Source: an uncultured Bacteroidales bacterium
Lineage (GTDB): Bacteria > Bacteroidota > Bacteroidia > Bacteroidales > UBA932
Assembly: GCA_900319405.1 (NCBI GenBank)
Contig: ONOH01000007.1
Coordinates: forward strand, 865 to 64,864
DNA length: 64,000 nt
Reading direction: 5' to 3'
Program-made: the position numbers and the translations under genes
Part shown: piece after piece, positions 1 through 64,000 of the stretch
How the letters are laid out: each line of letters starts with the position of its first letter
How positions within the stretch are numbered: position 1 is the stretch's first letter
The notes under the pieces: model-generated
The model's input: the letters and a program-made list of their open reading frames with translations, nothing else
Told to the model about the DNA's origin: nothing
Databases searched by the model: none

Positions 1-3000
1 CGTTACCGATCCGACCGGAACGCCTCTTGAAGTTACCGTTTCCGGCATCATTCCCCGCAACCAGAAGTATCTTAAAAAGAAAGTGGACGGGAATGTAGCC
101 GGCTACGTGAAGGTACCGCTGCGCTTCAAGCCGCTCTTCTCTGCCGTCAAGCTCAAGGTTACGGCGGCCGATGCCGGCGCTCAGAACTATCGCCTGAAGA
201 AGGTGGAGCTGCGGACAGACCTTTTCTACGATGACTTGCATCAGAGTGACCCAGAGCGAGTGAATCAGCCTAAGTATGGTACGCCCCTGAACGGCGATTT
301 TACGGCCAAGTTCGGCACGGTGCCCAGCGGTGACGACAAGAAGCCCGAGTACACCGGCGACTTCACCGTCACGGATTATACCGGTAAGGACCCCGCAACC
401 CGTGACACCACCAACAAGCGCCTCACCATCCGAATCGAGGAGACCGACCGCGTGTGGCTGGGTGACAAAGAGGTGAACGTCACTTTCCTGGCCCTTCCCA
501 TCCAGCAGGAAGTGATGACAATCGTTTATACCTTCGAGGTCAACGACGGCGACGGAAATCCCAAGACGGACGATGAAGGAAATATTATCGAAGTAACCCG
601 TTATCTGGCCCTTCAGCAGAAGACCACAAAGACGGACAATACCGGAGAGCATAACGAGTTTCAAGAGCGGGGTTGGTTCCCTCTTCCCAAGGCCACCAAG
701 CTTTATGTGAAATCCAACGTTCCGGAGATCCAGTATTATTTTGACGTGGTGATTCAGGGTGATCTTCCGCGCACGTGGAAGGCGGGAAGCACGAAGCCTT
801 TACCCAAGACCGGCGAAACTTTCCTGGAAAAGGACTTTTTTGAGGCCAAGGATTTCTACGCGGTCATCAGTTACCGGGACTCTTCCGGTTTCAAGCAGCC
901 GCTGCGCTGGAAGGTGACGGGATACAGGCCGGAAGGTGAGTCATCCTTCTACCCGACCAAACCAGCCAGCGTCTCCTGGCTGAACCTTCGCGGCGACGGC
1001 CCTTGGAAAAAGCACATTCCGTTCGATGTGGATGATTCCAAGCATCCGGGCTATCCTTATACGGACACCGGGTATAGCTTTGACCCTTGGGTCGTTGTCC
1101 AGGGACAGGGAACGAAGATGAAGGATCCTGTGGATAAGGATGGGAATACCGTTTCCGAGGATTCTGAGGATCTTGTAGGATACAGGAACTTCGATACCGG
1201 TTTTTACAATTTCTATGATGCCGGCGCCCCCGATAACGGAACCCGTTCCTGGGGCTGGGTGAATCACGGTTCCTATATCCACAGCACGCCCGACGGGGAG
1301 TTTGTTCATCACGAGAATGACGGGGTGGCATTCCTGAATTCCACTGGGTGGAAGGGCGAGAATGGCGAGGCCTACGCCTTCGACCTTTCCAGCCATGACA
1401 TTTACGGGGTCCTGTATTCTGGCCTGAAGAACGGAGACCTGGGCACTACGGCCAACTGCTATGTGGTGTCGTCCCCCGGCTGGTACCGTTTCCCGGCGGT
1501 TTACGGCAATGCGATAAAGGGCGGAAACAAGAATGAGAAGGCATACAAAGGTTTAGGAACCGGGGATAATCACCTCATGGGCTGGTACAAGGACTATAAA
1601 GCGGCCGATATCAAAGAGCCCTGGATACCCTATCCCATTAAATCCGTGTCTGTTGTCTGGCAAGATGCCATCAGTTTTGTCAGTGAGCGTAACGATGCCG
1701 ATACCCGTATGGACAGAAGGCCCTTCTGCGAGACGATTGACGGAAAGCAGTACATCTATTTCTACGTGGACGACATTGCTCAGGGAAATGCAGTGGTTGC
1801 TGCAAAGGATGGCGAGGGAAAAATTGTCTGGAGCTGGCACATCTGGGCGGTAACAGACCCGGTCAATTCACTCAAAACCGTTGAGCTCAAGAGTAATGAG
1901 ACGGGGCTGGATCCCTATCAACCTCTCACGGATGATCGTCCAACCAGTCCAACTGCTGAACCGGGGTTTAATATTCTCCCAAGTCCGTATAACTTTACAT
2001 CTTATCCGACTAACGACGAGACAAAGCGTCCTATGCAATGGCCGTTTACCAAAAAAAGCAGCGTCAAAAATGTTTTTTGGAAAGAGGCAGACCTTGGCCA
2101 GAACGGGAAAGAGCCCACGGAGGTGGGTGAACGCTACTGTGACGTTGAATTCACCCAGTACTTCAAGGGTAAGGTTGTCCGGAAAGTAGTGAGGCGCTTC
2201 CTTCAAAGCGGAGTAAAGGATACCCGTTCCGACACTCCCGGCTACCAGTGGGGCCGCAAGGATCCTATGCAGGAGGGTTTTGTGACAGTAAAACCTCTTC
2301 CGACAGACGTCACGAAAGAGCATGCCGATGCCACCATCCTTGAGCCTACATCTTTTTATTATGGAAGCAATGCCAACGTCCCTACCGGCAAGGTGTACGA
2401 CAATTTGTGGAACAACAATATAGATGTGGCGCTTACAGACTCACGTTGCGACGACGAACGTAACCAATTCCCGGGCGGAAGCAAAGACCGTAATGTAGAG
2501 AAAACCATCTACGATCCTTCCCCTGCCGGCTACGTGGTGCCCAATATGTACGCTTTCTCGGCCTTTAATCCCTATGGCACCATTGTTCAAATAAGGTTTC
2601 CATCGGCCAAGGTTGACGAGATAGCCTACAAAGCCGATGAAACTTACAAAACTGACGGGACCGGATACATAGATTTCTACGCAGGCTATAACAAGGACGC
2701 AGACTACAAACGGAAAAAGGACAAGGACTATACTATCCGTATTTTCTTTACGGGCCGAATCAATGGCACTTCTTCTGCCGGTACGGTAGCTAATCGTGAA
2801 AACGTGTATTTATGGACATCCGAGCCTGCCTTTTACGGTGGTTACCATGGCAGGTCATTCTGCACCCAGAATAGTTTTGGGACTGCTAGTTGGGGCCTTA
2901 ATCCTGTAACGGGTCTCAGTGGGGCAGAGCCTAAGGACCCTTCTAACCCGAGCGCTGGAAACGAACCCGGTATAAGAAGGGATGGGGCGTCTCAACCAAA

Positions 3001-3052
3001 ATGGCAGCGTTCCCACTGCAACCGCGTCCGCCCCATGGTGGAGCAGCCGTAG
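1..3052 (+). CDS. Large fimbrillin/Mfa-like (type V pilus-associated) surface protein, 5'-truncated by the window edge
   Basis: Frame is open from base 2 to TAG at 3050-3052. Motifs TANCYVV..PGWYRFP.VYGN, GNAVVA..D..IVWSWHIW, YQWGRKDP, KTIYDPSPAGY and a C-terminal VRP are typical of Bacteroidales fimbrillin-family proteins. Confidence 0.65.
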   Translation, partial: VTDPTGTPLEVTVSGIIPRNQKYLKKKVDGNVAGYVKVPLRFKPLFSAVKLKVTAADAGAQNYRLKKVELRTDLFYDDLHQSDPERVNQPKYGTPLNGDFTAKFGTVPSGDDKKPEYTGDFTVTDYTGKDPATRDTTNKRLTIRIEETDRVWLGDKEVNVTFLALPIQQEVMTIVYTFEVNDGDGNPKTDDEGNIIEVTRYLALQQKTTKTDNTGEHNEFQERGWFPLPKATKLYVKSNVPEIQYYFDVVIQGDLPRTWKAGSTKPLPKTGETFLEKDFFEAKDFYAVISYRDSSGFKQPLRWKVTGYRPEGESSFYPTKPASVSWLNLRGDGPWKKHIPFDVDDSKHPGYPYTDTGYSFDPWVVVQGQGTKMKDPVDKDGNTVSEDSEDLVGYRNFDTGFYNFYDAGAPDNGTRSWGWVNHGSYIHSTPDGEFVHHENDGVAFLNSTGWKGENGEAYAFDLSSHDIYGVLYSGLKNGDLGTTANCYVVSSPGWYRFPAVYGNAIKGGNKNEKAYKGLGTGDNHLMGWYKDYKAADIKEPWIPYPIKSVSVVWQDAISFVSERNDADTRMDRRPFCETIDGKQYIYFYVDDIAQGNAVVAAKDGEGKIVWSWHIWAVTDPVNSLKTVELKSNETGLDPYQPLTDDRPTSPTAEPGFNILPSPYNFTSYPTNDETKRPMQWPFTKKSSVKNVFWKEADLGQNGKEPTEVGERYCDVEFTQYFKGKVVRKVVRRFLQSGVKDTRSDTPGYQWGRKDPMQEGFVTVKPLPTDVTKEHADATILEPTSFYYGSNANVPTGKVYDNLWNNNIDVALTDSRCDDERNQFPGGSKDRNVEKTIYDPSPAGYVVPNMYAFSAFNPYGTIVQIRFPSAKVDEIAYKADETYKTDGTGYIDFYAGYNKDADYKRKKDKDYTIRIFFTGRINGTSSAGTVANRENVYLWTSEPAFYGGYHGRSFCTQNSFGTASWGLNPVTGLSGAEPKDPSNPSAGNEPGIRRDGASQPKWQRSHCNRVRPMVEQP

Positions 3053-3107
3053 CCCTGTCCTTCTTTTCGCTCCCGCCCCTACCACCAGTCTCCCTGCGCC
3101 CCGACTC

Positions 3108-3134
3108 TGTCATTCCGATCGCAGCGAAGAATCT
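3108..3134. repeat. TGTC-tagged REP-like palindrome, single degenerate copy
   Basis: TGTCATTCCGATCGCAGCGAAGAATCT matches the window consensus TGTCATTCTGAACGAAGTGAAGAATCT seen at 7981, 26530 and 29086. Confidence 0.7.
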
Positions 3135-3145
3135 CTGTAAATCCG

Positions 3146-3234
3146 TAAAACATTGAGTGCCAGCGCCTTATGGATAATCCTCTGCGCAAAAAGTGCAGAG
3201 GATTATCAGTAACACGATGATAATCAGCGTGTTA
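3146..3234. repeat. 89-bp tripartite palindromic element, copy 1
   Basis: Arms 3146-3170 and 3210-3234, core 3176-3204, 5-nt spacers. The terminal TTA is the stop codon of the convergent gene. Confidence 0.93.
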
Positions 3235-3873
3235 CTGAATATAGGACAGAATGAGATTGGCCACTTGCTCTTCCGTGTGGCCGTCGGTGCTCAGGACGAG
3301 GTCGTAATTGCGGGCGTCGAAGCGGCTGACGCCGGCATGGCGCCGGATAAAGTTCTCACGAGCCTGGTCAATGGCCTCAATCAGGGAGATGGCAGACGCT
3401 TCGTCCAGTCCTTGCTTTCTCACGATTCGCCGGATTCGCTTGTCCTTGGATGCGGTAATGAACACGTTCAGCGTATTGGGATGGTCTTTGAAAACGAAGA
3501 ATCCCGATCGTCCGGCAATCACGCACGACCCCATCTGGGCAAATTCCTGAAGAATTCCCACCTCGGCCTTATAGATGTGATCCGATGTGACTTCGACGGA
3601 GAACTCCTGGGTGAACTTGCCATCCAGTCCCAGCGCATTGGCCGATGGAGTCGGCGCAATCCGCTTGAGGAAGTCGTTCAGCCAGCTTTTCTTTTCTCCT
3701 TTCAGTTTCTCAATTTGGCTTTCAGTCAGGTTAAACTGCTTTTGAAGGGATTCCACCAGCTGCTTGTCGCAGTACCGGACATTCAGTTTTTCGGCCAGGA
3801 TGCTACCCACCGTATGGCCACCGGAGCCGACTTCGCGGCTGATGGTAATGACAAAAGGCTCTTGCTTGTTCAT
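3232..3873 (-). CDS. Cytidylate kinase-like family protein
   Basis: N-terminal ITISREVGSGG P-loop, CVIAGR and YDLVLST motifs; TATATTTG promoter box at 3893-3900 (-). Confidence 0.85.
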   Translation of the reverse strand: MNKQEPFVITISREVGSGGHTVGSILAEKLNVRYCDKQLVESLQKQFNLTESQIEKLKGEKKSWLNDFLKRIAPTPSANALGLDGKFTQEFSVEVTSDHIYKAEVGILQEFAQMGSCVIAGRSGFFVFKDHPNTLNVFITASKDKRIRRIVRKQGLDEASAISLIEAIDQARENFIRRHAGVSRFDARNYDLVLSTDGHTEEQVANLILSYIQ

Positions 3874-3920
3874 AAAAACAAAAATTATCCTACAAATATA
3901 ATCCTTTTTGCCCGATAAGC

Positions 3921-5048
3921 CTACTCCGGGAGAAGGCGGCGGAGGCGCTCCAGGCTGTGGCCCACCTGCTCGCGCGTGGCGGCATCGGCCTCGCTCAGGT
4001 ACAGCGCTTCCACGTCGGGAAGGTAGGTGAGGTAGTGGGCGTCGGCAATGTACTGCGCGGCGGCGGCGCGCACCAGGGGCGAGTCGTCAAAGAGCAGGCC
4101 CTGCACCCAGCGTTTGGCGTCCCAGGAGGAGTGCTCCTTGAGCCATTGGAGCGCCTGCAGCTTCTCCGCTTCGCTACCGTAGAAGAAGGTCTGGAGGCAG
4201 GAGCTCTCCTTCTTCAAATCCTCGATGCTCATCAGGCATTCGCGATTCACCAGCGAGGCGTCCTGCAGGGCGGGATCCGTGGAAAAACGCTGCGGAAGCG
4301 CTTCCTCTCCCAGCACCCAACGCACCATCCGGGCAATCATCCACATCTTGCCGGGGGTGGCTTCGGGGTGGGCGATGGTGCAGAACACGCGCCCCTTGCC
4401 ATAGTTGTTCCCCAGGAAGAAAGGCCGATTGTTGGTCATATTCGCCGGAGCGTCCCCTTCCTCGTGCACGTCGCTGAGCATGGTGGCGAACTCGGTGTAG
4501 CCACCCTCGGCCGGAATAAGGACCGGTCCTTCGTAGTACATACAGAAAAGGGTATCGGCCTGTGCGTACTCGGGGAAGAGGCGCTTGCCTTCCTCGGTGA
4601 GCCGGAACGCCGCATTGCCGTGGCCGCGATTATCGTGTTCCCGGTCGATGGCGCAGGCCCCGCTGATGCCGAGGCAGGTGTAGTCGGGGGTGTCGGAGAA
4701 GAGATAGGCCCCGGCGCAGATGCCCACGGCCCCGCCGCCGCGCGCGACGAACTCCTTGATGCGGCGCACGTTCTCTCCGCCCAGGTTCAGGTATTGCCGA
4801 CTGCCGCCCCCGCCGGGGATCACAATCGCGTCCAGCGAGTCCAGCACCCCGCGGGCGATGTCTCCCGTGGTGATGGTCCTCACGTTCAGGTCTCCGTCCA
4901 GGCGGCAGGCCGCCACGGCTTCCCAAATGCACGTCTGTGCACCGCCATACCCGTCAAAAACCCCCACTTTGCGAAGGGGCTGCTCCTGCCGGGCGCAGGA
5001 GGCGCTCACCAGCGCAAGCGCCGTCCAAAAGATGATGCTGCTTTTCAT
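3921..5048 (-). CDS. Lipoprotein with BPL-N / class I glutamine amidotransferase-like domain and C-terminal HEAT-like region
   Basis: Start moved to ATG 5048 (MKSSIIFWTALALVSASC lipobox). IPGG, GICAGAY nucleophile elbow and HPE motifs. Confidence 0.7.
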   Translation of the reverse strand: MKSSIIFWTALALVSASCARQEQPLRKVGVFDGYGGAQTCIWEAVAACRLDGDLNVRTITTGDIARGVLDSLDAIVIPGGGGSRQYLNLGGENVRRIKEFVARGGGAVGICAGAYLFSDTPDYTCLGISGACAIDREHDNRGHGNAAFRLTEEGKRLFPEYAQADTLFCMYYEGPVLIPAEGGYTEFATMLSDVHEEGDAPANMTNNRPFFLGNNYGKGRVFCTIAHPEATPGKMWMIARMVRWVLGEEALPQRFSTDPALQDASLVNRECLMSIEDLKKESSCLQTFFYGSEAEKLQALQWLKEHSSWDAKRWVQGLLFDDSPLVRAAAAQYIADAHYLTYLPDVEALYLSEADAATREQVGHSLERLRRLLPE

Positions 5049-5134
5049 AGCTGCAAGATAGCCATTCTCCGCTGCTTTTGCAAGAGCTACGGCCCTTCCG
5101 GGAAAAATAGATTGATATTCTGCCGAAAAATTCG

Positions 5135-6490
<1,356 letters not shown>

Positions 6491-6502
6491 TAACGCGACG
6501 CA

Positions 6503-6591
6503 TAATGCGCTGAAAATCAGCGTGCTACAGAAAATCCTCTGCGCTTTTTGCGCAGAGGATTTTCTGTAAACGATTGGCCAGCAATCGTTTA
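6503..6591. repeat. 89-bp tripartite palindromic element, copy 2
   Basis: Arms 6503-6527 and 6567-6591, core 6533-6561 (T5 loop). Lies between convergent eno and aldo/keto reductase genes. Confidence 0.93.
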
Positions 6592-6596
6592 CAGAA

Positions 6597-7931
6597 TTAC
6601 AGCCGATCCTGTCTCAGATCTTCCACGTACCGGGCGATGCGCTGCAGTTGCCGGGGGATGGGTATGCTCTGGGGGCAGTGGGAGAGGCACTCGCCGCAGC
6701 CGATGCAGTGATCGGCCTGGCGGACGGTGGCCACGGCCCTGTCGTAGCTCACCAGATAGGCCTTCTTGAGCCGGGCATAGTCTTTCTGCTTGCTGCTCTG
6801 GGCATAGGTGCCTTCGGTGATGGCCCGGTTGTAGTGCTGGAAGGTACCGGGGATGTCGATGCCCCAGGGGCAGGGCATGCAGTACTTGCAGTCGGTGCAG
6901 TTCACCAGGGGATATTCCATCATCTGGGTGGCCATCTGCTCCAGGAACTCCAGTTCCTCTTCGTTGAGGGGCTTGAAGTGGCCGAAGGTCTTGATGTTGT
7001 CCAGCAGCGGGTCCATCGAGGTCATTCCCGACAGGATGCACAGGACGCGGGGATAGGTGCCGCAGAAGCGGAAGGCCCAGGAGGCGATGCTCCGCTCGGG
7101 TTCCCGCTGCTTCATCTGGCGGGCGATGCCCTCCGGCACGTTGGCCAGCCGGCCGCCCAGCAGGGGTTCCATGATCACGATGGGGATTTCCCGCTTGTCC
7201 AGCTGTTCGTAGAGGTAATCGGCATTGACGTTCCGGACGCCGTCGGCGTGGGTCCAGTCCACGTAGTTCATCTCGATCTGGCAGAAGTCCCAGAGCATTT
7301 CCCCGCTGTCGTACATTTCCATGAAGGTGTCGAACTCGTGCTGCGCGCCGTGGAACGAAAAGCCCAGGTTGCGGATGCGCCCGGCCTCTTTTTCCTTGAG
7401 CAGGAAGTCGACCATCCCGTTTTGCACGTAGCGCTGGTTGAAAGCGTCCTTTCCGCCCCGGCCGATGGCGTGAAGAAGATAGTAGTCGAAGTAGTCGGTC
7501 CTGAGCTGTTCGAACGAGTCGTGGTACATTTTGATGGAGGCCTCGGGAGACTGGTCGCCGAAGTTGGACAGCTTGGTGGCAATGAAATAGTTCTCCCTCG
7601 GATGCCGGCTCAGGGCGATGCCCGCCGCCTTTTCGCTCTGGCCCATCAGATAGGCCGGGGAGGTGTCGAAGTAATTCACCCCGTGCGCGATGGCGTAGTC
7701 CACCATCTCGTTCACGGCCTCCTGGTCAATCACGCGCTTGCCGTCCTGCTCGATCATCGGCCAGCGCATGCAGCCGAAGCCCAGGGCCGATATCCGGTCC
7801 CCGTTCCGCGGATTCTCCCGCATCAGCATCTGTTCCGGCCCTTCTTCCGTCCGGGGGGCCGATGTCTTGGGGGCGCAGGCCGCGGCCACCGCCGCCGCAC
7901 CGCTTATCTTAATGAAATCTCGTCTATCCAT
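6597..7931 (-). CDS. Tat-exported aldo/keto reductase with C-terminal 4Fe-4S dicluster domain
   Basis: MDRRDFIK twin-arginine signal, LGFGCMR and NYFDTSPAY motifs, two C-terminal CxxCxxCxxxCP-type motifs. Confidence 0.88.
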   Translation of the reverse strand: MDRRDFIKISGAAAVAAACAPKTSAPRTEEGPEQMLMRENPRNGDRISALGFGCMRWPMIEQDGKRVIDQEAVNEMVDYAIAHGVNYFDTSPAYLMGQSEKAAGIALSRHPRENYFIATKLSNFGDQSPEASIKMYHDSFEQLRTDYFDYYLLHAIGRGGKDAFNQRYVQNGMVDFLLKEKEAGRIRNLGFSFHGAQHEFDTFMEMYDSGEMLWDFCQIEMNYVDWTHADGVRNVNADYLYEQLDKREIPIVIMEPLLGGRLANVPEGIARQMKQREPERSIASWAFRFCGTYPRVLCILSGMTSMDPLLDNIKTFGHFKPLNEEELEFLEQMATQMMEYPLVNCTDCKYCMPCPWGIDIPGTFQHYNRAITEGTYAQSSKQKDYARLKKAYLVSYDRAVATVRQADHCIGCGECLSHCPQSIPIPRQLQRIARYVEDLRQDRL

Positions 7932-7946
7932 ATGCTTGTCAATTTT

Positions 7947-8006
7947 GATCCTTCGTCATTTCATTCCTCAGGATGAGCATTGTCATTCTGAACGAAGTGA
8001 AGAATC
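7947..8006. repeat. Inverted doublet of TGTC-tagged REP-like units
   Basis: GATCCTTCG...CTCAGGATGA followed by TGTCATTCTGAACGAAGTGAAGAATC. Confidence 0.8.
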
Positions 8007-8007
8007 G

Positions 8008-9483
8008 TTAGATGTGCTGTATTCTGCCATTCACCGTTATGGCGCTGATGGGGCGGGATGGGCAGAGGAACTCACAGGCCCCGCAGCCGGTGCAGATTTC
8101 CTCGGCCACTGTCGGAATCTGCATTCCGTCCTTTTCCACCATCCGGATGGCTCCGGAGGGACACGCCTGCGCGCACTTGCCGCACTGGGCCTTGCCGGTG
8201 GCGCTCACGCACAGTTCCAGGTTCACCCGGGAGGTTCCCACGCGGTACTGCGTCTTTTCCTCGCGCGTAACCTTGCCGATGGCTCCCGCCGGGCAAAGCT
8301 CGCTGCAGCGCGTGCATTCCGGCCGGCACCAGCCTTTCTCGAAGCTCATTTCCGGCTGCATCAGGTGCTCCAGGCTGCCGGAAGGCCGCAGCACGTTGTT
8401 GGGGCACTCGGCCACGCACAGCTGGCAGGCCGTGCAGCGGCGGTAGAAGTCCTTCACGCTCCTGGAGCCGGGAGGGGTCAGGGGCACTTCGCGCGAGGGG
8501 GCCTGCTTGGGCAGGACATCGGCAAAACCGCCGTCCACCTTCTTGGCGGCCTCCTGGGCCCGGGCCTCGACGCCCTTGAGCGCAGCGGCACCCGCGACGG
8601 TCACCATTCCGGCCATCATCGCCCGGCGTCCACTGTCATTCCGGGCGGTCTTGCCCGCTCCCCAAGCAAAGCGATAATTCAAGGCATCAAACTTGCAAGC
8701 GCCGATGCAGTTGAAACAGTCCACGCAGCGGGAATGGTCGATAAACTCCGTATCCTTGCCGATGGCAATGCACTGGGCCTTGCAATGCTGCTCGCAGGCC
8801 TTGCAGTGCTTGCACTTGTCGTGGTCTATCAGGGGACGGAACATCGCGAAGCGGGAAAGGAAACCCAGCGTGGTGCCCACCGGGCAGATGGTGTTGCACC
8901 AGGTGCGGCCGCCCTTGAAGGACAGGGCCACGACGACCACCAGCGTAGCCACGGCCACGATGAAGGTGGGGACGCTGCGAAGCCAGACCTCCTTCTGGTA
9001 GAAGGCATAGCTGCCCCAGCGCTCCGAAAGGCCGGCCAGAAGGTTGTTTCCCCACAGCCACACGGGCTGCAGGAGGTTCTGCACCATTCGGCCGTAGGCG
9101 CTGTAGGGGGCCAGTAGGGCCACGGCCGCCTGGACGCCCAGGATGAGCAGCACCACAAAGAGCACCCATACGCCGTAACGGAGCCACTTGAGCTCTTTGG
9201 TAAACCTGTAAGGGTTCTTGCTCCGGTGGGTTCCCAGCCAGGAAACACCGTCCTGGAATACGCCCAGCGGGCAGATGACGGAACAGTATACGCGGCCGCA
9301 CACCAGCGTAAGCAGCACCAGGGCAACGATTACGCCCACATTCAGGGCAAGCACGGCCGGCAGAAACTGCACTTTGGCCATCCAGCCCAGGTATCCGTGC
9401 AGGGCGCCCGTGAAATCCAGGAACAGGAGTGTAATCCCTATCCAGAACAACCAGGCCAAGAAAACTCTGATTTTCTTTAACAT
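8008..9483 (-). CDS. Membrane-anchored polyferredoxin (NapH/NapF-like 4Fe-4S protein)
   Basis: N-terminal TM helices with GRVYCSVICPLG and GRTWCNTICPVG, followed by several CxxCxxCxxxC(P) motifs. Start ATG 9483. Confidence 0.85.
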   Translation of the reverse strand: MLKKIRVFLAWLFWIGITLLFLDFTGALHGYLGWMAKVQFLPAVLALNVGVIVALVLLTLVCGRVYCSVICPLGVFQDGVSWLGTHRSKNPYRFTKELKWLRYGVWVLFVVLLILGVQAAVALLAPYSAYGRMVQNLLQPVWLWGNNLLAGLSERWGSYAFYQKEVWLRSVPTFIVAVATLVVVVALSFKGGRTWCNTICPVGTTLGFLSRFAMFRPLIDHDKCKHCKACEQHCKAQCIAIGKDTEFIDHSRCVDCFNCIGACKFDALNYRFAWGAGKTARNDSGRRAMMAGMVTVAGAAALKGVEARAQEAAKKVDGGFADVLPKQAPSREVPLTPPGSRSVKDFYRRCTACQLCVAECPNNVLRPSGSLEHLMQPEMSFEKGWCRPECTRCSELCPAGAIGKVTREEKTQYRVGTSRVNLELCVSATGKAQCGKCAQACPSGAIRMVEKDGMQIPTVAEEICTGCGACEFLCPSRPISAITVNGRIQHI

Positions 9484-9557
9484 AATCCTTTTATAATTGT
9501 TGTACACAAACATACGAAAAAATTTCTTATATTTGCAATCCAATAAAACGAAAAACT

Positions 9558-10124
9558 ATGTTACCCAAAGCCAAGGAAATCGTAGACGCAATGTCCGTCA
9601 AGATGCAGGACGCCGTAGAGTACCTGGAAGAAGACCTCAAGAACTACCGTGTGGGCAAGGCTTCCCCGGCCATCCTGAATCCCGTGATGGTGGACTATTA
9701 CGGCACCGCCACACCGCTGAACCAGGTGGCCTCCGTCACTACGCCGGATGCCAAGACCATCGCCATCCAGCCTTGGGAGCGTTCCATGATTGCCAAGATT
9801 GAAAAAGCCATCCTGGATGCCAACGTAGGGCTCACCCCGTCCAACAACGGAGACATCATCCGCTGTATGGTTCCCGCCCTCACCGAAGAGCGTCGCAAAG
9901 AGCTCATCAAGAAGGCCAAAGCCCAGGGTGAAACTACCAAGGTCACCATCCGCAATGCCCGCAGGGACGGCATAGACCTCCTCAAGAAAGCCCAGAAGGA
10001 AGAAGGTCTCTCCGAAGACGGGGAGAAGGAAGGCGAGGGAGAACTCCAGAAAGTCACCGACAAGTGGGTGAAGAAAGTGGACGAAATCATCGCCGCCAAG
10101 GAAAAAGACATCCTCACCGTGTAA
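9558..10124 (+). CDS. frr: Ribosome recycling factor
   Basis: VDYYG..PLNQVA, IQPWE, P.LTEERRKEL and IRNARRD motifs; TATATTTG box at 9528-9535. Confidence 0.96.
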   Translation: MLPKAKEIVDAMSVKMQDAVEYLEEDLKNYRVGKASPAILNPVMVDYYGTATPLNQVASVTTPDAKTIAIQPWERSMIAKIEKAILDANVGLTPSNNGDIIRCMVPALTEERRKELIKKAKAQGETTKVTIRNARRDGIDLLKKAQKEEGLSEDGEKEGEGELQKVTDKWVKKVDEIIAAKEKDILTV

Positions 10125-10972
10125 TGGCCACACGTGTAGCGATTCAAGGATACAAGGGCTGCTTTCACGAACAGGCAGCCCGTCTTTTTTATTCTTCCCC
10201 CGCCGGTCATCCCGAGCGCGGCGAAGAATCCCTCTCCATCGTCGAATGCGACAGCTTCGAGCAGCTCTATGAGGCCCTGGACGAAGGTCGGGCCGATGCT
10301 GCCGTAATGGCCATCGAAAACACGGTCTCCGGCGGCCTGTTGCACAACTTCGAGCTCCTGAGGCTGAAGAGACGAAGGGTGAAAGGGGAGGTGTACATCC
10401 GCATCGGCCAGAATCTGATGGCCCTGCCGGGGCAGACCCTGGAGGATATCCGCGAGGTCCGCACGCATTATATGGCCATCAATCAGACCCGCCCGTGGTT
10501 CGAGAAGAACGCCCCGTGGATTCGCTTGACCGAGAGCGACGATACGGCCAAAAGCGCCGCCCAGCTGGCCAGGACCGGAGAGAAGGGGGTGGGTGCCGTG
10601 GCATCGGCCCTGGCAGCGCAACTTTACGGGCTGGAAATCCTGGCCCCGGACATCGAGACGCACAAGCAGAATTTCACCCGCTTCCTCATCCTGGACGAGC
10701 GCCTCCGCCCCGACGGACCCGACAAGGCGCTCCTGTGCTTCACCCTGCCGCACAAGCCCGGCTCCTTGGCGCAGATCCTCACCATCCTTTCGTTCTACGA
10801 AATGAACCTCACCCGCATCCAGTCGCTGCCCATCCCCGGCCGCGAATGGCAGTATTTCTTCTATATCGACATCAAATTTACAGACTATACGCGGTACACC
10901 CAGGCGCTTCAGGCCATCCGTCCCCTCCTGGAAGATCTGGAGGTCCTGGGAGAATACAAAGCCGCCCTTTAG
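10124..10972 (+). CDS. pheA: Prephenate dehydratase
   Basis: VAIQGYKGCFH, AIENTVSG, NFTRF and ACT-domain NLTRIQS.P motifs. The start overlaps the frr stop (TAATG). Confidence 0.93.
   Translation: MATRVAIQGYKGCFHEQAARLFYSSPAGHPERGEESLSIVECDSFEQLYEALDEGRADAAVMAIENTVSGGLLHNFELLRLKRRRVKGEVYIRIGQNLMALPGQTLEDIREVRTHYMAINQTRPWFEKNAPWIRLTESDDTAKSAAQLARTGEKGVGAVASALAAQLYGLEILAPDIETHKQNFTRFLILDERLRPDGPDKALLCFTLPHKPGSLAQILTILSFYEMNLTRIQSLPIPGREWQYFFYIDIKFTDYTRYTQALQAIRPLLEDLEVLGEYKAAL
10206..10230 (+). repeat. REP-like unit embedded in the pheA coding sequence
   Basis: GTCATCCCGAGCGCGGCGAAGAATC resembles the REP consensus and encodes GHPERGEES. Confidence 0.6.
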
Positions 10973-10990
10973 ACAACGGAACTTAACAAA

Positions 10991-12325
10991 ATGATCATTC
11001 CCCCAGCCCGCAGAACCTCATCTGTGAAAGAATACTATTTCTCCCTCAAGAACAGGGAAATCGCCGCGCTCAATGCCGACAGGGCCGCCCGTGGCCTGGA
11101 CCCGGTCATCAACCTGGGGGTCGGGTCGCCGGACGGAGCCCCTCCGGACGAGGCCGTGGAGGCCCTCTGCCGCTGCGCCCGCAACCCCCGCAACCACGGC
11201 TACCAGGCTTACACCGGCCTTCCGGAGCTTCGCGAAGCCATGGCCGACTGGTACCGCACGTGGTACGGCGTGACCCTGGACCCCTCCTCCGAGATTCAGC
11301 CCCTGATGGGCTCCAAAGAGGGCATCCTTCTGCTGTCGCTGGCCTTCCTGAACCCCGGCGACGGGGTGCTGGTGCCCAATCCCGGCTATCCCACCTACAC
11401 ATCGGCCGCCCGCCTGTGCGAGGCCCGGATTGTCCCTTACGACCTGGTGGAGGCCGACGGCTGGTACCCCGACTTCGAGGCCCTCGAGAAGCTGGACCTC
11501 GCGGGCGTAAAGATTATGTGGACCAATTATCCCAACATGCCCACGGGAGCCCCTGCCCGGGAGGATATCTTCGAAAAGCTGGTTGACTTTGCCCGCCGCC
11601 ACGGCATTCTCCTTGTCAATGACAACCCTTACAGCTTCATCCTCAACGAGCCCCGCTCCCTCCTGTCCGTCCCCGGTGCCCGCGAGTTCTGCCTGGAGAT
11701 GAACTCCCTGTCCAAGAGCCACAACATGGCCGGCTGGCGCATGGGAATGATGGTGGGTGCGGCCGATGTCATCCGGGAGCTCCTAAAGGTAAAGACCCAG
11801 ATGGACTCCGGAATGTTCCGGGGCATCCAGGAGGCGGCCGTTGAGGCGCTCCGGGCCCCGTCGGCCTGGTACGAGTCACTTGGTGCTGAGTACCGTCGCC
11901 GCCAGGGGGTGGCCCGCCGCATCATGGACAGCCTGGGCTGTACCTACGACCCCGCTGCCGGCGGCCTTTACGTCTGGGGCCGGGTTCCGTGTGCAAAAAC
12001 GGCCCCTGGTGCACACGGAGCTGCGAAAAAAGACTTTCCGTGTGCAAAAACGGCCCCTGGTGCACACGGAGCTGCGGAAAAAGACCTTCCGTGTGCAAAA
12101 ACGGCCCCTGGTGCACACGGAGTTGCCGTCCCCGGAGGGTCGCCCGCCGAGGCGTGGAGTGACCGCATCCTTTACGGGGCGGGCGTGTTCCTCACTCCGG
12201 GCTTCATCTTCGGCAGCGGCGGCGAGAATCATCTCCGCATCTCCCTCTGCGCAGACGTGCCTACCCTGGAACGGGCCCTGGAAAAAATAGCGTTTTTCAT
12301 AAACGCTGGAGAGTCAGATGTTTAG
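10991..12325 (+). CDS. Class I/II PLP-dependent aminotransferase in the aromatic amino acid operon, carrying an in-frame repeat insertion
   Basis: NLGVGSPD, GSKEG, NYPNMPTG, DNPY and SLSKSHNMAGWR (PLP lysine) motifs. Confidence 0.9.
   Translation: MIIPPARRTSSVKEYYFSLKNREIAALNADRAARGLDPVINLGVGSPDGAPPDEAVEALCRCARNPRNHGYQAYTGLPELREAMADWYRTWYGVTLDPSSEIQPLMGSKEGILLLSLAFLNPGDGVLVPNPGYPTYTSAARLCEARIVPYDLVEADGWYPDFEALEKLDLAGVKIMWTNYPNMPTGAPAREDIFEKLVDFARRHGILLVNDNPYSFILNEPRSLLSVPGAREFCLEMNSLSKSHNMAGWRMGMMVGAADVIRELLKVKTQMDSGMFRGIQEAAVEALRAPSAWYESLGAEYRRRQGVARRIMDSLGCTYDPAAGGLYVWGRVPCAKTAPGAHGAAKKDFPCAKTAPGAHGAAEKDLPCAKTAPGAHGVAVPGGSPAEAWSDRILYGAGVFLTPGFIFGSGGENHLRISLCADVPTLERALEKIAFFINAGESDV
11985..12122. 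repeat. Three tandem 51-bp units, each with a 34-bp palindrome, in frame in the aminotransferase
   Basis: TCCGTGTGCA-AAAACGGCCCCTGG-TGCACACGGA at 11986, 12037 and 12088. Confidence 0.95.
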
Positions 12326-12386
12326 CGAAAGTCCCCTATGTAAAAACGCAGGGGTAATGTGTAAAGAATCGGTAATGAGTGAATTA
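12300..12386. repeat. Degenerate copy of the tripartite element
   Basis: TAA-ACGCT-GGA-GAG-TCA-GATGT-TTA, 5-nt gap, AGTCCCCTATGTAAAAACGCAGGGGT core variant, then TAA-AGAAT-CGG-TAA-TGA-GTGAA-TTA. Confidence 0.6.
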
Positions 12387-13232
12387 ACGAAAACGGTAGG
12401 AGTGATCGGCCTGGGGCTTATCGGCGGGTCCATGGCCATCGACCTCAAGCGCCGCGGCTACGCGCAGACGGTGCTGGGCGTGGAGCAGGATTCCGTTGCG
12501 GCCGAGGCGGCCCGGACCATCGGCCTGGTGGACGAGACGGTCTCCTATGAAGACTGCATCCGCAGGGCCGATATCGTAGTGGTGGCTGTCCCGGTGAGCT
12601 CTGCCGTGAATCTGCTCCCTGACATCCTGGACCGCTTTACCGACGGGCAGATCGTCATCGACGTGTGCTCCACCAAGGGCCGGATCTGTCACGCGACGCA
12701 GTATCATCCCCGGCGGGGACAGTATGTGAGCACGCACCCGATGGCGGGAACGGAGTATTCCGGCCCCTGGGCGGCACAGCCGGGCCTTTTCGACGGGCGC
12801 GCCTGCATCTTTGCCGACAGCGAAAAGAGCAGCCCCCGGGCCTTGAAGGCCGTCGAGGAGCTGTATGATGTCCTCCACATGCGCCCCATCTATATGAACG
12901 CCGACCAGCACGACGTTCACACCGCCTACGTCTCCCACATCTCCCATATCACGTCCTTCGCCCTGGCTCTCACCGTCCTGGACAAGGAGAAGGACGAAAA
13001 GCATATCTTCGACCTGGCCTCCGGCGGCTTCTCCTCCACGGTGCGCCTGGCCAAGTCCAGTGCCGACATGTGGGTTCCCATCCTCTCCCAGAACCACGAC
13101 AATGTCCTCCGCGTGATGGATACCTACATCGGCAAGATGCAGGCCTTCCGCGATGCTGTGGCGGGCTATGACGAGGAAAAAATCCGGGAGCTCATCCGGG
13201 AGGCCAATAAGATCAAGAAGATTCTCCGCTGA
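12375..13232 (+). CDS. tyrA: Prephenate dehydrogenase
   Basis: GLGLIGGS Rossmann motif, DVCSTK, HPMAG.E and HD...AYVSH motifs. Start moved to ATG 12375. Confidence 0.92.
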   Translation: MSELTKTVGVIGLGLIGGSMAIDLKRRGYAQTVLGVEQDSVAAEAARTIGLVDETVSYEDCIRRADIVVVAVPVSSAVNLLPDILDRFTDGQIVIDVCSTKGRICHATQYHPRRGQYVSTHPMAGTEYSGPWAAQPGLFDGRACIFADSEKSSPRALKAVEELYDVLHMRPIYMNADQHDVHTAYVSHISHITSFALALTVLDKEKDEKHIFDLASGGFSSTVRLAKSSADMWVPILSQNHDNVLRVMDTYIGKMQAFRDAVAGYDEEKIRELIREANKIKKILR

Positions 13233-13250
13233 CAATCAGAATGACAGAAT

Positions 13251-14342
13251 ATGACACACGAACTTGACATCATACCCGGGACCGAGTGGGGTTTTTTCAC
13301 CCTTCCGCGCCCCATGTGCATTGCAGGCCCGTGCAGTGCCGAGACCGAGGAGCAGGTGATGGAAACCGCCCGCGGTCTCAGTGAATTCGGGATTCACGTT
13401 TTCCGCGCCGGCATCTGGAAGCCGCGCACCCATCCGGGCTCTTTCGAGGGGGTGGGTGTGACCGGCCTCAAGTGGCTCAACAAGGTAAAGGAAACCTACG
13501 GAATGAAGGTGTGCACGGAAGTGGCCACCGAAAAACACGTGCGGGAGTGCATCAATTACGGGGTGGACATCATCTGGATAGGCGCCCGCACCAGCACCAA
13601 CCCCTTCCTGATGCAGGAGATTGCCGACGCCCTTTCCGGCACCGACATCCCCGTCCTGGTGAAAAACCCCGTGAACCCGGACCTGGACCTGTGGGTGGGC
13701 GCCCTGGAGCGCCTGAACCGGGCCGGCATCCGCAAGCTGGGCGTGGTGCACCGGGGTTTTTCCACATCGGCCAGTATCCCGTACCGCAACGACCCCGGCT
13801 GGAAGATTGCCATCGAACTGCGCACCCGCTATCCGCAGATGGCGTTTTTTGCCGACCCGTCCCATATGGCGGGAGACCGCCGTTACCTGCAGGAGCTTTC
13901 CCAGCGTGCGATGGACCTGGGCCTGGACGGGCTGATGGTGGAAAGCCACTGCAACCCCTCCTGCGCCTGGAGCGATGCCCGGCAACAGCTCACCCCGCAG
14001 GATTTGAGGACCCTTCTGGAGCGCCTCGTCATCCGCGAAAACAGTTCCGAGGACAAAAACTACAGAGATGGGATTGACACCCTTCGCGCCCGCATCGATG
14101 TCATCGACGAGCAGCTGCTGACCCTCCTTCAGGAACGGATGGAAGTGAGCCGCAGCATCGGCCGTTACAAAAAAGAGCACAACGTGGCCATTCTTCAGGC
14201 GGTCCGATGGGAGCAAATCCTGTCCGATATGGTAAAGCGCGCCGACGCAATGGACATCTCCAGGGAGGCCGTCCTGGCCATCATGACCGCCATTCACGAC
14301 GAATCCGTGAGGGTTCAGAACAAGATTTTGGAACAATTATGA
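13251..14342 (+). CDS. Bifunctional DAHP synthase / chorismate mutase
   Basis: IAGPCSAE, RAGIWKPRT, IGART and DPSH motifs; C-terminal LRARIDVIDEQLL chorismate mutase domain. Confidence 0.93.
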   Translation: MTHELDIIPGTEWGFFTLPRPMCIAGPCSAETEEQVMETARGLSEFGIHVFRAGIWKPRTHPGSFEGVGVTGLKWLNKVKETYGMKVCTEVATEKHVRECINYGVDIIWIGARTSTNPFLMQEIADALSGTDIPVLVKNPVNPDLDLWVGALERLNRAGIRKLGVVHRGFSTSASIPYRNDPGWKIAIELRTRYPQMAFFADPSHMAGDRRYLQELSQRAMDLGLDGLMVESHCNPSCAWSDARQQLTPQDLRTLLERLVIRENSSEDKNYRDGIDTLRARIDVIDEQLLTLLQERMEVSRSIGRYKKEHNVAILQAVRWEQILSDMVKRADAMDISREAVLAIMTAIHDESVRVQNKILEQL

Positions 14343-14971
14343 CACTTGCATGGGAACTGACCATCCGTTTGGTGGGTGCCGGGCTGCTGGGAGCGGTGAT
14401 CGGCATTGAAAGAGAATTACGGGCCAAGGGTGCCGGCATCCGCACCCACGTGCTGGTTGCGCTGGGCGCATCCCTGTTTATGCTGATTTCCCAGTTCGGC
14501 TTCCCGGAGGCGGAGCGCTTCGATGCGGCCCGCATTGCGGCGGGCGTGGTGGGCGGCCTGGGTTTCCTGGGCGGCGGCCTCATCATGAAAACCAAGAGCC
14601 ACATCAGCGGCCTCACCACGGCGGCCGGCCTGTGGGTGACGGGTGCCATCGGCCTGGCGATGGGAAGCGGGATGTATGAACTGTCCATCCTCTGTGCCGT
14701 GCTGATGATTGTCTGCATGGAGGTCATCAGCCTTTATACGGTAAAGGTGGGGCATCAGGAGGTGTCCATCGTCCTGGCATCGGCCGATGAAAAAGCCCTT
14801 CACGATGCCATCGACGGCTTTGGAAAACAGGTGCACCGGATCAATTTCAGCAAACACGAAGGCAAGTACCAGGCCGAGATTTTCCTGGTTACGCCCAAGC
14901 GGCTGGGCGGACTGGATCTTTTCAACCGGCTCACGACCCTGGAAGGCGTGGAGTTAATCAGTATGGAATAA
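14339..14971 (+). CDS. MgtC/SapB family membrane protein
   Basis: IGIERE...[19 protein letters not shown] and GLTTAAGLW motifs. Confidence 0.9.
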
Positions 14972-14972
14972 A

Positions 14973-15962
14973 ATGGAAAGACAAATCAGCACTATCGGAG
15001 TTCTTACCTCGGGCGGAGACGCACCGGGTATGAATGCGGCCATCCGGGCTGTCACACGCTCGGCCCGCTTCCACAATATGAATGTAATCGGCGTAATGAG
15101 GGGCTATCAGGGCCTTATCGACAAGGAGTTCGTGAAATTCACCTCCTCGTCGGTGTCCAACACCATCCAGCGCGGCGGCACCATCCTGAAGACCGCCCGC
15201 TGCCAGGCATTCCTCACCGCGGAGGGCCGGAAAAAGGCCTATGACAATATGCTGGAGGCCGGGATCGACGCGCTGGTGGTCATCGGCGGCAACGGTTCCC
15301 TCACCGGCGCCCAGCTCTTTGCACGGGAGTACGACATCCCCGTCATCGGCCTTCCCGGCACCATCGACAACGACCTGTACGGCACGGATTCCACCATCGG
15401 CTACGACAGCGCGCTCAACACCATCGTGGAGTGCGTGGACAAAATCCGCGACACCGCCAACAGCCACGACCGCGTATTTTTCGTGGAGGTGATGGGGCGG
15501 GATGCCGGCTTCCTCGCGCAGAACAGCGCCATCGCTTCCGGGGCCGAGGCCGCCATCATCCCCGAAGGCAAGACAGATGTTGACCAGCTGGCCGAATTCA
15601 TCGAACGGGGCAAGCGTAAGAGCAAGAACAGCGCCATCGTGCTGGTGAGCGAATCGCAGAAGGACGGCAAGGGCGGCGCCCTGTATTATGCCGACCGTGT
15701 CAAGAATGAGTATCCCCAGCTGGGCTCCCACGTCACCATCCTGGGTCACCTGCAGCGCGGCGGAACCCCCAGCGCCTACGACCGTATCCTGGCCTCGCGG
15801 ATGGGCTATGCCGCCATCGAAGCCCTCCTGGAAGGGCAGCGCAACGTGATGATCGGCATCAAGAACGACGAGATTGTGTACGTCCCCATCTCCAAGGCCG
15901 TCAAGATGGACAAACCCATCAACCAGGAACTCATCGCCGTCCTGAACGTGCTGTCGATGTAG
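14973..15962 (+). CDS. pfkA: ATP-dependent 6-phosphofructokinase
   Basis: [34 protein letters not shown] and LGHLQRGG motifs. Confidence 0.97.
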
Positions 15963-15987
15963 CGGCCTGTCGGGGAGGCGATATCAG

Positions 15988-16076
15988 TAAACGACTGACA
16001 CTCAGTCGTTTACTAATAATCCTCTGCGCAAAAAGTGCAGAGGATTATCCATAAAATATTGACACTCAATATTTTA
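15988..16076. repeat. 89-bp tripartite palindromic element, copy 3
   Basis: Arms 15988-16012 and 16052-16076 are both perfect dyads; core 16018-16046. Between convergent pfkA and lpxK. Confidence 0.95.
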
Positions 16077-16083
16077 TGGATTT

Positions 16084-17079
16084 CTATTGGGTAACGGCCA
16101 AAATCTCCTGGGTAAAGGCCTCCTCCTCTTCCGGGGTGAGGAAGGCGGCTTCGATGGGAATGTAGAAAAGGCGCTGGCGGATGGCTTCGGGCACGTTTTG
16201 GCAGTCCCTCAGCCGCTGGGCGTCTTTTTCTGTGGTCATCAGGCAGGCTGTGGCTGATTTCCTGACGGCCGAGGCCAGTTCCCGGATGTCTCCCCGGGTG
16301 TAGCGATGATGGTCCGGCAGGCTGATGCATCGGCCCACTTTATAGCTGTCCGAGAGGTAGTTGCGAAGCAGGGTGTTGTGGGCGATGCCGGTAACGAGGA
16401 TGCACTTCTTGGAATACACGTAATGCGGATCCGCGTCCGGGAATACCGGAACGGGGGCGGTGTAGCGAAGGGTTGTGAAATGCAGCGGATGCTCCGGGGA
16501 AAGGCGCAGTCGGCGGCGCCACTTCTCCCGCTCCTCGTCGTCCAGGTAGGCGGGGCATTTGGTTACCACCACGATGTCGGCCTTTTTCAGGCGGGAGGGG
16601 AGGTCCCTCAACCGTCCCCAGGGCAGGAGCCGGTCTTTGTACACGGGGTGGTTGTAATCCACCAGCACGATGCTCAGGCTGGGCTGCAGGCGGCGGTACT
16701 GGAAGGCGTCGTCCAGAACGATGACCCCCGCCTCCCGGAGCTGCTCGCACCCGCGTACGCGGTCTTTGTCCACGGCTACGGCGATGTCAGGAAACTTGCG
16801 GGCCATCTGCACGGGCTCGTCCCCGTACAGGTAGGCCGATCCGTCGTGGGGAACCCTCTGGAAGCCTTTCAGCTTGCGTTTGTAACCCCGCGACAGCACG
16901 GCGGGCTGTTTCCAGTTGGCCGTCAGGAGACGCAGAAGAAGTTCCACGTGGGGCGTTTTCCCCGTTCCGCCGACGGTCACGTTGCCCACGCAGATGCTAG
17001 GGACCGGGGCGGATAAACTCTTTTTCCATCCTTTGTCGTACAGGAAATGCCTTATTCTTAGAACGAGTCCGTAAATCAT
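16084..17079 (-). CDS. lpxK: Tetraacyldisaccharide 4'-kinase
   Basis: VGNVTVGGTGKTP, LSRGYKR, GDEP, LDDAFQY and TTEKDA motifs. Start moved to ATG 17079. Confidence 0.93.
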   Translation of the reverse strand: MIYGLVLRIRHFLYDKGWKKSLSAPVPSICVGNVTVGGTGKTPHVELLLRLLTANWKQPAVLSRGYKRKLKGFQRVPHDGSAYLYGDEPVQMARKFPDIAVAVDKDRVRGCEQLREAGVIVLDDAFQYRRLQPSLSIVLVDYNHPVYKDRLLPWGRLRDLPSRLKKADIVVVTKCPAYLDDEEREKWRRRLRLSPEHPLHFTTLRYTAPVPVFPDADPHYVYSKKCILVTGIAHNTLLRNYLSDSYKVGRCISLPDHHRYTRGDIRELASAVRKSATACLMTTEKDAQRLRDCQNVPEAIRQRLFYIPIEAAFLTPEEEEAFTQEILAVTQ

Positions 17080-17132
17080 ATCATACAAAGGTAGCCATTC
17101 CTATGATGATTTCATAGAGTACTTTTACTCTT

Positions 17133-18092
17133 TTAGGCAAATCGGGATATTTTCTTGTTCCGTTCCATAGGTTGTAGTCTTCTATAAAGGAGGTCGATGT
17201 ATGAGGCCTTGAGTTCATCTGACAGGAAAGAATCCCGTATTTCCTCTTCAAACTTAGGGAGAAGGCCTAGATACTTCTTCTTGATCCGGTCGAAGACAAT
17301 CTCAGGAACGCTACAGGTCTTGAATGCGGCAATGAAGTCTGAGTCTTTGATGTGCTTCTTTTTTCCATTAAGGTTCAGGGCCAATTCTTCGTCATCGGCG
17401 GGATTGCTTATGGCAGCGCTCAACAGATCGTATGCAGGAGCAAGAACAGGTTCGCCGGCTGGAGAATACAGAGAGAAGTTCTTCAGGTGCATATCGTTAT
17501 TCCCGGTAAGCCAGGAGAAAAACACCAACTCCAGGAAATCCACCATATCCAATTGAGGGAAGGCGGAGTATTTCCGGAGGGCTTTCCCAATCTGCTCGTA
17601 TGAGCTCCGGTACTTATGCTCTGTCTGCCGCTCTGTAAGCTGGCACATATCCTCCATCGCAATCTTCTCCCCGTTTTTCGTCCGGTCAATTCGCTTGGTC
17701 AGGTAGCCGATGCTGCCATCCTTCATCCGGATAAGCGTATGGGGAACGATCTTCAGCTTGGCGATTTCGGCCAGATGCATGGTAAGATCTTCATTCTCGG
17801 GCAACATCGCGAAGCGCTCAGTCTGAGGTTTGAAGATATAACCGCCCCAGAGTCCCACAATGGTAAGTTTCTGGCAATCCTTATGCTTGTCGAGATTCAG
17901 GGACAGTTTTGGCTGGACGCCTGTCAACGTGGTTTGTGACTTGATGACTTGGGCTGCCAGGTCGTCCATCTCTTCGCGGGTGTAATCCAAAACGGGGGCT
18001 GTCGCCGTTCCAAAAAACTTCCGGCAACAGGACTTATGGAAATCAAGCTCTCTCGGGCCGAGTTCCTTATAGCAGAATAAACACTTACTCAT
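17133..18092 (-). CDS. HipA-family kinase toxin (C-terminal domain protein)
   Basis: GVQPK, YIFKP, ENEDLTM, MEDMCQ, GNNDMHLKNFS and LAPAYD motifs. Confidence 0.92.
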   Translation of the reverse strand: MSKCLFCYKELGPRELDFHKSCCRKFFGTATAPVLDYTREEMDDLAAQVIKSQTTLTGVQPKLSLNLDKHKDCQKLTIVGLWGGYIFKPQTERFAMLPENEDLTMHLAEIAKLKIVPHTLIRMKDGSIGYLTKRIDRTKNGEKIAMEDMCQLTERQTEHKYRSSYEQIGKALRKYSAFPQLDMVDFLELVFFSWLTGNNDMHLKNFSLYSPAGEPVLAPAYDLLSAAISNPADDEELALNLNGKKKHIKDSDFIAAFKTCSVPEIVFDRIKKKYLGLLPKFEEEIRDSFLSDELKASYIDLLYRRLQPMERNKKISRFA

Positions 18093-18417
18093 CACCATCC
18101 TCCTTTATCGGAATAACACCGACCGCGCCGATGCAGTCCTTACAGCATAGAAGCAGAAGGGAGAACCTGTCCAGTTCACTGATATCCGTGTTACGCAGGG
18201 CCACATCCAAAAGCCAACCCTCCGGAATCAGTCCGTCGAAGAACGGAAAAAGAATCGGAGACTTGTAGGGCTTTTCCGTCAAAGGAAGGGTAAGGCTGAC
18301 GGGTTTGGCTTCGGCATCGGAAAGATATGCTGCATCATAGAGGAATTCATAGCCTTCGTCTGTCTCTTTCAAGATCCCGGCCGGTTTCCCTTTGTATTCA
18401 ATCAATGCTGTTTTCAT
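18085..18417 (-). CDS. HipA N-terminal (couple_hipA / HipS-like) domain protein
   Basis: AG.L.E...GY.F.Y, PVSLTLP, LFPFFDGLIPEGW and DCIGAV motifs. Confidence 0.9.
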   Translation of the reverse strand: MKTALIEYKGKPAGILKETDEGYEFLYDAAYLSDAEAKPVSLTLPLTEKPYKSPILFPFFDGLIPEGWLLDVALRNTDISELDRFSLLLLCCKDCIGAVGVIPIKEDGDE

Positions 18418-18620
18418 TTCACCTTCTTTTGAGGAACCAGTTCGTATCCGAATAGATCAAATACCTGGGCAACTTTGTCCATCCGCACCGTGGCTTTGCC
18501 CTGCTCCAATTCGCGCACGAAGTTCAGGCCGACACCGGACTTCATCGCCAGATCCACCTGCGTAAGACCATGCTCCTTCCGCAAGGCTTTTAATGTTGAA
18601 GATATGGCGTTATTACTCAT
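18414..18620 (-). CDS. XRE helix-turn-helix regulator (HipB-like)
   Basis: LRKEHGLTQVDLA..SGVG..FVRELEQGK.T.RMDKV pattern. Confidence 0.9.
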   Translation of the reverse strand: MSNNAISSTLKALRKEHGLTQVDLAMKSGVGLNFVRELEQGKATVRMDKVAQVFDLFGYELVPQKKVK

Positions 18621-18623
18621 AAT

Positions 18624-18722
18624 TACATTCGCTTGGATGCAAATATAAGAAATAAAAACAAAACTACATCATAACGAATGTAAATAATGCGCAGAAAAAT
18701 CGATTACATCCGAAAGGGTATA
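18624..18722 (-). promoter_or_regulatory. Three 18-bp operator-like dyads and the -7 promoter box of the hip module
   Basis: TACATTCGCTTGGATGCA (18624), TACATCATAACGAATGTA (18665), TACATCCGAAAGGGTATA (18705); TATATTTG at 18640-18647 (-). Confidence 0.7.
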
Positions 18723-18769
18723 ACTCCAGGACATCCATAGTATTCTACATGTTGTGGAGATTCCATAGG

Positions 18770-18801
18770 AAAATACCTGCGGCTTCGGGGGCCGCAGGTA
18801 T
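18770..18801 (-). terminator. Probable intrinsic terminator downstream of the pilin-like gene
   Basis: ATACCTGCGGC-N7-GCCGCAGGTAT stem with a short T-run on the - strand. Confidence 0.65.
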
Positions 18802-18822
18802 GGCTGTTGTTTCAGATGCCGC

Positions 18823-18906
18823 TGTCACTTCGGACGGCACACCCTGTCGCTCTGAACATAGCCTGTCGCTCCGGGCATACTATGTCACTCTGAGCGAAGC
18901 GAAGGA
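18823..18906. repeat. Four tandem REP head motifs (TGTCRCTYYG), the last extending into a nearly full REP unit
   Basis: Heads at 18823, 18845, 18864 and 18883; the last reads TGTCACTCTGAGCGAAGCGAAGGA. Confidence 0.65.
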
Positions 18907-18908
18907 GG

Positions 18909-20372
18909 CTATTCCGCAGTCTGAACAGGACGAACCGACTGGCCGTAGTAGCGGATGTCGTTGTCCCAATCCGCAATGACCGAATTGAAGATCAGTCCGT
19001 AGGCGTTGCCCGGGTAATCCGTATCGAGGAGGGAGGAAGACCAGTAGTAGCCGTTGGGACCGGTATAGTAGAGGTAGGCATCGAACCGGTAACCCGCGGC
19101 GGGGAGGAAGATGCAGTTGCCCTCGACGCCGGACTTGCGGCTGATGACCAGGCGACCGTTCGTGCCGCTGCCATTGAAGTTCTTCACCCAGGCCCAGGTG
19201 AAATCCTCCGCCTTGAGCAATGCCTGCCACTCTTCGATGGTGGGCATGCGCCAGGGAGTGCCCAAGTTCTTCGTGGCGGCATCGTCGGCAGGCACTAGCG
19301 TCGTGAGCGCATCGGTAAATCCCTCGTTGCCGTAGGATTCCTTATCACAGTACTTGGTCAACTTATTGCCGGCACCGTTGGCCAAGCTGTAATTCGACCA
19401 ATTGTAACCGGTCTTGCCGGTCTTCCAGTGCGCATCGGCAATCGGGCTCTCCTGCGAATAACCATCCCGATAATACGGCTCCGTCTCGCCCCAGGCAAAG
19501 TAATCGCCGTACTCGTGCGGGGCCGAAGCGCCGACGTTCCTGGTGGCCCACTTCAGGCCGTCCCCCATCGGGACATAATCGGCGTTGTCGCTCTGCACCG
19601 TCATCTGCACGGTGGAACGATAGAATTTGCCGGCCTCGATGCTCTTGGTAATGGCCTTGGAGGAACGATAACTGCTGGTCCCTGCGTCGCCGGGGACGGA
19701 GAAAATCAGCGTCCCGTCGCCGACGGCGGGAAGGGCGAGGTAGAATATGCTCAGGTCCCCTGTGGGCGTAGCGACGAAGGCTTCCGTGCCGATCGTCACG
19801 GCCAGCGAGTTCGCGAAGATGGGGGTTTCGTCCGAGTCCCGGAGCGAGAACTTGACGATGGCGTACTTCGGGGCGAGCGGGGTGCTCAGAACCAGGCCAG
19901 CCTCGGGCGTGACCGGGCTGATGGTGCCCGTGGTGACGCGCACGTCCAGGTCAGCGCTGAGCGTACCCGGCTGGTTGCCGATGAGATCGGCGTTGCTTTT
20001 TACACCGGTTGCATCACCTTTGGCAGCTGTGGCCGGATAGATGACCGTGCAGGCGGTGCCTTCCGTCGTGGAGCCATCCACCGTGAACTCGATCGTGGCA
20101 GCGCCGGAAGCGTCCACTTCCGTGACGGTGGCGGTGGCAATCTTTCTCTCTCCGCCGACCATGTAGAGGATGGCGAGCTTTTCATTGACGGCCCATTCGG
20201 CCTTGAGCTTCCCGTCGCCGTCGTCGGTAAGCGCCTTGGTGGCGGCGCCTTTCGGGGCGAGCGTGGCGGTGAGGGTAATCATACCGTCGTTCTGCTCGAC
20301 GGGCTGGATGTCCTGTTTGTTGCAGGCGGCCAGCGTCAGGGCCAGCACTGCGAGGGTGAAAATCTTTTTCAT
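18909..20372 (-). CDS. Fimbrillin-like lipoprotein with C-terminal C-type-lectin-like domain (putative tip pilin)
   Basis: [17 protein letters not shown] lipobox (start 20372). KWATRNVGA, YFAWGET, DDAA, WRMPT, IFLPAAGY and GYYWSSS...RYYGQSVRPV motifs. Confidence 0.75.
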   Translation of the reverse strand: MKKIFTLAVLALTLAACNKQDIQPVEQNDGMITLTATLAPKGAATKALTDDGDGKLKAEWAVNEKLAILYMVGGERKIATATVTEVDASGAATIEFTVDGSTTEGTACTVIYPATAAKGDATGVKSNADLIGNQPGTLSADLDVRVTTGTISPVTPEAGLVLSTPLAPKYAIVKFSLRDSDETPIFANSLAVTIGTEAFVATPTGDLSIFYLALPAVGDGTLIFSVPGDAGTSSYRSSKAITKSIEAGKFYRSTVQMTVQSDNADYVPMGDGLKWATRNVGASAPHEYGDYFAWGETEPYYRDGYSQESPIADAHWKTGKTGYNWSNYSLANGAGNKLTKYCDKESYGNEGFTDALTTLVPADDAATKNLGTPWRMPTIEEWQALLKAEDFTWAWVKNFNGSGTNGRLVISRKSGVEGNCIFLPAAGYRFDAYLYYTGPNGYYWSSSLLDTDYPGNAYGLIFNSVIADWDNDIRYYGQSVRPVQTAE

Positions 20373-20400
20373 GCTGTGTTTACTCCTGTCTTTAGATGAT

Positions 20401-20526
20401 CTACAATACGCCTCCGTCTTCATAATCCGAAAGGCCGCTGAGTGCAATTACGCCCTCGAGTTTGAGTTCAATGACCTCGCATGCTGGGGCAAGGTAGATG
20501 ATGGTTTTTTTGTTTTCAGGTTTCAT
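20401..20526 (-). CDS. 41-aa small protein missing from the ORF track (MKPENKKTIIYLAPACEVIELKLEGVIALSGLSDYEDGGVL)
   Basis: Manual translation: ATG at 20526, TAG at 20401-20403, 28 nt upstream of the pilin-like ATG. YxxPxxEVIEL...xS pattern. Confidence 0.7.
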   Translation of the reverse strand: MKPENKKTIIYLAPACEVIELKLEGVIALSGLSDYEDGGVL

Positions 20527-20876
20527 AAAAAAATGGGTTAAATGATACATCCGTTTATTATTTGGTCATAGGGCTGCATTGGTATCCTTCCTATGGCTTC
20601 GCTCGAAAAGACAGCGGTGGCACACAACGCGCAATTCCTCTGACCGCGGAAGCGGACAGAGAAAAAATGTTGTTGTAAGTGGCTATTTTACAATTAGTTG
20701 CCCCCCCCCTCGAAAGAAGCGGGAGGTGCGTCATGTCAGGGAGTCTGAAGGCTTGCAGTGGCATGGCAAACGCAAATATAAACTATTTTTTTTGTTTTCA
20801 AAACACTCCTGTCTTGAGCCTTGCTCTTTTGGCTTAAGGTCTTGTCTGGAAAAGTTTGCCTATCTTTGCACACGAA

Positions 20877-21911
20877 ATGAAAATCGGAAACATAGATTTG
20901 GGCGAGCGTCCGGTTACCCTGGCGCCGATGGAAGACGTCACCGACGCCTCTTTCCGCATCCTGTGCCGGGAGGCGGGCGCCGCGATGGTCACCACGGAGT
21001 TCGTGAGCTCCGACGGCCTGGTGCGCGACGTGGGAAAGACCATCGCCAAGATGCGTACCCTGGAGGAGGAAGCGCCGGTGGCCGTGCAAATCTACGGCAG
21101 TTTCCCGGAGGCGATGGTGGACGCGGCAAAAATGGCTGCAAACGCCCGGGAACTCGCCGGAGGCCACGGGGCCGATATCGTGGACATCAACTTCGGCTGC
21201 CCGGTCTCCAAAATCGCCGGCCGGGGAGCGGGCAGCGGTATGATGCGCGAGCCCGACAAGATGGTGGCCATCACAAAGGCCATCGTGGAGGCTGTCCCCG
21301 ACAAGCCCGTCACCGTAAAAACCCGCCTAGGCTGGGACGAGGGCTCCAAAATCATCGTGGAACTGGCCGAAAGGCTGCAGGATACCGGCATATCGGCCCT
21401 TACCATCCACGGCCGCACCCGCTGCCAGATGTACAAGGGGGAGGCCGACTGGACGCTGATAGGCGCGGTGAAAAACAACCCCCGGATACGGATTCCCATT
21501 ATCGGCAATGGCGATATCAACAGCGCCGCGAAGGCACGGGAGGCCTTTGAGCGCTACGGTGTGGACGGCATTATGGTGGGACGGGCCAGCTTCGGCCATC
21601 CCTGGATTTTCACGGAGATCCGCCACCTGCTGGACACCGGCGAGGAACTTCCCCCGATGAGCGTGCGCGACCGCGTGACCCTGGCCAAACGCCATTTCGG
21701 CCTTTCCCTGGACCTCAAGGGCCCCGTCACCGGTGTGTACGAGATGCGCCGCCACCTCAGCTGCTACTTCAAGGGCCTGCGGGATTTCAAGGATACCCGC
21801 ATCAAGCTGGTCACCTCCAAAGATCCGGAAGAAATCTTCTCCACCCTGGACTATGTGGCCGCCCGCTGGGGCGCCGAAAGTCCGGACGTGGAAGGGGTGT
21901 ATGGGCTGTAA
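20877..21911 (+). CDS. dusB: tRNA-dihydrouridine synthase B
   Basis: LAPMEDVTD, DINFGCP, TVKTRLG, IHGRTR and GNGDI motifs. Start ATG 20877 follows a TATCTTTG box. Confidence 0.93.
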   Translation: MKIGNIDLGERPVTLAPMEDVTDASFRILCREAGAAMVTTEFVSSDGLVRDVGKTIAKMRTLEEEAPVAVQIYGSFPEAMVDAAKMAANARELAGGHGADIVDINFGCPVSKIAGRGAGSGMMREPDKMVAITKAIVEAVPDKPVTVKTRLGWDEGSKIIVELAERLQDTGISALTIHGRTRCQMYKGEADWTLIGAVKNNPRIRIPIIGNGDINSAAKAREAFERYGVDGIMVGRASFGHPWIFTEIRHLLDTGEELPPMSVRDRVTLAKRHFGLSLDLKGPVTGVYEMRRHLSCYFKGLRDFKDTRIKLVTSKDPEEIFSTLDYVAARWGAESPDVEGVYGL

Positions 21912-21966
21912 ATTCGTTCGATGTCGGCCATTCCGGTGTATTATTAATTGCTCAAGGAAAATCTTG

Positions 21967-22008
21967 TCCCGAATTGGATTATCCATTTTGGATTATCCAA
22001 ATTTGGAT
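21967..22008 (+). promoter_or_regulatory. Array of three short dyads (TCC...TGGA) upstream of the AAA ATPase
   Basis: TCCCGAATTGGA, ATCCATTTTGGAT and ATCCAAATTTGGAT in tandem. Confidence 0.55.
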
Positions 22009-22052
22009 ATTGTCTGCAATTGTATTATCTTAGCAAAAACTAAAGAGCGAAA

Positions 22053-23186
22053 ATGAACCCGTTTTTCCTTACCGGAATCATACCTGATTCGTGCTTTTGT
22101 GACCGCGAGAAGGAAACAGAGACAATCATCCGGCATCTTGTGAATCAGAGCAACGTCCTCCTGACCTCCTCCCGGAGGATGGGTAAGACTCAACTCATCC
22201 GGCATGTTTTCAATAATATGGATATCCGTGAGAAGTATTACACCTTCTACACGGACATCTATGCTACTTCATCTCTTCGCGAGCTGGTCTTCTTCCTTGG
22301 AAAAGAAATCTACCAGAAGCTGGTTCCCGGTGAGAAGAAAGCTGTCAAGCTGTTCCTCGGCACCCTCCGCTCCCTTGCAACAGCCTTTGCCGTGGATCCA
22401 GTTACGGGAGAGCCAAGAATCAGCTTGCAGATAGGGGATATTACTGCTCCCGAGATGACATTGGAGGAGATATTCACTTATCTGGAAAAGGCCGATAAGC
22501 CCTGTCTTTTCGCCATAGACGAGTTCCAGCAAATCTCCCGTTATCCGGAAGCCCATGTCGAGGCGCTCCTGCGGACGCACATTCAGAAAATGAACAACTG
22601 TCATTTCATCTTCTCCGGAAGTGACCGCCACATCCTTGAACAGATGTTTTCCTCCTACGCAAAGCCGTTCTATAACAGTGCACAGCCTGTCCATCTGGGC
22701 CGCATCGACAGGGACAAGTACATCGATTTTGTGATCGGAAAATTCCGTGAGGCCGACATTGCCATTTCGCCTGTCACGGCAGGATACTGTTATGATGCGT
22801 TCGATGGATACACGTACTACAACCATAAGGTATTCCATGATATCTTCGCGTACGTGAAGAAGGGAGATGTAATAGATAATGACATGGTCGATCAGACCAT
22901 TGGAAATATCCTGGAAGAGAATTCGCACACTTACAGTGAAGTGATGTCCGGTCTTCCTATTGCCCAAAAGCAGATGCTGATTGCCGTAGCGAAGGAGAGC
23001 CCCGCGCGGCGGCCTACGTCAGGAGCCTTTGTTCGCCGCAATGCCCTCATCTCGCCCGGATCCGCGCAAAAGGCGCTGGCCAAGCTCATCGACGGGCAGC
23101 TTGTCACCTATATGGTCATCAATCGGGACAAGGAGTACTTAGTGGCTGACAAGTTCTTTGAACGCTGGCTGAAAGAAACCTACTAG
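22053..23186 (+). CDS. AAA+ ATPase (archaeal-ATPase-like) with probable C-terminal winged helix
   Basis: NPF...FCDREKE, Walker A SSRRMGKT, Walker B AIDEFQ, FSGS and C-terminal D.FF..WL. Confidence 0.85.
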   Translation: MNPFFLTGIIPDSCFCDREKETETIIRHLVNQSNVLLTSSRRMGKTQLIRHVFNNMDIREKYYTFYTDIYATSSLRELVFFLGKEIYQKLVPGEKKAVKLFLGTLRSLATAFAVDPVTGEPRISLQIGDITAPEMTLEEIFTYLEKADKPCLFAIDEFQQISRYPEAHVEALLRTHIQKMNNCHFIFSGSDRHILEQMFSSYAKPFYNSAQPVHLGRIDRDKYIDFVIGKFREADIAISPVTAGYCYDAFDGYTYYNHKVFHDIFAYVKKGDVIDNDMVDQTIGNILEENSHTYSEVMSGLPIAQKQMLIAVAKESPARRPTSGAFVRRNALISPGSAQKALAKLIDGQLVTYMVINRDKEYLVADKFFERWLKETY

Positions 23187-23228
23187 TTATTTAAGACCGC
23201 AACATTGATCTTAGACGATTACAATTTA

Positions 23229-23273
23229 TGATATATCAGTTTTTGATATATCAGTTTTTGATATATCGGTTTT
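23229..23273. repeat. Three tandem 15-bp repeats containing the TGATATATCA dyad
   Basis: TGATATATCAGTTTT twice, then TGATATATCGGTTTT. Confidence 0.9.
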
Positions 23274-23306
23274 TGTTGTTATTTTTGTGGCAAATAACGG
23301 ACGCTT

Positions 23307-23431
23307 ATGGAAACCCCTTTCGTATTCGGCAGGCTTGCCAACGCAGCTTTATTGCCGACAGGCCCTTTGTCTTCGCATTAGTGGAAATGCATGCCCAGAC
23401 CATTCTCATGCTGGGACAGAAAGTGCAATAA
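23307..23431 (+). pseudogene. Chimeric remnant: start of a second AAA ATPase joined to the 3' end of a serpin-like gene
   Basis: ATG 23307 encodes METPFVFGRLA. A different frame, 23348-23431, encodes FIADRPFVFALVEMHAQTILMLGQKVQ*. Confidence 0.6.
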
Positions 23432-23534
23432 GCCCCCTGTATTTGGTTTTCTCCCAAATTATTCCTACCTTTGCGGTCCCTCTCACTGTAGGGGGATCGC
23501 AACTTTTTATGTTAAACCATTAATAATCAAGACA

Positions 23535-23987
23535 GTGGACACACTTAGCTACAAAACAGTTTCCCTGAATGCGGCAACTGTGAACAAGGAGTGGCTCGTC
23601 ATTGATGCAACCGATCTGGTGCTCGGTCGCCTGGCTTCCCGCGTCGCCATGGTGCTTCGTGGAAAGAACAAGCCCGGCTTCACCCCGCACGTGGACTGTG
23701 GTGACAACGTCATCGTCGTAAATGCCGAAAAGATCCGTCTCACCGGCAAGAAGATGACCGACCGCGTCTACACCCGCTACACCGGCTATCCCGGTGGCCA
23801 GCGCTTCTCCACGCCCGCTGAGATCCTTGCCAAAAGACCTGCCGAACTCATCCGTCGGTCTGTGAAGGGAATGCTTCCCAAGACCCGTCTTGGTGACAAG
23901 CTCATCAACAACCTGTATGTCTATGCAGGTCCCGAGCATCCTCACCAGGCCCAGAATCCCAAACCCATTAAGTTTAACGAAATCTAA
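23535..23987 (+). CDS. rplM: 50S ribosomal protein L13
   Basis: GTG start MDTLSYKT; LGRLAS, GKNKP.FTPHVDCGD and HPHQAQ motifs; TACCTTTG box at 23466. Confidence 0.97.
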   Translation: MDTLSYKTVSLNAATVNKEWLVIDATDLVLGRLASRVAMVLRGKNKPGFTPHVDCGDNVIVVNAEKIRLTGKKMTDRVYTRYTGYPGGQRFSTPAEILAKRPAELIRRSVKGMLPKTRLGDKLINNLYVYAGPEHPHQAQNPKPIKFNEI

Positions 23988-23996
23988 ACAGAGCAC

Positions 23997-24386
23997 ATGG
24001 AACAGAAACACGCCCTTGGAAGACGTAAATCAGCTGTCGCTCGTGTTTATGTAGTAGCCGGTACGGGCAAGTTCGTCATCAACGACCGCCCCATGGAAGA
24101 GTACTTCAAGGAGGGAACCCTCCAGTACATCGCCAACCAGGCCCTCGAGGTCACCGGTACTGCAGGTCAGTTTGACATTAAGGTCAACCTCGTAGGTGGA
24201 GGCACCAAAGGTCAGGCTGAAGCCGTTCGTCTCGGAATCGCCCGCGCACTGTGCGAGGTGGACAAAGAGGCTTACCGCTCCACCCTCAAGGCCGCCGGTT
24301 TCCTCACCCGCGACGCCCGCGAAGTCGAGCGTAAGAAACCCGGTCAGCCTGGCGCACGTCGTCGCTTCCAGTTCAGCAAGCGTTAA
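23997..24386 (+). CDS. rpsI: 30S ribosomal protein S9
   Basis: [18 protein letters not shown] and [16 protein letters not shown] motifs. Confidence 0.98.
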
Positions 24387-24571
24387 TCGCTTCTTCTGGT
24401 TTTACGTCAGCACGGCCTCTGGTATCATCAAATCCTGAGATCCCGGTGAGGATGAGAATCTTCCCAGGCTACGAGAAGGATTGCCGGGCCGCGAAAAAAT
24501 TTCGGAGATGAAACAGGGTTTCCTACTCCGGTATTGATGAAAGAGTTAACAACAAAGACAAAAACAACCCC

Positions 24572-25414
24572 ATGTCTAGAACAAATTTCGAACAGTTGCT
24601 TGATGCAGGCGCACACTTCGGCCACCTGGCCCGCAAGTGGAACCCCAAGATGGCTCCGTATATCTTCGTAGAGAGGAACGGTATCCACATCATCGACCTG
24701 CACAAGACCGTCGTCAAGATTGACGAGGCAGCCGAGGTCCTCAAGGAAATGGCCCGCAGCGGCCGCAAGGTCCTCTTCGTTGCCACCAAGAAACAGGCCA
24801 AGGACGTCGTGGCAGAGAAGGCCACCGCCGTCAATATGCCTTCCGTGACCGAGCGTTGGCCGGGCGGTATGCTTACCAATTTCCCCACCATCCGCAAGGC
24901 CGTCAAGAAAATGAATACCATCGACAAGATGAAGGAAGATGGTCCCTTCGAGAAACTCGCCAAGCGTGAGCGCCTCCAGGTGGAGCGCCAGCGGGCCAAG
25001 CTGGAGAAGAACCTTGGTTCCATCCGTGACATGTCCCGTCTCCCGAGCGCCCTCTTCGTGATCGACATTCAGAAAGAGGCCAATGCCGTCAAGGAGGCCG
25101 TTCGTCTGAACATCCCGGTAATCGCTATGGTTGATACTTGTTGCGATCCCACGCCCATTGATTATATGATTCCGGCCAATGACGATTCCACGAAGTCCAT
25201 CGAGCTCGTTATGGACGTGATGTGCAAAGCCATCAACGAAGGTCTGGAAGAGCGCAAGCTGGAGAAGGAGAAAGAGGTCGAGGCCGTTCCCGCCCAGGAG
25301 GCCGATGCCGCTCCCGCCAAGAAGCTCCGTCCCCGCCGCGCCCCCAAGGCCGAGGCTGCGGAAAGCGCCGCTCCTGCTGAAGCTCCCGCTGCAGCCCCCG
25401 CTACCGAAGAGTAA
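24572..25414 (+). CDS. rpsB: 30S ribosomal protein S2
   Basis: LLDAGAHFGH...WNPKM, RWPGGMLTNF and IPANDDS motifs. Confidence 0.98.
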   Translation: MSRTNFEQLLDAGAHFGHLARKWNPKMAPYIFVERNGIHIIDLHKTVVKIDEAAEVLKEMARSGRKVLFVATKKQAKDVVAEKATAVNMPSVTERWPGGMLTNFPTIRKAVKKMNTIDKMKEDGPFEKLAKRERLQVERQRAKLEKNLGSIRDMSRLPSALFVIDIQKEANAVKEAVRLNIPVIAMVDTCCDPTPIDYMIPANDDSTKSIELVMDVMCKAINEGLEERKLEKEKEVEAVPAQEADAAPAKKLRPRRAPKAEAAESAAPAEAPAAAPATEE

Positions 25415-25438
25415 TTAACCCTAAAAAAGCAAGTAACT

Positions 25439-26437
25439 ATGGCTATCTCCTTAGCAGATATCAAGAAACTCCGCGATATGACCAGCGCCGGTATGATGGA
25501 CTGCAAGAAGGCACTCGAAGAAGCTGCCGGCGAGTTCAAGCGCGCTGTTGAAATCCTTCGCGAGAAAGGTAAATCCACCCTCGCCAAGCGCGGTGAAAAC
25601 GAGACCACCCAGGGTGCAGTGCTCAGCCGTGTCAACGGCGGCAAGGCCATCCTCGTCTGCCTCGGTTGCGAGACCGACTTCGTGGCCGCCACCCCGGACT
25701 TCAAAACCCTCTCCGGCAACATTGCCGATGCCGCTATCGCCCATTTCCCGGCCAGCATAGAGGAACTGAAGGCTGTGAAACTTGCAGATGGCTACTCCAT
25801 CGAAGAAGACATCACCAACCAGGCCGGCAAGACCGGTGAAAAGCACGTGCTGGCTTTCTACGGCGCCCTCGAGGCCCCGTTCGTGAGCGAATATGTGCAC
25901 TTCAACGGCAAGCTGGGCGCCATCGTGGCTTTCTCCAAGGAGGTCCCTGCCGATATCGCCCGCGGTATCGCCATGCAGGTGGCTTCCATGAACCCCGTGG
26001 CCGTGGATGCTGAGTCCGTCCCCGCCGAGGTCATCGAGTCCGAGCGCAACATCGCTGTCCAGAAGACCAAGGACGAGCAGGTTCAGAAGTCGGTGGACAA
26101 CGCCCTCAAGAAGGCCGGTATCAACCCTGCCCACGTGGACAGCGAGGATCACATCGAGTCCAACACTGCCAAGGGCTGGCTCACTTCCGAGCAGGCTCAG
26201 CAGGCCCGCGAGATCATCGCCAAGATCGGCGCTGAGACGCTGGCTTCCCTGGAGCAGAAGGTTCAGATGATCAACGGTATCGTGAACGGCCGTATCCAGA
26301 AGTTCCTGAAGGAAAACACCCTGATGGAGCAGGAATACCAGCTCAGCGATGACAAGAAGACCGTGAAGGAAGCCCTCGCCGCTGCCGATAAGGACGCCAA
26401 GGTAATCTCCTTCAAGCGCTTCTCCCTCTCCGACTAA
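25439..26437 (+). CDS. tsf: Translation elongation factor Ts
   Basis: IKKLR.MT.AGMMDCKKAL and CETDFVA motifs. Confidence 0.97.
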   Translation: MAISLADIKKLRDMTSAGMMDCKKALEEAAGEFKRAVEILREKGKSTLAKRGENETTQGAVLSRVNGGKAILVCLGCETDFVAATPDFKTLSGNIADAAIAHFPASIEELKAVKLADGYSIEEDITNQAGKTGEKHVLAFYGALEAPFVSEYVHFNGKLGAIVAFSKEVPADIARGIAMQVASMNPVAVDAESVPAEVIESERNIAVQKTKDEQVQKSVDNALKKAGINPAHVDSEDHIESNTAKGWLTSEQAQQAREIIAKIGAETLASLEQKVQMINGIVNGRIQKFLKENTLMEQEYQLSDDKKTVKEALAAADKDAKVISFKRFSLSD

Positions 26438-26460
26438 GTAGCCGTAAGGTTCATCCCATC

Positions 26461-26576
26461 AAAAAAATGGGGTTGACTCAAAAAGTAGATTCTTCGGCAG
26501 GTAAACCTGCCTCAGAATGACATAGAACGGTCATTCTGAACGAAGTGAAGAATCTTTTTGGTCGGCCCCTTTTTTT
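26461..26576. terminator. Bidirectional terminator-like hairpin after tsf, with a REP doublet (26487-26555) nested in its loop
   Basis: A7-TGGGGTTGACTCAAAAAG ... CTTTTTGGTCGGCCCC-T7 outer stem; inner AGATTCTTCG..CTCAGAATGAC / GTCATTCTGAACGAAGTGAAGAATCT. Confidence 0.75.
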
Positions 26577-26626
26577 GTAGTCCCCCTGCCACTGAACGCA
26601 GCGAAGAATCTCTTACCGGCGTTACA

Positions 26627-26715
26627 TAACACCATGACAATCAGGAAGTTATGTTAAATCCTCTGCGCAAAAAGTGCAGAGGATTATCTATAACGCATTG
26701 ACAATCAATGCGTTA
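26627..26715. repeat. 89-bp tripartite palindromic element, copy 4
   Basis: Arms 26627-26651 and 26691-26715, core 26657-26685. Between convergent tsf and the sugar porter gene. Confidence 0.94.
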
Positions 26716-26719
26716 TAGA

Positions 26720-28141
26720 TTACCTTCTACGCCAAAGGGCGTTCATCTCTTCCAGGGTCTTTCCCTTGGTCTCGGGAACCAGTTTCCATACGAAGGCGGC
26801 GGCCACCAGGCAGATGACGCCATACAGGGCATAGGCAAGGAAGGGGCTGCGCGTGTACATCGGCACGAAGGTGGAACTGACGATGAAGTTGAAAATCCAC
26901 TGGAAAGCCACGGCCCAGGCCGTTGCCTGGCTGCGGATGGTATTGGGGAAGAGCTCCGAGATATATACCCAGCAGATGGGGCCCCAGCTGAACATAAAGC
27001 AGGCGCTGTACACCATGATGCTGACAACGGGAACCAGCGCGGGCAGGCTTGCTACATTGGAAAGGGCCACACCCAGCGCACCCACCGCCATTCCCAGGGA
27101 ACCGGTAATGAGGAGGGGTTTGCGCCCCAGCTTCTCTACGGTGAAAACGGCCACCAGCGTGAAGGAAATGTTGATGACGCCCATAATCACGGTGAAGAGC
27201 ATGTTGTTGTTCACGCCCATTGACTCAAAGATGCGCGGGGCGAAATACAGTACGGCATTGATGCCGATGATCTGCTGGAAGACGGACAGCATGCAGCCGA
27301 TGAACACCACCATGAAGCCGTAGGCGAAAAGATGCTCGTGCCTTTTGTGGCTGTCCTGCTGCAGGGTTTCCTTGATTTCCAGCAGAATCTCGTTGGCGCG
27401 CTGCTCACCGTTGATGCGGGAAAGGACGTCGAAGGCCTTGGGCGCCTGGCCGTGCATGGCCAGGTAGCGGGGCGTTTCGGGCACCAGGAGAATCAGGCAG
27501 GAAAAGAGCGCGGCGGGAACCGCCTCCGAGACAAACATCATCCTCCAGCCCACGGCGTTGGTCCAGGCGATGACGTCGGGATCCGAGGCGTGGCTGCGGA
27601 TGATGAGGAAATTCACAAAATACACCACCAGCTGGCCGAAGATGATGGCAAACTGGTTCCAGCTCACCAGCGTCCCGCGCCTGGAGGCGGGAGACACCTC
27701 GGCAATGTACATGGGACAAAGGGCTGATGCCAGGCCTACGCCCACGCCGCCCAGGATGCGGTAGCCGTTGAAGGCGGCCAGAAGGCCCCGTGTGGCGACG
27801 CCCTTTTCGAAAAAGAGGAACTCCGGACAATACGAGCCCAGGGCGCTCAGAAGGAAGAGGATGCCGGCCACGAAGAGCGAACGCTTGCGTCCCAGGCGGG
27901 AAGCCAGGATGCCGGAAAGGAGGGCGCCGATGATGCAGCCGATCAGGGCGCTGGAGGTGGTAAACCCGTGCAGGCCGTCGGTGTAGGTGAAGTCCGTGGC
28001 GCTCTGGAAGAAGGCCTGGAGCCCTTTCTCGGCTCCGGAAATGACGGCTGTATCATAACCGAAAAGGAGTCCGCCGATAACCGCTACCAGGACGATTCCG
28101 GCCAGATAGGCGGGGCTGCCTTTTGTTCTGCTGTTGTTCAT
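26720..28141 (-). CDS. xylE: Sugar porter MFS transporter (XylE-like)
   Basis: GGLLFGYDTAVISG, GRK, PETPR, QQIIGINAVLYFAP and PETKGKTLEE motifs. Substrate is inferred. Confidence 0.8.
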   Translation of the reverse strand: MNNSRTKGSPAYLAGIVLVAVIGGLLFGYDTAVISGAEKGLQAFFQSATDFTYTDGLHGFTTSSALIGCIIGALLSGILASRLGRKRSLFVAGILFLLSALGSYCPEFLFFEKGVATRGLLAAFNGYRILGGVGVGLASALCPMYIAEVSPASRRGTLVSWNQFAIIFGQLVVYFVNFLIIRSHASDPDVIAWTNAVGWRMMFVSEAVPAALFSCLILLVPETPRYLAMHGQAPKAFDVLSRINGEQRANEILLEIKETLQQDSHKRHEHLFAYGFMVVFIGCMLSVFQQIIGINAVLYFAPRIFESMGVNNNMLFTVIMGVINISFTLVAVFTVEKLGRKPLLITGSLGMAVGALGVALSNVASLPALVPVVSIMVYSACFMFSWGPICWVYISELFPNTIRSQATAWAVAFQWIFNFIVSSTFVPMYTRSPFLAYALYGVICLVAAAFVWKLVPETKGKTLEEMNALWRRR

Positions 28142-28238
28142 AGTCTGCTTTGATTCAAAAGTTGTTGTGCAAAATTAAAGAAAAAATGTGTATCTTTGAA
28201 GGAAACAGCGGATTATATCAAGATATTCAAATACAAGT

Positions 28239-29084
28239 ATGGCAAAAGAAAACCTCCAGCAAATCGCATCGCAGGTGCGCCGGGACATCGTCCGAATGGT
28301 AACATCGGCCGGATCCGGCCATCCGGGCGGCTCCCTGTCCGCCACCGACATCCTCACAGCCTTGTACTTCGAGGTAATGGAACACAATCCCGCCACCTGG
28401 TCCCGTGACGGCAAGGGGCAGGATATGTTCATCCTTTCGGCCGGCCACCTGGCCCCGGTCTATTATTCGGTCCTCTCCCGTGCCGGTTATTTCCCGACCA
28501 GCGAACTGGGCACCCTCCGCAAAATGGGTTCCCGCCTGCAGGGACACCCTTCCATCCGCCGGAGCCTTCCGGGTGTCACCCAGACTTCCGGCTCCCTGGG
28601 ACAGGGCCTGTCCGTGGCCGCCGGATTGGCACTGGCCAAGAAAATGGACGGGGACAAGCATCGGGTCTATGTCCTGTGCGGGGACGGAGAATGCGAGGAA
28701 GGACAGATTTGGGAAGGCGCCCAGTTCGCTACCCACCATTCCCTGGGCAACCTCATCGGCATCACCGACTGGAACGGCCAGCAGATTGACGGTTCCGTAG
28801 ATTCGGTCTGCGGCGGGGGAGACTTCCAGCTCAAATGGCAGGCCTTCGGCTGGAATACGGTAACGGCCGACGGCCACGATATGGAAGCCATCGTCACGGC
28901 TTTTGCCAAGGCTGCGGAAATGGGAAAGAAGACCAACCGTCCCACGATGATCCTCTTCAAGACCGACATGGGCCACGGCGTGGACTTCATGGCGGGCACC
29001 CATAAATGGCACGGCAAGGCGCCCTCCGAGGAGCAGTGCGCCGCCGCCCTGGCTCAATTGGAAGAAACCCTTGGTGATTATTGA
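28239..29084 (+). CDS. Transketolase, N-terminal subunit
   Basis: SGHPGGSLS, LQGHP, GSLGQG, GDGE..EG TPP motif and HKWHG. Confidence 0.93.
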   Translation: MAKENLQQIASQVRRDIVRMVTSAGSGHPGGSLSATDILTALYFEVMEHNPATWSRDGKGQDMFILSAGHLAPVYYSVLSRAGYFPTSELGTLRKMGSRLQGHPSIRRSLPGVTQTSGSLGQGLSVAAGLALAKKMDGDKHRVYVLCGDGECEEGQIWEGAQFATHHSLGNLIGITDWNGQQIDGSVDSVCGGGDFQLKWQAFGWNTVTADGHDMEAIVTAFAKAAEMGKKTNRPTMILFKTDMGHGVDFMAGTHKWHGKAPSEEQCAAALAQLEETLGDY

Positions 29085-29085
29085 T

Positions 29086-29138
29086 AGATTCTTCACTTCG
29101 TTCAGAATGACCATGTCATCCTGAGGAACGAAGGATCT
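29086..29138. repeat. Inverted doublet of TGTC-tagged REP-like units between the transketolase subunit genes
   Basis: AGATTCTTCACTTCGTTCAGAATGAC-CAT-GTCATCCTGAGGAACGAAGGATCT. Confidence 0.85.
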
Positions 29139-29156
29139 TTTTAAAAGCGACAAATT

Positions 29157-30101
29157 ATGAAAAAATATATCGATACAGGTAAGAAAGACACCCGCAGCGG
29201 TTTCGGTGAGGGCCTCCTGCGGGCCGGAAAGGCCGACAGCCGCGTAGTAGCCCTGACGGCAGACCTCAAAGGCTCCCTGAAGATGGATGCCTTCGCGGCC
29301 GAGTTCCCCGAAAGATTCATCCAGTGCGGCATCGCCGAGGCCAATATGGTAGGCGCCGCCGCGGGTCTCGCCATCGCCGGCAAGGTTCCCTTCATCGGCT
29401 CCTTCGCCGAATTCGTGACCGGCCGCGTCTATGACCAGCTGCGCCAGGAAGTCTCCTACGGCAGGACCAACGTGAAGATTGCCTCCTCCCACGCGGGCAT
29501 CACCCTGGGAGAAGACGGCGCCACCCACCAGACGATGGAGGACATCGCCCTGATGCGCGCCCTTCCGGAGATGGTGGTGGTCAACCCCTGCGACTACAAC
29601 CAGACCCTGCAGGCCACCCTTGCCGCCGCCCGGTACGAAGGCCCCGTGTACCTTCGCTTCGGCCGTCCTTCCGTTCCCAACTTCACAGACCCGGAACAGC
29701 CCTTCGAGATAGGCAAGGCCTATGTGATGAACGAGGGCAGGGACGCCACCGTCTTCTGCTGCGGCCACCTGGTCTGGGAAGCCCTGCAGGCCGCCGAAGC
29801 CCTTGAGGCCGAAGGCATTTCCGTGGAAGTGGTGAACGTCGCCACCATCAAGCCCCTGGACGAGGAAACCATCGTCGCATCGGTCCGCAAGACCGGCAAG
29901 GCCATCGTGGCCGAGGAGCACAACATGGCCGGCGGCCTGGGAGAGGCCATTGCCGCCCTCCTGGCCCGGAAGCAGCCCGCCCCGCTTTGCTTCATGAACG
30001 GCGGAGACCGCTTCGGAGAAACCGGAACACCCGCCGCCCTGATGGCCCTCTACGGCCTGGACGCCGCCCACATCGTAGAGAAGGTGAAAGCCATTCTGTA
30101 A
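29157..30101 (+). CDS. Transketolase, C-terminal subunit
   Basis: GIAEANM, GEDGATHQ, GPVYLRFGR and TIKPLD motifs. Confidence 0.93.
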   Translation: MKKYIDTGKKDTRSGFGEGLLRAGKADSRVVALTADLKGSLKMDAFAAEFPERFIQCGIAEANMVGAAAGLAIAGKVPFIGSFAEFVTGRVYDQLRQEVSYGRTNVKIASSHAGITLGEDGATHQTMEDIALMRALPEMVVVNPCDYNQTLQATLAAARYEGPVYLRFGRPSVPNFTDPEQPFEIGKAYVMNEGRDATVFCCGHLVWEALQAAEALEAEGISVEVVNVATIKPLDEETIVASVRKTGKAIVAEEHNMAGGLGEAIAALLARKQPAPLCFMNGGDRFGETGTPAALMALYGLDAAHIVEKVKAIL

Positions 30102-31875
<1,774 letters not shown>

Positions 31876-31879
<4 letters not shown>

Positions 31880-32832
31880 TCCTGACCTTCCTCATATCGC
31901 TGTTGCTTGCTGCCGACATCCATGTCGGGGAAATCATTTTCGAGCACATCGGGGACGAGTATGAGTGGCACATCACCCAGTGGAAGGGGAAGGATATCGC
32001 CATCCCGCTGCCCTGCATCGTGATAGAGGACGGGGTACACGTTTTCACCCTGCACCACGCCCGGGAAAACGGCTACAGCCTGAACGAAGACGGCAAACTG
32101 GTGAACGCCGCCACGGGAAAGCGGCCGCTGGACCTGTCCATCACCAAGAATGTGCTCTCAATCATGCTTAGTTCGCTCCTTCTGCTGGTGGTTGTCCTTC
32201 TCACCGCCCGCTGGTACAGGCGGCACGATGTCCTGAAGGAGTCTCCCACGGGGCTTGCTGCCCTGATGGAGCCCCTGGTGATGATGGTGCACGAAATGGC
32301 CAGGGAGAATATCGGCCCCGATTACAGGAAGTTCTCTCCTTACCTGTGTATGGCCTTCCTGTGGATTCTTTTCAACAATTTCCTGGGCATCCTGCCCTTT
32401 TTCCCCGGAGGCGCCAACCTCACCGGCAACATCGCCGTCACCCTGGTGCTGGCCCTGTTCACCTTCTTCACGGTGAACCTGAACGGGACCAAACACTACT
32501 ATAAAGAGATTTTCGCCCCGGATGTGCCGGGCTTTCTCAAACCCATTATGCCCCTCATCGAGGTGTTCAGCGCCCTGATGAAGCCGGTCTCCCTCACCAT
32601 CCGTCTGTTTGCCAATATGCTGGCCGGCCACATCATGATCCTGTCCATGGTGTGCATGATCTTCATCATGGCCAAATACGGTCCGGCCCTCTTTGGCGGA
32701 ATGACGCTGGTGTCCGTCCTCCTGGGCGCCTTCCTGGACGCCCTGGAATGCCTGGTGGCCTTCATCCAGGCCTATGTTTTTACCATGCTCAGTTCCATCT
32801 ACATCGGACTGGCCAGACAGAAAGAAGAATAA
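31876..32832 (+). CDS. atpB: ATP synthase subunit a
   Basis: EHIGD..EWH, N.TGNIAVT, SLTIRLFANMLAGH and VAFIQAYVFTML motifs. Confidence 0.96.
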
Positions 32833-32851
32833 ACTTTTAATTTATAGTGTT

Positions 32852-33112
32852 ATGATGCTAGCTACAATCTTACTCCAGGCCGCTGCAAGCGCGGTATTCG
32901 GAAAGGCCGCCGCCGCCCTGGGCGCCGCCATCGCTGCCCTCGCCGGCGCTTTCGGCATCGGCAAAATCGGCAAATCCACAATGGAGGCCATTGCCCGCCA
33001 GCCGGAAAGTGCCGGAAACCTGCGTACGTCTATGATTATCGCCGCCGGTATGGTGGAGGGCGCCGCCCTGTTTGCCATCATCGTCGCGTTGCTGGTGGTT
33101 CTGAACAGTTAG
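32852..33112 (+). CDS. atpE: ATP synthase subunit c
   Basis: IARQPE loop and ..VEGAALF carboxylate. Lacks the Q/ES(T) Na+ signature, so probably H+-coupled. Confidence 0.95.
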   Translation: MMLATILLQAAASAVFGKAAAALGAAIAALAGAFGIGKIGKSTMEAIARQPESAGNLRTSMIIAAGMVEGAALFAIIVALLVVLNS

Positions 33113-33116
33113 GCTT

Positions 33117-33620
33117 ATGAGTCTGGTAACGCCCGAATTCGGCCTTCTGTTCTGGATGGTCGTCATCTTCGGGATTGTGTTCTTCCTTCTCGCGAAGTTC
33201 GGTTTTCCGATCATCACGGATATGTTGGACGAGCGCAGTGCCAGGATTGCGAAGTCCCTGAAGGACGCCGATGAGATAGAGGCCAGGATGGCCAGCTGGA
33301 AGGTGGAGCAGGCCCAGCTTCTGGAGGCGGCCCGCAAGCAGCAGTCCGAGATTCTGCGCAAGGCAGCCGAAACCCGGGAGCAGATCATCGCCGAAGCCAG
33401 GGACCGCGCACGCGAGGAGGCCGACCGCCTGCTGAAAGACGCCAAAACGCAGATTGAGGCCGAGAAGGAAAGCGCCCTGAGGGACGTCCGCAAGGAAATT
33501 GCCCTGCTGAGCGTGGAGGTGGCCGAAAAGGTCCTCCGCCACGAGCTTGCCGGCGAAGACAGCCAGCGTGCCCTCCTGGAGCAGCTGGTGGAAGAATCCC
33601 ATCAAGCCCGCCTGAACTGA
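33117..33620 (+). CDS. atpF: ATP synthase subunit b
   Basis: P.FGLLFW TM helix followed by a charged coiled coil. Confidence 0.93.
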   Translation: MSLVTPEFGLLFWMVVIFGIVFFLLAKFGFPIITDMLDERSARIAKSLKDADEIEARMASWKVEQAQLLEAARKQQSEILRKAAETREQIIAEARDRAREEADRLLKDAKTQIEAEKESALRDVRKEIALLSVEVAEKVLRHELAGEDSQRALLEQLVEESHQARLN

Positions 33621-34180
33621 TGAACCGCGCCATCGTCGTCAATCGCTATGCCAGGGCCCTGGTGAAATTCGTCCGCGACAACGGACACGGGGACATCGTG
33701 TGCTCCGAGGCCGAGCATCTCCTGAAGGCTTTCCGCACGCTGCCGGACCTTCGGCGGATGGTGACGGCCGCCGGTGACGTGGTGAGCGACTTTGACAAGA
33801 AAAAACTGATGCAGGCCACCCTGGACAACCGGATGTCGGCCGACCTGAGCCGCTTCGTGAGCATCGTCAACCGGAATGGCCGGATGGACCTGGTGGAGGA
33901 CATCCTACGGGATTTTGTGGAAATGTACCACCGCAGCATCGGTATCCGGAGGGCGCACCTGACGGCCGTGTCGGAACCTTCGCAGCACATGCTCCAGCAG
34001 ATCCGTGCGCTGGTCAAGAGTAAAACCGGGGACGATGTCATCTTTGAGGTGGAGGTGGACCCTGACCTGATCGGGGGCTTTGTCCTGGATCTGGACGATT
34101 ACCTCCTGGATACCAGCGTGAAACACCAGCTGGACCGCATCCGGGAACAATTTGTAGAACGAAACAGAAGAATTATCTAA
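33620..34180 (+). CDS. atpH: ATP synthase delta subunit
   Basis: RYARAL and VDPDLIGGF...D.SV motifs. Confidence 0.92.
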
Positions 34181-35763
34181 TGCCCAACACGACTCTTAAA
34201 CCCAGTGAAGTGAGTGAAATCCTGCTGAGTCAGCTCCAGGATATGAAAAACGACCTCCGCTTCGAGGAGGTGGGCAAGGCCCTGCAAGTGAGCGACGGCG
34301 TGGTGCGCATCTATGGCCTGGACCACGCCGAGGCCGGAGAGCTGCTGGACTGTGGCAACGGCGTCATCGCCGTGGCGATGAACCTGGAGGCCGACAACGT
34401 GGGCGCGGTGATGATGGGCCCCACCGACCTGGTGAAGGAAGGGATGGTGGTGCGCCGGACCCGGCGTATCGCCGCTATCGGCGTCAACGACAGGCTGCTG
34501 GGCCGGGTGATCGACCCGCTGGGCAACCCGCTGGACGGCCTGGGCGCCATCGGCGGGGAGAAGGTGGATATGCCCCTGGAGCGCAAGGCCCCGGGCGTGA
34601 TTTTCCGCCAGCCGGTGTGCGAACCCCTGCAGACGGGCCTCAAGGCCATCGACGCGATGATCCCCATCGGCCGCGGGCAGCGGGAACTCATCATCGGAGA
34701 CCGCCAGACGGGAAAGACGGCCATCGCCATCGACACCATCATCAACCAGCGTTCCCTTTACGAGGCCGGTGAACCGGTGTTCTGCATCTATGTGGCCATC
34801 GGCCAGAAAGGTTCTACGGTGGCCTCCATCGTGAAAACCCTGCGGGAGCACGGGGCGATGGACTATACCGTGGTGGTGGCGGCCACGGCGGCCGATCCCG
34901 CCGCCCTGCAGTACTATGCTCCCTTTGCCGGCGCCGCCATCGGCGAGTATTTCCGCGACACGGGCCGGCACGCCCTGGTGGTGTACGACGACCTTTCCAA
35001 ACAGGCCGTTGCCTACCGCGAGGTCTCCCTCATCCTCAAGCGTCCTTCCGGGCGCGAGGCCTATCCGGGCGACATTTTCTACCTGCACAGCCGTCTGCTG
35101 GAGCGGGCCGCCCGCATCATCGACCAGCAGGAAGTGGCGGCCCGGATGAACGACCTTCCCGAGGCCCTGAAACCCCTGGTCCGGGGCGGGGGCTCGCTCA
35201 CCGCGCTTCCCATCATCGAGACCCAGGCCGGAGATGTATCGGCCTATATCCCCACCAATGTGATTTCCATCACCGACGGGCAGATTTACCTGGAACAGAG
35301 CCTCTTCAACCAGGGTGTCCGTCCGGCCATCAACGTGGGCATTTCCGTGTCCCGCGTGGGCGGCAGCGCCCAGGTGAAGTCCATGAAGAAGGTGGCCGGC
35401 ACCCTCAAGATAGACCAGGCGCAGTGGACGGAGCTGGAGTCCTTCTCCAAGTTCTCTTCGGACGTGGACAAGGTCACCGAAATGGCCCTGGACAAGGGCC
35501 GCAAAAACAATCAGCTGCTCATCCAGCCCCAGTACAGCCCGATGCCGGTAGGGGAGCAGGTGGCCATCCTATACTGCGGTACCCGTGCCCTGATGCGCGG
35601 CATCCCCGTGGATATGGTGCGCAGCTTCCAGGATTCCTTCCTGGGCCTCCTGAGGGCCGAGCATCCCCGGGATGTCCTGGAACCCCTCGCCGAGGGAAAG
35701 CTCACCGACGAAATCGAAAAGATTCTGACCGAAACCGCCGAATCCGTCTTGCTAAGCCTGTAG
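34180..35763 (+). CDS. atpA: ATP synthase alpha subunit
   Basis: [16 protein letters not shown] and [13 protein letters not shown] motifs. Confidence 0.98.
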
Positions 35764-35767
35764 CCTT

Positions 35768-36616
35768 ATGCCCACTCTGAAGGAAACCAAGGGCCGGATC
35801 TCTTCCGTGCGGAATACGCTGAAGATTACCTCGGCGATGAAGTTGGTGGCATCGGCAAAGCTCCGGAAGGCGCAGCAGGCCATCGAGTCGATGCGTCCCT
35901 ACGAGCGGCAGCTGCAGCGGATGCTGGAGGAAGTCTGCGGTGCCCATGAGCCGGAAGCGCTTGTGGACCAGTCGGATAGCCTCCGGGGGCGGAAGGCCGT
36001 GGTGGCGATTGCGTCCAACTCGGCCCTGTGCGGAAGCTTCAACGCCAACGTTATCGCCAAGGTGCGTTCGCTGCGCAGCCCCGGCGACACGGTCTGGTCA
36101 ATCGGCCGGAAAATGGCCGATGCGATGCGCCGTGACGGTTTCCCTTCGCCGGACGACCTGAGCGCCGTGGCCGAACACCCCGCCTACGCTCCGGTGGCCT
36201 CCCTGGTGGAAAAACTCTCGGACGAGTTCGAAAAAGGCCGCTACAGCTGTGTGGTGCTGGTGTACAACCACTTTGTTTCCACCTCCAGGCAGGAGCCTGT
36301 GGTGGAGATTCTCCTCCCGGAAGGGAAGTTCGTTGCCGACGACAGCCCGGAGCGCGAGGAAACCCTCATCATCGAACCCTCCCGGAAAGAACTTCTGGAG
36401 GCGCTCGTCCCCAAAACCCGCAAACTCAAACTCTATGCGGCCCTTCTGGACAGTTCGGCCGCCGAGCAGGCCGCCCGCACCGTTGCGATGCAGACGGCCA
36501 CCGACAACGGAGAAGGCCTGCTGGAAGAACTCACCCTCCAGTACAACAAGGGCCGCCAGCAGAAAATCACATCAGAAATCCTGGACCTCGCCGGAGGCCA
36601 GACAGAACATCAATAG
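35768..36616 (+). CDS. atpG: ATP synthase gamma subunit
   Basis: KITSAMKLVASAK, LCGSFN, AM..ATDN and YNK.RQQKITSEI motifs. Confidence 0.96.
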   Translation: MPTLKETKGRISSVRNTLKITSAMKLVASAKLRKAQQAIESMRPYERQLQRMLEEVCGAHEPEALVDQSDSLRGRKAVVAIASNSALCGSFNANVIAKVRSLRSPGDTVWSIGRKMADAMRRDGFPSPDDLSAVAEHPAYAPVASLVEKLSDEFEKGRYSCVVLVYNHFVSTSRQEPVVEILLPEGKFVADDSPEREETLIIEPSRKELLEALVPKTRKLKLYAALLDSSAAEQAARTVAMQTATDNGEGLLEELTLQYNKGRQQKITSEILDLAGGQTEHQ

Positions 36617-36618
36617 CC

Positions 36619-37980
36619 ATGAAAAACTATATCCAAGCCAACCGGGACCGTTTCTTCGAAGAACTGTATTCCCTCCTGCGCATTCCTTCCATCAGCGCCA
36701 AGCCGGAGCACAAGGAAGATATGTACAAATGCGCCCATCGACTTGTAGAACTCCTGAAGGAAGCCGGAGCCGACCAGGCCGAGGTTTTTGAAACCGCAGG
36801 TCACCCCGTGGTGTACGGCAGCAGGGATATCGGGGCCAGGCAGACCGTCCTGGTCTATGGCCACTACGACGTCCAGCCCCCGGAACCGCTGGAGAAATGG
36901 CGCACGAATCCCTTCGAGCCCGTGCTGGGGAAGGACCCTGTCACGGGCGAGGATGCCATCTACGCCCGCGGGGCCAATGACGACAAGGGGCAGCTCTTCA
37001 TGCACTTGAAGGCCTTCGAATTCCTGCTCCGCACGGGCACCCTCCGTCACAACGTGAAATTCCTCTTCGAAGGGGAGGAGGAGATCGGGAGCGGTTCTCT
37101 CCCGGCCTGGGTCGAGGAGCACAAAGATCTCCTGAAGGCCGATGTCATCCTGGTCTCCGACACCACGATGATTTCCGACAAAGTGCCTTCCATCAACTGC
37201 GGTATGCGTGGCCTGGCCTATCTGGAAGTAAAGGTGACGGGCCCCAACAAGGACCTCCATTCCGGCCATTACGGCGGCGCGGTGGCCAACCCTATCAACG
37301 AACTCTGCGCCCTCATCGCCTCCCTCCACGACGAGGACGGCCGCGTCACGATACCTGGCTTCTACGACGACGTGGTGGAATTGAGCGCCGAGGACCGGGC
37401 TCTCCTGAACAGGGCCCCCTTCGATATGGAAGAATACAAGCACTTCCTGGACATCAGGGAGGTGAAAGGGGAGAAGGGATACACCACCCTGGAGCGCACG
37501 GCCATCCGTCCCTGCCTGGACGTATGCGGCATCTGGGGCGGCTACACGGGAGTGGGCGCCAAGACGGTGCTGCCTTCCACGGCACACGCAAAAGTGTCCA
37601 TGCGCCTGGTTCCCTGGCAGACATCGGCCAAGATTACCCGTCTGTTTCAGGAGCACCTGCAGCGCATCGCTCCACCGTATGTGAAGGTGGAGGTCACTCC
37701 GCGCGAAGGCGGCGACGGCTTCCTGATCCCCATCAGTTCGCCGGCCTACCAGGCGGCTTCCCGCGCCATGGCCGAGGTCTATGGCACGGAGCCCGTTCCC
37801 GCCCGCGGCGGCGGATCCATCGCCATCCTGGCCGCGATGCAGCGCATCCTGGGAGTCGATCCGCTGCTGATGGGCTTCGGCCTGGAGCGCGATACCATCC
37901 ACTCGCCCAACGAGAGCTTCCTGCTGCGACAGTTCTTTGCAGGAATGGAGTCTATCGCCCTGTTTTACAAATATTATTAG
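36619..37980 (+). CDS. M20 family dipeptidase
   Basis: YGHYDVQP, ARGANDDKG, EGEEEIGS and HSPNE motifs. Confidence 0.92.
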   Translation: MKNYIQANRDRFFEELYSLLRIPSISAKPEHKEDMYKCAHRLVELLKEAGADQAEVFETAGHPVVYGSRDIGARQTVLVYGHYDVQPPEPLEKWRTNPFEPVLGKDPVTGEDAIYARGANDDKGQLFMHLKAFEFLLRTGTLRHNVKFLFEGEEEIGSGSLPAWVEEHKDLLKADVILVSDTTMISDKVPSINCGMRGLAYLEVKVTGPNKDLHSGHYGGAVANPINELCALIASLHDEDGRVTIPGFYDDVVELSAEDRALLNRAPFDMEEYKHFLDIREVKGEKGYTTLERTAIRPCLDVCGIWGGYTGVGAKTVLPSTAHAKVSMRLVPWQTSAKITRLFQEHLQRIAPPYVKVEVTPREGGDGFLIPISSPAYQAASRAMAEVYGTEPVPARGGGSIAILAAMQRILGVDPLLMGFGLERDTIHSPNESFLLRQFFAGMESIALFYKYY

Positions 37981-38037
37981 TTTATTGCGGCGTTTTCCTG
38001 AAAAAGTGTTACCTTTGGCGTGCTAAAATCGAATAAA

Positions 38038-38964
38038 ATGAAAGTTGAGGATTTTGTAAAGCCGCTGGGGACTTTCAAGTTCTGGAAGGAACTTTTCATC
38101 ATGACCTTCGGTATGTTCATTGCAGCCGCTTCGGTCTATTATTTCCTGATGCCCAGCAACCTCATCGTGGGCTCCATCACCGGCTTGTCCATGGTTCTGT
38201 CCGAGCTGTTCACCCTGGCCGGCATTCCCATCAAGGTGTCGCTGATGGTCACCGCCATCAATGCCGTGCTGCTGTTGCTGGCGTGGTTTCTCATCGGCCC
38301 GGAATTCGGGGCCAAGACGGTTTATACTGCGCTCATCCTGGGTCCCATGCTGGAGCTCTGGGAGAAGATTCTTCCCTATCAGAGCCTCCTGGAACCCGGC
38401 CAGACTTCCGTGATGGCCGATCCGTGGTTCGACCTGCTGTGCTTTGTGCTCATTCTCAGCATCTCGCAGACGATTTTGTTCCATATCAACGCATCCACGG
38501 GCGGCCTGGACATCCTGGCCAAGATCGTGAACAAGTATTTCCACTTCGATATAGGAACTTCGGTCACGGTGGCGGGCGCCCTCATCTGCTGCACGGCCTT
38601 TGCCATCAACCCCTTCCGGATGGTGGTGATTGGCCTTATCGGCACCTGGATCAACGGCCTGGCACTGGACTATTTTACGGCGGGAATCAACCGGCGCAAG
38701 CGCGTGTGCATCATTTCCTCGCAGCACGAACGCATCCGCAAGTACATTATCGAAGAGTTGGAAAGAGGCTGTTCCCTGTACAATGTCACGGGCGGCTACA
38801 ACGGTCACCAGAACGTGGAAATCACGGCCCTGCTCACCCAGGACGAGTTTGCCAACCTGATGGATTTCCTGAAGGAGAACGACATCCACGGCTTCATCAC
38901 AGCCGGCAATGTGAGTGAGATTTACGGGGACTGGAATGCCAAAAAGAAGAAAAAACACAAATAA
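38038..38964 (+). CDS. YitT family membrane protein
   Basis: Several TM segments, ASTGGLDILA motif and C-terminal RG.......GGY domain. Confidence 0.85.
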   Translation: MKVEDFVKPLGTFKFWKELFIMTFGMFIAAASVYYFLMPSNLIVGSITGLSMVLSELFTLAGIPIKVSLMVTAINAVLLLLAWFLIGPEFGAKTVYTALILGPMLELWEKILPYQSLLEPGQTSVMADPWFDLLCFVLILSISQTILFHINASTGGLDILAKIVNKYFHFDIGTSVTVAGALICCTAFAINPFRMVVIGLIGTWINGLALDYFTAGINRRKRVCIISSQHERIRKYIIEELERGCSLYNVTGGYNGHQNVEITALLTQDEFANLMDFLKENDIHGFITAGNVSEIYGDWNAKKKKKHK

Positions 38965-39027
38965 TTATGTTTTGGCACGGTATTGGATATTACTGTGTCA
39001 GACATAAATATTGATACCTTAACTTAT

Positions 39028-39068
39028 GCCCCGCGGCCCATTGAGACAATGCGCATGCGGGGTTTTTA
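39028..39068 (+). terminator. Intrinsic terminator-like hairpin
   Basis: CCCCGC...CATTG-AGA-CAATG...GCGGGG followed by TTTTT. Confidence 0.65.
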
Positions 39069-39095
39069 TTGTATTTATTCGTATCTTTGTGCCCT

Positions 39096-39707
39096 ATGGT
39101 TAAAGCAATCGTATTTGATATCGGCGGCGTGCTGGTGGACCTGGACCTGGACCGCTGCATCCGGGCCTTCCGGGAGATACTGGGCTTCGAACGCATTACA
39201 GAGCTTTTGGACGCCAGCCACCAGAAGGGCATCTACGGAGAGATGGAAGCCGGGCTCCTGGGCGCAGACCGTTTCCGCGAACTCATCCTCGCAGAGTCCC
39301 GTCCCGGCTGTACCGAAGCCGATGTGGACCGCGCGATGGCGGCCCTTCTCACCGGCATCCCTTCCCCCGCCGCGCGGGCGGTGAAGGAACTGTCGGCCCG
39401 TTATCCGCTTTATCTTCTTTCCAATAACAATCCCATCTCCATGGCCCGTACCTATGCGCTTTTCCGCGAGGCGGGCATTGAACCGGAGACGGCTTTCCGG
39501 GGTCAGTTCATTTCCTGCGAAATGAAGCTGATGAAACCCTCGCAGGAGTGTTACCGTGAGGTGCAGCGCCGCATCGGCCTCCCCGCCGGGGAAATCCTTT
39601 TCGTGGACGACAACCGGGCCAATGTGGATGCCGCCCTCCTCGCCGGCTGGCAGGCCCGCCACTACATCCCCGGCACCGATTTGCGCAACCTCCTGGCCGA
39701 TTTGTAG
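39096..39707 (+). CDS. HAD-family phosphatase
   Basis: FDIGGVL, LLSNNN, MKP and FVDD motifs. Confidence 0.9.
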   Translation: MVKAIVFDIGGVLVDLDLDRCIRAFREILGFERITELLDASHQKGIYGEMEAGLLGADRFRELILAESRPGCTEADVDRAMAALLTGIPSPAARAVKELSARYPLYLLSNNNPISMARTYALFREAGIEPETAFRGQFISCEMKLMKPSQECYREVQRRIGLPAGEILFVDDNRANVDAALLAGWQARHYIPGTDLRNLLADL

Positions 39708-39708
39708 C

Positions 39709-41061
39709 ATGTCGTTCTACTCCTACTTCCGAATCAGCAAGCCGCGGGCGCAGAAAGTGCCGGCGCAGGAGGTGGATGCCGCTTACAGACGCCTTCGCTC
39801 CCGGACGTTCTGGGGTGTGACGCTGGCCTATACGCTCTACTATGTCTGCCGGATGACCCTGGGCGTGGTGAAGCAGCCGCTCATCGACGGCGGCGTGCTC
39901 ACGGCCGGGCAGCTGGGCATCATCGGATCGGCCTTCTACTTTGTCTATGCGGTGGGGAAGTTCACCAACGGCTTCATTGCCGACTATTGCAACATCCGCC
40001 GCTTCATGGCCGTTGGGATTGGCATATCGGCCGTGGTGAACCTTATTCTGGGGGTGCTGGGCCTTCTTCGGGGGCCGCTGGCGCTGGGGTCGATGTTCGT
40101 TCTGCTTACTTTCGCCGTCCTCTGGGGCGTGAACGGATGGATGCAGAGCATGGGTTCGCCGCCCGGCACCATCAGCCTGTCGCGCTGGTACCCGCTTTCG
40201 CGGCGCGGCACCATGTACAGCATTTTCAGCTCCACCCCGCAGCTCGGGAAGGCCGTCTCCATGATCATGACGGGCTTCATCGTAGCGGCGGCGGGCTGGC
40301 AGTGGGGCTTCCTGGCCGCAGCGGTGGCGGGCTTTATCGGCCTTGCCGTTTCACTCATCTTTATTGCCGACACGCCCGAGAGCGAAGGGCTCCCTTCCGT
40401 GCAGGAGCTCTCCGGAGAGGAAGTCCGGCCGATGGACAAGCGTCCCACCCGGGAACTTCAGAAGTGGGTGTTCCGGCATCCGGGCATCTGGGTCATTGCC
40501 ATCTCCACGGCGTTTCTGTACATCACCCAGCACGCCGTCAGTGACTGGGGCGTCCTCTTCCTGCAGAAGCAGAAAGGCTTCTCGCTGGAGCGGGCGGCGC
40601 AGATTATCGGCCTGGCCGAGATTTTCGGGGTGGCCGGAAATCTTTGCGCGGGATGGTTGTCCGACGTGGCGTTCCGGGGCAACCGCGTACGTCCGGTGGT
40701 CCTTTCCGGCATTCTGGCCGTACTTTCGCTCTTCGCCTTCCTCTTTGGGCAGGGAGGCTTCGGAGCCAATATGGCCTTTGTAGCCGTTTTCAGCTTTGCC
40801 TTTTCGGTGGTCTTCTGCATCGTCGCCGGCCTGATGGCCCTCGACTTCGTTCCCCGCAGGGCCACCGGTGCCGCCCTGGGCATCGTGGGCATTTCCAGCT
40901 ACGCCGCCGCCGGCGTGCAGAGCGTCGCCAGCGGCTTCCTCATCCAGGGATTCACCTCCGAGGGCATCTATGACTTCGGCCCCGTTTCCATCTTCTGGAT
41001 CATTGCCTGCCTCCTCGCCTTCGTCCTTCCCGTCCTGGGCTGGAAATACCTCCGCCACTAG
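39709..41061 (+). CDS. MFS transporter, GlpT/UhpC (organophosphate) type
   Basis: YYVCR, NGWMQSMG.PP, RWYP..RRGT and DTPE..GLP motifs; about 12 TM helices. Confidence 0.85.
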   Translation: MSFYSYFRISKPRAQKVPAQEVDAAYRRLRSRTFWGVTLAYTLYYVCRMTLGVVKQPLIDGGVLTAGQLGIIGSAFYFVYAVGKFTNGFIADYCNIRRFMAVGIGISAVVNLILGVLGLLRGPLALGSMFVLLTFAVLWGVNGWMQSMGSPPGTISLSRWYPLSRRGTMYSIFSSTPQLGKAVSMIMTGFIVAAAGWQWGFLAAAVAGFIGLAVSLIFIADTPESEGLPSVQELSGEEVRPMDKRPTRELQKWVFRHPGIWVIAISTAFLYITQHAVSDWGVLFLQKQKGFSLERAAQIIGLAEIFGVAGNLCAGWLSDVAFRGNRVRPVVLSGILAVLSLFAFLFGQGGFGANMAFVAVFSFAFSVVFCIVAGLMALDFVPRRATGAALGIVGISSYAAAGVQSVASGFLIQGFTSEGIYDFGPVSIFWIIACLLAFVLPVLGWKYLRH

Positions 41062-42683
41062 CGGGGGCCTTTTGCCGTTATGGGCCAAAACACGGCGGGC
41101 TTGTAGCGGAGGCTGAGGTAGAGGGCGCGGATGGCCAGATGGGTGAAGTAGGCGGCCATCAGGATGTGCAGGCCGATTTCCGGGGACAGGTTTCCTATGC
41201 TCATGTCCAGGGCTCCCATTTCGATGCCATCCATGTCCAGGCTTCCGGCGTTAAGGGCATCGGCCAGCCATCGGCCGGCAAACCATACTGCAAAGAAGCC
41301 GATGGCGCAAAGCAAAGTACTGTTCCTGAGGTCTTTGGATGCGGTTGCGCCAGTAAAAATTCCGTCCCAGGTGAAAGCCGGGCAGCCGATGAGCGGCATC
41401 AGCAGGAGCCAGGGAATGAAGGGCCGGGCCGCATCCACGACCGCAGAGTCTGAAGTCATAAGGCGGAAGAGGGGCGTGCCGCCAAAGCCATACAGCAGCA
41501 TGAACACCGCCGCCAGACCGAAGCCCCAGGCAAAGGCCCCGCGTACGGTGGAACGAACGCCGTCGGGCGACTGTCCGCCGATGAACCGCCCCGTCAACGC
41601 TTCGCCCGCATAAGCAAAACCGTCGGTGAAATAGCTGAAAACCATCAGCAGTTTCATCAGGATGGTGCTCACCGCCAGCATTTGGTCTCCGAGCCGTGCA
41701 CTCAGGACGGTAAAGCCGATATACACCGCAATCATCCCCACCGATCGCAGGAAAAGGTCCCGGTTCAGGGTAAAAAACGCACGTTTTGCTCCGCCTGCCG
41801 CTTCCGTCCCGCCCGTAGGTTTTGCACGCCGACCTGTAACATGCTGACAGTCAGGCGTTTCTGTGAAATCCTCTGCGCAAAAAGTGCAGAGGATTTTCCA
41901 TAATCTACTGATTTTCAGTCGATTATGGACCAGGCACAGGGCGAGGAGAAGGCCGGTCCACTGGGCAATCACGGTACCCCAGGCCACGCCGGCAAAACCC
42001 AGGGAGGGCAAAAAGAGAAAGCCGAAACCCAGGCCCAGCGACAGGAGGATATTGCAGAGGTTGATCCACAGGTCCACCAGCATAGGCCGGAAGCTATCCT
42101 GAAGGCCGATGAACCACCCCTTCAGCGCAAAAAGAGAAAGCGTAGCCGGGGCCGCCCAGATGCGGATGTAGAAGTATTGGGTGGCCAGCGCCTGCACCTC
42201 GGGGGAACAGTCAACGACCAGGAAAGCCAGCTGCACCACCACCCACTGCAGGGCAATCAGCGCTACCCCCGAAAGCAGCGCAATCCGCAGCGCCCGCCCC
42301 AGGATACGATAAATGCTATTTATAGCTTCTGTACGTTGGCTTTGAAAGGCATCATCAGGCGCCCCGCCGGCCCCGGAATTTTGCGTGACCAAAATCGAAG
42401 AGGGCGTCGCGGGGGATGATAGGGGGCAGAGCGTCCTCAGAAAGCCGTAGGCCTGGGCGGTGAGGCCGCCGGTGCCGGCGCGGAGGAATCCGAAGTTCCA
42501 GTACAGGAGGTCGAAGAGCATCGTGCCCACGGAAATGCCGCCGATAAAGGCCGCTCCGGAAATGTTGCCGATGGCGCCGAGGTGCCCCACCACGGCGATA
42601 TCCACCATCCCCACCAAGGGCACGGTGATATTGGCCAGGATGCTGGGCCCCGCCAGACGGAGGATTTCCCTGTTCAGCTTCAT
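41058..42683 (-). CDS. MATE efflux transporter (DinF-like) with three apparent in-frame insertions
   Basis: ILANITVPL.G.VD.A.VGHL, FGFLR.GT.GLTAQA.G and SYFTDGFAYAGEAL.G motifs; 541 aa. Confidence 0.88.
   Translation of the reverse strand: MKLNREILRLAGPSILANITVPLVGMVDIAVVGHLGAIGNISGAAFIGGISVGTMLFDLLYWNFGFLRAGTGGLTAQAYGFLRTLCPLSSPATPSSILVTQNSGAGGAPDDAFQSQRTEAINSIYRILGRALRIALLSGVALIALQWVVVQLAFLVVDCSPEVQALATQYFYIRIWAAPATLSLFALKGWFIGLQDSFRPMLVDLWINLCNILLSLGLGFGFLFLPSLGFAGVAWGTVIAQWTGLLLALCLVHNRLKISRLWKILCTFCAEDFTETPDCQHVTGRRAKPTGGTEAAGGAKRAFFTLNRDLFLRSVGMIAVYIGFTVLSARLGDQMLAVSTILMKLLMVFSYFTDGFAYAGEALTGRFIGGQSPDGVRSTVRGAFAWGFGLAAVFMLLYGFGGTPLFRLMTSDSAVVDAARPFIPWLLLMPLIGCPAFTWDGIFTGATASKDLRNSTLLCAIGFFAVWFAGRWLADALNAGSLDMDGIEMGALDMSIGNLSPEIGLHILMAAYFTHLAIRALYLSLRYKPAVFWPITAKGPR
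41837..41925. repeat. 89-bp tripartite palindromic element, copy 5, inside the MATE CDS
   Basis: Arms 41837-41861 and 41901-41925, core 41867-41895. Confidence 0.92.
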
Positions 42684-43606
42684 CTGAACTTCTTGTCTTC
42701 TTCCAGCATGCCCAGGTAGGAGTTGTAACGCTCAGGGGAAATGAGGCCCCGGTCCACGGCGTCCTTGACGGCGCAACCGGGCTCGTGCGTATGCGTACAG
42801 GGGATAAAACGGCAGCCATCGGCCTCCCTGAGCATCTCCGGGAAGTAGCGGGCAATCTCCTCTTTCTGCACATCCACCAGTCCGAAGCCCCGGATGCCGG
42901 GGGAGTCAATGACAAAACCTCCGGAGGCCAGGGGGTACATTTCGTACAGGGAGGTGGTGTGCCGCCCCTGCAGATGGGCGGTGGAGATGGCTCCGATCTT
43001 GGGGTCCAGCGATGGGTCCAGCGCTTTGATAAGGGACGATTTTCCCACCCCCGACTCTCCGGAAAAGAGGTTCACCCGGCCCTTGCAGGCCTCCCGGATT
43101 TCCTCAATCCCTTCCCCGCCCGGCACGGAAGTCTCGATCACCGGATAGCCGGCCGCCTCATAAATGGAACGGAAGTGCGCAATCTCTTCCGGCGCCAGTC
43201 CCCGGTACATGTCCGTTTTGCTCAGGACGATGGTGGCCGGGATGCCATAGAGCTCACAGGTGACCAGGATACGGTCCAGGAAGGGCAGCTTGACTTCCGG
43301 AAAGTACAGGGATACAATGACATAGGCCCTGTCGATATTGGCGGCGATGATATGCGCCTGCCGCGACAGGTTGGTGGAACGGCGGATGAGGTAGTTGCGC
43401 CGGGGCAGGATCTCGCTGATGACGCAGCCGTCGTCATCGGCCTGGTAGCGCACACGGTCTCCCACGGCGACGGGGTTGGTGATTTCGCTGGCTTTGAGGC
43501 GGATTTTCCCGCGCAGCACCGCCGGGAAAAGCTCCCACGCCGGCAGTTCCGACAGCAGATAATGGCTGCCGGCATTCTTCACGACCGTTGCTTCCCCGCT
43601 TCTCAT
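42680..43606 (-). CDS. rsgA: Ribosome small subunit-dependent GTPase A
   Basis: VAVGD, AANID, GESGVGKSSL, GRHTT, DSPG and C.F..C.H..EPGC zinc motifs. Confidence 0.95.
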   Translation of the reverse strand: MRSGEATVVKNAGSHYLLSELPAWELFPAVLRGKIRLKASEITNPVAVGDRVRYQADDDGCVISEILPRRNYLIRRSTNLSRQAHIIAANIDRAYVIVSLYFPEVKLPFLDRILVTCELYGIPATIVLSKTDMYRGLAPEEIAHFRSIYEAAGYPVIETSVPGGEGIEEIREACKGRVNLFSGESGVGKSSLIKALDPSLDPKIGAISTAHLQGRHTTSLYEMYPLASGGFVIDSPGIRGFGLVDVQKEEIARYFPEMLREADGCRFIPCTHTHEPGCAVKDAVDRGLISPERYNSYLGMLEEDKKFR

Positions 43607-44700
43607 TACCGCGGCCGTTTCCAATTCCCGGGGACCTCGCCGAGTGCCTCGCGCAGGAACGGTTCCAACAAATCGGCATAGTGCGTCATTCCCCGGTCGG
43701 TAAAGTGGACGCCGTCCACGAAGTCTTCCTGGTCGGTCATTGAGAAAGAATGGACATAGAAAAGAAGCTTTTCTCCGGCTGCCACCAAGCGCTCGTAGAG
43801 GGCCCTCTGGGCGGCATTTCTGACGGACACCTCCGTGGCCCTGGTCTGATCCAGGAGCGCGTGCGAAAAGTGGGGATCTTCCACAAAAATCACAGGCACA
43901 TTGGGATGAGCCTCCCGAAGAATCCGGAAAAACGCCTCTCCCTTTTCCTCGATCATGCTTTCCGAGGCATTGGGAACATAGTCCAGCACAAAGACGGAAG
44001 GGTCCGGCACGGACGCCATCAGATGGGCAAGCTCGCTGTCCAGGTGGGCATTCCCGCTGAAGCCGAGGTTGATCACCGTACGGTCCAGCCGTCGGGCCAG
44101 GATGTTGGTATGGGCCATCCCGGGCCGGGAGGCGCAGCCTCCCTGGAGGATGCTGGTCCCGTACATCACCACGGGCTTTTCCGAAACCGGACTCTCCAGT
44201 TCCGGCTGGTAGAGGGCATAGCCTTCCGGAACGCCCAGTTCCAGGGAAAGAATCTCGTCGTACAGTGCCAGATACAGCATATATTCCCGCATGGCGGGCT
44301 GCATATCGCCCACCAGCCGGACCTCATAGTCCTTATTGGCAACCGCCTTTCCAAATCCGGAACGAATGTACTTCCATTCTCCGTCCAGATGCGCGTACAA
44401 GTCCAATCCTCCGGTACCGCAGTCGGTCATGTGGGGCATGTGGTGGCCTGTGTTGCTCCAGCGTGCGTGTATTTCCGGGGCATCGGTGCGGAAGCGCAGA
44501 TACAGACCGGCTGAGTGCCGGCCAAGGTTCCAGACGGCTTCCCGTGTCACTCCCTCCAGGGAGGCGGGAAGCCGCCGATAACCATCGGTTTCCGCAGCCT
44601 TTCCGTACAGCGGAAGGGCCGATGCGTCCGTGTATGTCACCTGGCCCCGGAGCCCCAGGCAGGAGGCCAGCAAAGCAAGACTCAATAAGATTCTTTTCAT
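43606..44700 (-). CDS. Secreted SGNH/GDSL hydrolase (GxDLY N-terminal domain)
   Basis: Signal peptide; GLDLY, YGTSI.QG, NLGFSGN and DGVH motifs. Confidence 0.85.
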   Translation of the reverse strand: MKRILLSLALLASCLGLRGQVTYTDASALPLYGKAAETDGYRRLPASLEGVTREAVWNLGRHSAGLYLRFRTDAPEIHARWSNTGHHMPHMTDCGTGGLDLYAHLDGEWKYIRSGFGKAVANKDYEVRLVGDMQPAMREYMLYLALYDEILSLELGVPEGYALYQPELESPVSEKPVVMYGTSILQGGCASRPGMAHTNILARRLDRTVINLGFSGNAHLDSELAHLMASVPDPSVFVLDYVPNASESMIEEKGEAFFRILREAHPNVPVIFVEDPHFSHALLDQTRATEVSVRNAAQRALYERLVAAGEKLLFYVHSFSMTDQEDFVDGVHFTDRGMTHYADLLEPFLREALGEVPGNWKRPR

Positions 44701-44701
44701 A

Positions 44702-47134
44702 CTATTTCCCTCTTCCGGCAGCGCCCACGAGCGTGCGGATGTGTTTGTTCAGTTTTTCATTGGCGATGAGGCTCTCCAGCGTGCAGTGCATCCGGTAGCG
44801 CCAGTAATAGCGCGGAATGGCGGGTACGTTGATGCGCTCATCGGCCGGATTGCCGCCGTAGCGGACCTCTCCGTCGATGGCCAGCCAGTCCTGCAGGGGC
44901 AGGATGGCCAGGATGGCGGGAGAAGCCATGTGCCGGGCGATGATGAGCTCCGCCGTCCACGGCTCGCAGAAGTAGGGTGCGTCACCCTCGCAGCCCAGCA
45001 CATTGTTGTAGTACTGCTGGGTGAGGGCACGATCTTCTTCCCACCAGGCGCGAAGCGGCGAGGTGTCGTGCGTTCCCGTGGCGCAGACGCACCAGTAAGG
45101 ATAGCGCTCCGGATGGCCGAAGGCGTCCCGGGGGTCTTTGGGCATCCGCTGGATTTCCAGCGAGAGGATGTTGAGGTCTTCCATCACGGAGGCGACGCAG
45201 CCCGGAATCATTCCCAGGTCTTCGCCGCAGGAGAGCATTCCGGTCGAGCGCAGCAGGGCCGGAAGCTTGTGAAGGGCGCTTTGGCGCCAGAAATCGTCGT
45301 GGCGGCGCCAGAAGAAGTCTTCGCTGAGCTCCAGATAACGCTGCTTGAGCGTTTCGGGCAGCCACTGGAAGCGCTGGGTTTTCTCCCCGGTGATGCGGGG
45401 GTGCCAGTAATCGGCCTTGCGGAGATCTTCCACGAAGAGGGTGTCGGTGCCGTCGGCGTCGCCGGGGTTGAAGCCCATTCCGCGAAGTTCCTCCCCGGAG
45501 TAGGGAAGGGCGGGGTAGAAATGGCCCATCAGTCCGCTCTGGTAGGCAACAGGAATCTCCCAGATGCGGAAAAAGCCCAGGATATGGTCTATGCGGAAGG
45601 CATCGAAGTATTCCGCCATCTTGCCCATACGGGCCTTCCACCAGGCGTAACCGTCCTTGGCCATCTCTTCCCAGTTGTAGGTGGGGAAGCCCCAGTTCTG
45701 GCCGTCTTCGGCGAAAGCATCCGGCGGTGCGCCGGCCTGGGTATCCAGATGGAAGAGCTGCGGGTGCTGCCAGGCGTCCACGCTCCGGCGGCTCACGCCG
45801 ATGGGGAGGTCTCCCTTGAGGGCCACTCCGTGAAGGTGCGCATATTCCACCACTTCCCGGAGCTGGGCATCCAGCAGGAACTGGACATAGCAGTAGAAGT
45901 TCACCGGATCTTCGTTTTCGCGGGCAAAGGCCTGAACCTTTTTGGCGTTGTAGGTGCCCAGCTGTTCCCAGTAGCTGTAATCCGGCGTTCCGTAGAGGTC
46001 TCTCAGAACGCTGAAAACGGCATAAGGGATGAGCCAGTCACGGTTTTGGTCCAGAAAGGCCTTGTACTGGGGAGAGGCGAGAACGGCCTTGCCCTTTGCA
46101 CCCTTGTAGAGCTTTCGGAGCAGCTGGATCTTGGCGCTGTTCACCGCCTCGTAGTCCACGGCGGGAAGGGCCTCCAGCTCTGCCTTCTTGGCCTTGTAAG
46201 CGGCATCCTGCCGCACCCCGGCGGCCGGCAGATGGATATACTGGGGATGCAGGGCGAAGGAGCTGACGGCGTTGTAGGGATAGGAATCCTGCCAGTTCCC
46301 GGCCTTGGTGGTGTCGTTGATGGGGAGCAGCTGCACCACGTTCTGTCCGGTCTTGACGGCCCAGTCCACCAGGCGCTTGATGTCGTTGAACTCTCCCACG
46401 CCGAAGCTCTCTTCGCTGCGGAGCGAGAATACCGGAACGGCCACGCCGGACCCGCGCCAGGGCTCCGTGGGGAAGCGGGGGGTGAGGTCTGCGATGACAA
46501 GCTGGGTATCCTTTGGGGGAACTTCCGCAAAAAAGTGGTTGGGACCCTCTTCCCAGAGGCGGATTTCGCGGGTTTTGCTGTTGGCGATTACGAATTTATA
46601 CTCCATCGGCTCCTCCACGTCCAGGGTGGCGAACCACCAGGGGAAGCCATCGTCCTTCATCAGGAGCACTTTGTTCCAGTTTCCCAGCAGTTTCCCGGAC
46701 CCTACGATGCCCACGGATTCTTCGCTGCGCACTTCCGGCGCGGCGATGCGGATGCACACATTCCCCCGGTCCGGTGCCTGGCTCTGCCTTTGGCGGAAGG
46801 ACATCCCGGACGGTCTCCGGAAAATGACATCGCTGAAGGCCGATGAATAAAAGGCCGAATTGGAGGGGCGCTCCTGCCAGCGGGAGCGGACGATGATATT
46901 CTTGTGGGTGGCGGGAGCCTTGTAGCGGTGGGCGCGCCATTCGCGCTTGACGACCTTCCCGTCGCGGACCAGCTCGAAGGAGAATTCGTCCCCGTCGCGC
47001 AGCTGGCGTCCGGTGAGCACGATCTGCCACAGGCCGCCCAGGGAATAATCCATCACGATGCTGCGCTTTCCCAGCTTGAGCCTGACGCTTTCTCCCCATT
47101 GGGTGTGATACTGAAGTTGAATGTTGATGGTCAT
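44702..47134 (-). CDS. malQ: 4-alpha-glucanotransferase (CBM20 + GH77)
   Basis: CBM20-like N-terminus; PVFSLRS, QLLPINDT, KGDLPIG, RIDHILGFFRIW, GEDLG and THD motifs. Confidence 0.93.
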   Translation of the reverse strand: MTINIQLQYHTQWGESVRLKLGKRSIVMDYSLGGLWQIVLTGRQLRDGDEFSFELVRDGKVVKREWRAHRYKAPATHKNIIVRSRWQERPSNSAFYSSAFSDVIFRRPSGMSFRQRQSQAPDRGNVCIRIAAPEVRSEESVGIVGSGKLLGNWNKVLLMKDDGFPWWFATLDVEEPMEYKFVIANSKTREIRLWEEGPNHFFAEVPPKDTQLVIADLTPRFPTEPWRGSGVAVPVFSLRSEESFGVGEFNDIKRLVDWAVKTGQNVVQLLPINDTTKAGNWQDSYPYNAVSSFALHPQYIHLPAAGVRQDAAYKAKKAELEALPAVDYEAVNSAKIQLLRKLYKGAKGKAVLASPQYKAFLDQNRDWLIPYAVFSVLRDLYGTPDYSYWEQLGTYNAKKVQAFARENEDPVNFYCYVQFLLDAQLREVVEYAHLHGVALKGDLPIGVSRRSVDAWQHPQLFHLDTQAGAPPDAFAEDGQNWGFPTYNWEEMAKDGYAWWKARMGKMAEYFDAFRIDHILGFFRIWEIPVAYQSGLMGHFYPALPYSGEELRGMGFNPGDADGTDTLFVEDLRKADYWHPRITGEKTQRFQWLPETLKQRYLELSEDFFWRRHDDFWRQSALHKLPALLRSTGMLSCGEDLGMIPGCVASVMEDLNILSLEIQRMPKDPRDAFGHPERYPYWCVCATGTHDTSPLRAWWEEDRALTQQYYNNVLGCEGDAPYFCEPWTAELIIARHMASPAILAILPLQDWLAIDGEVRYGGNPADERINVPAIPRYYWRYRMHCTLESLIANEKLNKHIRTLVGAAGRGK

Positions 47135-47264
47135 ATTTCTTTTCAAAAATGAAGGTTAACAAAATTAGTAAAACCCGGTTAAATAGACAAGTGGACGGTA
47201 TCGCTTTTTTTCTGAACTGCACATATATTGCGATGAATGAAAAAAGCAGTAACTTTGCATGGTT

Positions 47265-47609
47265 ATGGCACAGAATGATTGGAAAGACCGTCTGGGGGTG
47301 GTATTCTCCACCAATCCGGATTTTCAATACACCACTTCCGGGGAGGAGGAGGCCGATACGCTCCCTCCGGAGAAGCAGCGGCTCGTTGTGGGCATCGACC
47401 GTCGCAACCGCGGGGGCAAGCAGGTTACGCTGGTGAGCGGTTTCAAGGGACGCTCCGATGACCTGAAGGAACTGGGCCGGACGCTCAAGACCCGCCTCGG
47501 GGTGGGCGGCAGCGCCAAGGAGGGGGAAATCACCGTTCAGGGGGATTTCCGGGACAAGGTGACGGAAATTCTCCGGTCACTGGGATACAACGCCAAAAGA
47601 GGAAACTGA
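47265..47609 (+). CDS. SUI1/YciH translation initiation factor homolog
   Basis: R.GK.VT.V.G, LK..LGVGGSAKEG.I.VQGD motifs. Confidence 0.92.
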   Translation: MAQNDWKDRLGVVFSTNPDFQYTTSGEEEADTLPPEKQRLVVGIDRRNRGGKQVTLVSGFKGRSDDLKELGRTLKTRLGVGGSAKEGEITVQGDFRDKVTEILRSLGYNAKRGN

Positions 47610-48316
47610 TGTGGCAGGACCTGTTTGAAAGCGGCCGGCTGCTGCTGCCGGAGAGCCCTTCGCCGGCCCTTCCGCCGGTGGAGAGCGGGCTTCCGCTGTC
47701 GGCCAAAGTCCTTATTCTGCTGTCCGTGCTGCTGTTTCTGTTGCAGCTCAGGCGTTTTTTCGATCTGGCGCCTTTCCTCTGGAACAGCATTTTCCGCACC
47801 CGGGGCGGCGCCCGGCTGGAAAACAATTACCGCATCAGCCACTACCGCAATGTCCTGGCCATCACCTTTTTACTTCCGGCCGTTCTCCTGATGTACCATT
47901 TTCGGCTTTACAACCCCGCTTTGCTGGCAGGGATGGAGCCGAACCTGCGCCTGCTCTGTGTGGCCGGGGTGTTGCTGGGCTATATTCTGCTCCGCCTTCT
48001 GCTGTACCTGTGGATGCGGCCCCGCCGCCGCGGACGGGATCCATATCAATTGGCCGGACGCCTGAGTTTCACTTTTTTCATAGACCTGATTCTCCTGCTG
48101 TCGGCAACGGTTGGAGTCTGTCTGATTGCAGGAGTCAATGAATTGACAGTCAAAAATATAATTTATGTAGAATGCGTGTTTGCCTACGTGGTTTATTTAA
48201 TCCGGAGAGCACAAATTCTTTCCCTGTTTTGCAATCCTTTCCGAACTTTTTTGTACCTTTGCGGCCTGGAATTTTTCCCGACGGCGCTGCTTATCATTTC
48301 GGCAGTGGTCCTGTAG
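47609..48316 (+). CDS. Hypothetical membrane protein (DUF4271-like)
   Basis: Multi-TM protein ending FLYLC.LE..P; lies directly before the hemD-like gene. Confidence 0.6.
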   Translation: MWQDLFESGRLLLPESPSPALPPVESGLPLSAKVLILLSVLLFLLQLRRFFDLAPFLWNSIFRTRGGARLENNYRISHYRNVLAITFLLPAVLLMYHFRLYNPALLAGMEPNLRLLCVAGVLLGYILLRLLLYLWMRPRRRGRDPYQLAGRLSFTFFIDLILLLSATVGVCLIAGVNELTVKNIIYVECVFAYVVYLIRRAQILSLFCNPFRTFLYLCGLEFFPTALLIISAVVL

Positions 48317-48333
48317 TGTAGAGAAGAGCAAAA

Positions 48334-49077
48334 ATGAACATCCAAAAGATCCTGATTTCTCAGAATGCGCCCCGCGTTCTTTCGCAGTACCAGGCTGTGA
48401 GTGAAAAGTTCGGAGTCAGTTTCGATTTCCGTCCCTTTTTCAAGGTTGAACCCCTTACGTCCAGGGAATTCCGCACCCAGCGGATCAACCTGCTGGATTA
48501 TACGGCCGTGGTTTTTTCGTCCCGCCACACCATAGACGCATTTTTCTCCCTGGCCGAAGAACTCCGCGTCAAGATTCCCGAGACCATGAAATACTTCTGC
48601 ACCACGGAAGTCGTGGCCATGTACCTGCAGAAGCACATCGTTTACCGCAAGCGCAAGATTTTCTACGGAACCGGCACGCCCGAGAGCGTGGTGGCCCTCA
48701 TCGGCCCCAAGCACCGGGGGGAAAAGTTCCTCATCGCGATGTCGGATTCCTCTTCTTCCGACGCGCTCACCTCCCTATTCATCGCCAACCACCTCCAGTA
48801 CACCACCGGAGTGTTCGTAAAGTCGGTGAGCCAGGATCTCAAGGATCTTGACCTGAACTCGTACGATATGGTGGTCTTCTATCATCCGGCCGATGTGAAG
48901 TCCCTTGGGGAGAATTTCCCGGATTTCCGGCAGGGAGAGATGAAGATGGTCGCCTACGGCCGTTCCATCGTCCGTTCCATGGAAGAGGCCGGCCTCCGCA
49001 TCGATGTGAAGGCCCCGTCTCCCGAGGCCCCGTCGGTGGCATCGGCCATCGAGCTGTACCTGAAGAGCTTGACTTAA
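48334..49077 (+). CDS. hemD: Uroporphyrinogen-III synthase-like protein
   Basis: ILISQ..P, DFRPF..VE and YLQK.IVYRKRKIF.G motifs of the Bacteroidetes HemD family. Confidence 0.75.
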   Translation: MNIQKILISQNAPRVLSQYQAVSEKFGVSFDFRPFFKVEPLTSREFRTQRINLLDYTAVVFSSRHTIDAFFSLAEELRVKIPETMKYFCTTEVVAMYLQKHIVYRKRKIFYGTGTPESVVALIGPKHRGEKFLIAMSDSSSSDALTSLFIANHLQYTTGVFVKSVSQDLKDLDLNSYDMVVFYHPADVKSLGENFPDFRQGEMKMVAYGRSIVRSMEEAGLRIDVKAPSPEAPSVASAIELYLKSLT

Positions 49078-49412
49078 TGGATACCACCTTTCCCAAGTCC
49101 GAACGCCTTTGCGGTAAAAAAGCCGTGGAGGCCCTTTTCGAACGGGGAAAAGTTTTTCAGGCAGGCTGTCTCCGCTGCCGATACCTTCTCCGCGAAGATA
49201 CCGAACCTTCCCGCGTAGTCATTTCCGTTCCCAAGCGCCATTTCAAGCGTGCGGTGAAGCGGAACCTCCTCAAGCGCCGCATCCGCGAGAGTTACCGTCG
49301 GCAAAAGCCTGGGGGCGGAGCGGACCTGCTCTTTATCTACACCTCCCGCGAGGTGCTCCCCTACGAAACCATCTACGACGATATGACCCGTGTCCTGGAG
49401 GCCCTGCCATGA
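49077..49412 (+). CDS. rnpA: Ribonuclease P protein component
   Basis: FPKSERL and [23 protein letters not shown] motifs. Confidence 0.93.
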
Positions 49413-49642
49413 ATCCTGTCCTGAAGAAAGCCCTCATTGCGCCGGCGGTGCTCCTGATCAAGTTCTATCAGCTTTGCATCAGCCCTTTCACGCCGTCCTC
49501 CTGCCGCTACACGCCCAGCTGCTCGCAGTATGCGCTGGAGGCTTTCCGAAAGTATGGTCCCTTCAAGGGCCTTTACCTGACCGTCCGACGCCTGCTCCGC
49601 TGCCACCCCTGGGGAGGAAGCGGCTACGATCCGGTTCCTTAG
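49409..49642 (+). CDS. yidD: Membrane protein insertion efficiency factor
   Basis: YQ..ISP....CRY.PSCSQY and R.LRCHPW..GYDPVP motifs. Confidence 0.95.
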
Positions 49643-49674
49643 CCGGTATTCACCTAAACCTATGAATTGACGTT

Positions 49675-50373
49675 ATGCCCAGCAAGAGGAAAATCCAGAA
49701 AATGTTTGACGGGATTGCCCCGTCCTATGACCGGCTCAACCACCTGATGTCCCTGAACGTGGACCGCCTGTGGCGGCGCTGTGCCGTGAGGGAAATCGTG
49801 GACGGAACGGAGCAGCACATCCTGGATGTGGCCTGCGGAACCGGAGACAGCACCATCGCCATCGCCAAAGCCGCAGCACCCGGCTCCCGCATCATCGGGG
49901 CCGACATTTCCGAGGGAATGATGGCTCTGGTGATGGAAAAGGCCGCCCGCGAGGGCGTTCACGAGCGCATCCGCCTGGAGGTGGCCGACGGGGAAGACCT
50001 CCCCTTCCCGGAAGATTCCTTCCACCGGGTCACCTGCGCCTTCGGCATCCGGAATTTCGAGCATAAGGAACTGGGCCTGAAGGAGTTTCTCCGTGTCCTG
50101 AAGCCTTCCGGAAAAGCCGTGATCCTGGAATTGTCCGTTCCCCGGAACAAAGTGCTGAGGCGCCTGTACGACATTTATTTCCTGCGCGTTCTTCCCTGGG
50201 TGGGCGGAATCCTGTCCGGAGACAAAGCTGCATACAAGTATCTCCCGGCATCGGTCCACGCCTTCCCCGCGCCGGATGTTTTCTGCTCCATGATGCGGCG
50301 CGCCGGTTTCCGGGAGGTCCGCTGCAAATCCTTCACGCTGGGCCTTTGCCGCCTGTATGTGGGAGAGAAATAA
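49675..50373 (+). CDS. menG: Demethylmenaquinone methyltransferase (UbiE/MenG)
   Basis: MFD.IAP.YDRLN..MS, LDVACGTGD, AFGIRN and AY.YLP.SV motifs. Confidence 0.92.
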   Translation: MPSKRKIQKMFDGIAPSYDRLNHLMSLNVDRLWRRCAVREIVDGTEQHILDVACGTGDSTIAIAKAAAPGSRIIGADISEGMMALVMEKAAREGVHERIRLEVADGEDLPFPEDSFHRVTCAFGIRNFEHKELGLKEFLRVLKPSGKAVILELSVPRNKVLRRLYDIYFLRVLPWVGGILSGDKAAYKYLPASVHAFPAPDVFCSMMRRAGFREVRCKSFTLGLCRLYVGEK

Positions 50374-50418
50374 AAAATGAGTATATTTGCAAACCTTGAA
50401 TACTAAAACCAAACTGAT

Positions 50419-51909
50419 ATGTCCAATTATTTTTATGACATGCTCCCGAAGGAGGAATTCGAAAGAATACCTTACCTTCCCACAATGGGAGAATTTGTGA
50501 ACTGGTTCACCGCCGAGTATGCCGATATGCCGGCCCTGAGCGACCAGACCGACACCATCACTTACGCAGAACTGGGAAAGCGGGTGGCCCGCCGCCGCGC
50601 TTTTATCAACAGTCTCGGCCTCCCCAAGGGTGCCCACATCGCCATCCTGGACCGTAACAGCCGGGATGCCGTGGAACTTTTCCTCGCCGTTACCTCGGCC
50701 GGCTATGTGGCGATGCTCTTCCCGGCCTCCCTTCCGGAAATGGCCGTGGTGGGCTCCTGCATGAAATTTGACATCGCCGCCCTCTTCGTGCGGGAGGAAT
50801 TCAAGCCCCTCACCGCCAAACTCCAGGGCGTAAAGGTCCTCTCCACCGGGGAGATGGCCGATACGGAGGCCCCCGCCGCCGTCATCGACCCCGAAAGCCC
50901 GGCCGCCATCTTTTTCACCGGCGGCACCACCGGCCAGCCTAAGGGTGCCGTCCTGAGCCACCGCGCCCTGATGCGGGGCAATTACAACGCCATTTTCAAG
51001 CCCGGCAAGGTGATCGGCGTGCACCGTTACATCGGCCTGCTGCCCCTGAGCCACGTGTTTGGCTTGATTGCCGGCACGATGGGCTGCCTCTACACCGGCA
51101 ACCTTTGGTATGCCTGCGAGGATATGAAGGCCACCGTGGGCAAACTTCCTGTGCTGAAACCCACCATCCTGGTCATCGTCCCCGGCATCTGCGACATTCT
51201 TGCCGGCCTGGTGAAGATGTACGGTCCCCAGTTCCTGGGCGGCGGTCTGCGGATGATCATCTCCGGTGCCGCTAATGTGCCCCCGCGCCTGGTGGAAACC
51301 TTCTCCAAGCTGGGCGTGGAGTTCTGCTTCGGTTATGGACTGACGGAAACCGCCAACCTCACCAGCGCCAATGCCGACGCCGTCGAAAAGCCCACCTCCA
51401 TCGGCCGGATTTATCCCGGACAGGAGACCAAACTGGTGGACGGAGAGCTGTGGGTCAAGGGCGACAACCTCTTCTCCGGCTATTACAAGGACCCCGAGCG
51501 CACCGCCGAGGCCCTCACCGAAGACGGCTGGCTCCGCACCGGAGACCTCTGCCACTTTGACGAGGAAGGCTTCCTGTACATCAACGGGCGCATCAAGAAC
51601 CTCATCATCCTCTCCAACGGAGAGAACGTGAGCCCCGAGAGCCTGGAGGAGCCCTTCTATGCCGATCCTTGCGTGAGGGACGCGATGGTCAAGGAGGACG
51701 ATCTCAACGGCAACAGCGTGATTGCCATCGAGATTCTCCCGCTGATGCCTGCCTTCGACGGCAAGCCCTGGGAAGAGGTGGAGGCCTATATGAAGGCCCT
51801 GGTGGACAAGGTCAACGCCACCCTGCCCAGCACCCATCAGATTCGTAAAGTCACCGTGCGCACGGAGGATTTCAAGCGCACCGGCAGCATGAAGGTTTCC
51901 CGCGTATGA
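50419..51909 (+). CDS. AMP-binding (ANL superfamily) fatty acid ligase
   Basis: FTGGTTGQPKG, LPLSH, GYGLTET, RTGD and GRIKNLIILSNGENV motifs; TATATTTG box at 50382. Confidence 0.88.
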   Translation: MSNYFYDMLPKEEFERIPYLPTMGEFVNWFTAEYADMPALSDQTDTITYAELGKRVARRRAFINSLGLPKGAHIAILDRNSRDAVELFLAVTSAGYVAMLFPASLPEMAVVGSCMKFDIAALFVREEFKPLTAKLQGVKVLSTGEMADTEAPAAVIDPESPAAIFFTGGTTGQPKGAVLSHRALMRGNYNAIFKPGKVIGVHRYIGLLPLSHVFGLIAGTMGCLYTGNLWYACEDMKATVGKLPVLKPTILVIVPGICDILAGLVKMYGPQFLGGGLRMIISGAANVPPRLVETFSKLGVEFCFGYGLTETANLTSANADAVEKPTSIGRIYPGQETKLVDGELWVKGDNLFSGYYKDPERTAEALTEDGWLRTGDLCHFDEEGFLYINGRIKNLIILSNGENVSPESLEEPFYADPCVRDAMVKEDDLNGNSVIAIEILPLMPAFDGKPWEEVEAYMKALVDKVNATLPSTHQIRKVTVRTEDFKRTGSMKVSRV

Positions 51910-52145
51910 CCCGTGAAGAAGTCTTTGCCGGCCTCAAGGAGGTGATCGGCATCATTCGTCCCCAGACGGACATCTCCCGGGTGAACTTCGAAACGGAACT
52001 GGTGCGGGAACTGGCCATCGACTCCCTGTCGATGATGCTCCTGGCCCTGGCCGTGGAAGAGAAGTTCCAGATGCGCTTCGACCCTGCGGCCCCCATGCCC
52101 ACCACCGTGGGAGAAGTCTGCGACACGGTCCTCAACGCCCGGTAA
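51906..52145 (+). CDS. Acyl carrier protein
   Basis: 79 aa, acidic, with L.IDSL phosphopantetheine site, EE.F and TVGE. Confidence 0.85.
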   Translation: MTREEVFAGLKEVIGIIRPQTDISRVNFETELVRELAIDSLSMMLLALAVEEKFQMRFDPAAPMPTTVGEVCDTVLNAR

Positions 52146-52190
52146 ACAGCCGGCAGCCGCCTGCCGCCGGGGAGAATGTAAGGAATTGGA

Positions 52191-53081
52191 ATGACGTGGA
52201 CCAAACCCTGGAACAGTAAGGAAGGCTTTCTCATCGGAGGAGGTCTTCTTCTTGTGGGGCTGCTCCTTCAGCTGGTCGCCGGTCCCATTGACTGGAGCCT
52301 TCTGGCCCGGCCGGTGAACCTGATCCTGCTGGTTCTCTTTCTGGCGGTCGTCGGCGGGATGTATTCCCTTCGAAACAGGGTTTACGCTTTCGAATGGATG
52401 ATGCACGCGGGTGCCGCGGTACCCTGCCTCACGTATGCCGCGGCGCTGACCATCCTGATGGGCCTGTTTCCGCAGCTGCACTCCGGCGGCGTGCCCTGGC
52501 TCAGCCGGATGCTGCACTTCTGGCCGTTCGTGCTCATCTGGGCCTGGCTGGTGGAGATTTCGGCCCTGGCGGCGTTGAACCACCTGCTGCGCTGGAAACT
52601 TCGTGAGATTCCTTTCATACTGAACCATGCCGGCGTAGCGCTTGCCGTAACGGCCGCCACGCTGGGAAATGCCGATGTGCAGACCCTTCGGATGACGGTC
52701 TTTGCCGGGCAGGCCGGGTGGCGGGCGCTGGACGAGGCGGGCATGACGGTGGAAGCGGGCGTCGGCATCGAGCTCCACCGCTTCATCATGGAGGAGTATC
52801 CGGACCATACGCCCAGGCGTTTCGCCTCGGATGTGACCGTTCATACGAAGGAAGGGAAGCGTGTCACGGGAACGGTGGAAGTGAACCGGCCGATGAGGGC
52901 GGACGGCTGGAAAATCTACCAGTACGGATACGATGTGACGCGGGGACCGGAAAGCGACTGTAGCGAGTTCCTGCTGGTGCGGGATCCGTGGCTCCCCTGG
53001 GTCTATGCCGGCATTTTCATGATGCTCGCAGGCTCCCTTTGCCTGATGCTTTTGATGGCCCCTAAACCGCTGAAGACATGA
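52191..53081 (+). CDS. System II cytochrome c biogenesis protein (ResB/Ccs1-like)
   Basis: TM helices, F.LNH.G, VN.P...GWKIYQ..YD and DPWLP.VY.G motifs; overlaps ccsA. Confidence 0.75.
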   Translation: MTWTKPWNSKEGFLIGGGLLLVGLLLQLVAGPIDWSLLARPVNLILLVLFLAVVGGMYSLRNRVYAFEWMMHAGAAVPCLTYAAALTILMGLFPQLHSGGVPWLSRMLHFWPFVLIWAWLVEISALAALNHLLRWKLREIPFILNHAGVALAVTAATLGNADVQTLRMTVFAGQAGWRALDEAGMTVEAGVGIELHRFIMEEYPDHTPRRFASDVTVHTKEGKRVTGTVEVNRPMRADGWKIYQYGYDVTRGPESDCSEFLLVRDPWLPWVYAGIFMMLAGSLCLMLLMAPKPLKT

Positions 53082-53854
53082 GTTGGGATTCTTTTGTGTG
53101 GTTTGCACTCGGAGCCGTACTCCTGTGGGGCGCAGGCGCTTTTTTTGCCTGGAAGGATCGCAAGGCAGGGGTCTATGCCTGCACCCTCGTCGGCCTTGCC
53201 GTTTTCTTTTCCTTTATCCTGGGTCTGTGGATTTCTTTGGAGCGTCCTCCGCTGCAAACCCTGGGAGAGACGCGTCTGTGGTACTCTTTCTTCCTGCCCC
53301 TTGCCGGTGTCATCGTCTACGGCCGCTGGCGTTACAAATGGATCCTGAGTTTCAGCACGCTGCTTTCCCTGGTATTCATCTGCGTGAACCTGTTCAAGCC
53401 GGGCATTCATTCCAAAAGCCTGATGCCGGCGCTGCAAAGCCCCTGGTTTGTCCCGCACGTGATCGTGTATATGTTCTCCTATGCCCTGTTGGGTGCAGCC
53501 ACGCTGATGGCGGTATATATGCTCATCAGGAAAGACAGGACGACGGAACAGGAAATCAGTCTGACCGACAACCTGGTGTATGTAGGCCTCGCCTTTCTCA
53601 GTTTCGGCATGCTGTTCGGCGCACTATGGGCCAAGGTAGCATGGGGCGCCTACTGGAGCTGGGACCCCAAGGAAACCTGGGCTGCGGCCTCCTGGCTCTG
53701 CTATCTGCTGTACCTGCACTGGCGCAAGGCCCGGCCCGGCAAGTGGAAGGGGGCCTGCGTCATCCTGCTTTTGAGTTTCGTCTGCCTGCAGATCTGCTGG
53801 TGGGGCATCAACTTTCTTCCCTCGGCCCGGGGACTGTCCGTCCACACGTATTAA
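53078..53854 (+). CDS. ccsA: Cytochrome c biogenesis protein CcsA
   Basis: PALQSPW..PHV and WA..AWG.YWSWDPKETW (WWD domain) motifs; C-terminal H.Y. Confidence 0.9.
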   Translation: MSWDSFVWFALGAVLLWGAGAFFAWKDRKAGVYACTLVGLAVFFSFILGLWISLERPPLQTLGETRLWYSFFLPLAGVIVYGRWRYKWILSFSTLLSLVFICVNLFKPGIHSKSLMPALQSPWFVPHVIVYMFSYALLGAATLMAVYMLIRKDRTTEQEISLTDNLVYVGLAFLSFGMLFGALWAKVAWGAYWSWDPKETWAAASWLCYLLYLHWRKARPGKWKGACVILLLSFVCLQICWWGINFLPSARGLSVHTY

Positions 53855-54978
53855 ATGTCCATCACGTAGCTTCTGCGGCGCTGGTAGGGCTTGGGGTCGT
53901 AGGGGCCGAAAAGGGTCTGCACCTTGTGGTTTTCTTCCAGCTGGGGGTTCAGCAGCAAACGCTTGATTCCCAGGCGGATGTAATTCTCGTGGAGGTATTT
54001 GAACATCAGGAGGGCGGCACCCTTGGCCTGGTATTCCGGCAGGACGCCGATCAGAAGGCCCTCGGCGATGGGATTGCGTCTGGGATTCAAGAGGGGGAGG
54101 ATATGCATCCAGCCGAAAGGGAAGATGCGGCCCTTGGCCTTGCGGACCCCCTTGGAGATGTGCGGCATGGTGACGGTGAAGGCTACCAGCTCGTCCTCGT
54201 CGTTGACCACGAAGGCCACCATATCCTTGTTCATCACCGGGACATACTGTTTTACATAGCCGTCAATCTGCTCCTCACTCAGTTTGGTATATTCGTACAG
54301 GGGGGCGAAGGCTTCGTTCAGCACGTGGAACATCTCCCGCCCGCGACGGGCCATCTGCCGGATGTTTCCGGCGCGGAAGATATGCACGCCGAAGCGGCTT
54401 TCCACCGTGGAGGCCAGCTGCATCATGGGCGGAAGCTCCTCGGTGAATTCAATATAGCGCTGGGTCCAGTCCACATCCTTGACAAAACCCATCCTTTCCA
54501 GGAACTCCGGGTAATAGGGGTAGTTGTAGATGACGGTGAAGGGGCTCTCGTTCTCGAAACCATCCACCAGCAGGCCTTCGCGGTCCATGTCGGTGAAACC
54601 CAGGGGCCCTTTCACCTTGGTGCAGCCGCGCTCCCTGCCCCAGGCCACGGCCCGGTCGATGAGGGCCTTGGCCACCCCGTAGTCTTCGATGACATCGAAC
54701 CAGCCGAAGCGTACCGACTTCTCTCCCCACTTTTCATTGGCCTTCCGGTTGAGGATGGCAGCCACGCGGCCGGCCACTTTCCCGTCTTTGTAGGCCAGGA
54801 ACAGTTCCCGCTCGCAGAAAGAGAGGGAGGGGTTTCCGCTCCCCAGGGATTTGTATTCGTCGTCCTCGAAGGCGGGGACCCATTTGTCACAGTCCTTGTA
54901 CAGGCCGATGGGAAAATCGATGAAGGCCTTGAGCATTTTCTTCCCCTCTACGGGTACGATGCGGATTTCGGAAGGCAT
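53851..54978 (-). CDS. GNAT-fold N-acyltransferase (YghO-like)
   Basis: FI.FP..LY, GRVAAI.N, RFGWFD, GPLGFTDMD.EG, YN.PYY and GVLPEYQ.KG motifs. Confidence 0.8.
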   Translation of the reverse strand: MPSEIRIVPVEGKKMLKAFIDFPIGLYKDCDKWVPAFEDDEYKSLGSGNPSLSFCERELFLAYKDGKVAGRVAAILNRKANEKWGEKSVRFGWFDVIEDYGVAKALIDRAVAWGRERGCTKVKGPLGFTDMDREGLLVDGFENESPFTVIYNYPYYPEFLERMGFVKDVDWTQRYIEFTEELPPMMQLASTVESRFGVHIFRAGNIRQMARRGREMFHVLNEAFAPLYEYTKLSEEQIDGYVKQYVPVMNKDMVAFVVNDEDELVAFTVTMPHISKGVRKAKGRIFPFGWMHILPLLNPRRNPIAEGLLIGVLPEYQAKGAALLMFKYLHENYIRLGIKRLLLNPQLEENHKVQTLFGPYDPKPYQRRRSYVMDI

Positions 54979-55050
54979 AGGTGTCGGTTTTAGTCAAAAT
55001 GCCCGCAAATGTAGTCATTTTTTCTTATCTTTGCCAATTATTGACTTGAT

Positions 55051-58000
55051 ATGGAAAAGAAGCTATTCAACAAGTGGAACAGAATCGTTGGTCTTGTCGT
55101 TCTGGCTATTGCGTCGGCCACCTATCTTTCCACCATAGAGCCCACGGCGTCTTTCTGGGATTGCGGGGAATTCATCGCATCGTCGTATAAACTGGAGGTG
55201 GGACACCCGCCGGGAAACCCCGTTTTCCAGCTGCTGGCCCGCTTTTTCACCATTCCGGTGAGTCCGGAGCATGCGGCCGTGGCCGTCAATGCGATGAATG
55301 CCATCCTGAGCGCCCTCACGGTTTTCATCCTGTACCTGACCATCGTCTTCTTCGCCAAAAGGGTGGCGGGGGAGGAACGGATGACATCGGCCCGGGCCAT
55401 CGCGATCTTCGCCTCCGGTGCGGTGGGCGCCCTCGCGTACTGCTTCTCCGACACCTTCTGGTTCAGCGCCGTGGAAGGGGAGGTGTACGCGATGTCCTCG
55501 CTCTTTACGGCCCTCGTCTTCTGGGCGATGTGCAAGTGGTACGAACAGGCCGACCAGCCCCACGCCAACCGCTGGATTGTGCTCATCGCTTTCCTGATGG
55601 GCCTGAGCATCGGCGTTCACCTGCTGAATCTGCTCACCATCCCGGCCTTCGTCTTTATGTACTACTATCGGATGAACGAAGGCAAGGACCTGCCTTTCAA
55701 GCGGCTGGCGGGCATTTTTGCCATCGGCGTGGTGATTGAGTTCCTGCTGGTGTACCTGTTCATTCCCTACCTTCCCAAGCTGGCGGCCTTCTTCGACCGT
55801 CTGTTCGTGAACGGGCTGGGTCTTCCGTACAACAGCGGCGCCCTGTTCTTCCTGGTGGCCCTGCTGGGCTTGTGCTTCTGGTCGCTTTTCGCTACGCTCC
55901 GGAAGGGCAAGGTGTTCTGGAATACGGTGATGCTCTGCGTCACCACCCTGGTCATCGGCTTCTCGCTCTTTTCCATCGTGATTATCCGTTCCAGCGTAAA
56001 GCCGCCCACCAACGAATATCAGCCCGACAACGCCTATACCCTGGTGCGCTACCTCAGCCGGGAGCAGTACGGCTCCACGCCGCTGCTTTACGGCCAGTAT
56101 TACGACGCACCCTACGACCTCAAGCAAGGCAAATACTGGGCTCCCCTGAACGGGAAATACATCCACGCCGATGCTCCGACCGATGCCGATTATCTCCCGG
56201 AGGGAAAGATGCTTTTCCCCCGCATGTGGTCCGGGGCGGACCCCCGCTACGTGGACTTCTACGAGCAGTACACCAAGGGCAAGGGCACCCGCGTGAAGGG
56301 CGCCAGGCACCGTAAACCCAGTTTCGGTGCCAATTTGGCCTATTTCTTCGACTACCAGCTCAACTGGATGTACTGGCGCTACTTTATGTGGAATTTCGTG
56401 GGCCGCCAGAACGATGTGCACAGCCCGCTCCCGGGTAATATCTTCTACGGGAACTGGGAGAGCGGCATCGCCTTCCTGGACCAGCTCCGGCTGGGAGACC
56501 AGTCCGACGCCCCGGAGCCGCTGCGCGGAAACAAGGGCAAGAACCACTACTACTTCCTGCCGCTGCTGCTGGGCCTTCTGGGCCTGGTGTTCCAATTCGA
56601 CAGGGATAAGCGGGGCAGCTGGATCGTGTTCCTGATGTTTTTTATGACGGGCATCGCCATCGTGATGTACCTGAACCAGCCGCCGTACCAGGTGCGGGAA
56701 AGGGACTATGCCTATGCGGGATCTTTTTACATGTTCGGCATCTGGATCGGCCTGGGGGTGCTGGCCCTGTACCAGTGGTTGTCGGAGAGCTTGAAAAAAC
56801 TGCCTCCGGTGACCCTGTCTTCCGGGGTTTCCGTCCTTTGCCTGGCTGTTCCGGCCCTGATGGCCGCCCAGAACTGGGACGACCACGACCGATCGCACCG
56901 CTACACCGCTCCGGAGATGGCTTACAACTATCTCAATTCGGTGGGTAAGAACGGCTTTCTGATCACCCACGGGGACAACGACACCTTCCCGCTGTGGTAT
57001 GCGCAGGAGATCGAATCGGTCCGCACCGACGTGCGCGTGGTGAACACCTCGCTCCTGGGGACCGACTGGTATATCGACCAGATGAAATGGGCCTGCAACG
57101 AAAGCAAGCCGCTGAACCTTACCGTCCCGGCTTCGCAGTACCTGTACGGCACTAACGAGTTCGTGTACATCGCCTATGACGACGGTTCGCCGATGTTCCT
57201 TTCGGACGTAATGAACGTGTTCAAGGATCCCAAAATGAAAGTGGCCCTGGAAGGCGGCCAGAAGTTGGATTTCATCTGCGCCCGCAACCTGGTGATTCCT
57301 GTGAACAAGGAAAACTGCCTCAAATACGGCATCGTCCCCGAGCAGTTTGCCGACCAGATTCCGGACCAGATCGTGCTTCAGATGTCCAAGGACAAGAACT
57401 ATGTTTCCAAGCCGGAACTCTTCCTGCTGGACCTGTTGTCGGGCTACGAATGGGACCGTCCGCTCCATCTGCTCAATATGGGCGGAGACCTCAACGTGGG
57501 CATCAAGGATTACCTGATGTTCGACGGCTTTTCCTACCGCTTCACGCCCATCCGCAACAAGATTTCTTCCACGGATGCCGGCAAGGTGGTGGACGCCCTG
57601 GCCCTGTACGAGGACTTCAAGACCAAATACAAGTGGGATGCCCTCAGCCGGACAGACTATTACGTGGACTACCAGAACATGTACACCTTCCTGGGCGTGC
57701 TCTCGCAGCGGCAGCTGTTCCTCACGGTGTCCAACGCCCTCATCGACATCGATGAAAAAGAAAAGGCCCTGGAGATGCTGGATTTGTGCCAGGAGCATTT
57801 CCCGGAGCAGAACTACCCGCTGGAAAGCATCCCGCTGGGCTTCAGCTCCAACGACTATATGGTGGCGCAGATGATAGAGAATTACTACTATCTGGGCTCT
57901 TTTGAAAAGGCCCGCGACCTGGCCTCCCGCTTTGCCGACCAGCTGCTGGACAGCATCTCCTTCTATATGCAGTGGGGGTCGTTGGGATCGGCCGAGTTCG

Positions 58001-58164
58001 AGACCGCCAGCCGCGTGTTCCTCTATGTCTCGGATGTGTGCAAGCAGTATGGAGACAATGAACTGTCGGAAGCGATGACCGATACGCTGGAAGATCTCCT
58101 GCACACGGTCTCGGGCGGCGCCTATTCCCTGGAAAAAGAAGACACACTAACTATAACCGATTGA
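55051..58164 (+). CDS. DUF2723 multi-pass membrane glycosyltransferase-like protein
   Basis: SFWDCGEFI, VGHPPG.P, FWFSAVEGEVY, RERDY.Y and GDNDTFPLWY motifs. Confidence 0.85.
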   Translation: MEKKLFNKWNRIVGLVVLAIASATYLSTIEPTASFWDCGEFIASSYKLEVGHPPGNPVFQLLARFFTIPVSPEHAAVAVNAMNAILSALTVFILYLTIVFFAKRVAGEERMTSARAIAIFASGAVGALAYCFSDTFWFSAVEGEVYAMSSLFTALVFWAMCKWYEQADQPHANRWIVLIAFLMGLSIGVHLLNLLTIPAFVFMYYYRMNEGKDLPFKRLAGIFAIGVVIEFLLVYLFIPYLPKLAAFFDRLFVNGLGLPYNSGALFFLVALLGLCFWSLFATLRKGKVFWNTVMLCVTTLVIGFSLFSIVIIRSSVKPPTNEYQPDNAYTLVRYLSREQYGSTPLLYGQYYDAPYDLKQGKYWAPLNGKYIHADAPTDADYLPEGKMLFPRMWSGADPRYVDFYEQYTKGKGTRVKGARHRKPSFGANLAYFFDYQLNWMYWRYFMWNFVGRQNDVHSPLPGNIFYGNWESGIAFLDQLRLGDQSDAPEPLRGNKGKNHYYFLPLLLGLLGLVFQFDRDKRGSWIVFLMFFMTGIAIVMYLNQPPYQVRERDYAYAGSFYMFGIWIGLGVLALYQWLSESLKKLPPVTLSSGVSVLCLAVPALMAAQNWDDHDRSHRYTAPEMAYNYLNSVGKNGFLITHGDNDTFPLWYAQEIESVRTDVRVVNTSLLGTDWYIDQMKWACNESKPLNLTVPASQYLYGTNEFVYIAYDDGSPMFLSDVMNVFKDPKMKVALEGGQKLDFICARNLVIPVNKENCLKYGIVPEQFADQIPDQIVLQMSKDKNYVSKPELFLLDLLSGYEWDRPLHLLNMGGDLNVGIKDYLMFDGFSYRFTPIRNKISSTDAGKVVDALALYEDFKTKYKWDALSRTDYYVDYQNMYTFLGVLSQRQLFLTVSNALIDIDEKEKALEMLDLCQEHFPEQNYPLESIPLGFSSNDYMVAQMIENYYYLGSFEKARDLASRFADQLLDSISFYMQWGSLGSAEFETASRVFLYVSDVCKQYGDNELSEAMTDTLEDLLHTVSGGAYSLEKEDTLTITD

Positions 58165-58166
58165 AT

Positions 58167-60593
58167 ATGAAACGAACCATGATGTTTCTGCTGGCACTCG
58201 TACTGTGCGTGACCAGCCTGGCTCAGGGCCGCCCTCAACGTCCGGAGGCCAAGGACAAAGCGGAAGAGAAGAAGGAAGCTCCCGCTCCGGTAAACCTCAA
58301 CTTCTCCAAGGGCCTTCTTTCCGTGGCCCAGAATGAAAAAGACTGGTATCTGGAGGTGCCCGACAGCCTGCTGGGCCGCCGTATGCTGGCGGTGACCCGC
58401 TATGTGGCCAACACGATGGGCGCCGGCGTCTATGGCGGAGAGCAGGTAAATGACGCGATGCTCTACTGGGAGAAGGCTCCCAACGGGAACCTGATTCTCC
58501 GGGTGGACGTCGTGAACGTGGAGGCTCCTTCGGAGGATATCATCGCCCAGGCGGTGCGCGTGAGCTCCGAGAACCCCATCGTGGCCTCCTTCAAGCCGGA
58601 GAAATCGGCCACGCCCGGCACCACGCGCATCAAGGCCAACAGCCTCTTCGAAGGTGACTTGCAGGTATTTTCGCTGGATGCCCGCACCAAGAAGGCGAAC
58701 AACCTGGGCGGCATCAAGGCCGATGCCAGCTTCATCCAGAGCATGCGCACCTATCCCATCAACACGGAGGTGACGGTGACCAAGACCTACACCTACAACC
58801 AGCCCCAGGGCGGCGCTCCCGGAGCCGCAGCTCCGCAGCAGCGTACCAACAGCCTCCCTGCCGGCCGTGAGGCGGGCGTGGTGACGGTGGTCCTCAACAC
58901 TTCTATCCTCCTGCTGCCCGAAAAGCCGATGCAACAGCGTTGGTTCGACCCCCGCGTGGGCTATTTCGCCGGCGGCTACACCCATTTCTCCGACGACCAG
59001 CAGGGCGTGGAGCAGATCCGCTACATCACCCGCTGGCGCCTGGAAGCCCGTCCCGAGGATGTGGAGAAGCAGAAAAGGGGAGAACTGGTGGAACCTGTCA
59101 AACCCATCATCTATTACATCGATCCCGCTACGCCCAAGCAGTGGCGCAAGCACCTGATCGCCGGCGTGAACGACTGGCAGGTGGCCTTCGAGCAGGCCGG
59201 CTGGAAAAACGCCATCCGGGGAGAGGAGTGGCCGGAGAATGCCGAGCAGCTGGGAATGAGTCTCGAGGACGCCCGCTTCTCCGTCATCCGCTATCTGGCT
59301 TCTCCCATCGCCAATGCCTACGGTCCCAACGTACACGACCCCCGCAGCGGTGAAATCCTGGAAAGCCATATCGGCTGGTATCACAATGTGATGACGCTGG
59401 TGCACGACTGGTATCAGATTCAGGTGGCCGCCGTGGATCCCCGCGCCCGTTCTTTCAAGTATGACGAAGACCTGATGGGAGACCTCATCCGTTTCGTGTC
59501 TTCCCATGAGGTGGGCCATACCCTGGGCCTTCGCCACAACAAGGGTTCCTCCAGCTTTACCCCGGTGGAGAAGCTCCGCGACAAGGAGTGGGTGGAAAAG
59601 CACGGCCACACCGTCTCCATTATGGACTACGCCCGTTTCAACTACGTGGCCCAGCCGGAGGACGGCATCGGCAAGGATGGCATCTATCCCCGCATCAACG
59701 ACTATGACAAATGGGCCATCGAATTCGGCTACAAGCCCACTTACATTGCCGATGCCAAGGAAGACCACCTGTGGTGGAACAAGGAAATCATCGCCCGCCT
59801 GAAGGCCCATCCCAACCTGTGGTTCGGCGGCGAGGGCTACGACACCGACCCCCGCGCCCAGAGCGAAGACCTGGGAGATGACGCCGTGGCCGCCAGCAAT
59901 TACGGCATTGCCAACCTCCAGCGCATCATCGGCCAGCTTCCCGAGTGGAACACCGAGGAGGCCAATACCCACACCAACCTGAACCGGATGTACAGCGCCC
60001 TGGTTCAGCAGTATGGCCGATATCTGGGTCACGTAGCGATGAACATCGGTGGCCGCTACATCACCTACAAGAGCGTGGAGCAGCCCGGCGATGTATATGC
60101 CCCCGTTCCCAAGGAGCACCAGAAAAAGTGCCTGGACTTCCTGAACCAGCGGCTGTTCATGAAGCCCTCCTGGCTGGTGGATCAGCCCTATATCTATGTC
60201 CTGACCGACTCTCCCGAAAGCAAGCTCTATCCGCTGGTGAACAACATCGTCAGCGCCAGTTTCCTCCTGGGCCTGGATCGTCTGGACCGGATGGCGAACC
60301 TGGGTGACTATGCTCCGGAAGCGTACCTGGAAGACCTTCACCGGATGGTGTTCACGGAACTGGAGAAGGGCGGAAAGGTTTCCAGCTACCGCCGTTACCT
60401 CCAGACCCGCTTTGTGACCGCGGCACTGGAAGTGGTGAACGGGCAGCGTGCCAAGTCTTCGCCCAGCCGCGCCCTCCTTCTGGGAGAACTCCTGGACATC
60501 CAGAAGAAGGCCGCCAAAGGCAAAGGCCCCGATACGGCCACCAAGGCCCACTGGACCGCCCTCGCCACCCAAATCGAGAAAGGCTTGAAATAG
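58167..60593 (+). CDS. Secreted zinc-dependent metalloprotease
   Basis: Signal peptide; DPRVGYF, KPI.YYIDP, DPRSGEI, HEVGHTLGLRHN and SIMDY motifs. Confidence 0.9.
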   Translation: MKRTMMFLLALVLCVTSLAQGRPQRPEAKDKAEEKKEAPAPVNLNFSKGLLSVAQNEKDWYLEVPDSLLGRRMLAVTRYVANTMGAGVYGGEQVNDAMLYWEKAPNGNLILRVDVVNVEAPSEDIIAQAVRVSSENPIVASFKPEKSATPGTTRIKANSLFEGDLQVFSLDARTKKANNLGGIKADASFIQSMRTYPINTEVTVTKTYTYNQPQGGAPGAAAPQQRTNSLPAGREAGVVTVVLNTSILLLPEKPMQQRWFDPRVGYFAGGYTHFSDDQQGVEQIRYITRWRLEARPEDVEKQKRGELVEPVKPIIYYIDPATPKQWRKHLIAGVNDWQVAFEQAGWKNAIRGEEWPENAEQLGMSLEDARFSVIRYLASPIANAYGPNVHDPRSGEILESHIGWYHNVMTLVHDWYQIQVAAVDPRARSFKYDEDLMGDLIRFVSSHEVGHTLGLRHNKGSSSFTPVEKLRDKEWVEKHGHTVSIMDYARFNYVAQPEDGIGKDGIYPRINDYDKWAIEFGYKPTYIADAKEDHLWWNKEIIARLKAHPNLWFGGEGYDTDPRAQSEDLGDDAVAASNYGIANLQRIIGQLPEWNTEEANTHTNLNRMYSALVQQYGRYLGHVAMNIGGRYITYKSVEQPGDVYAPVPKEHQKKCLDFLNQRLFMKPSWLVDQPYIYVLTDSPESKLYPLVNNIVSASFLLGLDRLDRMANLGDYAPEAYLEDLHRMVFTELEKGGKVSSYRRYLQTRFVTAALEVVNGQRAKSSPSRALLLGELLDIQKKAAKGKGPDTATKAHWTALATQIEKGLK

Positions 60594-60603
60594 CCGCAAA
60601 TCG

Positions 60604-60692
60604 CAAGTGTGTGATACTGATGCATTTACGTAAAATCCTCTGCGCTTTTTGCGCAGAGGATTTTACGTTATGTGCTGATAATCAGCGTATTA
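60604..60692. repeat. 89-bp tripartite palindromic element, copy 6
   Basis: Arms 60604-60628 (degenerate) and 60668-60692, core 60634-60662. Between the convergent protease and pgk genes. Confidence 0.9.
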
Positions 60693-60701
60693 TGTGTCGC
60701 G

Positions 60702-61955
60702 CTATTCCATAATAGCGGCGATGCCGGGAAGGACTTTGCCTTCGATGGCTTCCAGCATGGCGCCGCCGCCGGTGGAGACGTAGCTTACCTTGTCGGCATA
60801 GCCCATCTGGGTAACGGCTGCCACGGAGTCACCGCCGCCCACGAGGGTGTAGGCGCCGTTCTTGGTGGCTTCGGCCAGGTCTTCGGCAATCTGGAGGGTT
60901 CCCTTGGCGAAGTTGGGCAGCTCGAAAACGCCCACGGGGCCGTTCCAGAGGATGGTCTTGGAGGCGAGGATGATCTTTTTCCAGTTCTCCAGGGAAGCGG
61001 GGGCGGCATCCATGCCCTCCCAGTCGTCGGGAATTTCCCGGATGGGGAAGATCTGGCGGGGCGTGTCGTTGTCGAACTTCTGGCCGCAGACGGTGGCTAC
61101 GCTCAGGGACAGGTTCACGCCGCGCTCCTGGGCCTCCTTCATAATCTCGAGGGCGTCGGGGATGAGGTCGTCTTCGTGCAGGGACAGGCCCACATGGCCG
61201 CCCTGGGCCTTGATGAAGGTATAGCCCATGCCGCCGCCGATGATGAGGTTGTCCACCTTGCCGACAAGGTTCTTCAGGACGGCCAGCTTGGAGCTCACCT
61301 TGGAGCCGCCGATAATGGCGGTCAGGGGACGCTGGGCGTTTTTGAGCACATTGTCGATGGCCTTGATCTCTCCTTCCATCAGGTAGCCGAACATTTTGTC
61401 ATTGGGGAAGTACTCGGCGATGAGGGCCGTGGAGCCGTGGGCGCGGTGGGCGGTGCCGAAAGCGTCGTTGATGTAGCAGTCGGCATAGGAGGCGAGGGTC
61501 TTGACAAACTCCTTCTGGGAGGCCTTTACGGCAGCCTTGGCGGCTTTCTTCTCCTCGTCGGTGGCGTCTTCGGCCAGGCCGCGGGGCTTGCCTTCTTCCT
61601 CGGCGTAGAAGCGGAGGTTCTCCAGGAGGAGGGCTTCGCCGCTCTTGAGGGCGTCGGCCTGTGCCTTGGCCTTCTGGCAGTCATCGGCAAACTGGACGGG
61701 AACACCCAGGCACTCGCTCACGTGGTTCACGATGTGCTTGAGGGAGAACTTGGGATCCACCTTCTTGGGACGGCCCAGGTGGGACATGATGATGAGGGAA
61801 CCTCCTTCTGCGAGCACCTTTTTGAGGGTGGGCATCGCCCGGCGGATGCGGGTGTCGTCCGTGATTTCGAATTTCTCGTTCAGGGGGACGTTGAAGTCTA
61901 CGCGTACGATGGCCTTCTTGCCTTTGAAATCGTACTTGTCAATGAATTGTTGCAT
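60702..61955 (-). CDS. pgk: Phosphoglycerate kinase
   Basis: [38 protein letters not shown] and STGGGA motifs. Confidence 0.98.
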
Positions 61956-62027
61956 ACGGTAAGAATTAAATAACCTTCATTTGTCTAATCTGCAAAGTTA
62001 GTTATCTTTGCAGAAAATATCAAAATT

Positions 62028-62975
62028 ATGGCGGTCGAATTCCCTGCAACATACTGGAAAGACTATGAACTCCTGGATTCCGGCAACGGAGAAAAGCTGG
62101 AACGCTTCGGAAAATATGTACTGCGGCGCCCCGAACCCAAGGCCCTCTGGATGCCTTCCCTCCCGGATGCGGAGTGGAAACGCCTGAGCCACGTGACGTT
62201 CAGGCCCGGAGCCGGATTCGGCAAGGCCGGCAAGGAAGACAGCGGCACCTGGGAGCGTTCCCGGAAGATGGAAGACCAGTGGGCCATCGCCTATAACGGA
62301 GCGCCGGACCCCGAAACCCACGCCGCCAGCGACCTGCACCTGGCCCTGCGCCTGGGCCTCACTTCTTTCAAGCACGTGGGCGTGTTCCCGGAGCAGGCCC
62401 CCAACTGGGAATTCATCTACCGGGAAACCGCCCGCCTGGGGCGCATCCACAAGGCCAACGGCCTCCCCGCTCCCAAGGTCCTCAACCTTTTTGCCTATAC
62501 CGGAGCCGCCTCCCTTGCCGCCAAATGCGCCGGGGCCGATGTCACCCACCTGGACTCCGTTCGCCAGGTAGTTACCTGGGCCCGGGAGAATATGGAGCGC
62601 AGCGGCCTGGACGGCATCCGCTGGGTGGTGGAGGACGCCCTGAAGTTTGCCAGGCGCGAGGCCAGGCGGGGCAACCGGTACGACGGCATCATCCTGGATC
62701 CGCCCGCTTACGGCCACGGCCCCGACGGGGAGAAGTGGAAACTGGACGAACTCCTGTTCGGCCTGTTGCAGAATGTATCGGCCATCCTCTCCGGGCGGGA
62801 CGCCTTTATGGTCCTCAACCTCTATTCCAACGGTTACAGCGCCGCCCTCGGAGAAACCGTGGTGCGGGAAGCCTTCAAGGGTGATTTCCGGGAAATGAGC
62901 TCCGGTGAACTGGCCCTGGCCGATTCCTTCGGCAAGGTTCTTCCGCTGAGCATCTATGTCCGGCTGAAGCGCTGA
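62028..62975 (+). CDS. Class I SAM-dependent methyltransferase (RlmI/RlmK-like)
   Basis: YELLDSG..EKLERFG, FKH.G.FPEQ..NW, LNLFAYTG and ILDPP motifs. Confidence 0.85.
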   Translation: MAVEFPATYWKDYELLDSGNGEKLERFGKYVLRRPEPKALWMPSLPDAEWKRLSHVTFRPGAGFGKAGKEDSGTWERSRKMEDQWAIAYNGAPDPETHAASDLHLALRLGLTSFKHVGVFPEQAPNWEFIYRETARLGRIHKANGLPAPKVLNLFAYTGAASLAAKCAGADVTHLDSVRQVVTWARENMERSGLDGIRWVVEDALKFARREARRGNRYDGIILDPPAYGHGPDGEKWKLDELLFGLLQNVSAILSGRDAFMVLNLYSNGYSAALGETVVREAFKGDFREMSSGELALADSFGKVLPLSIYVRLKR

Positions 62976-63032
62976 TGCCGAAGGCTAAGCCTGATTCTCG
63001 TGGGCAATGACGGCCGTCTCCGCTTTCCGCCC

Positions 63033-63911
63033 TTAAATACCGTGGGCGAAATGGGTGGAGTCTTTTTTGGGAGAGGTTTTCTCCGGCTGGACGGCACGGG
63101 CGGGGAGCTTTCGCACGAAGGCATAGACCAGGAAGCCGATGCCCAGCAGCACGAAGGGGATGCTCAGGAGCTGGCCCATATTCAGGAGCATATCCTGCTC
63201 GAATTCCACCTGGGGATTCTTGACGAATTCAATCAAAAAGCGGCTGCCGAAGCACACGATGAGGAAAAGGCCCACGAAGGTGCCGCGGTACAGGCTGTCC
63301 AGTTTTTTCCAGTACAGCCACATCAGCAGAAGGCCCAGCAGAAGGTAAGTCCCGGCCTCGTAAAGCTGTGTGGGATGGCAGGGAAGCGTTTCTCCGTTGC
63401 GCTGGAACACAAAGCCCCAGGGAAGGCTGGTGGGACCGCCGTAGATCTCTGAGTTGAAGAGGTTTCCCAACCGGATGAAGCAGGCGGCGAAGGAGATGGG
63501 AATAACCAGGTGGTCCAGCACCCAGACATAGTCGAAATGATTCTTCGGGCCATACTTCCGGGCATACCACCAGATGCCCAGCAGGAGGGCGATGGTGCCG
63601 CCGTGGCTGGCAAGGCCGCCTTTCCAGGGCATGAAGATTTCCCAAAAGCCCTGCCAGCTTCCCAGGTAATAGTCCGGCTGGTAGAAGAGGCAGTGCCCCA
63701 GGCGGGCGCCCACGATGGTGCAGACAAGCAGCATATACAGCATGGGGTCCAGGAGGTCTTCGCTGATTTTTTCCCGGCGGAAGAAACTTCTCATGATGTA
63801 CCAGCCCAGGATGAATCCGCTGACAAACAGCAGCGAATACCAGCGGAGCTCGATGCCGCCCAGTTGGAAGATGACCGGGTCTATGTTCCAGTTGATGGTC
63901 AGATATTGCAT
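63033..63911 (-). CDS. lgt: Prolipoprotein diacylglyceryl transferase
   Basis: RWY, GARLGH, GGLASHGG, RLGN.FN.E and HPTQLYE motifs. Start ATG 63911. Confidence 0.95.
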   Translation of the reverse strand: MQYLTINWNIDPVIFQLGGIELRWYSLLFVSGFILGWYIMRSFFRREKISEDLLDPMLYMLLVCTIVGARLGHCLFYQPDYYLGSWQGFWEIFMPWKGGLASHGGTIALLLGIWWYARKYGPKNHFDYVWVLDHLVIPISFAACFIRLGNLFNSEIYGGPTSLPWGFVFQRNGETLPCHPTQLYEAGTYLLLGLLLMWLYWKKLDSLYRGTFVGLFLIVCFGSRFLIEFVKNPQVEFEQDMLLNMGQLLSIPFVLLGIGFLVYAFVRKLPARAVQPEKTSPKKDSTHFAHGI

Positions 63912-64000
63912 ATCGGCAAAGATAGCAAAAAAAATGCTAATCATCCGCATCGGGGCCGATATTGAAAAAAAGCGGACAAACCTGTACGCAGGCTTGATAT

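Follow-up and report, generated by a model that had tools for sequence, protein, structure and literature searches.

What is the 89-bp element with three dyads that recurs through this stretch of an uncultured Bacteroidales genome, and what acts on it? The original prediction proposed either a multi-site platform for a DNA-binding protein, recombinase or HUH nuclease, or a three-stem RNA or cruciform under structural selection. The results presented here are best explained by a repeat-plus-enzyme system of the REP/TIRtron type, whose IHF-palindrome-IHF design is that of BIME-1 turned inside out.

Copy number, layout and positions of the element

Six copies with a 25-5-29-5-25 layout had been reported for the window (the whole stretch of 64,000 nucleotides analysed), and both their coordinates and their layout were verified. 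The combined arm, spacer and centre pattern gave 12 matches in the 64-kb window, compared to 0.00 across 100 shuffles.

3146..3234, + strand: copy 1; arms 3146-3170 and 3210-3234, centre 3176-3204, A5 loop on the + strand, between convergent genes
6503..6591, - strand: copy 2; centre 6533-6561, A5 loop on the - strand
15988..16076, + strand: copy 3; centre 16018-16046
26627..26715, + strand: copy 4; centre 26657-26685
41837..41925, + strand: copy 5; centre 41867-41895; lies in the central loop of a MATE transporter gene and is read in frame
41058..42683, - strand: MATE gene (541 aa), which carries copy 5
60604..60692, - strand: copy 6; centre 60634-60662, A5 loop on the - strand

The final TTA of copy 1 doubles as stop codon of the minus-strand ORF 3232-3873. 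Convergent ORFs flank copy 2 (5183-6490 (+) and 6597-7829 (-)), copy 3 (15030-15962 (+) and 16084-16989 (-)), copy 4 (25439-26437 (+) and 26720-28141 (-)) and copy 6 (58179-60593 (+) and 60702-61955 (-)). Aligning contigs to positions 2500-17500 of the window gave no information, since the shared centre interrupts the unitigs.

The source genome (G000; 2.13 Mb), from a rumen Cryptobacteroides bacterium, contains 45 copies, not the hundreds that had been extrapolated, and two more that are degenerate. All but one of the 45 are intergenic and sited at gene 3' ends, the exception lying in frame within a gene. Twenty-five of the 44 intergenic copies are located between convergent genes and none between divergent genes, and for 41 of them a stop codon is found within 30 nt. 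The spacers, described as invariably 5 nt long, have this length on 80 of 90 sides, but measure 6 nt on seven, while three sides are without a detectable arm. The arm triplets, given as TAA/TGA/TCA/TTA, are better written as YAA/YTGA/TCAR/TTR. Since arm complementarity in G000 reaches 3-4 bp past TAA/TTA, the arms of this genome comprise about 33-35 bp. The suggested Rfam search returned no match in the window at the gathering threshold, and viral contigs searched with the element centre likewise gave none.

A Y1/HUH transposase gene is flanked by the element

The statement that the window encodes no cognate enzyme is correct for the window itself, but a candidate is present on another contig (C55) of G000. 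Its stop codon is the first TAA of an element arm.

G000:C55:50039-50968: Y1/HUH transposase gene (protein P0002), flanked by two element copies

P0002 matches the Pfam family Y1_Tnp above cut-off (E 6e-7), and at least 90% of 104 homologues retain residues H58/H60 of the HUH motif (DHTH) and the catalytic tyrosine Y118. The structure closest to its AlphaFold model (pLDDT 91) is E. coli RayT, 4ER8 (Foldseek E 1.7e-5; VIA Z 13.6, next-best 9.2). By motif, catalytic tyrosine and the IS200-like fold of the model, P0002 is a Y1/HUH (TnpA-Y1) enzyme with predicted DNA-nicking activity. The model ends in a helical C-terminal tail of about 150 residues, for which there is a weak helix-turn-helix (HTH) lead (Atlas, 0.83); no Pfam HTH match occurred among the 104 family members.

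G000 harbors a single full-length match to the gene. Twenty of 21 loci of the clade adjoin rpmH, the cassette pointing the same way as rpmH in 12 genomes and the opposite way in eight. A second cassette protein, P0003, is present in 21 of 30 homologous loci; it belongs to no family in Pfam, NCBIfam or Atlas, and its single-sequence fold prediction is of low confidence (pLDDT 42). The full-length Y1 family is nearly confined to the genus Cryptobacteroides, with one match, to the core domain only, in 300 genomes of the order. None of the other four Y1 genes of G000 was accepted as coding for the cognate enzyme, their flanks being devoid of multi-copy 18-mers. RNA contigs from two runs leave the Y1 gene uncovered, a gap that carries no information on its expression. 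An apparent 1.8-kb skip in these RNA contigs was considered as a cassette deletion and dismissed, as its letters are those of a strain variant of the second element's arm; this variant (L236) recurs in another run.

The centre follows the enzyme, the arms do not

Within the genus, an element unit (arm-39/41 bp-arm) lies within 1.5 kb of 27 of 30 homologous Y1 loci, and 19 loci are flanked on both sides (reversed control, 0). The pattern was matched in 29 of 400 genus genomes, and the nine closest Y1 orthologues in this set (58-75% identity) all reside in element-matching genomes. A geometry pattern that ignores the centre scored 262 vs 51 in the control for 16 homologue-positive genomes, and 59 vs 60 for 10 homologue-negative ones. 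Different enzyme lineages have different central palindromes but constant arms: centre similarity is 0.74-0.75 where enzymes are >65% identical and 0.36-0.40 where they are <55% identical, and Y1 paralogues within one genome have different flanking centres with the same arms. The overall Mantel correlation is weak (rho 0.16; 99 of 2000 permutations). Some homologue-positive genomes have few dispersed copies (none in G398, three in G099, seven in G050), and two genomes (G137, G416) contain one element each without a close Y1 orthologue. Of 21 genus genomes examined, 13 have an element in the MATE loop, mostly with the genome's own centre; the centre at this site agrees with the one flanking the enzyme gene in eight of 11 genomes and is non-cognate in the remaining three (G080, G081, G383).

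In each arm the IHF consensus WATCARN4TTR is present twice, arranged with two-fold symmetry about a W common to both, and is matched at both R positions (consensus and 35-bp footprint as given in PMC8421141). Among 298 arms from other genomes, chosen by centre alone, 146 inner and 168 outer halves had at most one mismatch, compared to 0.2% in shuffles. In 24 of 24 Bacteroidales genomes the symmetric site is commoner than its control, with 18-54 vs 0-8 occurrences in 11 genomes of the genus that are enzyme-negative. The arm motif is also enriched in intergenic DNA of G000 outside the elements (157 vs 67-71 shuffled). Self-complementarity of the arm N5 blocks, at 0.72 in G000, is 0.29-0.33 in five related genomes and 0.27 over the 298 arms. 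Because the consensus is enriched without the enzyme and self-complementarity is special to the source species, the arms are likely, on sequence grounds, to be sites for a host IHF-type protein and not RNA stems. Of the two original proposals, the multi-site platform to which a DNA-binding protein or an HUH nuclease would bind is supported by the Y1/HUH linkage and the IHF-type arms, while selection on three stems is not supported as a general feature. The single HU/IHF gene found in G000 (C25) codes for a protein with an Arg aligned with IHF-beta R46 (for the role of this residue, see 10.1101/057489); it has no equivalents of E44 and the intercalating Pro, and scores below all IHF cut-offs. 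An arm-end motif, SSTGRY-N3 (terminal TG..CA), is kept in relatives and mostly lost in G000.

Copies are rewritten in place

Copies of the element are rewritten and flipped at fixed sites. In 24 strain comparisons, all based on short-read assemblies and freed of element-only matches and of flanks below 90% identity, the centre was flipped in seven. Leaving out 6 of 48 arms with indels, the arms had diverged by 13.5% vs about 4% in the flanks, i.e., about threefold faster, and two-sided changes numbered 30, compared to 10.4 expected. Ordinary hairpins, a small control with shorter stems, were flipped in 0 of 12 cases vs 6 of 20 centres (p=0.043). As for the window, copy 6 has a flipped centre and an altered left arm in a close strain (L246), one arm loop of copy 3 fits the inverted orientation better (L235), and copy 4 is identical (L243). 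Between genomes G376 and G309, two orthologous sites hold different centre families, and three of five inversion junctions are without an element.

Comparison of filled and empty orthologous sites, as originally recommended, yielded no clean junction or target duplication: candidate sites in G266 vs G000 were too diverged, and candidate empty sites in G376/G309 resembled deletions or were ambiguous. In sets of 109 and 36 elements, direct repeats were in excess at none of the offsets, which would set the element apart from classical DDE-type MITEs.

Comparison with known repeat systems

No description of the element was found in the literature searched. TIRtrons with their TIRYT enzymes (Di Nocera 2013, PMC3733652) correspond to TnpA-Y1 subclass 2.1 (Quentin 2018, PMC6006769). 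Like these enzymes, P0002 is a long Y1/HUH protein with a C-terminal extension, and like TIRtrons, its gene is placed between repeats in inverted orientation that are self-complementary in part and are also found dispersed. The TIRYT motifs FQGRY, Y-x-x-L-NP and Y-x-WSS align with LFRPRY, YNYNNP and YRWNF of P0002, followed by the long tail. TIRYTs have a C-terminal HTH (Bac_DnaA_C/HTH_23/HTH_28); the P0002 tail is, as noted above, helical in the model, with a weak HTH lead and no Pfam HTH match in the family. Its nearest annotated relatives are plasmid transposases with GGGGWSAS-type flanking repeats, at 26-29% identity over the core only. In contrast to TIRtrons, the repeat beside the gene has three parts in a fixed arrangement, two arms of IHF consensus around a centre specific to the enzyme, and its ends read SSTGRY, with SSTGGY-N3 as terminal consensus, rather than GGGGWSAS, a partial resemblance only.

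With REPtrons (E. coli RayT/TnpA-REP 4ER8 with REP/BIME; Pseudomonas RAYT-REPIN) the system shares the enzyme fold, a single-copy gene at a fixed locus, here beside rpmH, cognate palindromes found both beside this gene and scattered over gene 3' ends, insertion in frame into a protein loop, and local tandem arrays (genomes G010 and G156). It differs in that the hairpin foot is without a GTAG/GTGG tag, a W-N4 spacer adjoining the centre on either side; in some relatives GTGG is present, but only about 35 bp from the centre, at both termini. Moreover, there is one central palindrome instead of a REP doublet, and P0002 is twice as long and reaches 45.2 bits vs a cut-off of 80 for the NCBIfam RAYT equivalog (REP_Tyr_transpos). 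Unlike IS200/IS605, the Y1 gene does not occur as multiple near-identical mobile copies. E. coli BIME-1/RIB, described as REP-IHF site-REP (PMC2817692), also contains an IHF consensus site within the repeat, which is assigned here by sequence match; however, the present element has two such sites, each two-fold symmetric, outside a single palindrome, rather than two inverted REPs around one IHF site.

Proposed mechanism and alternative explanations

We consider it probable, though well short of certain, that the repeat is spread and rewritten by the fixed chromosomal Y1/HUH transposase, with the centre as enzyme site and the arms as IHF-type host sites. The central palindrome would likely be the enzyme-specific recognition site, and each arm likely a site at which a homodimeric IHF-type protein bends the DNA. 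A dimer on each arm of about 35 bp could form a U-turn that returns the terminal TG..CA motif (SSTGRY-N3) to the foot of the palindrome, which would explain the fixed gap of 39-41 bp. The enzyme might bind a hairpin formed by the centre, whether on a single strand or in a cruciform, and then nick the DNA and rejoin it; new insertions would arise occasionally, and flips of resident copies, exchanges of half-elements and inversions between two copies more commonly. Arm self-complementarity in the source species may have been derived through such rewriting, or through template switching, rather than being required as an RNA structure. Characterized Y1 enzymes are described as acting on single-stranded DNA and needing a GTAG-type tag (PMC8266576); against the mechanism, IHF binds duplex DNA and the element has no one-sided tag.

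That the enzyme only spread the element, and that flips, palindromic arms and homogenized centres arose from template switching and gene conversion between palindromic copies, is a serious alternative, although we doubt it. Template switching is described as homogenizing inverted-repeat arms and inverting the spacer (PMC8604942), arm perfection is limited to the source species, and multi-copy centres, unlike unique hairpins, have donors in both orientations. However, the ordinary hairpins of the small, shorter-stemmed control remained unflipped in all 12 informative cases, and the exchange of entire centre families at orthologous sites, like the conformity of MATE-site centres with the enzyme-flanking version, would have had to proceed over only 29-39 bp of shared sequence.

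That the arms are recognized not by a host IHF-type protein but by P0003 or the helical C-terminal part of the transposase appears unlikely. The helical tail with its weak HTH lead and the presence of P0003 in most cassettes would suit it, but the arm motif is overrepresented both where the enzyme family is absent and outside the elements of G000, equals the IHF consensus including both R positions, and, as regards P0003, elements are present at loci without this protein. Still less probable is an element that acts mainly as an RNA device (bidirectional terminator or 3' stabilizer) with selection on its three stems. Its location near stop codons and between convergent genes, and the more stable folding of the G000 copies (mean -46 vs -38 kcal/mol in relatives), would fit; but the arms of relatives are not self-complementary, none of the three centres at positions 1-20000 of the window is terminator-like (one arm alone is), one copy is read through in frame, and the linkage to the enzyme is left unexplained. 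An RNA role may nevertheless exist as a secondary function of the enzyme-linked repeat.

Implications

The way in which RAYT-type enzymes move their repeats, or maintain them, is unresolved according to PMC8266576. The system reported here splits an enzyme-specific centre from invariant host-type arms, provides many natural enzyme-centre pairs for specificity-swap tests, and makes in-place flipping and replacement visible between strains. It links a TIRYT-like subclass to an abundant dispersed repeat, REP-like sequences being reported as not found with subclasses 2.1/2.3 (Quentin 2018, PMC6006769), and as a by-product offers a candidate symmetric binding consensus for a Bacteroidales IHF-type protein. 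More speculatively, and with the odds rather against it, P0002 may be a domesticated HUH enzyme on a relaxosome-like duplex platform, in which two homodimeric IHF-type U-turns bring the element ends onto a central palindrome that serves as exchangeable address. If so, resident copies would be flipped and rewritten to the enzyme's current address and DNA inverted between copies, and each paralogue would keep its own repeat population, with host-factor arms common to all.

Copies and placement

All six copies first noted in the window are real and have the layout described, the pattern giving 12 matches in the window against 0.00 expected by chance. The proposed comparison with known RNA families yielded no match in Rfam. 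The genome assembly (2.13 Mb, 89% complete) contains 45 centres plus 2 degenerate ones. The spacers, exactly 5 nt in the six copies of the window, have this length on 80 of 90 sides genome-wide; they measure 6 nt on seven, and the arm is absent on three.

According to our own gene calls, the 44 intergenic copies lie between convergent (25) or tandem (19) genes and never between divergent ones. A stop codon is found within 30 nt of 41 copies, and the TAA of an arm is itself the stop codon in 10. One copy is located in frame within a MATE gene; labels of genes other than MATE, Y1 and HU/IHF were assigned by reading translations. Scanning the genome collection for exact matches gave 90 stretches, and the 80 listed all belong to Bacteroidia/Bacteroidales MAGs, some of them labelled Candidatus Cryptobacteroides. 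Sequencing runs containing the region are mostly from bovine gut. Further features of the window are:

41058-42683, minus strand: MATE gene; across relatives it also varies by further in-frame insertions in loops and by peptides repeated in tandem
3121, 26542, 26598, 29086: second repeat family (GTCATTC..GCAGCGAAGAATCT type), copies 1 and 4 of the element have members directly upstream
17133-18417: ORFs resembling a HipA-type kinase and its N-terminal partner on reading the translation, in DNA that is low-scoring and atypical

The GTCATTC..GCAGCGAAGAATCT motif has 57 matches in the genome (control, 0), and we take the family to resemble CGTC-tagged REPs.

Association with a Y1/HUH enzyme

Y1_Tnp matches identified five genes in the genome:

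C55:50039-50968: P0002, 309 aa, predicted Y1/HUH transposase, gene with the first TAA of an element as its stop codon
C42:16639-17865, C30:45481-46485, C59:238-1167, C17:35871-36800 (loci L026-L029): Y1/HUH genes of another subfamily, about 310 aa

The C59 gene is flanked by a direct repeat of about 120 bp, and GGGAC-rich repeats occur downstream of the C17 and C59 genes.

A second element lies about 740 bp upstream of the P0002 gene, past the 183-aa ORF P0003 (L025:3103-3654), which is conserved inside the cassette in 21 of 21 clade loci; a family search with P0003 found no family. The HUH motif and the tyrosine of P0002 are conserved across homologues, and the closest structure to its confidently predicted model is E. 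coli RayT. In sequence it comes closest, among annotated proteins, to TIRYT-type plasmid proteins accompanied by GGGGWSAS repeats, a subclass in which Quentin 2018 (PMC6006769) reported no REP-like partners.

The element is associated with this enzyme. Of 400 genomes of the genus, 196 encode homologues of P0002; of 300 from the order, one does, with the core domain only. The element pattern is matched by 29 of the 400, which include the hosts of all nine closest orthologues; G137 and G416, with one element each and no close orthologue, are exceptions. Among the best 30 homologue loci, an arm-(39-42 bp)-arm unit is present in 27, on both sides in 19 (control, 0). A centre-free pattern gave 262 matches vs 51 for the control in homologue-positive genomes and 59 vs 60 in homologue-negative ones, and some homologue-positive genomes have few copies.

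The element is also modular, its centres varying with the enzyme lineage: close enzymes have highly similar centres, those of distant enzymes are no more alike than background, and an overall Mantel test of enzyme vs centre gave a weak correlation. G317 and G222 contain several centre families, each paralogue being flanked by its own. Of 21 clade loci, 20 have the cassette beside rpmH, in one orientation in 12 and in the other in 8, the two interleaved on the enzyme tree.

Arms resemble doubled IHF sites

The consensus of 298 arms from other genomes, picked by centre alone, is SSTGGY-nnn-YAAnnnnYTRWnWnWCARnnnnTTR. The bend that IHF makes in DNA is 160-180 degrees, and its kinks are spaced by about 9 bp; the IHF consensus is WATCARNNNNTTR and the footprint about 35 bp (PMC8421141). 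The arm corresponds to WATCARNNNNTTR twice, inverted about a shared W, and about half of the half-sites in the 298 arms are within one mismatch of it (shuffles, 0.2%). This W presumably marks the position of the protein dyad, as in the IHF-H' structure.

The symmetric site occurs 157 times in intergenic DNA of the genome outside elements, vs about 69 for the control, and exceeds its reversed control in 24 of 24 Bacteroidales genomes, one marginally. Since this enrichment is order-wide and includes enzyme-free genomes, the arm is likely a host-factor site. The IHF-like 25-mer reaches 332 vs 17 in G026, where some sites at contig ends are paired at a distance of 66 bp; the order-wide sites are a candidate regulon of an IHF-type protein. 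The genome's single HU/IHF gene encodes a protein with the equivalent of IHF-beta R46 and without E44 or the intercalating Pro (10.1101/057489), so that it is a plausible candidate for the reader of the arms.

Self-complementarity of the N5 blocks is strong in this genome (53-60 of 80 vs 22-38 expected; 0.72) but at chance level in five other genomes (0.29-0.33). The terminal GTGGC..GCCAC motif is mostly gone from the copies in this genome; 109 related elements retain its TG..CA at 99-100%. In the G376 and G309 clade (L298-L337), the centre families differ in a tail found on one side past this motif, possibly a directional tag.

Rewriting and exchange

A metagenome scan recovered 42 loci, yielding 24 strain pairs at 21 sites with flanks about 96% identical, all from short-read assemblies. 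Elements are rewritten at these sites: the centre is inverted in 7 of 24 pairs, arms diverge by 13.5%, and two-sided arm changes number 30 vs 10.4 expected, 12 being compensatory. Arm loops were better matched inverted in 5 of 42, and one arm variant was seen again in an independent run. Among ordinary hairpins, 0 of 12 cases showed a flip, vs 6 of 20 centres (p=0.043, with a small control and short-read assemblies).

The main rival to an enzymatic origin of these changes is enzyme-free template switching combined with gene conversion; the former is reported to make inverted-repeat arms alike and to invert the spacer (PMC8604942). Of 21 genomes, 13 have an element in the MATE loop, and its centre resembles the enzyme-flanking centre of the same genome (0.84 vs 0.50), with 3 exceptions in 11. 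At two orthologous sites, G376 and G309 hold different centre families, and 4 of 13 element sites of G266 syntenic with our genome are empty in the latter. Comparison of filled and empty sites and a repeat search defined no junction or target duplication.

DNA directly before the window (C44:163-539) is 96% identical to a contig (L245) bearing G266-type elements, which suggests that the region of the first ORF was exchanged recently.

Relation to known systems and proposed mechanism

The system works like a REPtron, and the element resembles a BIME-1 turned inside-out. Because the GTAG tag of REPtrons, the GGGGWSAS flanks of TIRYTs and the target duplication of classical MITEs were not found, and P0002 falls below the cut-off of the RAYT equivalog, we do not file it with these. 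Literature searches of article text found no description of the element; passages of PMC6006769, PMC3733652, 10.1101/119735, PMC8266576, PMC8421141, PMC5829579, PMC6606824, PMC2034462, PMC2817692, 10.1101/057489 and PMC8604942 were compared.

We favour a REP/TIRtron-like system. Binding and bending of the DNA, the catalytic step and what causes the flips are inferences within it. The centre would be the enzyme's address, and the arms would bend the DNA as IHF-type sites, which would set the geometry of the element and fold the terminal motif back onto the foot of the centre; nicking and rejoining by the HUH enzyme would then both spread the element and rewrite it in place. Since the copies sit at gene 3' ends, they may secondarily have a role in RNA.
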